In this document: positions 1 through 64,000 of the stretch, piece after piece
Layout: each line of letters opens with the position of its first letter
How positions within the stretch are numbered: position 1 is the first letter of the stretch
The notes under the pieces: generated by a model
The model's database searches: none
What the model saw: the letters and a program-made list of their open reading frames with translations, nothing else
What the model was told of the DNA's origin: nothing
Program-made: the position numbers and the translations under genes
Assembly: GCA_047495785.1 (NCBI GenBank)
Contig: JBLDXI010000010.1
Coordinates: 2,108,001-2,172,000 of the forward strand
Length of the DNA: 64,000 bases
DNA from: Lepidodermella squamata
Taxonomy: Eukaryota > Animalia > Gastrotricha
Direction of reading: 5' to 3'

Positions 1-1
1 T

Positions 2-202
2 GGCTCTGAGATTCCGTTTCATTTCATCAGTTCGCGGGCTATTGATGAAATCGTCAAAGGCGTTGATGCTAGCCAACGCAAATGGCCGCCGTTGGATGAG
101 GAGAAGCTGGTGAAGACGTTGTACGAAGGGCTCAAGAGAGACGGGGCTTTGAGAAGTATTGAAAACTTCAGTCTTCCTCGGCTTCTTGCTCCGGAAAACT
201 AA
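2..202 (+). CDS. IRG-like GTPase type A, 3' end only (copy A0, cut by window start)
   Basis: Reads GSEIPFHFISSRAIDEIVKG...LPRLLAPEN*; nearly identical to the 3' end and 3' UTR of the gene at 10944-11921. Confidence 0.85.
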   Translation, partial: GSEIPFHFISSRAIDEIVKGVDASQRKWPPLDEEKLVKTLYEGLKRDGALRSIENFSLPRLLAPEN

Positions 203-997
203 TTCAAGCGATTGACTTGTGACTTTGAAGGTCATGTTATGAGACCTATTGATTCATTTTTCGTTTCATTACTTGGGCGTTTCTGTTCACTTTAATCTTG
301 AATGTTTCAATAAAAATTGCAAGTCTGTCTCATTCTGATTTGTCTTTCTTTAATCAATCTGGCAGATGGAGTCTTGAAAGTAAATTGAACACCTTTTGGC
401 AGTTAGACGTTGTGAAAATTACCAGAATTTTATTAGATATTAATAGAATGATGAGAAATTCAGTTAATATTCAGTTGGCCATGTTTGAGGTTTTTGAAGT
501 GCAAATCGCGTATCGTTTTACGACTAATTTCACGAATACTTTAGAAAATTGACTCAGAACTTGGCATAAAAGATAGCAGCTAGTACTAAGCCTCAACTAA
601 ACAGTAGAATTTCTGCGCTGATTGGGCAATCGATCGCTGAAGAACAGCTGCTTCAAAATACAAACTTTCAATTAAAGCGCTTCGGACCCGCGAAGATCAA
701 CAAAGATCCGCACGATGGCATACTCGATGCAGCAGGTGCTTGAAAACTACAGCTGTTCATCTCTGTTTAAGTTATTGATACAAATTTTAAACAACCGGCT
801 TCATTCCACAGGGTTTATTCCTTCATTTTTTGGACAATCATAGCTTCAAGAAAAGGAAAACCATCACGTTCAATATCAATGAACTGACGTTGGCAGTTGG
901 CACCGTAATTTCATACCCAAAAGTCAACGCAGAACTGGCTTGGAAGATGAGCTATTTCAAAGCAGGGGCTAAGCAGACGAGTTGATAAGAATCACTC

Positions 998-1892
998 TTA
1001 CATCTTACATGCTGATGCTGACGCGGACAGATCGAACTCATCGATGGAGACTTCTCTGTTCCTGAGAGCTCCCTCGACCAGAGTCTGTAGGAACAACTGC
1101 TCGTCGATGATCGGGTACTGCGGATCGGCTGTGGTTTCGAAATCCATCATTCGCCTCAACGCGCGGCCGCTGAGGTAGTAGAACTTCACCGAGCACAGTC
1201 CGTTCTCGAAAAGCTGGCCATCGTAGCCAGATTTTACTCGATGCACGACATCATTCACTAAGCGCTGGCGAGTTTGTTCGTCAAGGTCGGACAATTTCTT
1301 CCCATCATATTTGTCGAAAGCTTCATTATCAAAATCGATGTCAGATTTTGTTACGACATATATGTATTCCTGGCCCATTTTCTTAGCCTGAAGGCCGTAA
1401 TCGATATCGAACTGTGTCAGCCGGTTGCCAGTCACGATGATCAAAGTCCATGAAGTAATAGCTATCTGGGTAAGGCGCTGGCTTTATTGTGCATTCGACA
1501 ACGCTCACGTTAGACTTTGCGCCTCGAACCAGCGCATTGATAAGGGACGACTTGCCAACGCCGGCTTGCCCGATGATTGCAAAGTTGAAGTCGTCGAGAT
1601 TTAGGCGGACATCTTTCGACTTATGCTTGATTTCCGCCTCCATTCGCTTGCGCTTCGCCTCTTTCTCAGCTTCGATGCGTTGCTTTTCTTCGAGCATCTT
1701 TCGCTTCACAGCTTTGCCGGTTTCAAGTGCCATGTTGTTTTGCAGTTGGGATATTTGGGCTTGGAGTGTTTCAAGTATTTTCTAGTAACAAAGGTCACAA
1801 TAATTTGGAAGAAATTCTTGACATCATACCGAAATCTCCGGCGGGATTTGATATTCACTGACTTGACGGCGGCTTCCGAAAATATTACCCAT
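998..1892 (-). pseudogene. Chimeric IRG-like pseudogene: type A 5' half joined to type B 3' half
   Basis: Exon 1 1892-1830 (MGNIFGSRRQVSEYQIPPEIS), 48 nt GT-AG intron, exon 2 from 1781 with A-type G1 GQAGVGKS. Switches near 1460 to B-type YFMD..IIVTGNRLTQFDIDYGLQAKKMGQE. The G3 (DxPG) segment is missing and there is a frameshift near 1445. Confidence 0.8.
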
Positions 1893-3883
1893 GATAATAG
1901 AAATCTAATTTAAACTGAAAAAGGTTTGGAAATTATTGCAGAAGACATTGCAGAAATTATGAGCCGATTTCGATAGCAATAGTAAAACCAGTGCTAAAAT
2001 AGTTTAGCTCAGTAACTTAAGTTGCATACAGGGGGAGCCTGGATTTTATGGGCAATCCATCGTTAAATTGCTGGCTTGGATCGAAGTAAATTCGAATTTT
2101 GTAATACAATATGTTTCATTCCATTTATTACAATCAATGGAGTAGATGAAATAACTGACGCTATGCTTCCGTCGAATATGAATTACACACAATCCATTAA
2201 TACAAACGTTCAAGAGGTGAAGCAATCGCGTGCCAGTCCATAATCAATGGCATCGCTAGCACCACTAAGTATCAGGATACATACTTATAACATTTAAACC
2301 GCTGCGATCAGGGTCTAGATATTAGCAACAGCAACCCGCAACCAGCCGTTTCACATTGATTCAGAGCTAACATTTTCAGATCATTTTCAGTCTCTCACAG
2401 CGATACTAAACGAGGTGACATCATTAGCCTACGCTTCCTGGGACTTACCAAGGGCTCTGGGTGAACAGATGAGATCACTGATGTATATTACAAGAGAGTA
2501 CAACGAAGGTGCCCCTCGAAACCTTCCCCCACTCGTAGAAAATGGAACTAATGGCATCCAACCAGGGAGTGATAAGAGTCTCAAGGCAATAAGTATCGGC
2601 TCCCACGCGCCGGAGAATTGAGAACTCGGCGGTTATGGGAGTTGAACAAACTCAGTACTCAGTTCGTTGCAGATCGTGTTCGGACGCGACAAACTGCCCG
2701 CGATAGCAGCCTAAGAGCCTAAGAGCGACAGATTGGGTTTTAAAAACTGATAGAATAACCCGTGAGCAACATCGACAGTCAGCGGGCCACGCAACAAAAT
2801 GAGAATTTATCCCACTGTTACGATTAATTTGAGAGGTTTTGGAGCGTTTTGTAATGTTCTCTCGCTTTTAGTTGAAATGACTAGAGATGAAATTAGAGGA
2901 TTGACTGTCCCAATCATCTCATTTTAGTTTTTAATTTACTTATTACTTCCAAGTTCCAAGTATAAAATAGGCTCTGTGTGTTGCGCCCGCGGAATTCTTA
3001 AAATCGCCGCGGTGGTGCGCTGCGGAATAATGCGCGAGTGCGCGCGATTGTTTACCTTTCTGCTTAATAGTGTGCAAAGGTGCGGTGTTAAGACTTTTGA
3101 CGCGGAAACCACTATTCGCGCCGCGGAAAAATTTAAAAATAGACGCGGAAAGTAGCGATGAATCCGCGGAATTAAATCCATTAATCAGAATAACTTGGCG
3201 GCTGGTTTTTTTTGCAAAAATCATCCACTGACCACAACCACTTCGTCACGTTAGCTAAACGCGGCTGATAGCAAACCGCTAGCACCTAGCGACTGGTATT
3301 AAAGCTCTATAATGGGCTAACTTTTTCGCGCAATGTCGGCCAGATATGCCGTAAAAGGGATGTTCGCTATCGGTGCGCATGAACTGGGTGTTCGGCGGCT
3401 GCGTACCTATGGGACTCGAAATGAGTTTATACCGGACTGCGCACGAGGGTGGCTATAGTAACACCGAAACAACCGCCCATTGCTAGCTCCTAGCACCTAA
3501 TCGGGGTGGTTCGATAACCACTGAGACTGAGCCGAGCCATTTTACGACCCGTGTTACTCAGCTCTTTCCAAACGCTGGACGCTATTCCCCCGCCGACCCA
3601 TTACAACATGTAGCAGTCAATTTCTTGAAAAACCGCGTTCGAATGAACCCTCTCCGTGCGCAGTTGTCACATTTTTATTGCCCTTATTGCAGGTCTGCAA
3701 GGCGCTCGCTCTCAAAAGCGGTGTTAATCCGCTAATCCCTAATCCGCGTCTCAAGAGTTCCGCCCCTCTTCGCCGCCCTAGCCCTCTGTATTGCGCTGTT
3801 GACGTGACTCGCTACCTCAGGACACCCGCCGGTCACCAGTCACCTGTTGGGTCAGGTCACCGGTCTGGTACTAGTCGTGAGAC

Positions 3884-4039
3884 CATGAGACGTACCAGGA
3901 CGCCGAGGCTTGATAAAAGGGGCAAAAAACATCAGCTCGTGCCTCAAATCAATGCGACGAGCTCATGAATAATCCGTTTCGCTTTACACAGATTTTATTA
4001 TAGGAGATTCGAAGCCTCGGCGTCCTGGCACGTCTCATG
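3884..4039. repeat. Small inverted-repeat element (MITE-like)
   Basis: catgagacgtaccaggacgccgaggctt ... aagcctcggcgtcctggcacgtctcatg, ~28 bp inverted arms. Confidence 0.5.
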
Positions 4040-5142
4040 TTCGCGGCCGGTCAGCCGCTGCCGATTGACCGGTTTTCAACCGAAATATGTCACAAAACTC
4101 AGAAATTTTATAAATCGCGTCTTTTGTTTACTATTAGCGTCTTTTGACCGCGCGCACTCACCGATTTCAGCGGGAAGCGATTAAATAAGCGCGGCGGATT
4201 AACATTTTGACCGCGCCTTCACAAATTCGCGGCGCGCGCACAAATTCCGCGTCATTTTACACATTTCAGCGTCGTGTTTACTTTGGGCGTATAAAATATA
4301 TTATTTGCTTTCAGAGTGGAACCTTTCCTATTACTGCTGGCTCAATGAACCGTCCTGTGAATCACGCAATAAGGACCTAATTCGACGATAAACTCGAAGT
4401 GAGGGATAGGTAATTCTAATCCCATGATTGCGAATTTGGAATCAGCGCAAAAAATTGGCCTAGGGTGACGTGTTGCGATCCTTTATTGTACAAAAAAAAA
4501 TGTATAACCTATAATTGCACCAATTAGGCTAATTGCTATCTTCTGCTATAAGCGGAAGCAGATATCAACAAATGTCCCTCTACAAAAAGTTTCCTCGTCC
4601 CGAAATTGCCCCTTCGAGGTTATAGGGGGAAAATCCATGAAAAAGACGCTCCTGAAGCAATCATTTTTAGTTTTTTTATAATTTCGATAATTGATAGGGG
4701 TAAACCGGAAGTGACAAAGCCAAAAACCGGAAGTTGCATTTGAACCATAAATATCGATGCTAAAGAGAGTTTAAAAGGGCCCAGGGGGTAATTAGTACGT
4801 AGATTTCAAATTTCGCATCGTTTTTTCCAGCAGATTTTTCGAAATCGGTGCAAATGGATGATTTTGGATCGGTGATACAAAAAATATGCTTGCGTCACAC
4901 AATTGGGGTGAGGGGTGACTACGCACGAATAAATGTACCAGCACAATCGACCTTCTCCAAATTTTTATCTAGCGATAAGGCACGTCTCATTTAATGACGC
5001 TTCGGTTGAATTGGCCGTAAAGTTTCTCAGTTACCCATCGGGTAGCAAGCAACTTTGCCGACCAATCATATAGACATATCAGCAATTATCGCATGACGTA
5101 TTACTTTATTTTCTTTTTACGAAATAGTTTTGGGTACAAAAA

Positions 5143-8100
5143 TCACATCATAGTTGTTATCCAGATGCTTGATTTCCTCCTTGGCGAAGATTGCCTTCGA
5201 GTTGGCAAGCGGCCCGACCAGTGCACAGCTCTAGGAATAGGCGGCGGAGGAGTTGGGGGCTGCCGTAGATGCATTACAACAGCAACTTCATTGAAAGCAA
5301 CGTAAACGATTGACGCGCAGGCTACGGCTGTGGTCACGTGACTCGCGTTTGACCATCAATGTAGCAGGGCGATGAGGAGGGCAGCCGAGATGACACCGCA
5401 GCTGCAAAGCGCAAAACAGCCAACCAACGTGACGTTTAATGGAATTCTGAAAATGTCCAGAATAACCGTAAGATTCAGATTCAGAAAGCGAACTGAAATC
5501 GACTGATGTATTATAAATTATGAACTTCTTAACTCAATAACAATTATGACCTCTGTGTTTTTTTTACAGTATCGATTGCCCCCTTCCCATGTCGGAAATC
5601 CGTAGGCTGAGTTAGAGTTGAGGAGACGATTTTTTTTACCAATTCTCCCCAAACCGGCCTATGACACTTGCCTATGACACTTGCGAGCCTATGACACTTG
5701 CGACAAATTGGACCCAAGATTTTGAAAAACTCTCACTCGGCCAACGGATTTCCGACTAGGTCTATGGATCCCTATTACATTCTCCATGTTTTAAATATCC
5801 CTCGTATCCTAAAATCCACTAAAAAGATGAATTAGAATCAATTTCTAATAGAATCAAAGCGGTAAGTACTTGAGCCCTTGATCAGCTTCACTCACCTTTG
5901 AGTTATGTCCGCGTGATTTGACTGATGTGACAGCTACAACGACTAGATAAATCACCAGGAAGCAGTGTAAGATGGCCGAAGTAGCAAATAGAGCAAGAGC
6001 CGTCCTTGAAAAAGCCAAATTCGCAGTCGATTCGGTACGACTCCACCGCCCACCTACCCTCCACTGTGTCAGCGAATTCATTGCGCAGAATGACCTCATG
6101 GAGGCGAGTTGGCGAAACGCCTAGAGCAGTGCCAATGAAAACCAAGTGCAAAGTCGTCCAAGAGCAGGAGACTCCGGATGATCTCATAATAAGTGATACA
6201 TTTGGCTGCCTCGAACTAAGTGAATAAGCTACGGCCGATGTAACCATCGAAAAACCTGCTGACCAAAGCAACACCATAGCCTTACAGCTTTGCACGCTTG
6301 AAGAACCACTCAAGGGAATGATGAGTATGTGCAAGGTGATCAGAATATCGCCTAGCAGCATGAATTTTACAGGCCAAGTAATACGGGTTCTGAAAAGACT
6401 CCATTTTCTCAAAAGAAATGTTAACACTGCTAAACACGCCAGAGCCGAGCTAATTGCTGAGAAAGGTATTAGGATAGTTTCTTACATTCTGTTACAATTA
6501 ACCCTGTGCTTACCTTTCAACGTTGCATTCACAGCTGGAGACAATGGGTTCTCCAGGCTTCTGGTAATGCGAATCATATCCACAGGAGGGACATTTCCTT
6601 TTGTTCGCCAGTTCATAGCTGACGGTCTAAGGGCTATTGCGCGGCTTTTGTTGTGACTGGGAGACGAGATTGCCACGAGCTCGTTGGTGGTGTGATTGCC
6701 CATCACGCGTGTTTGACTGAATCCCACTACGAACATGGTTTTATTAAATTCGTAGTTCAGCATGACTTCTTTCATTATGTCTACAACGATAGAACCTCGA
6801 GTGTGTAGTTTTTGGTCATTAACGAACAAATCCGATAGCGTTTCATTGCCTGTAAAAACATATACATAATGATTGCAGAGCTAAACATTTGATTAGTTTC
6901 ACGATTGCTGAGAGCTGCTTCCGTTGCGTTGAGGATGATTCCAGTGGCTAAGGCCTGGTCGTAGCAAATTCGCAATATTCGTATCCGCGTGACATTTGAG
7001 GGTTACCGATATTATCTGCTAAAATCGATTGAAGTTCTTGCAGAGTTTTCTCGAAGCGCGTTGCCAACGTTGGAGTCTGAAGTCATGTCGGTGAGCCGGA
7101 TAACGCTTTCTAATGCCTACAAAAGGTAGGATGAGTAAAACATCTAGCATCAGGTATTAACGCACTTTTAGCACCATGTGCATCTCACACTAATCGGCTT
7201 CCTCAGGGATGATGGGTGGGCTGCCGATGTTGTCCCAATTCGGTAGTAGAAACACATATTTCGGACCAAATAACCCGTTTTTATAAAGCAGACATAGCGT
7301 TAGTGCGTTATTGAAGGTATTCACGACAATAATCCTAGGATCGTGCGACTTGAATTGCTCCAGGGATAGATATTCGTCGCTGAGATAAAAATTGACCTTT
7401 TCTTGGTATAGAAGGCGAATCCCAACGGTCTTAAAATGTTGCGAAAAGTAGGTATCCATCTGAAATTGAAGGCTTCGATTCGGCTGATTGACATGATTAA
7501 TTGTGAAACTAACCACAGTTGAATAAGGATTTGTTTCTGAGATGATCGCCACATGATACCAGTTCATATTCTTCATGAATTGCGACAAAGCCAGCGAGTA
7601 GCAGTCAGGAGTATCCCCAATGGCGAAAAAATTCGCAAATTTCTTTCGATCTGTCAAAACTTCAAAGGTGACAGGGTAGATCGACAGCTGAAACAATCAT
7701 CTATAGTGAAGAATGCATTGGTGTACGAAATCTTAACCAACGCCTACGAAATTGAACTGATTTAGCATCCTTGCAGTAAGGCTCTGTGTTTGAGGGCTGC
7801 ATTCAGTCAGCACGGCGAATGGAAAGCGGTTTTCGACATTTCCGCTGTTGAGGATTCGAGCCGTAAATTCCTAATGCATCGTCACACTTGAAAATGGAAG
7901 ATGATATTTTATATAGCGCTTCTGCTTTTTGGATAAATTGTTAAGGTCTCCTACGATACTCGAATCCTACGTCGTAACGAGGTAGCCAGTTGGGTAGCTT
8001 CCTCAGGTTCTCTTATGCTGTTTGGTAGGCTACTGTACATAGAGGCCCGGCTGGGAAGAAGCCTGAGTAGGTAACACTTGCTAGCACTTTAAGCAGGGTT

Positions 8101-8222
8101 CGACTTGAATTGGTTCGAGGCAGACCTACCAGCTCAGGTATTGACTCATCAATACTTCGTTTCGCTGATACGTGGGCAATAATTAGGAAGAGACAGAATA
8201 CAACTTCTGTCCGTATCATCAT
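5143..8222 (-). pseudogene. Class C GPCR (GABA-B receptor-like, Venus-flytrap plus 7TM), multi-exon, probably pseudogenised
   Basis: Signal-peptide-like start MMIRTEVVFCLFLIIAHVSA; GABA-B-like segments LTDRKKFANFF, MNWYHVAIISE, DPRIIVV, LYKNGLFGPKYVFLLPNW; hydrophobic TM segments at 5900-6520 and 5250-5450. In-frame TAA at 8013 inside homologous sequence (YQTA*ENLRKLPNWLPRYDV) and another stop near 5355. Confidence 0.7.
5591..5757. mobile_element. MITE within the GPCR locus
   Basis: Inverted ends gtcggaaatccgt.ggc / gcc.acggatttccgac; internal cctatgacacttg x3. Confidence 0.55.
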
Positions 8223-8470
8223 GTCAGTATCATGACCGTATCATGCCAGTATATCGGAGACGACCTAAAAAGGCTTCAACATTGTTTGCTTCAAAAATTG
8301 AGCGCGAAGATAGTAGAAACAAGCACCTAAAACTCGTTAGGCTAGAAATTACAATCTATATGATGACTTCATAATATATTTCCAGCTGAGAGCGAAGTAG
8401 GATAAGGAGGTTAGGATATAAGGAAAATCGGCAAAAAAGTCTTTCCCTTTGGTCTTATACCGAGTTCACC

Positions 8471-8666
8471 TTAGCATGTCGTAGTTTTATTTATATAGGC
8501 CCTCCGCCGGCCGGCGCTATAGGCACATATGGTTAACATCAGAGCATGAACATATATTGCCCCCATGCTATTTAGGGCTCGTAACATTAATAAATTGAGC
8601 GTGATCATAGGCAGTTCATATTTTGCAGTTTTATGTTATATTATTTTTGTTTTTCAGATTTTTGTC
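8471..8666 (+). repeat. Dispersed repeat; inverted copy at ~59830-60026
   Basis: ~195 bp shared sequence (ttagcatgtcgtagttttatttatataggccctccgccggccggcgctatagg...) in opposite orientation at the two sites. Confidence 0.7.
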
Positions 8667-8825
8667 GATTTTTTGCGGCTTTTTGTGCGTTTTTGTAGTA
8701 AAGTAGAAAAAGCGATCGTGAGTTCGGGCTCGTTGCACCAATTGCACAGGTCTGAAAAATATCGAGGTTTGTTAGCGGCAATTAAGGGGCTTACGGGCAG
8801 GGCAGGGCTGTTCCAGCTCATTAAG

Positions 8826-9021
8826 ACAAGGCTCAGGTTCAGAAAGGCTCAAGGCTCAAGGGTCAGGCTCATGACGGCTCAGGCTCAGGCTCAGGCTCAG
8901 GGCTCTGTAAGGCAAGGCAGAGATAAATTCATTAACGGTTAGCTTACGTATTATTTGACTCGAGAGGGCTCAGGAGGGCGAGGATCACAAGGGCGGCTCA
9001 GGAGGGCGAGGATCACAAGGG
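8826..9021 (+). repeat. (GGCTCA)n-like simple repeat plus 27 bp tandem duplication
   Basis: ggctcaggctcaggctcaggctcag; ggctcaggagggcgaggatcacaaggg twice. Confidence 0.7.
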
Positions 9022-9459
9022 CCTTGCAAACCGATTAAACTGGTTGGGATGATCCCTACTATCCTTCTCTTCAATGCCATCATTCGCTTGTCCCCAGCAC
9101 CTTCGTTGTGACGTTAACGAACATTTGAAAATGTCGCTAAAATTAAAAACCTTCAAAACAACTCGGGCAAAAGAAAGCACCGGATTTCACAAGTTCACAA
9201 GTTCACAAGAAAATGCTATTTTCGCCGTGTCGAGGGCGTTACTTTGCGTAATTGTTTATGGGTGCTACTCGAAGAGATTGACCTTCAGAATTTATTAGAT
9301 TCTAGTATCAATTGATCCCGAAAAAATAAACCGTAAATGTTGAATAGCAGCCCGGGCCTATAAATTTTGAACCCGTGAAAATTAAAAAATCTCTAAAATT
9401 AAATAGTGGGGTAGCCGTAATTTTGATGTATTTGGGCCCTGTCCGTCCAAGCTGAGCCA

Positions 9460-10290
9460 CTAAATGATTCTGGGCTTCTGTTCTATGAAGACCGCTCGAT
9501 TCTGGCGAGCTCCCTCGACCAGAGACTGCAGGAACGCCTGTTCATCGATCAGCGGATACCTCGGCACGGATCCAGCTTCGAAATCCAACATTTGTTGCAA
9601 CACATGGCCGCTGAGGTAGTAGAACTTCGCCGAGCCAAGTCCATTCTCACCGAGCAAGCGTTCGTGATCAGTTTTAACAAGTTGTGCGACATCATTCTTC
9701 AAACGCAGGCGGGTTGGTTCGTCAAGTTCGGAAAACTTCTTCCCACCATGTTTTTCGTACGCCTCGTTGTCAAGTCGGTATCAGACTTCGAGCGAACGAA
9801 AATGCACTCCTGGCCCATTTTCTTAGCCTGGAGTCCGTATTCAATATCGAATTGCGTCAGACGGTCCTTGGTAACAACGATCAACGCGTCCATGAAGTAC
9901 AGGAAATTGTCGAGGTAGTACTTGCCAACTGGATGCTTCGGGGTCATGGCTCCAGGGTGGTCCCAGAAAACCTTGCGCCGAAGCTCCTCCTGTGCGAGTT
10001 TTCGCTCAACTTCCAAAGCAGCTAGCTTCTTCTGTTTCTCCTCTTGAAGCTTCTTCGCAACTTCCTCATCTGTCGACACCTGCAACTTCAACTGCAGTTG
10101 ATTCAATTGTTGCCGCATTTCCATGAGTAGCGGCGTCATATCCTGTACATTTACACATCGAAACATTTGCTTGCGGAAAAAAAAGAATAAGACTTGCCAC
10201 AACTTGAACTGGGGCTTGAGATTCCGACTTGGGCGCAAACAAGCTGCATATTTCCTTCACCACCATTGCCGGGACGATAAATTCCGCCAT
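9460..10290 (-). pseudogene. IRG-like GTPase type B pseudogene (B1)
   Basis: Exon 1 10290-10198 (MAEFIVPAMVVKEICSLFAPKSESQAPVQVV) with GC donor. Exon 2 has an in-frame 57-codon deletion removing G1 and switch I (LRRK|VFWDHPG), a 1-nt frameshift near 9770 and a truncated C-terminus. Confidence 0.8.
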
Positions 10291-10943
10291 TTCAGAGTCT
10301 AAGATAAAAAAATGGGTATATGTTAAAACAGTTTAATTGAATAATGTGAACGACATTTAGCTTAATAATAATCCTCTGAATGTCCTAATAATATCAGCAA
10401 ATGCAAATGGTCGCAGAAGTAAGGGGAGGGAATATAAAAGAGGAGAAAAGAGTAGCATTCGAAAATTACATAAAAACACAATTTCAATGAAAGAAAATCG
10501 TACAATTGTAATTGCATTCCGCGCGATATCTTCGATTAGAAGTCCTGGCAGATGACAGATGAATCATATTAGTTCGTGACTTTTATCGCGCGCACGCGAC
10601 CGCTTCAAGGCTCCATATTTTGCTTGAAAAGCTGCGTGATTCATATTGCAGCACCTCATGGCGCAGCGCGGCTATATATCATCCACCCAGTCAATCGTAT
10701 CTTTCTCAAAAATATGTCTTGGCTTTTGACTTTTTCTGATTAAAACCCCTTAGACATCGAAGGTTTAACAACGCCAAAGCGCGGGCCCCTATGTTGAAAA
10801 CTTAGGCTAGTACCAAGCCAGATGATCTGAAATTAGGCTTTGCTATAGCCAGCCAAATCTTGTACTAATTTATTTTTTCATATTCGAAATGTTTCTTGTA
10901 TCTTAGGTATTTGACTTTGATTTATTGATCTTCATTCATCATC

Positions 10944-11921
10944 ATGGGTAATCGCGAAAGCACACATGTCGAGTATCGAATCCCGGCAGAATTTTGGGTA
11001 TGCTTCCCAATGCTTTCTTTACAATTGCCTTACTTTTTATACTAGGAATTGCTGCAAAAGCAGCAAGCTGTATTAACGCAACTGCAAACCAACATCACAC
11101 AAGAAATCGACAAAGCTAAGAAGCAAGCGCTGATCGAAGAAAAGCAACGCCTCGAGGCCGAGAAAGAGGCGAAGCGTAAGCGAATGGAGGAGGAAATCAA
11201 GCGAAAAGCGAGAATCTTTGGCATCAATCTCGACGACTTCAACTTTGCAATCATCGGAACAACCGGCGTTGGCAAGTCGACCCTAATCAACGCGTTGGTT
11301 CCGGGCGCGAAGGCTCACGTGAGCGTCGTCGAAGGCACAATGCGACCGACACCTTACCGCAGCCGCAACGTCGTGCTTTGGGACGTTCCTGGTTCGGCGA
11401 CAAAGAAACATCCGGTTGCCAATTACTACGCTGACAACTTTCTGTACCTGATGGATTCGCTGATCATTGTGACTGGCTTTCGTTTGTCCGAATTCGATGT
11501 TGAGTTTGCGAAAGAAGCGATCCGACATGGCCAGAGGGTTGTTTTCGTGAGATCGAAGGCTGATGTGGATCTAGCCAATGATTACTACGTCAAGGAGGAG
11601 AAATATTGGGAAGACTGCCCGGCCAACGACCGAAAACGTGTAGCCGACGCCGTGAGCAGTGAAATTCGAGACAACTACACACGCCAATTTCAGGAATTTG
11701 GCGTTGCGAATATGCAGGATGGCTCTGAGATTCCGTTTCATTTCATCAGTTCGCGGGCTATTGATGAAATCGTCAAAGGCGTTGATTCTAGCCGACGCAA
11801 ATGGCCGCCGTTGGATGAGGAGAAGCTGGTGAAGACGTTGTACGAAGGGCTCAAGAGAGACGGTGCTTTGAGAAGTATTGAAAACTTCAGTCTTCCTCGG
11901 CTTCTTGCTCCGGAAAACTAA
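10944..11921 (+). CDS. IRG-like GTPase type A (A1), 2 exons: 10944-10997, 11046-11921
   Basis: MGNRES start (N-myristoylation consensus MGxxxS); coiled coil; G1 GTTGVGKS, VVEGT, G3 WDVPG, G4 RSKAD; motif order and spacing match IIGP1/Irga6 (VVEVTM..HPY, FWDLPG, FVRTKVD); 48 nt phase-0 GT-AG intron. Confidence 0.88.
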
Positions 11922-12586
11922 TTCAAGCGATTGACTTGTGACTTTAAAGGTCATGTTCCGAGACCTATTGATTCATTTTCGTTTAAATTACATTACTTTG
12001 TCGTTTCTGTTCACTTTAATCTTGAATGTTTCAATAAAAATTGCAGGCTCGCCTCATTCTGATTTGTTTTTCTCAAATCTTTTGTGTTCAACTAATTTAC
12101 AGAGGGAATTATAGTGGACACCTTCCCCTTCTGCCAAGAGTGAATTCATAAGAATTTGATTTAGCACCGAATTAAAGACTTAGTGGAACCAGTGAATCCA
12201 CAATTTCCTGATTGGCTGGCTGGTTTAAAAGCTGATTGGTTGGATCAAAAAGCGCGCCACGCGCCATTTTTTTTTTCCCGTGATCACACGTTTCAATAAA
12301 TGTTTCATTAAATATTTTACTTCTTGTTAATTTCGGTTCTTTCACGTCACATTTCCATTATAACTCATTTTTTACCAATTCAGTGTAGAAGATGGACATT
12401 TTGCCGAAAGGGGGATATAGGTAAGGGTCCCCCCTTATATCGCTCAAATTTCCGCAGGGGCCAGGGAAAAAACAAAAGGGTCCCCCCTGTGGTTAGCTTT
12501 CGAGCCCGACGGCTCGAAGCAGGGACAGTCCCCCCCGTCCCCCCCGCCATCTTCGACACTGTACCAATTGCAACCACGCCAGTTTT

Positions 12587-14721
12587 TCAAAATTCCACTT
12601 CTTCTATTTCACTCAATTCGCCATCACTTTCTTCTGAGCTGTAGTAGGGGGTCTCATCATTATTTGCTGAAATCACCAGGTTTTCCATTAGTTGCCGGCA
12701 AACCGGATCACCGAAAAAAACGGTGCTAGCCAAAAGCTTTCGGAGAGCTTTGATACGCAACTCAATTGAGATGCCGCTCAAAGCTCGAAGGTCATAGCCT
12801 GCCCTCATCAGGGAATAAACATGGCTGGCCAAGACTAAGATATTAAATCTTTAGCAAATCAACCCTCCGTCAAAAAAAACTTTACCATGGGAATAAGGCG
12901 TTACATTTCCTATCGCAGCTTGAAAATAAAATTCGAACTCGCGAAACGCAAAATCGCTCTCGGGAACCTCATTAGATTCCACGAGATCGAGTAATTCGAT
13001 AGTTCTCTCAATGAGAATATCGAATTCTCGGAACTTGGACAGCACTCCCGCGATAGCCTGTAAAAAATTAGTATGATGACGAAAGCTTATAAAAATCCAT
13101 ATGTAAAAGGCCAGATTTCTGGTTACGAAACTCACTTCTTCCGCCTCCGGCATGCGTAATTGCAAGCACTTCTTAATTTTCGCTTCAGGTGACTGCAATT
13201 TGCGGCGATGAGAGACATTATTTTCGTCAAAAAATCTGACAATACATCGTGAGTAAATCTGGACTCGAGCAATTTGATTTGCCAGTTTTCTTCTAAAAAG
13301 TCATCAGCGTAGCATTCTCATGCAAGCAGCGCAGGGCCTTCAAAATTTTAAATCAGCGATAATATTAATTTTGAATCAAATTCGAACCTTGACGATACCA
13401 CTATGTGTGTACCGCTTCAGCTTTGTTGCATTGGGGTCGTTCGACGGATCCACGCGCAAATTGAACAAAGAACGCTCTAAAAACCCTTTCGCATTGCTAA
13501 AAGCCGTTTTCAGCTTGTTACTCAGCATAAATGTTAACAGCTGCAATAATTTATTTAGCCTATGTTCATTGCTTCCCAGCCTATTGCATAGCTTACCGAA
13601 TTCAAGATTGAAAGCGATACGGCTGAAAACATATGTAAGCAGCATGGCAGAATTGTTAGCATTTCGCGAGGCAGATCGAAAAGCGGCAGATATTCTAAAG
13701 ACCAGCCTTGCTCATTGCTGCGAAGTCGAAATTGCTCGGCAAAATCGCGAGCAGGGCCCTCATTTCCAGCTCCGTTCCCAACATTGCCGACACAGAAGAC
13801 ACATGAGTGGTCGCTACCTGGAGAGCCGCAGGCCAAAATCTTAAAATTGCAATGTTGGCAGAAAACTTGAATTTCGCAGCTTATTCAGTGCTATTTACCT
13901 TTGTTAGCATCATATAGTCGCAACATAAAATCAACGAAAATTTGTATTTTCGCCCATTATGCCGATCTGTCACGGTTTCGCGACACATTTGCTCAAGCTC
14001 TCTACAGACTTCGGCAAAATAATGTCGAAGATTCTCAGAATCTTCTTCGCCCTGGTATAAACCAACTTGGTACTCATTATCAATTCCAGCTGTCTTCTTC
14101 CTGTCTTCAAGACAAATAATAAATGAGACAATGCCTTGGGCGACATTTGATCGAGACCCCATGCCGTCGATTTGAACCCTAATTTTATTTATTTCGGGGT
14201 AACGGTTCAGCATATTAGTATTTGCCCAGTGCTGGAAAATTTCTTTCGGGGAAATCGTGGCACCTTTTTCTCTGGGTGAATCGTCGCTTTTATGTTTACC
14301 TGATTTTTTTATTTTAAAAGTATCATATTTGAGGCAAATACCAAAAATACTCACGGTGTTCAAGCTCCTTATGGGTCGCAATATGGAAAAAATTTGCAAG
14401 CCGTCTGCGAGCTTTGACCAGTCTTCTGCGCGAAGGATGGTTGGGATTTTGGGCCCTGGCGAGTTTAAAAAATGTCCGCCCTGAGACCGCGTGTCTCATC
14501 CGCAACTTGACAGCTCTAATAAATTTATTGCAAGCGAAGATAAAATAATGAGCAGTAAATAACCTCTCAGCTTCTTTTGTTTGCACTTCATCGCGCTCTT
14601 CATGTGATTTTAGGGGCATCTCTACCCTTACGACATTTTCCGTAAGTTCCGCGGCGCTTTCAGCAAGTAAGAATAAGTGCCGAGGTATTCTAACAAAAAA
14701 ATATCTCTCATTTTTGGTCAA
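12587..14721 (-). pseudogene. RAG1/Transib/Chapaev-like DDE transposase, multi-exon, partly degenerate (5' end unresolved)
   Basis: Spliced reading gives IRVQIDGMG (D1), LCCDYMMLTKILACGSPGSDHSCVFC (D2 plus CxxC), LPCCLH, VTPYSHVLASHV (Hx4H) and LRALSGISIELRIKALRK (E). These parallel RAG1 SCDGMG, GYDEKL..CTLC, DALH, TNYFHKTLAHV and GNESGNK. Frame disrupted around 13200-13340. Confidence 0.7.
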
Positions 14722-16569
14722 GGTTTGGGTCGCTAAAGAGGCCGATCAAAATAGCATGCCGAGAATTCCTGAAATCCCTTACTTTGGATAAGCAAGATGT
14801 TGAAAATGGGAAATTTGTGCTCTGCTTAAATTTTCAGATGACGGCTTCTTGGCATTGCTTGTAAATATATGTAATGTGGTGAAAAAATGTATTTATTTCA
14901 CCTTTTTTCCAGGGATGATGATCTTGGCCAGCTTTGGTTGAAAATGTTTTACATGCGTCGGAAATGACAATCGTCGAACTTTCTGATTTGAAAATTGACC
15001 CTGTTTCAAACTTGTTTCTTGTTTCAAAGTTTCAATAAAATTCCTGTTCATCAGTTATCTTCATTGCTGGCATATTTTTTTAGAATGGAGAATTCAGTTT
15101 TTTTATACCAGCGAGGAAGATTTTACCGATATTTTTATAATATCGAAAAAATAAGAATATTTTTATTCTGTCCTTTTTGCGATGTGCTCTTCCAGCTCCG
15201 CGTGCTTGAAGAGCATGTGGTGCGAAAATGCCGATTAGGGATCACTCTTACTCGAGCAGAGCGTGAGCATGCTTTCCGCCAATCGATACCAATTGATCCT
15301 GAGCAGGGCTGGACTTGAAGCTTTAATTTCTGACAGCCAGTTTCGTGATTGACGATGAACGCGTTCTATGTTTAATGTTGTAATCGGAATAATCGACTTC
15401 GTGTTTACGTTTTACTTTAATCTCGAATGATTTCTATAATCCTCGTCAAATTAAGTAATAGTAATTATAAATAAAACTACCGAGATCTATTCTTCATAAG
15501 ATGTGTTATAATCAAGAAAGACATTTCAGACGACACAAAATCTTAAACTTAACATTTATCTTGCATCGAATGGGCTCAAAATGGCTGCTGAAATTATTGC
15601 ATTTTCACTGAAGTCAGCTATAGTTATTCACAAAAGTAACGTGATTGAAAATTTAAATTTATCTTCGCCTACAATCAATAATTAAACCGGAATTGCCAGA
15701 TTTTTTTTTTCACGCAGTTTAGTTCGAAAATTTTGCTGTCATTGTCGAAATTACATAAAATAATTTTCCGCAATCAAATCCGGCAAAATTTAATGAGACG
15801 CTAAGCCTGAACAATATTACGTATTACATCGGCCCTTTTAGTTTACTTTTAAATTTCACTTTTATATACTTCTTTTTACTTTTTAAATTTTAAATTTTTG
15901 AAGAACATATAATTGCTGGAAACAGGCTATAATATATGGCATTGTTGAGGAAAGAAGTGAAAAATATGGTGAAAAGTAAAACAACACGTTAAGTTTTTAA
16001 TTTTTTGAATGATATAATGAACTAAAAAGTCAAACTATAAATTGATAAGGCTTTACTTTATTTTATCAAAACTTCATGTTATTGGCCTCATAAAACAGGA
16101 TTAAAACTGATAAAATGAATTAAAACAAAAGTATGAGATATGTGGAAAAATTATTCGGAATCTGTATCAGTGTCGATGAGTATTCTCCATTCCGCGTTGA
16201 TTTTGTCCATCACCGCGGTCTTGGAGCGAGATCCGAAAACAGCCATAAAATCAGGGTCTTGAGCGGCTTTATAGCTCTTGATGTGCGGGCTATATTCGAT
16301 TGTTTCGGGAAAATTGTTTTCTTGCCCGAAATCGAGGAGGGCTCTGATACTTTCCTTCTCCGGGGTGTCGTAATATTACAGCTATAAATATTACTTTTTC
16401 ACCACTAGCATCCATATAATTGAAGCCGTAAACTTCAATTAATAACCAGCTAAATAACCAGCTAAAGAGCTCATTTTTTCAAACCGGATTTTTTCGAGAA
16501 TAATTGCAGGACAGAATCAGTTCGGACAGGAAATGTGTAGAAGCAGGAGAGTCAACAGAGTTTAAGACT

Positions 16570-17182
16570 GGCACGCGAATTTTTCATTTTTTACTGTTTT
16601 ATCTCACATTTTTCATCAACTTTACAACTCACATATTTTTCAATTTTTTAATTTATAAAATGCTCATCCGAATGACCGTCGTCGAGGGCGAAGGGTGGCA
16701 CAAAATTGTTGTCAGCGAAATTCCATCTTTCGACGAGCTACGGTTCTGCGCGATGGAGGAACTTCTTCGCGCAGCTTGCGTCATTGGTGATTTGGAGATC
16801 GTAAAAGCGCTTCTTACTATGCATCAATCGAATGAATTCAAAAGTTGGAAACAAAAGGACAACCAGGAATCAGCACTTGTCTACGCAGTCCTGCACTCCA
16901 ACGTGGAAATTGCAACTTATCTAGTGGAGCAGCTCCATGGTGTTGACTTCAACAAGGTCATCTTTCTGCGAATGAAGTTCCTCCATCGCGCAGAACCGTA
17001 GCTCGTCGAAAGATGGAATTTCGCTGACAACAATTTTGTGCCACCCTTCGCCCTCGACGACGGTCATTCGGATGAGCATTTTATAAATTTAAAAAATTAA
17101 TTAAAAAATTGAAAAATATGTGAGTTGAAAAGTTGATGAAAAATGTGAGATAAAACAGTAAAAAATGAAAAATTCGCGTGCC
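16570..17182 (+). repeat. ~200 bp-arm inverted repeat enclosing an ankyrin-repeat gene fragment
   Basis: Arms 16570-16765 and 16974-17182 are near-perfect reverse complements; the loop encodes LLRAACVIGDLEIVKALL...ESALVYAVLHSNVEIATYLVEQLHGVDFN. Confidence 0.8.
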
Positions 17183-18154
17183 TTTTAAACCCACCAACAG
17201 CATTAAGGAGCGCGCCTGTAACTAAAAATACCAGCCAATAGAAAAATTGTGGATTCACTGGTTCCACTAAGGACGATTGATATATAATATAATAATATTA
17301 GTTTTATTTAGCCTCTTCTAAGACCCGAACATTCCCATCATTTAACGATGATATAAAGAAAAAACATAGACAACTCGATACAGATCGGGAAGGAACGATC
17401 TTCCTATAGTAAATTAATTCACACCAAAACGTGAAAAAGTGGGCACGCGACCTTCAATTTTATTCACTCATCGCCCCATCCGCCCATTGTAATTTTTTCG
17501 ATTATTAATTATTGTCAAAAATTCCCAGAGAAAAAGTTTCATTTCCCAAAAATTCCAAACAAATTTTCCAGAGTATTAGAAACGCTGCTCCTCTATCGAA
17601 TCAAGGGAAGGAAGGGAAGCTCATTGTTCGGTGTTTTTTTTTATTCGACCCGACTTGCCCGCGCCCGCACTGCCCGCACACGTTCATTTATTCCGCCCAG
17701 ACCGCCCGTACATCCACGGGCGCCCGAACACATTTTTTTATCCGCCCGGCTTGCCCGCACTCTACATATCGCCCATAACGCCCGGCCTCTCAAGACCGGG
17801 CAGCTGCGGGAAAAATGATCACGCACGCGATTCGAAGCAGCAAAAAATGGTGATGAGTGAAGTGCCTCATTAAAGTGACGGCGACAAGAAAAAGCGACGA
17901 GAAGTCGATTTTCAGCGCATGTGACGAGATAATTGCGAAGAGAAGTCGATTTTCGGCAAACAAAACGACAACATTAAGCTGTACGATTTGATTAAGGCGA
18001 AAATAAAACGATTTATTGTTCTCACTTGCAGTCTTTAATCTGGAAATTGTTTCTTTAATACTTATTACTTCCAACTAATTTCACCACAGTGGTACACATT
18101 TAAACTAAAGGGCTAATGTTTCTTATTATGTATTAACAACACAGGTAGTTATAA

Positions 18155-19027
18155 ATGGAGCGTCAACATCAGCACTTGAATGCAGGTATGCTTAGCCAGC
18201 TTTTCAGCTTGATGCAGGCTAGCGGTTCCGGTATAAATCTGTCTGGCTCGCATGGAGTGTTTCCGACCATCAGCTCTGTTTTCGACCAACCATCGTCCAG
18301 TGGGCTGAGTCATTTTGCCGCGCCCTCGGTTTCGCAAGTGCCAGCAGCTCAGCAGCCAGCAGCAGCTCCGGCGGCTAACAACGCTGACGATGCAAGCGAG
18401 GATATGGCCCTGTGGAATGAGCCGAAAATCAGGTCCCTGTTGGCTAACTGGGCGTTGAATAAGGCTAAGTTTGAGAACAAAGCCCTCCGCCATAACAAAA
18501 TTTGGGGAAACATTGCAAAGGCCGTTAATCAAGACTGTCCGACGCCGCCCGCTGTGAACGGCGAGCAATGCCGCTTAAAACACCGCGACTTGAAGCGGAA
18601 ATACACGGAGACGAAGGTGAAACCGCCATCTGGTTCAGGTACCGCCGAAGTTGTTGACTGGAGCCGAAAGATTCCATATTACGATGCCTTGGTCACAGCT
18701 TTCGAAGGCGACCCCTCGGTTAACCCGCTGATTACGATTAGCACCATCGACGGCGTGAAGAAACCTGAGGAAAAGTCCAAGGTGGAAAAAGCAGAGGCTA
18801 AGAAAACGGCGAAAAAACGTGGTGCTGATGTTGCAAATGAAACTAAAGAGGAGCTGCGAGCTTTGTTCGAGGAGTCGATGTCACTTGAGCGGAAAAAGCT
18901 ACGAATCCTGGACCGAATTGCGACTGCGGCAGAGCGTCGAAGTGGCCTGAAAGAGGTCAGAAAACCGGTGAAAAATGAGCCAATTGATAATGATGTCTCA
19001 ATCTCGTCTTCGTCTGAAGACGAATAG
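18155..19027 (+). CDS. Myb/SANT-like (trihelix/MADF-type) DNA-binding protein of Harbinger 1
   Basis: WNEPKIRSLLANW...KIWGNIAKAV...GEQCRLKHRDLKRKY...PYYDAL trihelix pattern, C-terminal coiled coil, 290 aa ORF. Confidence 0.8.
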   Translation: MERQHQHLNAGMLSQLFSLMQASGSGINLSGSHGVFPTISSVFDQPSSSGLSHFAAPSVSQVPAAQQPAAAPAANNADDASEDMALWNEPKIRSLLANWALNKAKFENKALRHNKIWGNIAKAVNQDCPTPPAVNGEQCRLKHRDLKRKYTETKVKPPSGSGTAEVVDWSRKIPYYDALVTAFEGDPSVNPLITISTIDGVKKPEEKSKVEKAEAKKTAKKRGADVANETKEELRALFEESMSLERKKLRILDRIATAAERRSGLKEVRKPVKNEPIDNDVSISSSSEDE

Positions 19028-19237
19028 ACAATGTGATAGAATGTGATTGAAGAGGAGTGAATAAATACCGTAAACTGGATCTTTAATATAGCCGATAAAT
19101 AAATGAGAAATAATTGATTGTGGCTATGATAACGCGTGATTTTTAATTTCGTAATCTCACTCTTAATTTTTTTTAACAAAATATTAAAAATATAGATATA
19201 TACTGGCTAGCTATTTGGTATTTGCCGCTACTGACCG

Positions 19238-20597
19238 ATGGACGAAACCGATAATTTTTTCGACGAAGTGGGTGATATTGCTGCAATCTATGCCTTGGAT
19301 AATTCCTTCACGATGATGATAACACTCTTATCTATGGCTATTATTGGTCTCAACTGCCGTAATAGATGGAGAGTTCGACACGCTAGAGTATCGAATTTTT
19401 TCGATGTGACTGTACCAGCTTATACCGACGACGACTTTCAGCGACATTTTCGCCTCACACGCGCCTCGGCCGAAAATTTGACTGAATTTTTAGTTCAGCG
19501 TGGCGCATTGCAGCCGAAAAATAGTTTCAGCATTGGCCACCCTCCAATCGACCCTTATATGAAGGTGCTTGTAACTTTGAAATATCTAGGAACGAGCGAG
19601 AGCCTGTTCTCTATTGGGAATCTATTCGGGATTACAACGTCGACGGTGTTCAACATTGTCAGGCAGGTTTGCCATGGAATCGTCGACAATCAGCGACACT
19701 TTATAAGGTGGCCTAGTGATCTGGAAGCAGTGCAGCTGGCTCAGAAATCCCTGGACAGCTACGGGTTCCCAGGTGGCATTGGCGCAATTGACGGCACCCA
19801 CATACCAATAATGGCACCAAACGACAACCCGGAGTCCTACCACAACTACAAGCGCTTCTATTCGATTATCTTACAAGTTTGTCACTGAACCTATACACTT
19901 TTACTGGTTTTAGAGTGCCTAAATTATGAAAAATGTTGCTATAACAGTGAGATCAATTGTCAATTGTCCCCTATATTTGGATTAGGCGGTTGCTGATGTC
20001 AATGGTCGCTTCATCGATGTTTTCTGCGGCATCCCCGGTCGGTCCAACGATCGAGGTGTTTTCAACCGAAGCCCGTTGTTACGATCGATAACTGAGAACA
20101 AACCGGCGTACTTTTCCAGTCCGAATTTTCACATTTTGGGTGACGGGGCCTATCCGCTGCTCGATTGGTTAATGATTGGCTACTCGGCGCAGGAGATAGC
20201 GACAGAAAATCCAGAAGGTGTTGAACGCTGCGAGTTGTTTAATACTACTTTGTCATCAGCTCGACAGGCTGTTGAACGGGCATTTGGCATGTTAAAGGGA
20301 CGATTCAGGCGATTTATGACAAGAGCTAACAACTTTGACGTTGTAGAAATGTCATATTTTGTTGTTGCCGCCTGTTGCCTTCATAATTACTGCCTAGCCG
20401 ACGGTCTCGGTGCCGCTTTTCTGCAGGAAATCCAAGCCGCCGAAGAAGCCGATGAAGAGGCTGTCGATCATCCCGGAGAGGTTCAAGCTGTTGGAAATCC
20501 CATGGAGGTGGAAAACGATGTACAGAACAATAATTTGTTGGGTGAAAATAAGCGTTTCCAAATCACGGAATATTTGTTTCACAACAGAAATATTTGA
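19238..20597 (+). CDS. HARBI1-like DDE transposase of Harbinger 1, exons 19238-19876 and 19986-20597 (~416 aa, apparently intact)
   Basis: FQRHFRL, GAIDGTHI, SIILQ|AVAD...PGRSND, LGDGAYP, RQAVERAFGMLKGRFR, CCLHN; phase-0 GT-AG intron. Confidence 0.88.
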
Positions 20598-21790
20598 CCA
20601 TCGTCAAACTAGCTGATAATTGAATGAAAAATTGAAAGATCAGAAAATTGATTGAAGAATATAGAAAGAAAGACAATAAAAATAGCTGAGATGTTATTTC
20701 TTATCCGTCTGCAAATTTATCAGTACTTTCAATAGGCATATTTTCAAAAAATACCAAAATTTTCCGCATTTTTTCCGCAATAATGCATAAAAAATCGAAG
20801 ACCATCGATGGTTCATTAATCACAGCCCGATGACGTTTTTTTACTCGCCCGTGTTTCCCAGCTCGCCCGCGTAGAAGTTGTTTAGATAAAAAAACGTTTT
20901 CGGACCGCCCGCACAGCCCGGATTTTTTTATTCACGTCGCCCGTGATGCCCAACTCGCCGCCCGGATGAAAAATCCGGGGAATAAAAAAATGTACACGCG
21001 CCCGCGAAGCCCGGATTTTTTTATTGCTCGCCCGTACAATCCGCCGGATCTCCCCGGGCGCAGTGGGGAATAAAAAAAAACGCCCTTCGTGTGCGCCATC
21101 TGTTTTGTTCAGCTTTTGAGCAAAAAACGCCAAAATCGTGTGCCGAAAGTTTTTGCGATTTTTCCCTTTAGTTTTTTTGGGTAATCTCGTACAGCTTAAT
21201 TACCTGTGGCTTGACCGACTCCAGTTCACCTATACAGGTGATTATCATGGCGTTAGGCTATTTTTTCTAAATTCGACCTTGACACATAATAATTTCAAAT
21301 TTTTTGCGTGTAAAAAAAGCACTGGCGATCAGATTTTGAACTCCGCTCCCGATGACGTCATACAGTGTTTTGAGCAGAAAATTTTCGAATTTACGTTAAA
21401 AATAGAGAAATAATTATTTTTTCAAATTTTAATAGCCTAACGCCTTCTACTCGTCGAACTGATTCCGATGCCTTTTTCAGCTTCTTAGAAAAGTGAATGG
21501 GTGATGAGTTTACCCTGAAAAGCTTTTTGCATGTAAAAAGTATGCAGGGGCTGTTGTTCAATTTGGGGTTTTCCCAATAAAAAAGGAACACACTTTTTGA
21601 AAAATGTCCGAAACTAGGCGTGGGATGAGGACCATTGTTCTTTAATCCAGTTTCTCTTCCTTCCCTTGTATCGAATGAGTCTTGTTTCCTGAGACGGTTT
21701 TTTTCTAACTGAACTTTTTTTAAATTTTCTCAAAGTTGGTCACTTTTACCTTTCACGAAAAATCGCCATTTTAAGAGCCTTTCCGGGCGG

Positions 21791-22016
21791 TAAACTTGTT
21801 TATTTTACACTGAAAAAATCCGAGAAAAATACTATGATGATATTTGATTTTTGCTCTATCCACTGATATAAAACTTGAGCAAATCATAATTTGTTTTGAA
21901 TTTCGCGACATTTTCATGTACGTTTTAGGTTTTTTTAGCTCATTCAGAGTATTAAACGTTATGTACATGAACATTTCGCGAAATTCAAAACAAATTATGA
22001 TTTGGTCAAGTTTTAT
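21791..22016. repeat. Palindromic MITE, right arm truncated; paralog at ~31877-32182
   Basis: caaatcataatttgttttgaatttcgcg ... cgcgaaattcaaaacaaattatgatttg. Confidence 0.65.
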
Positions 22017-22283
22017 AATTTTGAAAAATTAGAAAACTTCCGTTTGTCCTTTCTGCTTAAATTTTTGTTATATAAAAACAGCTTCATTCCTCTGAATCTC
22101 CTATCATTTATTCGAAAATCATAGGTCATAGGGTTCAAGAAAGAGAAAAGCACATTTGAGCTCGATGAACTGAAGCTGAAAGAAGAAGAGGCACCACAAC
22201 TCCCCGAATCTCAACGCAGAACTGGCTTGGAAGATGAACGATTTCAAAGCAGGGGCTCAGGCAACTAGATCACTCTTGCATGT

Positions 22284-22577
22284 TCATGCTGACGCGGGCA
22301 GCTCGAACTCATCGATGGAGACTCCTCTGTTGCGGCGAGTTCCATCGACCAGACACTGCAGGAACAACTGCTCGTCGATGATCGGGTACCGTGGCTCAGA
22401 TGCGGCTTCGAAATCCAACATTCGCTGCAGTGCCCGGCCGCTGATATAGTAGAACTTCGCCGAGCCAAGTCCGTTTTCGGAAAGCTGGCTCTCGTAGTTG
22501 GATTTTACCCGATGCGCGACGTCATTTGCCAAAAGCTGGCGGGTCGATTCGTCAAGTTCGCAAAACTTCTTCCCACC
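22284..22577 (-). pseudogene. IRG-like type B C-terminal fragment (B3-like)
   Basis: GGKKFCELDESTRQLLANDVAHRVKSNYE...DEFELPASA*, nearly identical to the 3' part of 32454-33466; 5' part lost at junction ~22578. Confidence 0.8.
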
Positions 22578-22619
22578 GTCCTGTCCGTCCAAGCTGAGCC
22601 ACTAAAAGCTTTTGGGCTT

Positions 22620-23570
22620 CTGTTAGCGAATTTGCTACAATTTGAACATTGAATGGCTACGGTTTAACGGCTTGGAACCAGCTTGAAATGAACTATCCAC
22701 TGGCGCTGTACAAAATCGAAACAATCCAGGAGGCTTGATTTTAGCGCTGGAACCTCTGAAACCAGCTTTAGTGGTGCAGGTAATTATAGACCCATTCATT
22801 TTTGCAAAATCGAAGCTTCGAATCGAATTTCCCATTCCTTATCGAAGTTTTACCAAGGGTATCACCGGAGGAATGTGAAATTTACCAGAGAAATTCCGGA
22901 GAAGTCCGATGGTAATTATTTGTTAATCATCGGTAATTTACCTGGTTGGAACGAATATCTGCAGAATTATTTTTTATGAAAAATTCGAAGATCCAAGATC
23001 ATAATGTATATTCATAGAACGGATATTTTCTCCTGCTTTGGGGTGTAAAATTGCATATAATACTTGGAAAAATCCTACTTTCCAGTGCCCAACATTGGGA
23101 GGGATCGAGTACGAGGATAAGAAAATGAGAAATGAGAAAATGATCCAATTTCGGCAATTCAATACTTTCCTCAGGTCAGGGTTAAAAATGATTCCAACCA
23201 GTGTGCGAAGTAGGATCCGGGAGCTGATGTGTTTTCGAGCATCCAGCCGAACAAACCAAAGGATCCCCCCTGTGGTTTTTTCAGCCTTCCTCTGGCCCGG
23301 ATCCCTGATTCCAACTTCGGATATTTATAAATCGGATATTTTTAGCAAAGTCTATTGTGTTGAGCCCAGCCAACTGTATCACAGTTCGCAAAGCACAAGT
23401 TCGGATAGTCATCGAAAGTTCAACTCGGGCCAGCTTATGATATTCGAAGACTCAAAAAGCTCTGATGATCATCAACATTTTTACTTCAAAGTGATCAAAG
23501 TGCAAAAGATGAGAAAACACTTTCAAGTTGCTATAGACTTGAAACTGAAGCTAGAATAATGGAATTGGGA
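22620..23570 (+). repeat. Duplicated 3'-flank block of type B genes; homologous to ~62747-63597
   Basis: Collinear similarity, e.g. gaaatgaactatccactgg, ttaccagagaaattccggag, gaaactgaagctagaataatggaattggga. Confidence 0.75.
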
Positions 23571-23577
23571 ATGGAAT

Positions 23578-24330
23578 GGCGGGTTGGTTCGTCAAGTTCG
23601 GAAAACTTCTTCCCACCATGTTTTTCGTACGCCTCGTTGTCCAAGTCCGTATCAGACTTCGAGCGAACGAAAATGCACTCCTGGCCCATTTTCTTAGCCT
23701 GCAGCCCGTATTCAATATCGAATTGCGTCAGACGGTCCTTGGTAACAACGATCAACGCGTCCATGAAGTACAGAAAATTGTCGAGGTAGTACTTGCCAAC
23801 TGGATGCTTCGGGGTCATGGCTCCAGGGTGGTCCCAGAAAACGAACGACGGATTGAAGAAGCTTTCGTACTTGGACGCCGTTCCAGTTGTTTCGACAACT
23901 CCAACTGCAACGTTTTGGCGAAGAAACGCGTTCAGCAGCGTCGATTTGCCGTTGCCGGATCCGCCGATGATCGCAAAGTTGAACTTGCTTGTATCAAGGT
24001 TGTGCGATTTCGCCTTCTGCCGAAGTTCCTCCTGGGCGCGCTTTCGCTCAACTTCCAACGCAGCTAGCTTCTTCTGTTTCTCCTCTTGAAGCTTCTTCGC
24101 AACTTCCTCATCTGTCGACACCTGCAACTTCAACTGCAGTTGATTCAATTGTTGCCGCATTTCCATGAGTAGCGGCGTCATATCCTGTACATTTACACAT
24201 CGATACATTTGCTTGCGGAAAAAAATGAATAAGACTTGCAACAACTTGAACTGGGGCTTGAGATTCTGACTCGGGCGCAAACCAGCTGAATATTTTTTCC
24301 AACAATACTGGGACGGATAGTATATTCCAT
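23578..24330 (-). pseudogene. IRG-like type B gene lacking its C-terminus (B2)
   Basis: Intact G1 GGSGNGKS, GVVETT, DHPG and RSKSD, but deleted after KKFSELDEPTR. GC donor at exon 1; the homologous ATG (24330) is out of frame. Confidence 0.75.
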
Positions 24331-25522
24331 TTCAGAATATTAATTATTGATGAGTCTACGATCATAAAAATGGTGTTATATAAAACTTGGGGAATTCCTA
24401 ATTCAGTTGATCGATATTTAGCCAGTGTTTGTTTTAAGGAAAGGTTCGGTGTTTACACCTATTCACCTTATATGTACCTGAATTTATCTGTATAAAATGC
24501 GGAAAAAGAATATCGAAAGTAGCATTGCCTTCTTTCCCCAATCATTTAAAGCAGCTCATGAAATTTAAGTGAAAATAAACATCAGCAAATTTGGGCTGAG
24601 AATAGCCTAAAATTGCTCCAAAATAATGAAGATTTCCCAAAATAATTCAATAAATAAATCGCAGTTCACGTTTCATACAAGATGAAACTTCATAATGATA
24701 GTTTTACAGTCAAATTTGAGCGTCTCCTAGCGTTTATTTCCCAGAAATAGCCCCTGGAAATTTTAATCAGCAGTGTAATACCAACCGTGTAGCGCCATGT
24801 TTACTATCAAAGGTGCTAGAAAGAAATGGATGCACGAAGGACACGTGCGAGCGAAGCGATCAGAGAAATTTAGATCTTTCAGGTATTACAGGTCAAATTG
24901 AACTTTGAAAAATGTATTAGATGAGGGTTTACAAGTTTCCAGACCTAAGTGCTTCACAGGCATCGGCAGGTTTTAAATTCCGGTGTTTACACCAGCTATT
25001 TTCGGTGTTTACATTGTAAACCCTGTAAACCCCTTGAAAAAAACACTGATTTAGCGTAATTACCCCCTGAATGTCCGAATATCAGCAAACGGAAATGATC
25101 GCAAACTAAAGAGAAAGGAGGGGGGAGAAAAACGGGAATGAAAAGGAATCGCACATTTGTATCTTCGATTAGAAGTCCTGTCAGATGAGTCATATTAATT
25201 CGTCATTTATTGCGAGCACGCGACCGCTTCACGGCTCCATATTTTGCTTGAAAAAGCTGCGTGATTCATATTGCAGCACCGCATGGCGCAGCGCGGCTAT
25301 ATAGCATCTACCCATCCATATCGAAGAAATATTTCTTGACATAGTTTGACATTTTCTGATTAAAACAATTTACACATCGAAGGTCCATGGCTACAACTTT
25401 GGCCAGCACTACCAACGCAGATGATCTGAAATTGTGCTTTGCCAGCCAAACATTGTTCCAATAATTTGTTTTGCTTTCTTTTATTAGTTTTAATTTGATT
25501 TTCTTGCTCTTCATTCAGCATC

Positions 25523-26494
25523 ATGGGTCCCCGCCATAGCACTGTGTATCGAACCCCGCCAGAAGTTTTCGTAAGCTTCCCAATGCTTTCTTTACATTTG
25601 CCTTACTTTTTATACTAGGAATTGCTTCGAGAGCAGCAAGCTGCAATGAAGCAACTACAAACCAACATCACACAAGAAATCGACAAAGCTAAGAAGCAAG
25701 CGCTGATCGAAGAAAAGCAACGCCTCGAGGCCGAGAAAGAGGCGAAGCGCAAGCGAATGGAGGAGGAAATCAAGCGAAAAGCGAGAATCTTTGGCATCAA
25801 TCTCGACGACTTCAACTTTGCAATCATCGGAACAACCGGCGTTGGCAAGTCGACTCTCATCAACGCGTTGGTTCCGGGCGCGAATGCTCTCGTGAGCGTC
25901 GTCGAAGGCACAATGCAACCAGCACCTTATCGCAGCCGCAACGTCGTGTTATGGGACGTTCCTGGTTCGGCAACACAAAGGCATCCGGTCGCGAATTACT
26001 ACGCTGACAACTTTCTGTACCTGATGGATTCGCTGATCATTGTGACTGGCATTCGTTTGTCCCAATTCGACGTTGAGTTTGCGAAAGAAGCGATTCGATA
26101 TGACCAAAGTGTTGTTTTCGTGAGATCGAAGGCTGATGTGGATCTTGCCAATTATTACTACGTCAAGGAGAAGAAATATTGGGAAGACTGCCCGGCCAAC
26201 GACCGAAGACATGTAGCCGACGCCGTGAGCAGTGAAATTAAGAAGAACTACACAGGCCAATTTCAGGAATATGGCGTTGCGAATATGCGGGATGGCTCTG
26301 AGATTCCGTTTCATTTCATCAGTTCGCGGACTGTTGATGAAATCGTCAATGGCGTTGAAGCTACCCGACGCAAATGGCCGCCGTTGGATGAGGAGAAGCT
26401 GGTGATGGAGTTGTACGAACGGCTCAAGAGAGACGGTGCTTTGCAAAGTATTGAAAACTTCATTCTTCCCCGGTTTCTTGCTCCGGAAAACTAA
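25523..26494 (+). CDS. IRG-like GTPase type A (A2), exons 25523-25570, 25619-26494
   Basis: MGPRHSTVYRTPPEVF exon 1; all G motifs intact; close paralog of A1. Confidence 0.88.
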
Positions 26495-27602
26495 TTCAAG
26501 CGATTGACTTGTGACATTGAAGTTCATGTTTTGAGACCTTCATTTTTCGTTTCACTTTCATTACTTCGTCGTTTCTGTTCACTTTAATCTTGAATGTTTC
26601 AATAAAAATTGCAGGCTCGCCTCATTCTGATTTGTTTTGTGTTCACCTATTCCAACTTGTACGGCAATTTACAGAGGGAATTATAGTGGACACCTTCCAA
26701 TTCTGCCAAGAGTGAATTCATAAGAATTTGATTTAGCACCGAATTAAAGACGATTGATATACCGTAAATACCGGAATATAAAGGACTCCCTACTATTTTT
26801 TCCAAACGGTCCGAAAATCCCTCTCTTCAATTCAGGGCCTCTCTTTTATTTAGGGCCTCCCTAATATTTTTTCTTCGCCCAAAACAAACATTGGGCATCA
26901 CATAAAATGCCGCTAATCACCTTCAAATGAGAGGATTTTCATGGGCACATTATCAGGCCCGCCTACGTTACGGCTCTGCGCGCGCTCCTATTGGCCGGCC
27001 ATTTCGCGCACACTGTTACGCAACACACGCGCGCCGTAAGTGCGTGCGTGCACAACTGAATCAATTTTAACCCAAAAAAGTCGCGCATTTCGCATATATT
27101 CTATCAGATTTATAAAACATAATTTCAACCGAAAAAATCTTTATCTATCGATATAAAATGTGCATAGTAGGTATGAAAAATAAGCAAACGTGGCTAACTT
27201 TAGGACATATTTACAAGGCACACTCCGTGTTTTTCATGTGTTGTACGCTCATCGTACGCGTACGAGAGAGAATACAGCGCGCATACGACAAATCGCTGAA
27301 ATGCAACATACGAAGGCGCGCGCACACATCGAGCGGCTGCTTTGATCGCCGTAACAGTTTGCGCGCTCAAAAACACACTTTCAGCCAATAGCAAAGCAGA
27401 GTAGGTAAAAACGAATTTTCAAGCTTTTATTGTCACCGTTTGCTCTAATCATCATTGCCGAGTATAATTTTGCACGCGCTCACTATTATTTATGGTGTTA
27501 TTATTAATATTTACGCTTTTTAAACAAGCGATTATTATTAGCGATTATTTTTTTATAAAATACAAACTATTTGACGAGATTACTAGCTTAATCGAAGTAC
27601 GT

Positions 27603-29076
27603 TTAATGAAAAATGTGGTGTACGATGAGTTGGCGAAGCTGCTCGCGCCTGGCATGGCCGTCCTGGTTGTTGGGGCCTTGTTCAGGCACTTCGTTCATGT
27701 CGTCGGCGTCTTCTTGCTCTTGTGCGGCCAAGTTGGCCAAAAACTCGACGTCGTCCGCGTTTTGCATCGGATATTCGTCTTCGCCTAGAAGACCGATGTT
27801 GTGAAGGGCGCAACAGGCGAGGATGAAGCTGACGCAGCGTTCGATGTTGCGAAACTCGAGGACTGCGAGTCGCCGCCATTTGCATTTCAGCAGCCCAAAC
27901 GCTTGCTCAATAATGACCCGAGCTCGGCTGATGAGCTTGTTGAACCTTTCTTTCGAACGTCCAAGACGACCAATCCGTCGATAAGGCGTGATGCACCACG
28001 GTCGAAGCGTGTAGCCGCCATCAGCGATGAGGAATCCGTCGTCGCCATAAACAACCTACTCGAATAATACATTATAGGAAACGTTGAACTGTAGTTTCAT
28101 TTTCGAACCTGAGGAGTGTTTTCTGAAGCCAGTCCAAGAGGCGAATTTCGCAGAACACGGGCGTCATGGGCCGAGCCGAAAAAGCCGGCGTTTATGTCGA
28201 GGAAAACCATTCGCCGGTCACAGACAGCCTGCATAGAGATGCAGTGATATCCGTCCTTCCCTGAGTAGTAGCGCTCGGGCTGTTGCTTGCGTATCGGTCT
28301 GATGCGAATTTTCGTGACGTCGATCGCACCTCTCACATTCGGAATGTGGCTTTAGATTTGCAAACATTTTAGTAAAAAATCCGATTTTATTATATTTAAT
28401 ACAAATTTAGACTTTGTTAATTATTCATTAATAGAAATTTTTAAATCCAGAACTGCTTTACTAGAATTCCGATTATTCCTAAAATCGAGAACTATTTTAC
28501 TAATATTTTGATTTATTTTTCTAAAATTCATTTATTTTTCTAAATTTATTAAAAAAATTAACAAAATGAGAACTAGACTCACCACTCGTGAGAGAAGCCG
28601 TTAGAGACAAACGCGACGTCAGCAGGTGTTGAAGGCCATTTGATAAAATCGGACGAGAGGCGCGAAATTCGCGAAGATAGCTGCATGATGATACGAAATG
28701 CAGTTGATTGAGAAGTTCCAAATCGATCGGAGACGGTGCGCAAAGGTTCGGTATTAGCTGCATACCAAAGAAATAAATGTAGCTTTTTATTGAGAGACAT
28801 GGCCGAAAGTGGTTCGTCGATTTGTTGCTGCTCGAGCAGGTTCAAAATCCGGGCAACTGTTGGCCGGCGAAGACGAAAAGTCGCTCGAAATTGTTCGTCT
28901 GTCATGGCTTGAACCGTGATTTCGAAGAAGTTGTCGACAATTTGCCGGGGTACCCCTCGAACCCGTTCACGATCCAAGTCGGCTTGTGCCAGGAATAGTA
29001 GGAAATCTTCATCGTCATCAGATGATGATGAGTCGATCACCTCAAACAGAAAGTTCAAAACCCGAAGTTCATCCAT
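27603..29076 (-). CDS. HARBI1-like transposase of Harbinger 2 (3 exons)
   Basis: FRATFRL, HTH region, GAIDVTKI, CISMQAVCD, GSAHDARV, IADGGY, RVIIEQAFGLLKCKWRRL, CCALHN; introns ~28580-28350 and ~28108-28055. Confidence 0.8.
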
Positions 29077-29257
29077 GATGAAATTCTAACAAAAAAACAA
29101 AAAGCATATTTAGAACTAGATTGAAAAAAAGCCTTTTTAAGTTTATTATACGCCGAGTTGAAAAACGGCCGACAAGTAATAGTGTAGGATAATTCGCAAA
29201 GCAAATATACAAAACAGGTATACAAAACGAAACACAATTTTATCAAGATGACAGAGT

Positions 29258-30350
29258 TCAGTCTTTTTTGGGCGGGATTAACTGGGCGCCAAGTTCGCGG
29301 AACATTTTGAGCTTTTCCTCGTGGCGGCGATTTTTATCCTCGCGGCTAAGCCGCATATTTTCATTGATCGCCTCGGCGATTAGCGACGAAACTGAAGGTC
29401 GCTTGAGCTTGTCGACCTTGGGTGTATCAGGGCCAGATGAGCTCACCGAGCTAGCAACGCTATCGCATCGTACCGGTTCAGCTTTCTGAAAACAGCAAAA
29501 ATCAGTAAGTAATATTTTCAATAAATTTCGAAGAATTTGACGATTAATTTGATGAAAATTAACTAACCTTTTCGATTTTGGCTTGGAAACCAGCACTGAT
29601 AACGACTTCGGGATCCAGCTCCTTATCACCCATGACGCGCTGGAACCACTCCATGTTCGCCATCTTCTTGGTCTTCGTGCCGCTAGTGTGTCGATTGTGG
29701 TCACGGACCACTCGATAACGTGACATCAAGTTGCGAAATTTTCCTGCTACGTCGGCGCCGGTAGTTTTCAGTCCATAGTTCAGGTTGAGGCCATCCGAAA
29801 TCAGCTTGTAACCGGCGTTCGGGTTCTTCAGCTTGCCGCTGAACTTGCCCAAATTATCTTCGTAAAGGCCGAGTAAGGCCTTCGTGACTTCCTCCCGCTG
29901 TCTCTTCGTCGATCCAAATAAAAAGAGTGACGTAACAGCTGTCGCCTCGACTTCTTCTTCGGTTTCGACCTCGGTATCGGTAGTGTCACCTTCGGTTCGC
30001 TGGCGGGTAGTTTTCGGCTTTTTTGACTTCGATGCTTTGGCGCGTCGTTTCGGCTTTGCTTCGGTGGCGGCTACGGCTGGCTGAGGCTGAAGCTCAGGTT
30101 GTAGCAATCTCGGCGTTTGAGACTGCTGAGTTGCAGGTTGCGGCGGTAAGAATTGGTAAGAATTCGGGACTTGCGAATGCGAAGCACCATGTTGGAAAAA
30201 ATCGGCTGGCGGCAAGTTTTGGTATAAACCCGCCGAATACATTGAAGGGAAAGGTGATTGATGATTCAGAGAAGATGCCATCATGCCAAGCGTACGAAAA
30301 ATAGCTGCCAATTCCTCAGGCGTTAATTTGGCCAAAATTGAATGATTCAT
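29258..30350 (-). CDS. Myb/SANT-like accessory protein of Harbinger 2, exons 30350-29568, 29485-29258
   Basis: TKALLGLYEDN...YKLISDGL...VAGKFRNLMSRY...WFQRVM, C-terminal coiled coil RRHEEKLKMFREL; phase-0 GT-AG intron. Confidence 0.72.
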
Positions 30351-31876
30351 ATCAAAAGCAAATTGCAATCAAATTCGGCAATGAAAGTGCAATTATTCGT
30401 CGTCAAACCTTACCTGAACTTTCGCGCCTTTTCAAATTATTAACGCTTGATCAACTTCATGGTCGGGCGGTGTAATTTTACCATTTTACCCCTTTTCTTT
30501 CTCTTCAATTACCTCGGTATAGGCGGTTCCGCCAAGGGTTCCGCTCGGCTTTTGCGCACTGCTGTGAGCGCTTAGATGAGTGCGCGGTGATAAGGCGCGT
30601 CGTACGCGCGCGCTCGTACGCCCCCCTAGGCGTACGACGAAAACTGCATCGTACGTACAACTTTTCCGTCGTACGTACGACGCACATACGACGCGCTGAA
30701 ATACAGAATACGACGAAAAGTGTGCGCGCATCATCGTACGTACAACACATGAAAAACACGGGCACACTCGCCCAAGTCGTGCGCACTGTTATTTATCGCT
30801 AATTTTACCGCGCGCGCAGTTGTCAAAGAGTAACTTAAACTTTTTGTGGCGGCTTTTATGCCAGAATGAAGAGAATTTAATCCCCTATCGATTGAATATA
30901 GGGTTCTCGCTCGAAAAACTGAAAGGGAAAAAGTTTTACGTGCACTGAAAAATTAGGGCGGGTGACCTCACGCGAGCGCACCACCAAGTAAAAATTGTGC
31001 ACGTCAAATGTTTAATTCCCAAATTTCAATCGTAACAAATCTATATTCAATCGATAGAGAATTCAATTTACTTCAATTCGATGTAAAAGCCGACGTGAAA
31101 TTCATAGATTGCCTTTTGATTTCAGTTCAAAATGAGCTGACCAATAGGAGCGCGCGCAGAGCCGTAACGTAGGCGGGCCTGAAAATGTGCTTTTCATGGA
31201 GTTAATGCCTCGCACTATGTAGTCGGGCCACGTTTCCTTCGAGTTTCCCTTAAGCTGTATATGCAAACAAGATAAAGAGGGATTAAGGTGAACAGCTAAT
31301 TTAAACTAGCGCACGCATTTCCAGGTGGCGTCAAGGTTGTTGGCATAAGACCCTCTCTACAATTTAGGTCCTCCCTTTAATTATTTCAAATGCCTCGCAA
31401 CCCTCTCTACTAAATAGGTCCTCCCTTCTAATTAGGTCCACACTTATAATTCGGTATTTACGGTATAATACAATAATATTAGTTTTATTTAGCCTCTTCT
31501 AGGACCCGAACATTCCCACCATTTAACGATGATATAAAGAAAAAACATAGACAACTCGATACAGATCGGAAAGTAACGATCTTCCTATAGTAAATTAATT
31601 TCACACCAAAACGTGAAAAAGTGGGCACGCGACCTTTATTTTCATTCACTCATCGCCCCATCCGCCCATTGTAATTTTTTCGATTTTTAATTATTTTCAA
31701 AAATTCTCAGAGAAAACGTTTCATTTCCCAAAAATTCCAAACAAATTTTCCGGAATACTAGAAGCGCTCCTCTATCGAATGAGTCCTGTTTCATGAGACG
31801 GTTTTTTCAATTGTCTCAAAGTTGGTCACTTTTACCTTTACGAAAAATCGCCATTTTAAGAGCCTTTCCGGGCGGT

Positions 31877-32182
31877 AAATTTGTTTATTTTACACCGAAA
31901 AATTCCGAGAAAAATACTATGATCAAAATTTGTTTTGAATTTCGCGAAATTTTCATGTACGTAATATTGTGACTTCGTGTGATAATATTTTTCTAATTAT
32001 AGCTATTAGGTTTTTTTTTGCTCATTCAGAGTATTATCACGCGAACGCCATGTACATGACAATTTCGCGAAATTCAAAACAAATTATGATTTGCTCATGT
32101 TTAATATCGGTGGATAGCGCAAAAATCAAATAACGTCATAGTATTTTTCTCGGAATTTTTCAGTGTAAAATAAACAAGTTTA
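31877..32182. repeat. Palindromic MITE (paralog of 21791-22016)
   Basis: ttgtttattttacac.gaaaa.ttccgagaaaaatactatga ... tcatagtatttttctcggaatttttcagtgtaaaataaacaa. Confidence 0.7.
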
Positions 32183-32453
32183 GCACTTGTTGAAAAATTT
32201 GAAAACTTTGAAAAATAATTAACAATTTAAATTATTGTTAAACAAAAACAGCATCATTCCTCTGAATCTCCTATCATTTATTCGAAAATCATAGGCCATA
32301 GGGTTCAAGAAAGAGAAAAGCACATTTGAGTTCGATGAACTGAAGCTGAAAGAAGAAGAGGCACCACAACTCACCGAATCTCAACGCAGAACTGGCTTGG
32401 AAGATGAATGATTTCAAAGCAGGGGCTCAGGCAAATAGATCACTCTTGCATGT

Positions 32454-33466
32454 TCATGCTGACGCGGGCAGCTCGAACTCATCGATGGAGACTCCTCTGT
32501 TGCGGCGAGTTCCATCGACCAGACACTGCAGGAACACCTGCTCGTCGATGATCGGGTACCGGTGCCCAGATGCGGCTTCGAAATCCAACATTCGCTGCAG
32601 CGCCCGGCCGCTGATGTAGTAGAACTTCGCCGAGCCAAGTCCGCTGTCGAAAAGCTGGCTTTCGTAGTTGGATTTGACCCGATGCGCGACGTCATTTGCC
32701 AAAAGCTGGCGGGTCGATTCGTCAAGTTCGGAAAACTTCTTCCCACCACGATTTTCGTGCGCCTCATTTTCCAGATCGATATCCGACTTGGAACGAACGA
32801 AAATGCACTCCTGGCCCATTTTTTTCGCCTGTAGCCCGTATTCAATGTCGAACTGTGACAGCCGGTTGCCAGTCACGATAATCAACGCGTCCATGAAGTA
32901 CAGAAAGTTATCCAGGTAGTACTTGCCAACTGGATGCTTCAGGGTCATGGCTCCAGGGTGGTCCCAGAAAACAAACGACGGGTTGAAGTAGCTCTTGTAC
33001 TGTGATGGCGCCTCCGTCGTCTCAACAACTCCAACAGCTACGTTTTGGCGAAGAAACGCATTCAGCAGCGTCGATTTGCCGTTGCCGGATCCGCCGATGA
33101 TCGCAAAGTTGAACTTGCTTGTGTCGAGATTGTGCGATTTCGCCTTCTGCCGAAGTTCCTCCTGAGCGCGTTGTCGCTCGGCCTCCAGTGCCGCCAGCTT
33201 ATCCTTTTTCTCTTCTTCAAGCCGCTGAGTGACTTCTCTATCTTTGCTAACGTGCATCATCAACTGCAGCTGTTCCAACTGCTGCTTCATTTCCATAAGC
33301 TGCGGCGCCATGTCCTATGCACAGAAGTGCATACTCTGGCTTGAATGCGGAGATATGAATAAAGACTTACCACGACTTGAACAGGGGCTCTAGATTCTGA
33401 GCGTGGCACCAACTGTTTGACTATATCCACCACGGCGGGGATAACTACGCTTTTGAAAACGTCCAT
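32454..33466 (-). CDS. IRG-like GTPase type B (B3), exons 33466-33371, 33314-32454 (~318 aa, intact)
   Basis: Exon 1 MDVFKSVVIPAVVDIVKQLVPRSESRAPVQVV with GTAAGT donor; G1 GGSGNGKS, GVVETT, FWDHPG, FVRSKSD. Confidence 0.88.
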
Positions 33467-33989
33467 TTTGTAATCAATGGTCTAAACATCGAAAAGGCAA
33501 AGTTTTGTTTTTGTTCATAAGCATATTTGACCGAAAGAAAATATTTTTTATTTATTTTGCGAGCCAATTTTTATGGCAATTTGCCTCTTAAAATATGAAA
33601 CTGAGCTCTTTGAAGCCGGTTTTTTTTAAATGGGAAGAAGTTTTAGGTCTCCCTACTCCCTACAGCTGTAACTCGGATGAGAATTTTTGGATTCAGGGAA
33701 CATGAAATAAAAGCAAAATGTATATTTTTTATTAATATAGGACGAAAATTGCAAATTTTTCATAACTCATAACTCATAAATGCCTCAACTACTAGGCTCC
33801 TACCCCTTTGCACAATAAGGAAGGTATTTGTTCGTGTCTGCCACGTGAGCATGGTCCAGTGGCGAAAAATCGGAAGCCTGATAACATATCAACTGACAAG
33901 CAATGAAGCTTCCAGATTTTTCTTTCAGTTCTTTGCAAAGTAGGAGGGCCGGTTAGGGGCAAAAGCGGCCTATTATGATTGAAACTGAC

Positions 33990-35886
33990 TGGGTGGTATT
34001 CTCGAAGCAGTTTACATTTAAACCAAGTTTTATAAGACCAAACCAAAAACATTTTCGGTCTGAACAAGACCAAGAGCTTATTCTTGCGTATATAAAACGA
34101 GTTCAGTTTCTGATCGGGGATTAACTGTAGACTTTATTAGACTAATTAGGTTGCGTAACAATCACGTTAAAATTACGGAAAATTAAGAAAAATTACACAG
34201 TATAAATTCGAAATTGGAATTTGGAACTTGTTGCGCTCCCGTTTTTGTAGTACGGAGGGGCGGCGCAGCCTGGTTCAGTTTTACGTTGGGGAGCATTTTC
34301 TCTTAGTATCGGCTAACCCGAGCCTTGGCCCTTGGCCAAAAATCGAAAAATTGGCTAATTAATATCAGATTAATTTCCGGCTGTCTCTAATTTAATAATG
34401 CGATCCTTTCAATTCGATTCAAGTTAATTGATTTTCATGAAAGCCCTGAGAAATTCCAAATTATTACCCTTTATCGAACCTCTGGCTGCTCGGGAAAATG
34501 ACTGCCGTACCGAATTAGCTTGAGATTCAGTCATGGATAGAAGAGAACATTTCTGGATTTTTACGCCACATTCAGACATACCGTGGCAGTGTAAATTGGC
34601 CGTTTTAGTCATGAAAGTTTTAATTTCACTGGCAAATCAATCAATTATCGATTTCTTGGAGGTAGAAGCGGCCGGGTCGAAATTGAGTAGCTTGACTAAC
34701 CCGAGAGACAACATAGCCGCATTTGTTTCACTCGATGAAACGAACCATCTGGCATAAACTAACAATATTTTGTGGCTCGCCAATCCACATTTTTTCGCAC
34801 ATTTTACACGTAAAAATCGGCAAGGTTACAGGTTACCCCATGAGTTTCAGGTAAACCAGCCCATTTGGTTGCGGCAGTCGATTGCCACCAATCTCAGCCT
34901 GAAATTTATCCCTCATCTACCTTAAATTTAGCAGTTTTGAAGAAAGAAAAATGCAGGTTGTAGCGCTAATATCTACGAAAAAATTATTGTCAGAAAAATA
35001 AGGTAAAATTTCTTGATTTAATTAGCGAAAAGGTGAAATTATTTGCCAATGAAAACGAAGGCTACTCGTGATGAATCCGCAAAAGGCACTAATCGTTTCA
35101 TGGGAGAATTAACCAATTCAAATCGACTGCTTTTAAATGAATAATTGGTCAACTGTTTTCTAATTTTATAGCCACGCAAGAAATCCCTTAAAAAACTCTG
35201 CTGTATAGATTTATGTAATTCCCATGTAGCAACGCGGGTGAATAAAGTATTGGAATATGCAAATTAATCAGGCATCTAAAGTTACGCTCACCAGAAGAGG
35301 TGGTTTCATAGTTTTTCATGACATTTGTTTTTCGCTAATGCGTAAAGTTTCATCGCCTTAGAACCTGTCCTCATTCTTAGCCTTAGTCTTGTATCGGTAT
35401 AGAGTACTCGTTACTTCATCTATGCTAACTGAACTGGTCCCTGGTCCGTATATTCACGCGGGACTAGTCGTGGGTTCTAATATCACTTTTAGAACTCGGG
35501 TTTCAGTTTTCTCGTTCATGAGAAGCTGAAACCTGATTTTTCTAGAAAATAAACTCCAAATGTGTAGACCTGGTAGGATGCAGGTCTACAGCTCATGGGT
35601 AAATTTGGACTGAACAGGCGGTTTTAACGAGGGGTTTGAAACAGTTCGGTTTTAAAATTTAAAACTTGGTTTTAAAGAAAGCCATCCATCGCCGGATTAA
35701 CAGCTATTTTAGCCGTTTGTCCCAACTTCTGTGTTTCATAACAATTGAATGTACCAAAAGAACAATCGACAAAAATTCGTGGACAATCCTAAAGCCAAAT
35801 GCTAATTTGATTTGGTCTAAATGAAACCAGGTCTATACCCAGTTTGGTCTTAACATCAATAAAACCGCTTCGAGAATACCACCCAC
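33990..35886. mobile_element. Possible non-autonomous TIR element
   Basis: tgggtggtattctcgaagc ... gcttcgagaataccaccca inverted 19-mers; no ORF. Confidence 0.45.
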
Positions 35887-36879
35887 TGGAACTAATTTTT
35901 ATTGAAAGATAGGTAGCAGTCTGAAGTTCCAGAATTAATTAATTGTGACAGGGCACTTCAGAGCAGGTGTAAAAATTACCTTCATACCTTGTTTTTGTGT
36001 CAAGACATTCACGAACATACAAAATTCTTACATCAAACGACTCGAAATTAGGCAATGAATCCGTCAAGAAAAGTAGGTTCGGCTACGGCAAAGTCTTTAA
36101 AAAATTGAAAAAATCGCGTTCTCTATCAAAAAATTCAGATTTTCGCAAGTTTTTCACCTAATTTTTTTAATTCACCATTATTATTAAAATTATTAACAAA
36201 AACTAATAATAGTGTTTCATCTTTGTTTTACTGTATATTTTCGTTAGGCCCAATCTATCGGTAGCTAACTCAAACCCTTTTTAAGACATGGATTACCATC
36301 TTTGCCCGCCTCTTTTTTATAACTTGTTCGGAGTTGTTCAGCTGAAAATGCTTAAAACAGGTCAACAAAGGGGTCAAATCGAATTGTTCGAATGTGACGA
36401 AAGCGATCGTGCCGGACTGGGATGGCCCTAATAGTTCGAAATGAGATCCACGCCCCATTTCCCTGATTTTATGGTAATTTTGAAAATCTTCGACAATGGT
36501 CCGGTCCTGGATTTATTCCAACTGCACCACGCGCTTCGGTCACACGGGCTTACACAAAGGTTAAGTCTGGAATCATCAGTTGTTTTTGAATTTTTTTCTG
36601 GGCGGAATTCTTTCAAATTCTCAGAAAATCAGAAAAAAATCATTCAAGATCGCTTCAAGTATCAGTATGTGGATCTCAATTCAAACTATTTGAACCATGC
36701 AAAAACTGGTTCAATTTCGACCTAAATAATGAAATTAATTTCTTTTATTTATAACAACGAAATCACCTTTTTTTCAAGATTTAAGTGAAAAATTAAAAAG
36801 AAATAACAGTTGTGTCCATCGTAATTTTAAATATTTGGAACCATCAATCAATCTTAAAAAAATCGAAATGGCCATGGAA

Positions 36880-37110
36880 CCAATAATGCCGGGTGAAACC
36901 CGGTACTATACTGTCAAAATTGCCTGTCCGTCCGTCTGTCCGTCCGTCCGTCTGTCCGTCCGTCTGAAGCCGCGCACGCGCGCACTTGACCCGCACACCT
37001 TCAATAAAATGCCCTGCGCGCACAAGAAAAATAATAGGGATGGCACGCACATTATTTATTTCCCCGAAATTTTTCGATTGCTCCACAACTGCGATGAATT
37101 TTTTTATGCG
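36880..37110 (+). mobile_element. DINE/Helentron-like repeat remnant
   Basis: Short hairpin ccgggtgaaacccgg followed by a (GTCY)n microsatellite at ~36924-36965. Confidence 0.4.
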
Positions 37111-37556
37111 GTTTTCAGCAAATGATAGGTCTAATCTGTGGTCAAAATTCCAGAAAAGTTTGTTTGAAAGGGCTGTGGGCAAAAAAACTGGCAAACGAAA
37201 TGCGCTCATAGTATTTCTTCGTTATTCATAATAAACATCGGCATAAAATCGGCGATAGTTAACTGTTGTTAGCTAATCGTTGGAGCCATTATCATCGTAT
37301 CATCATCATTTGTATTCGTAAATTGATATTTCCAGGATTAGAAGGGCAGTCTACTTACAATAATCCGATTGGTTACAAAATTCCAGCATGCTACTTACTT
37401 ATTGAGCTCCCTTGGCAGAACTTGGAAAAATTTCACGCACACGATCAAGATTTTTTTTAATGATAAATAATATTATTATCATCATGATAGCAGTTTATCA
37501 TCTTAATTCTACATAATAGTTGAGAATAAGCTGGTAAGCAGTAGTGACTCTATGTA

Positions 37557-37733
37557 TATCGCGGGGTGGGCGACAGAACGACTAGCCCAAAATAGAAAAA
37601 ATGGCATATCCGCCACCCGCTAAGTCAGTCGCAAGATAGCTGAGCGCCAGTTTTTTCTAGGCATCATTTTTTCTGAGCCATTGTTTCTATTCCAGGCCTA
37701 TTTCTATTCAGTCGTTCTGCCCAACCCGCGATA
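37557..37733. mobile_element. MITE
   Basis: atatcgcggg..gggc..cagaacgact / agtcgttctgcccaacccgcgatat inverted ends. Confidence 0.5.
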
Positions 37734-38808
37734 TGTTAGCGACACGATTAAGGAATTATATTAGGAATTATATTAGGAAATCCTAATTATCGGATTTACT
37801 TAGCGATTAATTGTTGTCGCAGTCGAGCGAAGCGAGAAAAGTAACCAGCAACTAGTCTCTTTATTCCGCTAGATAAGAGCGCTAGAAGTTAGCGAGTTGC
37901 TAGCCGAAGTTTTTATCGTCGGAACTTAGCTCGAAGCTTAGCTTCGGGTCACACGACCAAACGGAATAGGATAACCTCTGCCGCGATTTGACGCCGCCCG
38001 TGCTTCGCATGCTTGGCTGTAACCCACAACAACCTCTTCGAATAGAACTGCCTTCTTTCGCACGTTGCTCGACAGGCCCAGTTCAGTGCTTTGGATTTGA
38101 TTTGATTTAATTTAGACCTTATTTTCGCTTATTTAGATTTATAATGATTGATTTACGCAGGGCGGCCATTTGATTTGATGTATTTTGATTTACCATCAGA
38201 GATGCAATCGAAAAACTTGAAATCTTGGATGCCGCTAAACTGAGGTCTTACCGCCTTTTTGATAAAAATATGTTCTCAGGCATTTGTTAAAATTTTTGGA
38301 ATAAGGCACGCGAGACCCTTTGCGGGCCTCTTTTCATGCGCAGCCCCGAAAAAGTTTGACCACTGACTTAACTTAACCTTTCAGGCTGGCACTAAATTTT
38401 TCCGACTCTTTGCGAAATCGGCTTTTTCGTTTTTACCGATACTTTTGCCCTTCCTGAACATTTTAGCCACGCGTTATCCTAGGCTATGCAGGAAAACTAT
38501 CATTGTTCCAAGCCGGTTGACATTATGTATCTGGAAAATCATGGATCCTTGATTTATAGAGTCGATACTTTGAATTTACATCGGCTGAAGTATAACGAGC
38601 GAAATTACGCCTCAGATGATGAGGCAGAAGTAGAAGCCGGTCAATTCTTTCTTGAATCAGCTGATCAGGATGCGAAAGGCCCCGAAATCGTTGATAACGA
38701 GGATGATTTGGATATGCAGAATCAGAATCGAGTCTTAAAAGATTCCATGTATACACGCTGTCGCGCTGGCTTATTAACTCCGATCACATCCAATCCCTGA
38801 CGAACACC

Positions 38809-39382
38809 CAGGGCCGGATTAACGCATGTGCACAGAGGGCACGTGCTCAGGGGCCGCCAGAAAGTGGTGAAATGTTCACTTTTACTGAACATTCCCGGAA
38901 TATTATTGGGCCTTTATTAGGTTGTTATGCAATTCATTTTGAACAAGCGCAAAAATCAATGAGAGCTGAATCCTCTTGCCTCTTGCCTCAATGTTTTCCG
39001 AGTTTACTTTATCATAATGAAACTGGAAAAGCAACGATTTTTCTGCATTTTCAGGATATTCAGGAAAATCTCTCGCTTCGCTCGTGGTAAGGTGACAATA
39101 TTCCAAAGTTGCGGTCATTTTGTTGGAAAATCGAAGACACTTGATAACATAAACTCCAGCTATGTGAGCAATGTTAGGTGGCTTGTAGCAACAAATTACC
39201 AAATCATAATCAAATTTTAAAAGGGATTCTTGCTTTTGAATCTCTATTCCATCAGGAAATTGAGAACATTTACTTTAATCATGGTTTCAGGTATGAAAGC
39301 CTAGTTTTAGCGGAAAAATATGATGAGTAGGGCCGCCAATCAGAAAGTGCCCAGGGGCCACCCGAATGTTAATTCGGCCCTG
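38809..39382. mobile_element. hAT-type MITE
   Basis: cagggccg(g/a)attaac TIR; 8-bp TSD cgaacacc on both sides. Confidence 0.85.
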
Positions 39383-39886
39383 CGAACACCATTCTATTCC
39401 TCTGGTATTGCGTGGTAACCCTCGTGGTTACCACCATCCCGCCATGGCCCCGCTCTAGCTTTGGCCGAACCGAGTACGCAAACCGTGGTCGAGGGTCGTC
39501 GAGGCGTGGCCAGTTGGCCGCACCATGTTAATGATGCAACATGCCGGTCACATTTCCGTCGTATATTACCACCTAATTTCATATGACGCGTGTTCGCCTG
39601 GGTGGTAGCACATAAATAACACAAATGCGGTTGCGCTACGGCACAGCTACGGCTAGTGCTATTTCAGTGCTATCACGGTTCGGCATAGCACTTTTTAGTG
39701 CTAAGGCGAGCTTGAAATTTTTTCAAAACGTCGAAACAAGCATTGGATTTTCAGGAAATTCCGTCGGATATGTTTGCATAAGAGGAAGGCTACCTGAAAA
39801 CAAGCCAAAAACTGAAAAACACAGTGAGGCTAGAAAAATTTCGAAAATTCAGCATGTATCCAGCTGAGTATCATCGGCTGAATGTA

Positions 39887-40317
39887 CCGTAAACTATAGT
39901 ATAAAGGCCGCGGCGACTAATTTTCCTGATTTTTGAAAAAGAGGCAAAAAGTGCGGCGATTATTCGAGTGCGGTCTTTATTTCCCTCAATTTTTCAAAAC
40001 TTGAGATGTAGCAGGCGTAACAGGTGTAACAAGGGATTCACTTTGCGCAGAAGCAGCTCACGCCGCCAATTCACGCGCGGCTCTTCAGATAATCCGCCTC
40101 CTCGACGTCACCCTGGGAGTAGGGAGTAGGTCGGCGTAGCGGTAGAAGTCGCAGTGGGGGTGCCATCTGGCGATTCGCCTGGGTTGGCTGTTGATCGCGT
40201 GCGATTATTCGCGCGCGGCCTTTATTTATGCTGAGTTGATGAAAATAAGGTTATTTTGCGGCGATTATTCGGGTGCGGTCTTCATTCAGGATGCGGCCTT
40301 TTTACTGTAGTTTACGG
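39887..40317. mobile_element. Tc2/pogo-type MITE
   Basis: TA-ccgtaaacta..gta.aaaggccgc ... gcggcctttttactgtagtttacgg-TA. Confidence 0.8.
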
Positions 40318-40403
40318 TATATCGGATGTTTCCCCAAGTAGTAGGTGCGCTAAATACTAACTGCAATGACATTTATACAAAGAAAAAGTCTGATAGAAAA
40401 TCA

Positions 40404-40745
40404 TTGACAACGTGACTCGGGAAATTGAGTCTCCGGAACCCGTCAAATCAGGCTGGAAACTAATAATACACTCTAATATCAGCCAGAACCAGAACGCTAT
40501 GTTATTGGGAACTTTGGGAATCCAGGGCGATCGGGTAGTGAAAGGCGGGCCGGTTCCAGGGCATGCAACTAACAGCTGGGATCCCCGAGAACACACTGAC
40601 AACGTGGCTCGGGAAGGTGCGCCTCCGGAACCCGCCAAATCAGGCTGGAAACTATACTCTAAAATCAGCCAGAATGCTATGTTATGTTGATGTTATGGGG
40701 AACTTTGGGAACCTAAGGGTGAGCATGGGGTGAAAGGCGGGCGGG
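40404..40745 (+). repeat. Tandem duplication of a ~190 bp unit
   Basis: tgacaacgtg.ctcgggaa...ccggaacccg.caaatcaggctggaaacta...gggaactttggga...gtgaaaggcgggc occurs twice. Confidence 0.7.
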
Positions 40746-41492
40746 TTGTGAAACCTTCAACACGTGATCTACAAGAAAACTGCTATCTGTTGCAGTTACC
40801 TGGTTTTTTATCACCGTTCACGTGACCCTTCATGTCCCGCTCACACAGTATGGGGCATAAATATTGAGCCGAATTATTCACAGGGCAGTCATTTCGGCTC
40901 CGATTCTCTCATATTATAAACCGTTGGAAGGCCCATAAAAAATAGTTTATTCCCCTAAACTTTCGCTCAAGTGATCCTGACCGAATTCAAGTTATAGCAA
41001 ATTAAAGAAGCCGTGTTGATCGCACAAAAATCACCATCTTTCAAAAACTTAAATTCTAGTTTTCATACGCATCAAAGGCAAACTCCCACACTCTAAAAAA
41101 TTGACACATCACTATCCCGGCATGCTCTAGGCATCTCTAACAATGATTTGGGACATTCATATATGCCCCATTGCGACACCATGATGCGAGAAAAGGAAGG
41201 CATACACCTCCCAATATTAGCCAAATAAGCGAGATCCCAGTCCAGTGATGAAGAGCTGATAGATCATTTTTTCATTCAAAGGGTTAGAAGGCAACTTCAA
41301 ATATTAATTCGGCAACTTTGGGATGAAATAAAGCGTACGAACACATGTAGTTTTAAAAATGCTACGGCGCGAAATGGCTCGCCAGAGCGATAGCCGTAGC
41401 AGTGCCGTAGTTTCGGGTAGCAGTAGTAACGGTGCGAGTGCTATCAAATTTGACATGTGGACTATGATGCGGGCTACCTGGGCCATTAAATA

Positions 41493-41928
41493 CCGTAGTT
41501 ACAGAAATATAAGCCCCCACTCGTTTAGAAGCCTGGCTCGATTAGAAGCATAGGTAAATTGAAATTCGACGATGCATAGTCCTATCTCGAATAGTAGCCT
41601 AGGCTACTACGGCGCGTGTGCTCTGCTGCGCTGAACGGTATTTGAGAACGAAAATTTCGTGAAGATATGTAATAATCTCGATTTACGATGCGATTAGTTA
41701 AAGCATTCCTTATTATTCCTAATTTTCAGCTATTAGACGACCTAGCTAATAAATAATAATGAAAATGTTGATGCGTTTTGAGATTGAAAGACAGAAAGTA
41801 AAGTCAGGTCTCCGTTGCATAAGGCTATCTCAAATAGAAGCCTAGTCTTGAACAGAAGCCTACTTTTCTCCCCTTTTTTCGAGGTATCATTTGTGTATAA
41901 GCCCGGGTTAGTATTTCGGTAACTACGG
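41493..41928. mobile_element. Tc2/pogo-type MITE
   Basis: TA-ccgtagttac.gaaata ... tatttcggtaactacgg-TA. Confidence 0.75.
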
Positions 41929-42198
41929 TAACTGATTCAATTTCAATTCAAATGGCCTGGACACTCCACATTATTCTAAAAATTAGCTTCTATCATTAGC
42001 GAGCGCTCGTGCCAGCAATATCACGTGCCCCTTATCATTTTATTATTTACTATTATCAGCGTCCTGATGGCTATAAAAGCCGAAGAGAAATATATAACAT
42101 GTTTCTGAGTAGAGCTTTGCAATCGATTTGGTTGTTCAATTTGAATATAATTTAGAGCCTATGCCTGGATCCAAATCCTGGGAAGTAAAATGAAACCC

Positions 42199-44301
42199 GC
42201 GAACTTCTATTTTCTTTTCTCGAACCATTTTAACTTAAAGCGTCGGAACCAGCGGAATATTCAATTTTTATATTTTAAATAATAAGCATCGGAAAAGTCA
42301 TCGTTATAATATTTATTCTTATTTTCCGATGTGTTAAGACCAAAATGTTCGATGAAATAAGTAACTTTCAATGAGTCGCAAAGTAAGACTTAATTAAGAA
42401 CGTCCCCGCCCCCGTCGGCGACCCGCGTCACGCCCGCGAGCAACCGCCGGAGCAACCAGCTCTTCTGGAGGCTCAACCCCGCGTCCACGAGCGCGACCTC
42501 GGTTTCGTGTCATCACTGCTGTAGCGGCAATCGGAGCATCTTCAACGGCCAGCAAATCATCTGATCCCCGTCCTCGTCCTGATCCACGACCTGGGGGCCG
42601 CCCGCGCCCTCTTCCTTGAACAACAGCGGGTATTTGCTCCACTGTGGTGGCTTGTCCTCGACCACGTCCACGGCCGCGACCTCGTGCTCTAGAGCCTCGA
42701 CCAATCGGTGCGCTTTCAGGAGGACCAGCAGGAAAAGTGGCTTCAGTAGCAGTTTCAGGAGCCATGCCAACCTGCTGAGCCAATTACAGCGCACGACCTT
42801 GACGAGGTGGCCTACCCCGAGGGTTACCGCGCAGCACCAGCGGAATCGACTGAATCTAGCTTGTGACCAATATTGGCATATTGGCTCGAAAAAAGCGACA
42901 AACTCAGCATGAACATCGGCTGGCCGCCATCTCATCCTTGGCAAGCTACCACAACAGCAAAAACTAAAAATGAAAAATTGTTAGGTAATTTCGGAATATC
43001 TTAACACCGTCGGAATTACCTCAGGGCGTGACAATGCGAGCTAACGAGCGTTAGTAGGTCGTGTAGCTTGTACCACAATTTGATCCGACTCTAACAACTC
43101 TAACAACAACAAAGGTAAAATTGTCTTACGACCGTCGGAAAGAGGCAAATTACTTACGCCCAAACCATTTCCGCGCGTTGAACGTCACATGAAAATAGCA
43201 CATCAATCGTAGCACTGCTCCCTTGCCAAAGATTGTTTCGATCGCAGTAGTAATATAGCCCGCGCCATCTGCCATTACCGCCATCGGAAGATAAAGCGGC
43301 ATAAACTTTCTCAAACTACCTGCCCAGAACGGCTTCCTATCCTTGTTTGCCAGCGATTCCTTGACTTCCTGGACGACATAAGGTTGTTTGTCATCGACAG
43401 GCTTCTGAGTTCGCTATTCGCACCAGGCACGAAGTTCGGCTGTTCCGAAAGAGCTTAAAAGCGCGTCAGGACCAACAGTTGCCATTCGATGTTTTCTCTT
43501 CAACTGTTGCTTCAAATTGGCGACTTGCCTAGTTGTCAGCTTTGGATTGTCTTTGATGAGCCGCTCCCTGATGTACTGGGGTGCATCATTGATATGATCC
43601 AGCACATATCGCCTCACCTCGGCTGTTAAAACGCTTGTCGAATTGCTGGGATGCACATGAGCGCCGCCACACGCCGAAAACACGGCTTGGTCAGGAGACC
43701 ATTTGAATACACCCCGGTGGGGGCAATCCTTTGAGCCTGACTTCCGATGCTTACAGACGTAATAGCATGTTTGCTTGTTGAAACCGCTCTGGGTAGTGTC
43801 AATCCAAAGAATGCCGTAGTTCCGCTTGACGTAGTCCTTGGCTTCTTGGAATGTAATGCCGAATCGCACTGTTTCGAACGAGTCAAACTCAAATTCATCT
43901 GTCGGCTTCGGGTCGGCAATAAAGTCATTTTCATCGTCAACCAGAGCAGGGTCATCTTCGTCCCAGTCCAGATCTTGATTCTCGACCGACTGCCCATCGA
44001 TAGCCTCGTCGGAGACCTCAAATTCCTCTACGCTTCCGTCAGATTCGTACAATTTCAAAAAATTCATGTTTCAAATGGTGAAAATTGGGATCATAAATTA
44101 ATGTTTAATAAATCGTCCATTGCTGCTTCAATTTAGCTCGAATTCCGACGGTTTAAGGTAGTGCTACGATAAATTAGTCGCGTGTTCCGATGAAATAAAT
44201 CAAAACAAGTCATTCCGATGGTTTAATTTACTTTCCTTGCGATTTTTGTATTTCCGGCGCTTTAAGTCAAAATGGTACGAGAAAAGAAAATAAAGGTTCG
44301 C
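42199..44301 (-). mobile_element. Mutator-like (MULE) element with degenerate transposase
   Basis: ~50 bp TIR gcgaac.t.tattttcttttctcg.accatttt.acttaaagcg.cggaa. ORF 44067-43414 has a WRKY/GCM-type zinc motif (YVCKH..CP..HVH); downstream MADGAGYITTAIETIF..LMCYFHV (MULE D plus CxxH); RGRG/AT-hook-like tail at 42394-42783; internal stop and deletions; no TSD seen. Confidence 0.75.
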
Positions 44302-44473
44302 TGATATTAGCTGAGTCCAATCCTGGAGCTCTGACTGCTTGATTTTTGATTTAGCAGTAGAAGTGTTAGAAATTACAAGATTTGGAACACAGTCGTTACC
44401 AATCTAATATAGCGACAAGCGACAACTAATGCAAAGAGCTTAGAGTAGATGCGGTCATTTTCAACTGCTACAT

Positions 44474-46182
44474 CATCATCATCATTTGGTTTTATTTATC
44501 GTCGTTTGGTGAGGCATACAATAAAGTTTTAACGACGGCGAGAGCGAGAAGTCAAGTAGATTCCGTTCCCCGCGACCTGAAGGCCAGAAGTTCGTGAATG
44601 AAAGCCCTCCATTTCGACCGATCACAAGCTGTCTCCTCAATTTTGTCCCAATTCAGACATTTTTCATTGTAGACGCTTACAAAATTTTTGTAATTTTCAA
44701 GATTTTTTGCTTGCAGTAAGCTTTGAGTATTACAATAATCCCATCCTACCCTGGGCCTGCCTAACTTCCTTTGCCAGCCCTTGGGTGGGGTCCATAAGTA
44801 TGTTTGCTTGACTAGGTTATCGTCATTCATTCTAAGGATGTGCCCTAAGAAACGTAGTTGGTTGTTTTCTATTTGAGCTGACATAGGTTCTATACCTTCA
44901 CAGATTTTTCTTATGTCTTCATTTCTGATTTTATCCATAATCGTGACGTTGGCTATAGCCCTTAGCCACCTCATCTGCACAACATCCAGCCTCAGTTGGT
45001 GAGCTGCAGTTGCATTCCAACTTTCACAAGCGTAGAGGAGTGTCGGGGTCATTACAGCTCGCTTGACCTTCATTTTTGAAGGGATACTAACTTGCGATTT
45101 ATTATTTATGAATTTGTTTAGTGCCCCGAAACAAGACCCGGCTTTTTGCATCCTCTCTTCTATTTCCAGAGTGCAAGTGCCGTCTGAGCTAATTATGCTT
45201 CCTAGATATTTGAAGGTATTTATTCTTTCTAGACTCTCCCCGTTTATTTTTAACTGGGAATCGTCAGGATTTTCGGGCGGTTTGTCCGTTTCTTCGTTTT
45301 TAACAACCATATACTTGGTTTTGGCGACATTAATTTTCAGACCTAACTTTGTACAATTTTCCTCAAAAATGTGTAATAAGTTAGCTATCTCTTCTTTGCT
45401 AGTTCCTTTTAACGTTCCGTCGTCGGCGAATGCTAGACTATTTAATCGCTCTTTTCCTAGAGGAAAACCGCCATTTGCTTTTGCAACTCATTCACATATA
45501 AGGTTGAAAATTATAATGAATAAAAGTGGGGATAGTGGGCAACCTTGTCTGAGCCCCCTTCTTACGTAGAAAAAGGGTGATATTTGATTTTCGATTTTTA
45601 TTGCTACCTTATTGCTATGGTAGAAACTATCAGATCAGTCGGGATTTCGAATTTTTTCAGTGCGTCCCAGACTTTATCTCTATTTACTAAATCGTATGCT
45701 TTTTCCAGGTCTAAGAACACCAGGTGTAGCTCTCGATTATACTCAAGGGTTTTTTCTATAATTTGCCTAAGAACAAAAATACAATCTCGTGTCCCTTTGC
45801 CTTTTTGGAAGCCAAATTGACGGCTGGACAATTTTCCTACCAGATGGTCGCGTAGTTTTCGCTCAAGAATTACAGCATATAATTTACCTACGACGCTTAG
45901 TAGACTAATGCCGCGGTAATTTTCGCATTTGCTTTTCGGCCCTTTATTTTTGTAAATGGGTGCAATTATCATTATCGCAGTGGACCAGTCTCAGGTATGG
46001 TTTTAGTGTGCCAGGCTTCATTCATTAGTATACTGAGCCACTCGACGCCCATTTCGTCGAGTACTTTAATCATTTCGGGTTTTATATCGTCAATGCCGCC
46101 GGCCTTTCCTGATTTCATATGACCTTGGGCATTCTTGATTTCTGCGTTAGTGATAGCCTTCAATTTATTGCCCAAAAATGGG
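44474..46182 (-). mobile_element. 5'-truncated RTE-clade non-LTR retrotransposon (frameshifted RT)
   Basis: NYRGISLLSVVGKLY, QFGFQKGKGT, FLDLEKAYD, GLRQGCPLSP, LAFADD, FKYLGS, LLYACESW, LRFLGHILRM; (TGA)n 3' tail; ~14 bp TSD ttcaact(g/a)ctacat at 44460-44473 and 46183-46196. Confidence 0.88.
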
Positions 46183-46362
46183 TTCAACTACTACATAGCT
46201 AGATAAAAGAGTACTCTTGTATGTAGGTAATATTTAAGTTTCAAATTCTGGGTTTCACCCGGCGCTCCTTCTCCGACCGCAGGGAGGATAAGGATTCCAA
46301 TCGTTGGAAATCGTCGACAATTCAATGGATTTCACAACATAGCGCTGAGTGGTTGGAAACGA

Positions 46363-47607
46363 TCAATAATCTGAAGCAAGAAACTTGGGAAGTACGAATT
46401 GATCAATATTTCCAGTGTGCGACTTTCATGGGGGGATGGGGGGGATCATCCCCCCCAGCTCGGCCGGGCCAAACAGCATAATGACAATTTATCCCACTCT
46501 TTTGTTAATTTTGGAAGGTTCTGGGGCGTGTTTTAGTGGAAAATTTCCAAAATTTTCTCGCTTCGCTCGGTTATTAGCCGAAATGACTCGTCATTTTGGC
46601 AAATACAGCAAACAAATTTTTTCCATCCCTGGGAGCTCGGGGATCGAAGATCGCACCCTGAATATTTCGGAAAGCACCGTCTTTCTTGAGTTGCTCGAAT
46701 ATGCCCTTCAAAAGCTCCTTCTCATCCAACAACGGCCACTTGCATCGGCTGGCTTCAACGAATGAAGGATGATTTCTTTGACGGTTCGCGAACTGATGAA
46801 GTGAAACGGAACCTCTGAGCTATCCTTCATTCTCGCGACGTTGTATTCCAGGAATTGGTCTCTGTAATTAGTCTTGATTTTAATTCTGACGGCGTCAGCT
46901 ACACGTTTCCGCTCGTTGACAGGACAATCCTCCCAATATTTATTCTCCGAGTCGTAGTAATCGTTGGCCAGATCCGCATCCGCCTTCGACCTCACGAAAA
47001 CAACACTCTGGCCATGCAGAATCGCCTGTTTCGCAAACCCAACATCAAATTCCGACAGGCGATTGCCAGTCACAATGATCAACGCGTCCATCAAGTACAA
47101 AAAGTTGTCGGCGTAGTAACTCGCAACCGGATGCTTTTGTGTTGCCGAACCGGGCACGTCCCAGAACACGACGCTGTTCGCATTATCAGCGTAAGGCGCT
47201 GGCTTCATTGTTCCTTCGACAACGCTCACGTGAGCCTTCGCGCCCGGAACCAGCGCATTGATCAGGCTTGACTTGCCAACGCCGGCTTGCCCACTAATTG
47301 CTAAGTTAAACTTGTCGAGATTGAGGCCGAAATCTTTCGCCTTCCGCTTGATTTCCGCCTCCATTTGCTTGCGCTTAGTCTCTTTCTCAGCTTCGATGCG
47401 TTGCTTTTCTTCGAGCAGCTTTTGCTTTACGGCTTTGTCGGTTTCAACTGCCATGTTGTTTTGCAGTTGCGATATTTGGGCTTGGAGCGTTTCAAGCATA
47501 TTCTAGTAGCAAAGGTCACACTAATTTGAAAGAAGTTATTGGCATCATACTGAAATTTCTGGTGGTACTCGATACTCAATGACACGTCTGCTTCGCCCGC
47601 CACCCAT
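46363..47607 (-). pseudogene. IRG-like GTPase type A (A3), disrupted near its 3' end
   Basis: Exon 1 47607-47551 (MGGGRSRRVIEYRVPPEIS), exon 2 from 47502; G motifs intact. Frameshift near 46765 and a hAT MITE before the last codons (IDQFVLPKFLASDY*). Confidence 0.8.
46413..46660. mobile_element. hAT-type MITE inserted in the A3 coding sequence
   Basis: cag(t/g)gtgcga TIR; 8-bp TSD aatatttc at 46405-46412 and 46661-46668. Confidence 0.85.
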
Positions 47608-47908
47608 GATGATGAATAAAGAGCAACAAATCAAACTCAAATACCTAAAATGCAAGAAATATTTTGAATAATGTAAAAATTGAAATTAGCACAATATTTA
47701 GCTGGCTATAGCAAAGCATACCGTCATTTGGGGCTATCGCAGGATAAGGGGCTATTCGGTAACAAGTTTGTTCAATTAGTAGATTGAGGCTTCTGAAAAT
47801 ATTACCCATAATAATAAGCTGGGAAGAAGGAAGAAAATTCAAACTTGAAATATTTGGAAATTATTGCAGAATTCGCAGACATCATGAGCCCGATCCCGAT
47901 AGGAATAG

Positions 47909-48094
47909 TATATCGTTAGCGGCGCGCCAAAACAACCACTTAGATGATTCATTCGATCGTACTTGAAGTCGCCGAACGTAATGATAAAGTACGATAGGCC
48001 ATTTGAGCACTGATTTTTTCTACTCTCGATCGTACTATCCTTATAAAATCTATAAATAGTAAAGTGGTTGTTTTGGCGCGCCGCTAACGATATA
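47909..48094. mobile_element. MITE upstream of A3
   Basis: ~33 bp TIR tatatcgttagcggcgcgccaaaacaaccactt. Confidence 0.8.
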
Positions 48095-49175
48095 AATGTT
48101 GCCATAGTTCCGCTTTGTAGCATATTTTGCATACACGTGGCTTTTATAGGAAAAACAATACCGAATATTTCATTGGTATTGAGATCAATAGAGTAGATAG
48201 AGAAAAAATCAATAGAGAAAACACCGATTCGACGCAAATATGAATCACAATTTTCATTGATGCAAAACGTTCAAGTGGTGGAGCAATCGCGTGCCAGCAA
48301 TAAATAATCACTGGCATCACTGGCACCACTAAATATCAGAATATCTATTTTTTATCTTTGCAACCGAAGTTTCAGCTCTTGCGATAAAACAATATCTATA
48401 TCTTCAATAGCAACTGACGCCGGCACTTACAAGTGCAGAAAAATGTGTTTTAGGGTCAAGTGTTTTAGTGGTTTCGAAGGCCGACTAAACCAAGTGGTTA
48501 GTTTTCTAAATTTTCGTAAAATAAATCAGCTGGTAGAGATTTACGCTGGCTGCCATAATCAACAAAAATATTCCCGGCACCAATTTTTGTCGATTTTCTA
48601 TCGAATTTTTAAAATGGCAATTTCCCGACGAAACTTGGGCTCGTTCGATAGATGATGAGTAGACGAATTCAGTCGAATTTACTTTCATTTTTTCTGATAC
48701 GGTGGCATGTAAAATTTCGGCCCGTGAACTTGAGCCACTTTCGTAGGTTTGCCAAAAAAGAGTTGTTTTTAAAATTGAGTAGAAAATCAACCAAAATTGC
48801 CGCTGAAGCAAATTTTAGTGATTCGGATAGCTCGTGAAATTCCCTGCGCAAGCCCTAATTTTAACAAGAATTAAGCTCACTAACCATTTTGTTAAATCCA
48901 TCTTCAAAAACGATAATTTTTCAAGCATGCGATCTCCTTCTCGTTAAAAGAGCGTGAAAAGTAAACAATTTTATACGCTATGTGAGAACTGTAAGTTTCC
49001 GATCTTGTATTGCTTATAACCGCACTCTAATTTCGTCATAATACATCATCAATTAGCTCTAAACCCGATATCGATTCTCCCGTATTGCCTAGATAACAAT
49101 AATCCTTGCAGCTCGCATCGACCCACTTTTATCTAGGCTTTTATCACGCTTTCTAAAAATTCATTTGTTCAGCAC

Positions 49176-51422
49176 ATGGCTGCCTGTGGAAATAAGCAGT
49201 GGAAGTTTTCTTCAATTTATGAGTTCAAAGAGGAGAAGGCATTAGGAAAAGGCGCTTTCGGCTCAACTACGCTATGCCGTCGAAGGAATGACGTAGCTTT
49301 ATACGCTGTCAAGGCAGTCGACCTCACCAAAATTCGAAATGCTCACCCGGAGAAGCCACGTCTTGCCGAAAGACTAGTGGAGCTGAGCGAGGAAGAGGTT
49401 AATTGTCTTCTCATTTTTTAATAGTTACACGATCTACATTCCTTTTCCCGCGTTTTTATAGCATGAAAAACTGGCTAAATTGTCTCACCCAAATATAGTA
49501 TCTGTTTACGGAGCATTTACGGGTAATTTTTCTAATACGTATCGCCTGTAATATATGTGAATATTTATTGACAGAAAATGGAAAGAAATTCACCACAGAG
49601 ACAGGAATATACGAGTCACTGATGTATTACCTTGTCATGGAATACTGCTCGGGCGGGGACTTGGATGGTTACATGAAGAAAGCAACGGGTCCCATTCGCG
49701 AAAGTTTGTTGTTGAAATGGGCGCGGCAACTTGCTTCTGCGGTTGCTACGCTGCACGAAAATCGAGCTCTCCATCGAGATATAAAGCCGAAAAACATTTT
49801 CCTGCAAAAGGGTGACATAAAACTTGGGGACTTTGGTTTGGCGAAGATTTATGACGAGTAAGAATACACTATTCCTTTGCTCAATTCAGTTTGTTAACAA
49901 CGCCTTGCAGCTCTTCAAGCAGCACCCAGCAATCCGTGTACAGCTCCAGGGTTGGTACCGTGCTCTATATGGCGCCTGAATTATTTGGTAAGGAGAAGCA
50001 CTCACACGAGAGCGATTGGTGGGCTGTGGGGGTAACTTTATTCGAGTTGGCTAATTTCTATTTGCCGGTTAGTTTTTGCACGGCTAAAACTTGATCTTAC
50101 CGTTATGTAAATTTTTCAGTTCGATTCAATACTGGATATCACATCGTAAGTTGTAACGACCAGGCAAGCTTTGCGTAATATCAAATTGATACATTTTCAG
50201 AAAAGATCCGAAAAGTTTTGACGCTTCGCGCAACTATTCGCCCGCATTTCTGAACACCATTTTGGACATCATTTCTGCGAAGGATGCATCTAAACGTGTC
50301 CGACCGCAAGCTTTGCTCGACGGAACGAACGGGCCGCTGCAAATTATGGATACTGATTCCGTTGCGATATCAGATCCAATTACTGCGAAAATGGTACGTT
50401 CAAATTCGGTCAAATTTTGTTTTAAGCTGGCAGTAGAATATGCTATTGAGTACCTCACTACTATTTTCGGCGAGGCCAATGCCAATGATTAATTCCATAT
50501 TTGCTTCACCTGGCCTCCTTAATTTTACTAGCATTCTTCTAAAATGTAACAGGCCCAATTAACGCTACTGCAAACCAACATCGCGTATGAAACCGACAAA
50601 GCTGTGAAGCAAAAGCTGCTCGAAGAAAAGCAGCGCATCGAAGCTGAGAAAGAGGCGAAGCGCAAGCGAATGGAGGCGGAAATCAAGCGAAAGGCGAAAG
50701 ATTGCGGTCTCGATCCCGACGACTTGAACATTGCAATCATCGGACTAGCCGGCGTTGGCAAGTCGACTCTTATCAATGCGTTGGTTCCGGGCGCGAATGC
50801 TCTCGTGAGCGTCGTCGAAGGCACAATGAAGCCAGAGCCTTACCGGAGCCGCGCTGCTAACGCGAACAGCGTCGTGTTTTGGGACGTTCCTGGATCGGGG
50901 ACGCCACGGCACCCGGTCGCAAATTATTACGCTGACAACTTTCTGAACCTGATGGATTCGTTGATCATTTTAACTGGCCAGCGCGTGTCCGAATTTGACG
51001 TTGAATTTGCGAAGGAAGCGATTCGACAAGGCCAAGTCGTTATTTTCGCGAGGTCAAAGGCTGATTTGGAACTAGCCAACTATTACGCCCATATCACGGC
51101 AAAATCTTGGGAAGAGTGCCCGGCTAACGACCGAGAACATGTAGCCGACGTTGTAAGACACAGAATTTCCACAAATTTTCTAGCCATGTTCGAAGAAGCC
51201 GGCATTGCGGGAATGAAGGATGGCTCAGAGGTTCCGTTTCATTACATCAGTTCGAGGACCGTCAAAGAAATTGTCGATGGCGTTGAAGCCAGCCGATGCA
51301 AGTGGCCGCTGATGGATGAGGAGAAGCTGCTGAAGACGTTGAACGGGTGCGTCAAGAGAGACGGTGCTTTGCGCAGTATTGACAACTTCATTCTACCTCA
51401 GCTTCTTGCTCCGAAAGACTGA
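49176..51422 (+). CDS. Predicted NEK-like Ser/Thr kinase - IRG-like GTPase fusion (~603 aa); exons 49176-49397, 49462-49522, 49575-49857, 49911-50067, 50120-50145, 50201-50393, 50553-51422
   Basis: Six GT-AG introns with compatible phases (0,1,2,0,2,0). Kinase motifs GKGAFG, AVK, HPNIV, MEYCSGGDL, HRDIKPKNIFL, DFG, APE, DWWAVG, LPF, DASKR. Last exon is a type A IRG (GLAGVGKS, DVPG, RSKAD) with no Met-Gly exon of its own. Both domains are high confidence; the joining splice is inferred. Confidence 0.7.
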
Positions 51423-52980
51423 TTCTAGGACAATTAAGGTCAAGTTGTGAGAACTATTCATTCTTTTTCGTTTGAATATTATTACAATGTGTTTCTGTTT
51501 ACTTCCATCAGCTTGAATTTTTGAATAAAAATTGCAGTCTTGCCTCATCGTTGAAGCCAAGTGAATGCCTTTTAGCAAGCGCGTCACCAACATTTCGAAA
51601 GGGTCATTCAGTTGAAGGTGCCAAGGCGCAGCTCGACGTGTGAGGTTTACATAGCGTGAAGGCCACCAGGGCTTCATAGGACGACCAAGGCTCAAGGGAT
51701 CAAAGGCTTAACTATATATGTATAAAATGATTATATTGTGTCCTATCTATAATTAATGATGTGATTATGATATATATATCCCCTTCCATTGACTCCACGC
51801 GAGGACCGAGAGCACCATATAATGGTGGGTGGTAATAAAATGATAAATCTGAAATTTTGCCAAACTTTGCTAAAATCCTCGTTCGATTGGACTAAAATTT
51901 TAGAAATTGGTGATGAAATTGCTTTTTTGTGATGTGTAAGCAAAGTGATATTTTGCATCCGATATCCGATGTGACTTATGGCAATTATTTTTCTTACTAG
52001 AGGGTTCAGATTTAGTTTTCAACAGTTCAACAGTTCAACAGAAACCCGCTCCAACAAATTCCTCATGGTTCCTCATGGAGGTAACAAACTTATCATCGGT
52101 ACTTAATAACGAAGACATAAACCGGAAATCATCAAAGACATGGTGTGAAGTACAGGGGTGCCGGGGTGTCGCGACAACCATGAAAAACCACAGGGGGACT
52201 CATTGGTTCCTTCGGCTTGGTTCTAGAAAACAAGTGGTAAACACCTCAGCTTTCGGATCCTACTTCGCAAACTGATGAAAGAGCTAGCTTCAAATAAGCT
52301 AATTGTAAAAAGCTGTATTTAGTGTTTTCTTGGACCAATTTCCGAGAAACAATGAAACACACCGATCCAGCAAAGTGGAAATCATATTTTTTTGAAATTG
52401 TTAAATTTAGTTATCGGTATATATACAAATACACATGATCACGCAAACTGCTGCAAACTTATTTTCAATTAAATAATAAATAATCAATCCAAATGTTACC
52501 ATACAGCTTTATTCCCCTTCTCACTTCTTTCATTCGAAAACCAAAGCTTCATAAAAGAGAAAACAACAACGTTCGATTAACTGAAGCTGATACTTGTAGG
52601 AGTAATTAATTATAATAGATTAAATTAGGTACAAACAACAACAATCTCTCAATGCTTGTTGTGACGTTCCACAACTGTTACAATACTTATATAAACTGAT
52701 ATCAATAGACAATAGACCATGAATACCGACCTGCTATTGTATGAGATAGACTCTTGACTTTCCATCATAAAATTAATATTTGAATAAAAGAAGTGGTAAG
52801 ACATCCTAACCCGCTTGGTGAACCCTCACGATGATCATTACCAGAAACAGATCATGAAACCCTCATTGCATACTGTGAAAGAAGGAGAGGCTCACCGAAC
52901 TCTTCACCGAATCTCAACACAGAACTGGCTCGGAAGATTAAAAAATTCAAAGCAGAGGCTCTCAGATCATTCTGCCACGT

Positions 52981-53989
52981 TCATGCTAACGCGGGCAGCT
53001 GGAACTCGTCGATGGAGGCTCCTCTGTTGCGGCGAGTTCCATCGACCAGACACTGCAGGAACACCTGCTCGTCGATGATCGGGTACTGCTGCTCAGATGC
53101 GGCTTCGAAATCCAACATTTGCCGCAACGCGCGGCCGCTGATGTAGTGGAACCTTGCCGAGCCCAGTCCGCTGTCGAAAAGCTGGCTTTCGTAGTTGGAT
53201 TTGACTCGACGCGCGACATCATCTGTCAAACGCTGGCGGGTCGGTGCGTCGAGGTCGGAAAATTTCTTCCCGCCAAACCTCTCGTAAGCTTCGTTGTCCA
53301 GGTCGACGTCAGACTTCGAACGAACGAATATGCACTCTTGACCCATTTTCTTAGCCTGCAGACCGTATTCAATGTCGAACTGTGAGAGCCGGTTGCCAGT
53401 CACGATGATGAGCGCGTCCATGAAGTACAGGAAATTGTCCAGGTAGTACCTGCCAGCGGGATGCTTCGGGGTCATGGCTCCAGGATGGTCCCAGAAAACC
53501 AACGAAGGGTTGAAGAAGCTCACGTACTGCGACGGCTTCTCCGTCGTCTCGACCACGCCAACAGCAACATTTTGGCGAAGAAACGCGTTCAGCAGCGTTG
53601 ATTTTCCACTCCCAGGGCCACCGATAATTGCAAAGTTGAACTTGCTTGTATCGAGGTTGTGCGATTTCGCCTTCTGCCGAAGTTGCTCCTCAGTGCGCTT
53701 CCGCTCAGCCTCTCGTGCCGCAAGTTTCTCCTTTTTCTCTTGTTCAAGCCGCTGAATAACTTCCTTATCTTTCGATACGCGCATCATCAGCTGCACTTGG
53801 TCCAATTGCATCTTCATCGCCGTAAGTTCGGGCGTCGTGTCCTGTACATGAAGTCAAGTACAATCACTGGAATAGGAAACGATAAGGGCTTACCACGGCT
53901 TGAACAGGGACTTTCGATTCTGAGTGTGGCTGCAGCAGCTGCTCAAAGATTGCCAGCCCGGGGCCGGCTAAGGCTGTCGAAAAGTTCAT
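52981..53989 (-). CDS. IRG-like GTPase type B (B4), exons 53989-53894, 53841-52981 (~318 aa, intact)
   Basis: Exon 1 MNFSTALAGPGLAIFEQLLQPHSESKVPVQAV; G1 GGPGSGKS, GVVETT, DHPG, RSKSD. Confidence 0.88.
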
Positions 53990-56037
53990 TCGGTCAACTT
54001 GAGTCTAACATCATAAAATATTCATGCTATCAATATAATGATTTCACGATCGAACTAGGGAATCGGATTTGACCGAATCTTCATAGTTTGATTACGCGGA
54101 AATGCGGACTGATACAATGAATAATAATATTATTTTTCTACACAAACTCACGCCATTCGATCCAGCAACCACTCGTTCATATTCTCCTCGCTTCTGCCCT
54201 AATACGGCTGCCAGTGTTTCATTGGAGTCCTGTATCGGAATAACAGGGGAATGCGGAGCTTCTAACAAAATTTCCCAGGATGATATGGGTTTAGATTTAA
54301 AAATAAGTTGAATACCTTGTTTCGAATTGCCATCTGTAGCCGACATGATAGAATTAAAAGGATCCATCTACAGATATCATGAACAATAGCAGATATATAC
54401 AAACCATGATCGAGAAGGATCCCGTCAGACACCATACATAGCCTCCATCACATTTCAAGCAAAGTTTTCATTGAAACATTAGAAATCATCATAAACGATG
54501 TTATAACTTGAAAAGTGTACTATTAGGAAATCTGTAAAATAAAAAAACCCGAGATGCCTCACATGGGATCTCACGAATACCTGGAATTGGACCAATGAAA
54601 ATGACACGCTCAAGTGCAAAACCAAGCACAGAATTATATGCTAATCAGTTATCCGCTGTCAATTAACAACGAAAAACACCTAGATTATGATGTATGGGCA
54701 AGCTACGACGCTACGATGTAACATCCAAAAAATGGTTGTCTGCACTTCACGTTAGGCGTTAGGACTCATCTGTACGTCACGGCGTTATTTGGGCATCACT
54801 ATTTGGGTATCACAATTTTTACCGGAAAATAAACTCGCATTTTAGGATGAAAAATCAACCCTACAACTGCTTTTATTCAGAGGGAATTTACTCTGCAAAA
54901 TCGAACCAAATGCCAAAAGTCACGCCCGTTTAGCTTAGATTTTGTAGCCATGGGCGCATAAAAGCTTTCTCTTTCCAATTGATATAAATTTATGGGTGTT
55001 GAATCGCCTATTCCATGCTAGCTCGTTTAAAGCATCTTAGAGTTGGTGGATTTTTCTCTGTTCGTTAATCGTGGATTCATTTTATTTAATAATTTTTTCA
55101 TATTAGCTTGATTTTTCTCATTTTTTTCTGATGCTTCATATTTTGCTGCTGCAGAAGAACAGCAGTAAAAAAGAATACACCGAAAAAATTGAGACCAACA
55201 TCGCTAGTGAAATTTCATCTCAACAAAATCAAAATTCAGAAGAAAAAAGCTTTCAAAAACTTGTTGAATTTTGTCTAAATTAGGTTGTCTTGCTTGTCTT
55301 GCTGTCTCTTTTAGAAACAATAAACTGAAAGAGACAACAAGAAATAACCCGAGTGTCCCTCCGCTAATTAGTGTTGATGAAACAATGGCAGAAAAGGGAC
55401 AACTGATTTTTTGAGGGGAGATAGGCCTGATGGTAAGCTATCAGCGCAAAAAAAATTAGGATGATTGGGCGAAAATTGATCAAGTCGTTTACTTATCTTA
55501 GAAAAAAACATATCAAAACTATTTAAGGATATTAATTTTCGCGTACACAGTACTATCCATTTCGTAAATTTAAAACATTGAACTTTGCCCCTCATTAGCC
55601 TTGAGTTTTTCGTGACCGAAAACCTCTTAATGCGGCGTCCTATATACGTCACATGAAATATACCTGCGTGTCAGATCTTTCTTATTTGTTCATCTATGGG
55701 TGCCAGCGATGCCAGTGATTATAATTATCTGGCTCGCGATTACCTCACGGCTTGAACGTTATTATTGATGGATTGTGTGAAATTTATATTTCACGCATGG
55801 CGCAGCGTCGGTTTTTTATCTTCTCATGCCTACATTTTTAATTCATTTTGGTCATTAGTTTCAACCAAAATTTAATGATTGCTTGCTTACAAAAACCAGG
55901 ATCCCCTTGTCTGCAAATTATGTTACTAAGCTAAAATATGTTAGCATTTGTTTTACTAGCAAAATTTGTACAATTTTAGCAAAGTATATTCATATCTTTA
56001 TAGTTTGAATTTGATTATTAACTCCCAGTTCATTATC

Positions 56038-57030
56038 ATGGGTGGTATTTTCGGAAAACGGCGTGCTGTCATTGAGTATCGACCCCCGCCGAACATTTCG
56101 GTATCCTGCCAATAATTTCTTTCAAACTAATGTGACTGTTGTTGCCAGATAATGCTTGAAACACTCCAATCCCAAATAGTGAAATTGCAAAACAGCATCG
56201 CGCATGAAAACGACAAAGCTGTGAAGCAAAAGCTGCTCGAAGACAAGCAACGCATCGAAGATGAGAAAGAGGCGAGGCGCAAGCGAATGGAAGCGGAAAT
56301 CAAGCAGAAGGCGAAAGATTACGGCCTAAACCTGGACAAATTCAACTTCGCCATAATCGGGAACGCCGGCGTTGGCAAGTCGTCGCTTATCAATGCGCTG
56401 GTTCCGGGCGCGAAGGCTCACGTGAGCGTTGTCGAAGGAACAATGAAGCCAACGCCTTACCCTAATAACGCGTACAACGTCATGTTCTGGGACGTGCCCG
56501 GTTCGGCAACGAAAAAGCATCCGGTCGTGAATTACTACGCTGACAACTTTCTGTATCTGATGGACGCGTTGATCATTGTGACTGGCAATCGCCTGTCTGA
56601 ATTTGATGTTTCGTTTGCAAAGGAAGCGATCCGACATGGCCAGAGAGTTGTTTTCGTGAGGTCGAAGGCTGATGTGGATCTAGCCAGCGAATACTACGAC
56701 TCGGAGAATAAGTATTGGGAGGACTGCCCAGTCAATGATCGAAGACGTGTAGCTGACAGCATCAGAAATAAAATCAAGACTAATTACAGAGACCAATTCC
56801 TGGAATACAACGTCGCGAGAATGAAGGATAGCTCAGAGGTTCCGTTTCACTTCATCAGTTCGCGAACCGTCAGAGAAATTATCGATGGCGTTGAAGCCAG
56901 CCGATGCAAATGGCCGTTGTTGGATGAGAAGGAGTTTATAAAGGGGCTGTATGAGCAGCTCAAGAAAGACGGAGCTTTTCGAAATATTGATCAATTCATT
57001 CTTCCCAAGTTTCTTGCTTCAGATAATTAA
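56038..57030 (+). CDS. IRG-like GTPase type A (A5), exons 56038-56100, 56149-57030 (intact)
   Basis: MGGIFGKRRAVIEYRPPPNIS exon 1; G1 GNAGVGKS, VVEGT, WDVPG, RSKAD; 48 nt intron. Confidence 0.88.
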
Positions 57031-58066
57031 TTGTTTCCGAGATGAACCGTCACCAGTTACGACCACTTGATGCCGCAGTGTGAAATTCATTGAATAGTTG
57101 TTTGCCGACGATTTTTAGCTAGAATATCAATAAATATTACGAGCATTCCTTATTCTGATTTACTAATTCGAACATTTTATATTATTTACGCGCGCAGTTG
57201 ATTGCAAGCTCTCATGACGAAGTTTTCATGCGTGCTTTATTATTTCAACCTCGGTTCTAAATAGGTTGTTTCAGGAGTCTAGATTGGTACCATCGGATTC
57301 GGCGTGATATTCTGCGTATGACTCGCATGAAACTTCAATATACAATCCGCCGTTTTCATGCATTGATTTTTCGAATGCGCAACAAATTTCGTAAATAATT
57401 TGTCAAAGAACTGACTTTGTACACAAACTCGAAAGTTACTAATTTTTACAGCTTCAGTACATGGGTACAACGTCAGTAGAATCTCAGTCTACGTCAGCAA
57501 CGAGTACAAGAATGAGGCTCAGTAGCGATCCATGCGGAACTCTGTCAGATATTGGCGAGTTGACTTGCCCAAAAGCATAAATGGTCGAAATTCCTTGTCG
57601 AAATCCAGAAGATTGGTGAAAAATTAGGTGATTTTTCAATTATTACCTATTTATTTCGGCAGATATCTTTCATACCCAACTGTTGGTTCCGGATAGCTCT
57701 TCAAATGACAAACACGTTGATTATTTTTTTCAAATTTTGAAAAATTTATAACGGGTAAAAAAAATGAAAAAGAAACATTCTGCAGCGCGGCAGAAGGAAC
57801 CTCTAAGCTCGTTTAATGTGTTTTGTCAATTTTACCGCCAACGACTTTTTAAACGACTTTTTATTTATTCAAAGAACTTTCAGCTATAAGCATGCCGGCA
57901 AGACGCTTTCCAATTTCCACAATCCTTACTTGTTGAAGAAACGCTTGCGTTAAGGCTAAGGCAGTAAGGTTCAAAGCACGGCTTAATAATATGCGTCAGA
58001 AATCGGAGGCTGCCTTTGGTGCCCCTTCGTCGTGTGTCGGTCGTGTTTTTTCATCAATTTTTGTAT

Positions 58067-59409
58067 GGGTGCGTTTCTTTATTCTCAACAGATTTTGTTG
58101 AAAACAAGGCAAAAAACAGAGACCATTTCTTTATCCATTTATGTTAAAAACAATCAACTGTGCGTATTTCTTTATTCTGATTTTGTTAGTAGCAAAAGCA
58201 ATAATCAGAGGCATTTCTTTATTCGATTTTTTGCATTAACAAAATCTCGTTTATCAAATGAAGCACTCTGATTTTGTTATTATATTAAATCAATAAAGAA
58301 ATGGTTAGCTGTGTAACTGCTCTGGCGACCTGAGAAGTCAATAGAATCGGTAATATTTAGACAGGTATAATTTGGCCTTGGGCCAACTGAAATTTCAGTC
58401 GGTATTGAGAGTCATAATGTTGCGATCGATTAACTTTTCAAATTTTCAAATAGGAAATTAGCAGTTAATATTGCAAATCAGCGCTTTTATCATTTAGCCT
58501 GAGATAATAAGTGCCGACATTTCAGCCGGGTCAAATCAGCCCAATGTGAAGCGCTTAGCCAAATCAAGACAAAAATGTCATTTTTTCAGACTCGAAGGTG
58601 GAGAAAGCTCTCTCGCAATAAAAAGTTTCTCTTTTTGGCGACATTTTCACAGGTGACAAATAAGCAATCTAGCCTAACTTATTATAATATATCACTATGA
58701 TCCGAATCGTTACCGACGGCAACGCTCGTATTACTCGCATTTTTAGGCCTTTAAACTAGTTAATCTTTTGCAAAAAATTTCGTTCATTTGACGACGTTTC
58801 ATCTAGCGACAATAAGGCAAATTAGCCAAAATTTTATCAGAATTTGATCAATTTCATCCGAACTTGAATAAAACTGAGCTCGTAATTCGTCTGCCAATTA
58901 AGACTGATATGTCCCTTGCTGGACTGTCGCCAGCGCAAATGTCGCCCAATAGCAATTTCGCATTATTTTGCACCTGCAATATCCTCAAATTGGCACATAA
59001 TCAATTCATATTAAAAAAATTGTCTGCGGTTTTGTCGCCAGCTGACATGTCGCACACCCATATATTAATAGGTATGTTGGCTGGCCTAATGAATCATCAA
59101 TCATAACTTGGAAGAAATTAGCAGAAAATCAGTTATTTTCTCATTATGCCTTCGTTGGGCGGGTCGTTGATGCGTGCGACTTAGAAAAAATCGCTCCAAA
59201 AACGACTCGGCGAGTTGTTGATAATTTTGGGCAAAAAACATGTTTAATGAATGAAACGCTGGCTGATTATTATAGTAGCTCCAACAATAATCAGAATAAA
59301 GAAATAATTTCTGGTTGAACTAATAATTTCAACAGAAATAAAGAAATGGCCTGTTTATGGCTTGTTTTGTTTATAATTTCATCTCTGTTGGAGATAAAGA
59401 AACGCACCC
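58067..59409. mobile_element. Harbinger/Tourist-type non-autonomous element
   Basis: TIR gggtgcgtttctttat; 3-bp TSD tat. Confidence 0.65.
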
Positions 59410-59829
59410 TATACATTTTAAGGCGGTGAAATAAGCCCGTTCACATCAAAAGACGTGAGACCCAAAAAGATCACTGAAATGGTTTATCCATTTAGGGTGA
59501 CGTGCAAGCATTATTGAATTCAACTTGAACCTTGATCCCATCTAAATTTTGAAAGTGGCATTAAAATTTCGGCTTGTCAAAGAATTCGCCAACCCCCACT
59601 TTCTATACTTGTCAACGGCCGAATGTAAAACATATGCATATTAATGCTAATTTGATATTTACTCCGTGCATTATACTTATACGGATTCGTGGAAATGACA
59701 GTGGTCAGTGGTGTTAAATTCTTAGCCTTGATGCACACGTATGTTTATTGAGTGGTGATTGTGGAAAGTAGAAGGCGTCTTGCCGGCATGCTTAGCTGAA
59801 AGTTTTTTGAATAAAAACATAAAAACATA

Positions 59830-60030
59830 AACAAAAATCTGAAAAACAAAAATAATATAACATAAAACTGCAAAATATGAACTGCCTATGATCATGCTCA
59901 GTCTATCACTGTTACGAGCCCTAAATAGCATGGGGGCAATATATGTTCACGTTGTATATGTTAACCATATGTGCCTATAGCGCCGGCCGGCGGAGGGCCT
60001 ATATAAATAAAACTACGACATGCTAACTAG
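59830..60030 (-). repeat. Dispersed repeat, inverted copy of 8471-8666 (possible Helitron-like end)
   Basis: Shared sequence; GC palindrome cgccggccggcg and a terminal ctag on the + strand. Confidence 0.55.
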
Positions 60031-60133
60031 CCGTACCGTGGGCCCTATTAGACATATTACTCAAGGCGGAGCGTTCACGGTTCCCGATAAAACTGCAATT
60101 TAAATAAAAAAATGTGACATGTGATTTTCTGGT

Positions 60134-60573
60134 ACGTCGCTGAGTTCAGCGGACCAAATTTTAGCGGACCAGTGTTTCGGACTAGGTCGGAGGTGTGCCA
60201 TATGATTAGTCGATTCCCCATGAAAAGTGCCATCCAATGACCTACTATGCACACCTGAGCTATTTAGCCTCACTCATGCGGTTGCAAACATCCAAGTACT
60301 ACAACTTGATTTGGTCCGCTAAATTGGGTCCGCCGAGTTCAACAAAGCCGGGGTTTTTGGAGCTCAGCGGACCCTGGTTTAGCGGACCGCTCTGTTTAAA
60401 GCAGCCCCCTATTAAGATGGAATGCTAATTTGGGTCATAATTGGTCTCATTAGATGCGCCACACCTTGCCGCACTTGGCACTCAAGTGGCACACTTCGAT
60501 GGTATCCATGACTAGGATATAAGGGGTAATAAGTGTGGTCCGCCAAGAAATGGTCCGTTGAGCTCAACGACGT
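60134..60573. mobile_element. Mutator-like MITE
   Basis: TIR acgtcg.tgag.tca.cggacca; 9-bp TSD ttttctggt at 60125-60133 and 60574-60582. Confidence 0.8.
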
Positions 60574-60639
60574 TTTTCTGGTGTGAAATGCGACTTTACA
60601 AAATCAACCTTAAAACTGTATGTATGATGAAAACGGCAT

Positions 60640-60935
60640 TGTTGTTCATGAAACGTAACGCATTTATTCCAACGTTTCGGTTATAGGTACTCGATAACCA
60701 TCTTCAGGAATTAGTTGAGAAATTAAATCGAAATTTGAAGTTAAAATAATAATTAAGGTTGATGTAGAACATTTTCAAATTATGATACGAATAACTATTC
60801 ATCTTCTTCTTCCACTTCTCATGGAATATCGGCTCCGTAAATTACTTAGCTGCGATCGAGTCGTTTTGTTTGTTGAGATTGGGCTTTGAATGTAGAGCAT
60901 TTCGAGAATAAGGCAATCCCATTTAGTTTGTATGG
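60640..60935 (-). mobile_element. Penelope-like retroelement 3' remnant
   Basis: WDCLILEMLYIQ / KPNLNKQNDSIAAK* resembles the GIY-YIG C-terminus of Penelope-like ORFs; followed by a hammerhead-like motif and AATAAA. Confidence 0.6.
60666..60711 (-). ncRNA. Minimal type I hammerhead ribozyme-like motif
   Basis: auuc-CUGAAGA-u-gguuau[cgaguaccu]auaacc-GAAA-cg-UU-ggaau: conserved core, 6 bp stem II, palindromic AACGUU stem III. Confidence 0.5.
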
Positions 60936-63708
60936 GAAAATCAATTTATAATCAAATTATTTATTTTTAAATATATTGAATATTATAAATAATAAATATA
61001 CTGAATCACCTTCATCCGTTTGATTTTCTAACGGCAGTGCTAAATTACTTTGAAATGTATTGAATGCTCATGAATCAACCTTGGAATTAGCATGGAATTA
61101 GCATAGCGGAATTAGGCATTGAATATTTTATCAAGATATTCCTCTCGGCAAGACCAGTGTATGAAATATTCGCAGCGCAGGAGTTTCAGCCCCCGTTAAT
61201 TTTTTCAATTTTTTCCAGTTTAAAAAACACGACATTTTTTTGAAAATAGTATATGTTTCGTATAACTACTTGTTCATAATGTGCGAAATCTCGCTAAAAG
61301 AAACCAGATATTGCAGAAATTACCGAGGAATCATGATATGATCAATGATGTCTCCTAGTCACATGAATCGGTAAGATGTTTCGACGACAAGTAGTCCAAT
61401 CAAGGCATTTTACGATTTTCCAAAAAATACGGAAAATTTATTACCTTTCTTTTGCTTATGATCACTTTTTATTCGCATATTTTGCATAAAATGAGAAGTT
61501 GCTTGAGTTAAAATATGCTGAAACCATAGCAGGCGGCCGATAGTAAAAGGTTCAAATTTATTTTACGAGTAATTCCCAATGAAATAGCAGGCCAAAGTAA
61601 AAGAGCATTATTTTACGAGTAAATTTTTTTGTGAACGAAACGCAACATACGAACAAATACGAAATAGCCGTACTGTATTTATTATTTATCTATGGAATCC
61701 CCCAAAATAAAATGGGCATAAAGAATAACGAATAATAATAGCTATTTACGACTTGTGTTGTAACAATTTACGGCATTCAGCGTGTCCCATAAGTAACGCG
61801 AGAGAAGAAAATACACCAGAAAGACTTCGGAAAATCTTAGATGAGAGACCAAGTCACATCTCAAGGCCAGAAAATTTTTTGAAAAATTCTAAAAATCACG
61901 AAAATAGATATCAAGTATGGCACTTGTTAATGGAAGTCCGGAGAAATTTGTTCCATGCGGGTAAAATACCGTATTTTATCGAATAGTATCCAACCTCAAA
62001 TAATAGCCACATTCCATATAGTAATATCAATGGGTCTAGTATGATCAGCTCATATAGAAAGAATGGGGGAGGTGACTAGCGTGCCAGAAGAAAATTGAGA
62101 CGTAGAGGAGAGAAAGTGCGACAACGAGGAAGATAACTACATCGCATTGATGTTGTTTAAATGTTAATTATCAAAGCGGTTCCAGAGTGGTACCGATAAG
62201 TGGCGCCCATTAGCCGTTTGTCTCAAATAAATTGTTACATGCGTCCGTTGATGAAATTCTTGAAATAGGCTTCACCTAGTTTCAATTTTGACCCCGATGA
62301 TGAGAATATTAACACAGATGAATTATAAAAAAAAATTTAGATAGTAATTTTGGGAGCGTCGTTTCACTTTGAAACTTGGTAGATTGATGATAAATTACCT
62401 GCGTAGAGGAACCATAGTTAATACTCAATTTCCTAATTATAGTTCCGAAGTATGAAATCTGATTGGTTGATTCAAAAGGCACTCGACACGCGCTATGTTT
62501 GTGAGCCCAACGCTTATCAGCATAAGCTTTTCGCGCAGAAATTGAATGAATAAACATGAGAACTGAGAGTCCGATGAGATTGAAAATATTCATAAAAAAT
62601 ATTTGAAAGGTTCAAAATTGGGCCTGCGGTTAGGGGCGCTACTCGAAGAGATCGACCTTCTAGTATCAATTGATTCCGAAAATAAACCGTAAATGTTGAA
62701 TAGCAAGCCGGGCTTATAAATTTTGAACCCATAAAAATTCTGCTACTGTTAGCAAATTCGCTACTATTTCAGCATTTAAGGTATAATGGCTACGGTGTAA
62801 ACGGCTGGGACCAGGTTGAAATGAACTATCCACTGGAGCTGTACAAAATCGGAACAACCCAGGACGCTTGATTTTAGCGCTGGAACCTCTGGAACCAGCT
62901 TTAGTTGTGCCAGTAATTATAGATTATTTGCAAAATCGAACCTACGAATCGTATTTCCCATTCCTTATCGAGGTTTCAGGTTTCATCAAGCTTTGCACCA
63001 AGGGTTTCACCGGAGGAATGTGAATAAATTTACCAGAGAAATTCCGGAGAGGTCCGATGGTAATTATTTGTTAATTATCGGTAATTTACCCGGTTGGACC
63101 GAATATCTGCGGAATTATTGTTTATGAAACGTTCCAAGAGTGATCATACTGTTTATTTCCTGGAATCGAAATTTTCTCCTGCTGTGAGATGGAACATTGC
63201 ATACCAATACCGGGAAAAATCCTATTTTTCAGTGCCCGAAATGGGGAAGGAGCACCTGTTGGAGGATGAGGATATAAGAAAAAAAGAAATAAGAATTTCG
63301 GCAATTTCGGCAATTCAAAACTATTCTCTGCTCAGGGTTAAAAATGATTCCAACTTCGAAAATTAATAAATCGGATATTTTTAGCAAAATCTATTGTGAT
63401 GAGCCCAGCCAACCTGTAAAACAGTTCGCAACGCACAAGTTCGGATAGTCATGGAAATGTCAACTCGGGCCAGGTAAGAGTAAAAATGCTCTGATGATCG
63501 TTCATTTTTACTTCAAAGTGATCCAAGTGCGAAAGATAAGAAAACACTTTCAAGTTACTATAGACTTGAAACTGAAGCTAGAATAATGGAATTGGGAAAG
63601 TCAACACGACTAAATCGCTGAATCTCAACACAAAAGGATTTGGAAGTTGAACAATTTTAAAGTGAGAGTTCGGACAGAATCGAATTGAGGGTGTCTTCAT
63701 TCCTTGAA

Positions 63709-64000
63709 TCACTCTTCAGTCTTTATGCCGGAGAGCGGCAGCTCGAACTCATCGATGGAGACCCCTCGATTCTGGCGAGCTCCCTCGACCAGAGACTGCA
63801 GGAATGCCTGTTCATCGATCATCGGATACCTCGGCACGGATCCAGCTTCGAAATCCAACATTTGTTGCAACACATGGCCACTGAGGTAGTAAAACTTGGC
63901 CGAGCCAAGTCCATTCTCACGGAGCAGGCGTTCGTGGTCAGTTTTAACTAGATGTGCGACATCATTCTTCAAACGCAGGCAAGTTGGTTCATCAAGTTCG
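63709..64000 (-). CDS. IRG-like GTPase type B, 3' part (B5, cut by window end)
   Basis: ELDEPTCLRLKNDVAHLVKTDHERLL...DEFELPLSGIKTEE*; close to the B1 C-terminus. Confidence 0.8.
   Translation of the reverse strand, partial: ELDEPTCLRLKNDVAHLVKTDHERLLRENGLGSAKFYYLSGHVLQQMLDFEAGSVPRYPMIDEQAFLQSLVEGARQNRGVSIDEFELPLSGIKTEE

Follow-up and report, generated by a model that had tools for sequence, protein, structure and literature searches.

The mouse GKS-type IRG proteins (Irga6/IIGP1, Irgb6, Irgb10, and GM4951) are the described proteins to which the GTPases analyzed here are most readily compared, and the genes of both are clustered, tandemly duplicated, and nearly intronless. Irga6 is myristoylated, while this feature is not common to all IRGs. 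To our knowledge, the work on IRG proteins has been almost confined to mice and fish. Another system of relevance is the paired NLRs of plants, in which the genes of a pair, such as RGA4/RGA5 and RRS1/RPS4, are arranged head-to-head. The founding survey of the IRG family recovered no clear homologue beyond vertebrates (PMC1297648), and no description of an invertebrate array of short IRGs was found in the limited literature we searched. In Irga6, Glu106, Thr108, Arg159, and Asp164 are required for oligomerisation and hydrolysis, and the GMS regulators bear replacements (Arg/Gln/His) at Glu106/Arg159/Asp164 (PMC3042988).

The window, namely the whole stretch of 64,000 nucleotides of the gastrotrich Lepidodermella squamata, was searched by tblastn with one A-type and one B-type protein as the queries, and 12 IRG-like loci were found. 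The two types are approximately 40% identical to each other and formed two well-supported clades, A and B, in the phylogenetic analysis (97/99 and 98/100). The earlier note had proposed about 13 copies of two types; the two types stood, but the number of the copies is corrected to 12. The exon-1 ATGs were found exactly at the starts it had assigned to the head-to-head genes (10290/10944, 24330/25523, 53989/56038, and 47607/49176), and the head-to-head and tail-to-tail orientations of the genes are as it had described. The gene models contain a single phase-0 intron of 48-52 nt and encode proteins of 307-318 aa, in accordance with the length of ~310-320 aa anticipated previously; the joined reading of exons 1 and 2 was used only for frame checks and residue counts. 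The P-loop motif of A reads GxxGVGKS(S/T), and that of B reads GGxGxGKST. Every surviving P-loop is of the GKS type and no GMS version was found among the A and B copies, as had been noted for the visible P-loops. The loci, together with a protein kinase gene neighboring one of them, are as follows.

2..199, + strand: 3' terminus of a dead A-type copy with a frameshift (tblastn, A residues 227-292), which begins ~770 bases upstream of the window and of which the frame breaks 184 bases upstream
1016..1892, - strand: dead A/B chimera, in which exon 1 (with Met-Gly) and the N-half are of the A type (71% identical to A) and the C-half, in a differing frame, is of the B type (69% identical to B), without the G3 region
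9478..10290, - strand: B1 pseudogene, with ~57 residues including the P-loop deleted, a frameshift after SKSDTDL, and the exon-1 donor changed from GT to GC
10944..11921, + strand: A1, intact, 309 aa (exon 1 10944-10997, 48-nt intron, exon 2 11046-11921; IIGP 76.7 bits)
22287..24330, - strand: B2 pseudogene, split by a ~1-kb insertion at 22578-23557 (tblastn, B residues 1-208 at 24181-23558 and 189-285 at 22577-22287), with exon 1 frameshifted and the donor changed from GT to GC
25523..26494, + strand: A2, intact, 307 aa (exon 1 25523-25570, 48-nt intron, exon 2 25619-26494)
32454..33466, - strand: B3, intact, ~318 aa (IIGP 74.8 bits)
46646..47607, - strand: A3, with a frameshift near the C-terminus, after residue 244 of exon 2, giving 283 aa
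49176..50492, + strand: multi-exon Ser/Thr protein kinase directly upstream of A4 (Pkinase matches)
50553..51422, + strand: A4, exon-2 frame intact, without an A-type exon 1
52981..53989, - strand: B4, intact, 318 aa (exon 1 53989-53894, 52-nt intron, exon 2 53841-52981; IIGP 71.7 bits)
56038..57030, + strand: A5, intact, ~314 aa (exon 1 56038-56100, 48-nt intron, exon 2 56149-57030; IIGP 81 bits)
63727..64000, - strand: 3' part of B5, of which the frame runs on 566 bases past the window end and a TACA repeat occupies the place of the 5' end

Only A1, A2, A5, B3, and B4 are clearly intact in the window, and A4 and B5 have lost their 5' ends albeit with their open reading frames kept. Judged by their sequences, 6-7 of the 12 loci look functional; about half of the copies in the window are broken, one copy is a chimera, and transposon remnants are abundant throughout the array. 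The array extends past the window and amounts to 22 copies in 97 kb, and a second cluster of six copies was found on contig C48. Every A or B copy in the genome falls in one of these two clusters, and no dispersed copy was detected. Genome-wide, there are at least 44 IIGP matches; among them are three genes of canonical length, long forms outside the array that carry the C-terminal helical part, as well as a large family reduced to a helix plus a G domain.

The sequence and structural comparisons agreed in assigning the array proteins to the IRG family, as the earlier note had suggested, with regard to the G domain. The IIGP profile (PF05049) matched them with 72-81 bits (cut-off 24; E values of 1e-20 to 1e-22) and outscored the runner-up MMR_HSR1 (29-39 bits; 1e-7 to 1e-9), and no grouping with a non-IRG GTPase family was seen. 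The top PDB matches in the phmmer search were Irgb6, Irga6, GM4951, and Irgb10 with E values of ~1e-14, while those of EngA/Era were 1e-4, and the G domain is 26-31% identical to those of the mouse GKS IRGs. The AlphaFold models reached a pLDDT of 83 and 86. The top 30 Foldseek matches were exclusively IRGs, and the best fold match in the VIA-align comparison was Irga6 (Z of 19.8), with 180 residues superposed at an rmsd of 2.7 A and an identity of 29%. As the Z-scores of IRGs (16-20) are separated by a modest gap from those of mitofusin and EngB (~15), the family assignment leans on the profile search and the sequence identity. Altogether, the support for membership in IRG/IIGP is confined to the G domain, and no other GTPase family is supported.

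In contrast to mouse IRGs, the array proteins lack the C-terminal helical domain (~310 vs ~415 aa). The IIGP match spans positions 29-186 of the 375 in the profile, and the model superposes with its residues 62-276 only on residues 68-257 of Irga6 and ends ~16 residues further, leaving no equivalent of Irga6 258-413; the C-terminal region is thus far shorter than that of Irga6, as previously claimed. Neither the profile nor the model alignment matched the N-terminal helical domain of Irga6 (1-67). Unlike the three-helix part of mouse IRGs, the N-terminus of the array proteins is a single long charged helical stretch, in which two long helices are predicted at residues 2-18 and 22-57. The same short architecture, with a conserved Asp-Glu motif near the C-terminus, was found in short proteins annotated as containing an interferon-inducible GTPase domain, which come from fungi, tardigrades, and uncultured eukaryotes and share a large branch of the tree with A and B. 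In addition, Atlas clusters of short forms of 233-296 aa are of Basidiomycota, Ascomycota, and Rotifera. A and B grouped together with an SH-like support of 96, and none of the 150 best database representatives was placed inside this clade. Thus, as far as this phylogeny indicates, A and B are sister types specific to this lineage; the A/B split and the 22-copy array, which distinguish them from the short relatives, were not seen elsewhere.

The alignment placed Glu106, Thr108, Arg159, and Asp164 of Irga6 at E95, T97, R147, and D152 of A5, and the equivalents of these residues are invariant in all of the 21 intact A and B copies, as in the mouse GKS IRGs. No GMS-type substitution at Glu106, Arg159, or Asp164 was found in A or B. 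Hence, the catalytic interface of both A and B is of the effector type and neither resembles a GMS regulator; the array differs from the mouse system in being devoid of a GMS-type partner. The reduced proteins still hold the residues needed for self-activation of the Irga6 type. The median dN/dS of the A copies was 0.30 and that of the B copies 0.21; the sliding-window analysis yielded no 25-codon window with a dN/dS above 1 and no hypervariable surface patch.

The two types are distinguished by their N-termini. Each of the 12 first exons of the A type opens with Met-Gly, and the N-myristoylation pattern was recognized by eye in 11. In A2, Pro follows Gly2. Neither the Met-Gly start nor the pattern was found among the B copies, of which exon 1 encodes a hydrophobic 32-residue peptide. 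The Met-Gly start of A is a candidate myristoylation site, reminiscent of myristoylated Irga6, and among the short relatives it is shared by P0002 (Hypsibius), P0027, and probably P0003. We regard the N-terminal difference between A and B as real and new, and it offers a simple testable handle, namely a lipid anchor or not.

The most striking part of the earlier note was the proposal of a co-regulated partnership between A and B akin to that of paired plant NLRs, with which the locus shares divergent pairs of two related types in a defence-like gene family; this proposal was not supported. There are seven divergent B/A pairs across both clusters, and such pairs would be expected if A and B were mutually dependent partners (sensor and helper, or effector and regulator) that share divergent promoters. 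The A/B combination accounts for 7 of the 11 head-to-head junctions, but seven or more were obtained by label shuffling with p = 0.23. Moreover, a 4.4-kb stretch that runs from B across the spacer to A is present in duplicate, with 87% identity between the copies, and the A1/A2/A-66052/A-668 clade pairs with the B1/B2/B5/Bf-1426 clade, as does the A5/A-4466 clade with the B4/B-6806 clade. The seven pairs therefore trace to about three separate origins through en bloc copying of the units. In the former of the two paired lineages, three of the four A copies are intact and none of the four B genes is complete: A1 and A2 are intact beside B1 and B2, both of which are dead, A-66052 is intact beside the 5'-truncated B5, and Bf-1426 is dead as well. 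Such decay of one partner type with the other left intact is unlike paired NLRs. B/B head-to-head pairs (70151/72898, and 9688/11088 on C48) and A/A pairs also occur, and close relatives of A5 and B4 sit tail-to-tail on C48. The spacers between the start codons (0.65 to 2 kb) are conserved only close to each gene. In the tardigrade Hypsibius, the closest relative that is named and for which genomic context exists, the locus consists of two same-strand genes, a two-domain gene and one neighbor, without a divergent pair; the contigs of the close relatives P0049 and P0081 carry a single gene, and those of P0003 and P0007 are too short to judge pairing. A metagenome scan with the A and B alignment yielded only distant matches (26-58% identity over short stretches) and no usable locus, and a word-based protein search with A5 gave no match. 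In favor of a partnership, purifying selection maintains both subfamilies, the differing N-termini suggest a division of labour, and heteromeric contacts of mouse IRGs use the same G-domain face that is conserved here (PMC3042988), albeit GMS-type substitutions occur in neither type. On balance, we consider a co-regulated and mutually dependent partnership of A and B unlikely.

The locus is best explained, with good probability, as a lineage-specific, tandemly amplified cluster of short IIGP GTPases that has evolved by the birth and death of genes in a region rich in transposons. In each protein, a short peptide from the first exon is followed by a long helical stretch at the N-terminus and then by a G domain of the IRG type. 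Through an inverted duplication, two paralogues, A and B, would have come to lie head-to-head, and the A/B unit would then have been copied repeatedly, in whole or in part. Repeated copying of the unit would account for both the alternation in orientation and the recurrence of B/A pairs, and functional coupling is not required; a single ancestral pair is the simplest reading and no more than that, because neither the A nor the B tree resolves its deep branches. The array is full of transposon remnants, as would be anticipated if the B/A unit were the cargo of a transposon and spread by transposition. Nevertheless, the 4.4-kb duplicated unit is not bordered by terminal inverted repeats, no long inverted repeats were found apart from the coding sequences of A and B, and the copies are clustered at two places instead of being dispersed, so that we regard transposition of the unit as highly improbable. 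By homology, A and B may be active effector-type GTPases that dimerise or oligomerise through the nucleotide-bound face of the G domain and mutually stimulate GTP hydrolysis in the manner of Irga6. N-myristoylation of the conserved Met-Gly start would anchor the A-type proteins to membranes, and the B-type proteins, with the hydrophobic 32-residue peptide in place of the Met-Gly exon, probably have other targeting. By analogy, the likeliest function of the proteins would be a part in cell-autonomous defence at membranes. On the other hand, A and B might be non-immune GTPases of membranes or organelles, housekeeping or metabolic (e.g., lipid droplets or vesicle traffic), that were amplified for dosage or tissue-specific use. 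The dN/dS values well below 1 throughout, with no hypervariable patch, are compatible with such a role, as is GM4951, one of the best fold matches, an IRG-family protein of the mouse that is reported to work at lipid droplets (PMC12749288) and that shows this family to be capable of serving lipid metabolism instead of defence. However, the broken copies, the chimera, and the large lineage-specific family of IIGP matches indicate rapid birth and death, which is, by analogy only, more typical of defence families, and a non-immune role seems rather unlikely to us. It is quite doubtful that the locus encodes a minimal-IRG membrane defence in all its details, in which myristoylated A and differently targeted B co-assemble through their G-domain faces and an A4-kinase fusion serves as a bait or regulator. 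The last idea echoes the conflict between kinases and IRGs that exists between Toxoplasma and mice. If the amplified cluster indeed serves in defence, it would represent the minimal working core of an IRG, and the IRG system would be older than interferon.

The kinase upstream of A4 belongs to a family with at least 150 copies in the genome, and its exons match positions 1-42, 70-148, and 149-198 of the Pkinase profile. An in-frame TAA is present at 50547-50549, and splicing from a donor at 50394 to an acceptor at 50552 would link the kinase to the A4 GTPase in frame. A4 is thus possibly spliced to the kinase; unless this junction is a real fusion, the locus differs from paired NLRs in having no integrated decoy. 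The dN/dS of A4 against the other A copies was 0.41-0.47.

The window (G000:C10:2108001-2172000) was drawn from a 121-Mb genome of 151 contigs. A tblastn search with a protein of each type as the queries detected 12 IRG-like loci in the window, confirming the array of two types of GTPase, and 22 loci across 97 kb when the flanks were included. A second cluster of 6 copies was found in contig C48. The start codons and orientations in the earlier note all agreed with the exon-1 positions. The A and B genes comprise a short exon 1, a single phase-0 GT-AG intron of 48-52 nt (introns at this locus are ~48 nt) and an exon 2 of 285-293 codons, and the summed exons predict proteins of 307-318 aa. Exon 2 was subjected to the homology searches and structure predictions, and the joined exons were used for length only.

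The assignment to the IRG family holds for the G domain. The Pfam IIGP profile matched the A and B proteins with 72-81 bits (cut-off 24), albeit only at profile positions 29-186 of 375. By sequence, the best solved structures were Irgb6, Irga6, GM4951 and Irgb10 (E of ~1e-14), followed by EngA and Era (~1e-4). The AlphaFold models of A5 and B4 (pLDDT of 83 and 86, pTM of 0.80) comprised two long N-terminal helices and then the G domain. The top Foldseek matches were mouse IRGs throughout, and VIA-align superposed model residues 62-276 on Irga6 68-257 with a Z of 19.8 and an rmsd of 2.7 Å over 180 residues (29% identity). The helical domains of IRGs, on the other hand, were not recovered, and we thus regard the A and B proteins as a short IRG variant. 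The equivalents of Irga6 Glu106, Thr108, Arg159 and Asp164, which are needed for oligomerisation and GTP hydrolysis, showed no variation among the 21 intact copies of A and B, whereas GMS regulators bear Arg, Gln and His in place of Glu106, Arg159 and Asp164 (PMC3042988). Thus, judged by these residues, both A and B are effector-type and neither resembles a regulator. Their homology to IRGs implies a possible role in defence.

Among 1.84 billion representatives, a profile search retrieved 3172 relatives (55 at E <= 1e-30), including proteins of the tardigrade Hypsibius, basidiomycete and mucoromycete fungi, and vertebrate IRGs; many carry 2-4 G domains per protein. The closest named relative was a 532-aa protein of Hypsibius exemplaris with two IIGP domains (L024, MTYJ01000104.1), whose gene neighbours a 281-aa IIGP gene in the same orientation. 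In a protein-atlas feature search, the nearest cluster was of Basidiomycota and the second-nearest mostly of rotifers. In the FastTree phylogeny of G domains, the short forms clustered with fungal and tardigrade proteins, and A and B formed a single clade (support of 96) to which neither any of the 150 best hits nor any further paralogue from the same genome belonged. The division into A and B is thus lineage-specific. The genome also has IIGP genes of canonical length:

L013:2007-3287 (contig C21), 427-aa IIGP gene, 249 bits over profile positions 5-305, grouping with vertebrate-type long IRGs
L016:1789-3084 (contig C17), 432-aa IIGP gene of canonical length, with a profile match that runs on into the helical-domain section
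L017:1924-3171 (contig C10 at 1.16 Mb), 416-aa IIGP gene of canonical length, with a profile match that runs on into the helical-domain section

In the window, A1, A2, A5, B3 and B4 were clearly intact. The remaining copies were as follows:

A4, 290-codon frame kept, A-type exon 1 lost, in-frame TAA at 50547
B5, extending past the window end, with a TACA repeat in place of the 5' end
B1, deletion of ~57 residues that takes in the P-loop, frameshift
B2, exon 1 frameshifted, GC donor, 1-kb insertion
A3, frameshift after residue 244
1016-1892, minus strand, dead chimera (N-half A-type, C-half B-type) without the G3 region

The chimera shows recombination between A and B copies. The insertion splitting B2 (~1 kb, 22578-23557) is a repeated element, as its part at 22616-23198 recurs near B5 (62742-63354) with 79.5% identity.

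The earlier note took the head-to-head A and B genes for co-regulated partners, a proposal that we find unsupported and partly contradicted. Among the 11 head-to-head junctions in both clusters, seven were B/A, two B/B and two A/A, and shuffling the type labels yielded at least seven B/A junctions in 23% of trials. Furthermore, a 4.4-kb block of B, spacer and A has been duplicated with 87% identity (smaller blocks, 86-97%), and in the trees the A1/A2/A-66052/A-668 and A5/A-4466 clades were matched by the B1/B2/B5/Bf-1426 and B4/B-6806 clades, respectively (hyphenated names are copies other than the 12 in the window). The B/A pairs are therefore not independent of one another. In C48, near kin of A5 and B4 sit tail-to-tail, and in the first-named pair lineage the full gene structure was retained in three of the four A copies but in no B copy. 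Altogether, the copying of pairs en bloc, the tail-to-tail order in C48 and the decay of B beside intact A argue against dependence on a neighbouring partner. No terminal repeats were found flanking the duplicated unit. The spacers between start codons are 0.65-2 kb, with conservation limited to the gene-proximal parts. Purifying selection acts on A and B alike (median dN/dS of 0.30 for A and 0.21 for B), and no sliding window exceeded 1 in either.

All 12 A-type first exons start with Met-Gly (MGGIFGK, MGNREST, MGNLFGR and others), as do several relatives outside this genome, and 11 of the 12 read as fitting the usual N-myristoylation pattern, a candidate site like that of Irga6. The B copies possess a different, hydrophobic exon 1 of 32 residues. 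Most likely, A retains an ancestral lipid anchor that B has replaced. B4 (54003-54350, minus strand), B-6806, C48 B-9688 and B-72898 have a conserved upstream block in common, which closes with a GTGAGT/GTAAGT donor that precedes the start codon by ~150-250 bases. Of the A and B copies whose 5' region is intact, most carry an acceptor of the TTTAG/TATAG type at 15-40 bases before the start codon. These signals suggest either trans-splicing or an intron in the 5' UTR, in which case the true promoters would lie further out.

In the region 49176-51422, a complete multi-exon Ser/Thr kinase gene precedes A4 by 60 bases in the same orientation. Splicing from a strong donor at 50394 (GTACGT) to an acceptor at 50552 would remove a 159-nt intron and join the kinase in frame to A4, which has kept its open frame without its own exon 1. 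The kinase belongs, as a stray member, to a family of at least 150 copies in the genome; no other listed copy adjoins a listed IIGP locus.

Other open reading frames and transposon remnants in the window were:

18155-20597, plus strand, Harbinger-type transposon remnant with a Myb/SANT-like ORF and DDE_Tnp_4 transposase pieces
29559-30368, minus strand, second Myb/SANT-like ORF
16504-16998, plus strand, ankyrin-repeat ORF, within a stretch earlier read as a RAG1/Transib-like transposon

Follow-up and report, generated by a model that had tools for sequence, protein, structure and literature searches.

The window analysed here, a stretch of 64,000 nucleotides from the gastrotrich Lepidodermella squamata, contains a gene at 49176-51422 on the forward strand in which a protein kinase is joined in frame to an IRG-like GTPase. 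This kinase-GTPase fusion gene is real and expressed. As judged by sequence comparison, the union of a kinase with an IRG-like GTPase constitutes a new domain architecture, and a kinase appears to be new as the upstream partner in the capture of an IRG exon. The reading that we favor, with a probability of roughly 0.6, is that of a transcribed fusion created by exon capture and acting most likely as a kinase switched by GTP or by oligomerization. IRG proteins are a textbook system of cell-autonomous resistance studied almost exclusively in mice, and to our knowledge their connection to signaling and their roles outside the vertebrates are largely unknown. The IRG system has been regarded as missing in invertebrates (Bekpen et al. 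2005).

Seven exons on the forward strand (49176-49397, 49462-49522, 49575-49857, 49911-50067, 50120-50145, 50201-50393 and 50553-51422) splice into a frame of 1812 nt, corresponding to 603 codons and a TGA stop. All six introns are of the GT..AG type, with sizes of 64, 52, 53, 52, 55 and 159 nt, and the junction between exons 6 and 7 is in phase 0 on both sides (AAA ATG|gtacgt and taacag|GCC CAA). The predicted protein consists of a Ser/Thr kinase, some 50 residues of charged helix, an IRG-like G domain of the GKS type and, last, a short helical tail. Exon 1 carries the ATG, the glycine loop GKGAFGS (49245-49265) and the beta-3 Lys in AVKAV (49305-49319), and it matches the Pkinase family on its own (1.1e-4); exon 2 (61 nt) encodes the HPNIV strand, preceded by the last part of helix C. 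The hinge, HRDIKPKN (49772-49795) and DFG (49829-49837) fall in exon 3 (Pkinase, 3e-22), while exon 4 (Pkinase, 1e-11) holds a Ser-rich activation loop, APE (49969-49980) and the DWWAVG motif of helix F. After the 26-nt exon 5, exon 6 completes the C-lobe (RVRPQALL, 50295-50318) and adds a 25-residue tail. The hallmarks of the kinase fold by the criteria of Pfam PF00069, namely the glycine loop, the VAIK Lys, the helix-C Glu, HRD, DFG, APE and the helix-F Asp, are thus all present. Exon 7 opens with a charged helical or coiled-coil segment (50553-50705) that the alignment places in all type A copies of the GTPase, and continues with the IRG-type G domain and its short C-terminal helical part (50706-51422, with the TGA at 51420-51422). 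Its motifs comprise G1 (GLAGVGKS, 50742-50765), the switch-I Thr in VEGTMKP (50814-50834), G3 (DVPG, 50883-50894) and G4 (SKAD, 51054-51065). The earlier note had proposed six kinase exons splicing in frame with their catalytic motifs intact; the coordinates hold, the frame is open and every motif was recovered.

Expression is documented by X1, a single public RNA-like run labeled 'RNA?' and available as contigs, which can be set against a DNA run, X2. All six splice joints are carried by X1 contigs, including those around exon 2 (49397->49462 and 49522->49575), that between exons 3 and 4 (49857->49911), the two flanking exon 5, which lie within one contig, and the fusion joint itself (50393->50553, with 72 nt on its shorter side). 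One contig of 361 nt begins in exon 4, crosses exons 5 and 6 and reaches exon 7, and another record matches 50201-50392 with zero differences. Contig depth is 18-28 and similar for the kinase and the GTPase, and flanking intergenic DNA has no cover in X1. At the 5' side one record carries 27 unplaced letters upstream of 49140; at the 3' side cover ends at 51525, where the sole AATAAA downstream of the stop is found (51524-51529, forward strand). Conversely, X2 is collinear across the locus with zero splice joints, and intron 6 (50394-50552), which is three times as long as the other introns and skipped in X1, is present in it. Since X1 consists of contigs only, it does not reveal the proportions of isoforms, the actual 5' end or any rare forms that read through.

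These data bear on a rival reading in which the kinase and the GTPase are to all intents separate genes, joined in a conjoined or read-through transcript that has no role of its own and is either a tolerated by-product or a young, near-neutral fusion in the course of decay. The two genes do adjoin on the same strand, a phase match has a prior chance of 1 in 3, and translation of a separate GTPase might conceivably begin at an internal Met (KRMEAE, 50664-50681) that precedes the P-loop. Yet the contig spanning the fusion joint is as deeply covered as the exons on either side, by bin arithmetic no X1 contig continues from exon 6 into the 45 nt of intron 6 that follow the donor, and neither AATAAA nor ATTAAA occurs in that intron. 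The same junction depth speaks for the fusion over kinase transcripts that read through and are polyadenylated before 50553, an outcome that had been raised beforehand as damaging to it. We consider a two-gene arrangement improbable, and its evolutionary side is taken up below.

The 5' structure of the GTPase copies bears on how the fusion may have arisen. Four other type A copies, with their second exons at 11046, 25619, 56149 and 47502 (minus strand), each possess an upstream exon of 48-63 nt opening with ATG GGT. The Met-Gly mini-exon that had been described about 48 nt upstream of type A copies was therefore found in all four, exactly one 48-nt intron away. The N-termini of these free paralogues (MGNRES, MGPRHS, MGGGRS and MGGIFG) are MG-initial, as are those of the majority of distant homologues in the alignment. 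A myristoylation signal of the form MGxxxS is a feature of many IRGs, albeit not of all, and the free type A paralogues resemble mouse Irga6 in their MGxxxS-like start, Irga6 carrying an MGxxxS-type signal at its N-terminus (PMC1297648). In the fusion copy neither an ATGGGT nor the donor of a Met-Gly exon was found, and the protein begins with MAACGN, which lacks the MGxxxS signal. Splicing of the IRG exon to some other first exon had also been contemplated, and here too the fusion fares well, with no start exon of its own found for the IRG exon; this absence weighs further against the two-gene arrangement. Read-through of exon 6 leads to a TAA at 50490-50492. The old acceptor, TACTAG at 50526-50531, is followed by CAT TCT TCT AAA ATG TAA, and the in-frame stop at 50547-50549 confirms that this ancestral site is disabled, as had been suspected. 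The acceptor seen in X1 is a new AG at 50551-50552, located 21 nt downstream of the old one. Within intron 6, the segment around 50436-50475 shows 45-60% similarity to the Met-Gly exon, with local-alignment z values of 0.2-3.9 against shuffles; these values weaken the case for a clear remnant, and a decayed copy of the exon at this position is suggestive only.

In part, then, the locus itself displays an origin by exon capture, in which the Met-Gly exon would have been lost, the acceptor moved by 21 nt and the coding exon taken over by the kinase gene upstream. As here, tandem-type capture is characterized by a long IRG exon that is devoid of a start exon and receives an in-frame splice from the gene upstream, and there is precedent for it. 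Vertebrate IRGs had been characterized in the earlier note as stand-alone GTPases, but this does not always hold, for tandem IRG-IRG transcripts are known in vertebrates (PMC1297648). In mouse Irgb2-b1 and Irgb5-b4, splicing links the reading frame of an upstream gene to that of an IRG coding exon without a transcript of its own (PMC1297648). The mechanism in these and in zebrafish irgg-irgq1, with a downstream IRG lacking its own transcript or promoter (PMC1297648), is the same as that proposed here; the upstream partner, however, is another IRG unit in the tandem transcripts and a protein kinase in the fusion.

The family assignment of the captured exon is supported by profile, sequence and predicted fold alike. 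Exon 7 matches Pfam IIGP (PF05049) with 68.8 bits (cut-off 24; E 6.2e-19), its best solved relatives are Irgb6 and Irga6 (~1e-12), and neither a Roc nor a COR family match appears in the GTPase part at E <= 0.01. Its predicted structure has a pLDDT of 90 and a pTM of 0.85, with AlphaFold2 helices at residues 2-12 and 16-50 of the GTPase part (pLDDT 88-98). In a Foldseek search against the PDB the top 36 matches are all IRGs, with TM-scores near 0.5 when normalized by query and near 0.39 by target, and the Irga6-ROP5 complexes 4lv5 and 4lv8 figure among the matches. The fusion shares with the mouse IRG (p47) GTPases (Irga6/IIGP1, Irgb6, Irgb10, GM4951) the IRG-type G domain, the GKS P-loop, the placement of G domain and tail in one long exon, and membership in a clustered, fast-duplicating gene family, here that of the window. 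A 59-sequence alignment of the family contains 14 invariant or near-invariant residues, and the fusion retains every one of them, along with the nucleotide-binding motifs G1, switch-I Thr, G3 and G4, although G4 opens with Ser, not with Asn or Thr. Nonetheless, several traits set the fusion apart from the mouse proteins. Its G4 is SKAD in place of TKxD, a Ser stands at the position of Ras Q61, which in IRGs is taken by a large hydrophobic residue, the copy carries an N-terminal kinase and the host is an invertebrate without interferon. Moreover, the GTPase part has just 289 residues and lacks most of the helical domain; the Pfam match spans only the G domain (profile positions 31-158 of 375), and the full p47 architecture, in which some 400 residues include large helical domains at both the N- and the C-terminus, is not found in it. 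The claim of a complete type A IRG domain hence stands insofar as this is a complete copy of the compact type present in this genome, but not with regard to the canonical IRG helical domain, and from sequence and model the part appears best termed 'compact IRG-like'.

The constraint acting on this half is harder to read. The fusion GTPase is 67-70% identical to the type A copies, with pairwise dN/dS values of 0.40-0.48, and its tip is longer than any other in the type A tree (0.27 vs 0.07-0.12). On its own branch dN/dS is about 0.5-0.8, with bootstrap limits of approximately 0.3 to 2, as compared with 0.15-0.43 for the free copies, so constraint may be relaxed to a degree. These tests concern the GTPase half only, the kinase having no paralogue here. 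The two-gene reading draws on the same figures, because not every triplet places the branch value clearly below 1, and also on the lack of an orthologue in protein, metagenome-contig and Logan-contig searches. It is opposed by the probability of 0.002-0.05 that the 289-codon frame would have stayed open under neutral change along its branch, and by the intact catalytic residues of both domains.

Assignment of the kinase to a subfamily failed, for its best solved relatives vary by exon (GCN2/NEK/IKK, RSK/GRK and SGK; for exon 3 specifically GCN2, NEK1 and IKK-beta), and by sequence it appears to be a divergent kinase with no clear family fit. Exon 3 yields 80 loci in metagenome contigs, all of them generic kinases with at most 59% identity and none with an IIGP-like ORF nearby, and only fragments with at most 49% identity in the protein collection; four Logan contigs (L081-L084) contain unrelated kinases (32-37% identity) and no GTPase. 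A divergent kinase might be envisaged as an integrated decoy, that is, as bait for pathogen effectors that target host kinases, with the IRG-like module reporting the attack, much as integrated decoys work in plant NLRs. The setting in a rapidly duplicating, immune-like family full of pseudogenes and transposons would suit such a role, and so would the fast evolution of the fusion branch. Decoy kinases often lose catalytic residues, however, and here all are kept; no pathogen or effector is known from this host. The proposal is purely one of analogy, and we deem it very unlikely.

Searches from the GTPase side likewise failed to return a second fusion. In a search of 1.84 billion representative proteins with the GTPase, none of the 150 best relatives contains a kinase, and the same is true of the nearest Atlas clusters. 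A 532-column profile built from tandem IIGP proteins and the window copies, and aimed at fusions of about 600 residues, gave 10 matches without a kinase, which makes for a weak test. The GTPase had no match in a genome-contig collection of bacteria and archaea, a scope that says little for animals, and none within a length range of 159-506 residues in the protein collection, from which the source genome and its close kin are apparently absent. Neither an orthologue nor another example of the fusion emerged from the protein, metagenome-contig or Logan-contig searches, and no description of a kinase-IRG or kinase-IIGP fusion was found in the literature. As far as these searches reach, the earlier suggestion that the architecture had not been described before stands.

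The functional model that we prefer, a kinase switched by GTP or oligomerization, can be laid out as a short series of steps. The module of GTPase and helix would still bind GTP and pair with membrane-anchored type A paralogues or with itself, and GTP-dependent assembly would bring the kinase domains together. Once side by side, the kinases might activate one another through the Ser-rich activation loop and phosphorylate targets wherever assembly takes place, and the whole would thereby operate as a switched kinase in a cell-autonomous defense or stress pathway. The logic, by which the nucleotide state or the dimerization of a G domain controls a kinase, is borrowed from the ROCO proteins (LRRK2, DAPK1 and the Dictyostelium Roco kinases), which also combine a GTPase and a Ser/Thr kinase in one polypeptide. 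ROCO proteins, however, use a Roc-type G domain with COR, whereas the fusion has an IIGP-family G domain, no COR and the reverse order, with the kinase first; the likeness is at most convergent.

A different relationship between the two halves is conceivable, in which the kinase regulates the GTPases instead of passing a signal on: the helix and G domain would serve solely to dock onto free type A or type B paralogues, and the kinase would phosphorylate them, for instance at switch I, thus holding them off or resetting them. The fusion would then mirror, on the host side, the action of ROP18 on Irga6, or would resemble in function the regulatory GMS-type IRGs. ROP18 phosphorylates switch-I threonines, and the corresponding Thr is nearly invariant across the family aligned here. 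Co-assembly with the paralogues is plausible, given that the fusion lies within the A/B cluster and shares the above identity with type A; IRG G domains are known binding partners of kinase-fold proteins, as in the Irga6-ROP5 structures cited above, and the faster evolution of the fusion's G domain would fit a docking role better than a catalytic one. A mere docking module, on the other hand, would have no need of the GTP-binding residues, all of which are kept, and we regard this regulatory role as rather unlikely. The Toxoplasma kinase ROP18 and pseudokinase ROP5 do couple a kinase fold physically and functionally to the G domain of Irga6, but they are parasite effectors that act in trans to disarm a host GTPase, whereas in the fusion both parts are encoded by the host in a single chain.

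In its broadest and most tentative form, the switched-kinase model would give a non-vertebrate animal a self-contained cell-autonomous immune sensor and effector, an IRG-like switch wired to a kinase in which GTP-driven assembly on a target membrane leads to phosphorylation. This is a possibility to which we attach limited weight; if true, it would define a new class of immune GTPases, convergent with ROCO/LRRK and mirroring the conflict between ROP18/ROP5 and IRGs. More immediately, the fusion lends itself to a direct test of whether a kinase can be gated through GTP binding or oligomerization by an IRG-type domain, the same question that is posed for LRRK2, in a much smaller protein. The setting of the locus adds to its value, with the fusion lying among free and probably lipid-anchored paralogues, and with what seems to be a stepwise origin still legible in the DNA: a lipid-anchor exon lost, an acceptor shifted, and a coding exon captured by the gene upstream.

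The kinase-IRG fusion gene of the window (49176-51422, forward strand) is transcribed and in frame; it couples a protein kinase to an IRG-like GTPase, retains an intact catalytic core in each half and lacks the lipid-anchor exon that its paralogues possess. The model rebuilt from the window comprises six kinase exons (49176-49397, 49462-49522, 49575-49857, 49911-50067, 50120-50145 and 50201-50393) and a single GTPase exon (50553-51422). All introns have GT..AG ends, the first five measuring 64, 52, 53, 52 and 55 nt and the sixth 159 nt, and the joined exons amount to 1812 nt, or 603 codons plus TGA, with zero internal stops. The earlier note had proposed, from sequence alone, six in-frame kinase exons with intact catalytic motifs and a phase-0 junction to the GTPase; the joined frame is indeed open, the motifs are all found, and the junction is reproduced exactly (exon 6 ending AAA ATG before gtacgt, exon 7 opening with GCC CAA after taacag). 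Left unspliced, exon 6 runs into a TAA at 50490-50492.

Two public sequencing runs contain the stretch, one from 2015 labelled 'RNA?' (X1) and one of DNA from 2024 (X2), with 56% and 97% of the sampled words present, respectively. Their organism codes differ, and the X1 pieces listed show no difference from the window. Over 47600-52600, X2 is collinear with the window, introns and intergenic DNA included, and has no splice joints, whereas X1 leaves 48101-49102 and 51608-52442 uncovered and carries six joints, all with GT..AG (49397->49462, 49522->49575, 49857->49911, 50067->50120, 50145->50201 and 50393->50553); hence, X1 constitutes transcript data. A retrocopy in DNA is an unlikely source of these joints, since it would be expected to leave them in X2 as well. 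The kinase-GTPase junction, 50393->50553, lies in a 361-nt contig (record 5) that links the end of exon 4, by way of exons 5 and 6, with 72 nt of exon 7, at a depth of 26.2, the same as that of the adjoining kinase and GTPase contigs (18-28). The X1 depth of the bin 50272-50438 is 19, which equals 26.2 times its exonic fraction, so that no X1 contig extends beyond the exon 6 donor; kinase transcripts reading into intron 6, which would have spoken against a fusion, are thus absent among the X1 contigs. No AATAAA or ATTAAA is present in intron 6, and the sole AATAAA past the stop codon lies at 51524, where X1 cover ends. Expression is read here from one data set and from contigs rather than reads, and contigs drop rare forms; on this basis we regard the fusion mRNA as very probably real. 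The most upstream X1 contig (record 1, 144 nt) matches from 49140, and its other 27 letters are not on the local DNA; they could stem from a trans-spliced leader or from an exon located over 1 kb upstream. The frame before the ATG at 49176 is open for 13 codons if spliced near 49137, and the protein may have an N-terminal extension.

The kinase half matches Pkinase in exons 1 (1.1e-4), 3 (3e-22) and 4 (1e-11), and presents a glycine loop (GKGAFGS), the AVK lysine and a helix-C glutamate, together with HRDIKPKN, DFG, APE, the helix-F DWWAVG and the subdomain-XI arginine. Judged by these motifs it looks catalytically competent; a rival reading would make of it an integrated decoy. Its activation loop is long and serine-rich. 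An exon-by-exon comparison failed to place it in a subfamily, as the closest relatives differ between exons: SGK and GCN2 for exon 1, GCN2, NEK1 and IKK-beta for exon 3, and RSK and GRK for exon 4.

Exon 7 opens with a charged helical segment some 50 residues long. This leads into a G domain, in which GLAGVGKS, the switch-I threonine, DVPG and SKAD are present, and then into a helical tail of roughly 110 residues. Its IIGP match (6.2e-19) scores 68.8 bits against a curated Pfam cut-off of 24, and among proteins of solved structure it is closest in sequence to Irgb6 and Irga6 (E about 1e-12, G domain only). An AlphaFold model of this part, built from a 59-sequence alignment, is confident (pLDDT 90.2, pTM 0.85), and its top 36 PDB matches are exclusively IRG proteins (Irga6, GM4951, Irgb6 and Irgb10). 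The TM-score is nonetheless about 0.5 by query and 0.39 by target, and only positions 31-158 of the 375 in the IIGP profile are matched, which identifies a compact IRG-like GTPase and not a full p47 protein. The 'complete type A IRG domain' of the earlier note therefore stands as regards its conserved residues, all of which are kept (5/5 invariant and 9/9 near-invariant in the 59-sequence alignment), but has to be narrowed to this compact form.

The GTPase cluster in the window consists of two subfamilies. Type A long exons are found at 11046, 25619, 50553 (the fusion copy) and 56149 on the forward strand and at 47502 on the reverse, with fragments at 2-199 and 1025-1760; type B copies lie at 52984-53817 and 32457-33311, with damaged ones near 23531-24280 and 9520-10238, all on the reverse strand. 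The fusion GTPase shares 67-70% identity with type A and about 40% with type B. As the earlier note had maintained, the other type A copies possess a short upstream exon that the fusion copy lacks. In all four, this exon (10944-10997, 25523-25570 and 56038-56100, forward; 47551-47607, reverse) starts with ATG GGT, measures 48-63 nt and encodes 16-21 residues (beginning MGNRES, MGPRHS, MGGIFG or MGGGRS). A 48-nt intron comes next in every copy, without variation in length, and terminates in TACTAG in three of them and in TGCCAG in the fourth. The encoded N-terminus resembles an N-myristoylation signal like that of mouse Irga6, where, as in ten other mouse IRGs, the signal reads MGxxxS (PMC1297648). 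Most distant short homologues of the family also start with MG, and type B copies start within the long exon, without Met-Gly.

Upstream of exon 7 in the fusion copy, neither ATGGGT nor the donor GT of the Met-Gly exon was found. TACTAG (50526-50531) is still in register with exon 7 and, in agreement with the earlier note, is a dead end, leading after five codons to a TAA (50547-50549); the acceptor used lies 21 nt downstream. From sequence, its identity as the retained old acceptor is firm. Intron 6 (50394-50552), at three times the usual length, fits an origin from upstream spacer, old exon and old intron, and its weak similarity to the 5' regions of paralogues (45-60% identity, local-alignment z-scores of 0.2-3.9 against shuffles) is suggestive of a remnant of the old Met-Gly exon. 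The exon 6 read-through frame (50394-50492) is also that of the putative remnant (AIEY, against VIEY in paralogues), which could be chance (1 in 3) or a vestige of a read-through stage that the fusion passed through earlier. Upstream genes are known to have captured IRG coding exons in mouse, where the Irgb2-b1 and Irgb5-b4 transcripts are produced in this manner (PMC1297648).

The gene might alternatively be a tolerated conjoined transcript or a young, nearly neutral fusion. Selection could be gauged for the GTPase half, the kinase being single-copy within the window and thus without a paralogue there. Pairwise dN/dS is 0.40-0.48 between the fusion exon and free type A copies (dS 0.4-0.5) and 0.28-0.55 among the latter. 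A protein tree places the fusion within type A, in no firm position and with the longest tip (0.27 against 0.07-0.12). A three-taxon distance split assigns its branch a dN/dS of 0.5-0.8, with bootstrap limits of about 0.3 to 2, against 0.15-0.43 for free copies, which indicates that the GTPase half has evolved under weaker or different constraint. Under neutrality, the probability of an open 289-codon frame on this branch is 0.002-0.05, counting substitutions alone, and neutral change is thus an unlikely explanation for it.

The GTPase part, run with HMMER against 1.84 billion representative proteins, yielded 1491 matches, the best only 35-39% identical, including vertebrate tandem IRGs, a tardigrade IIGP1-like protein, a fungal protein and short metagenomic proteins. 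None of the 150 best carries a kinase, and Pfam scans of 20 long matches revealed IIGP units only. In the ESM Atlas, the closest named clusters comprise short IIGP proteins, drawn in two cases mostly from Rotifera, and none lists Pkinase. Word-based searches and metagenome scans found no orthologue or second fusion, and limited literature searches no description of one. Within these limited searches, the suggestion that the architecture is undescribed is upheld, and the gene represents a new domain combination among IRG-like immune GTPases and exon-capture fusions.

We propose that the module formed by helix and G domain has kept its ability to bind GTP and to pair, either with itself or with anchored type A proteins; on assembly, the kinase domains would be drawn into proximity and so activated, making the fusion a GTP- or oligomerisation-switched kinase. 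To this explanation as a whole, function as a fusion protein included, we assign a probability of roughly 0.6. The finding draws on a single species and a single RNA data set. Alternatively, the kinase could serve as an integral regulator of the paralogous GTPases, doing in the host what ROP18 does. The switched kinase we favour would work like a ROCO protein, although it lacks Roc and COR domains and has the domain order reversed. With the fusion gene, the gating of a kinase by an IRG-type switch becomes directly testable, a matter of interest to researchers on both IRG proteins and LRRK.

Other members of the cluster show varied damage. The type A copy at 46625-47502 (reverse) has a C-terminal frameshift, its main ORF ending at 46708 and roughly the final 46 residues being read in another frame (46625-46759), and is probably a pseudogene. 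In the type B copy at 9699-10238 the helix passes straight into FWDHPG, with P-loop and switch I deleted, and that at 23531-24280 breaks off past the G domain, its C-terminal part lying about 1 kb away (22296-22574). The copy at 1025-1760 (reverse) is 73% identical to the fusion type A sequence over its first 97 residues and only about 28% over the remainder, and may be chimeric or a third type. PIF/Harbinger-type transposons lie inside the cluster at 18155-20597 (forward) and 28579-30368 (reverse), with one ORF bearing a Myb/SANT-like domain (PF13837) and a second DDE_Tnp_4 (PF13359), and may have driven its rearrangements. Near the cluster, an unrelated conserved gene is hinted at only by an exon-sized ORF at 7193-7696 (reverse) with a weak ANF_receptor match (PF01094, 8.4e-6). 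X2 depth reaches 22,251 at 47934-48100 and 2,233 at 52109-52275, against about 47 elsewhere, pointing to high-copy repeats on both sides of the fusion gene, and X1 transcript contigs also cover 47767-48100.
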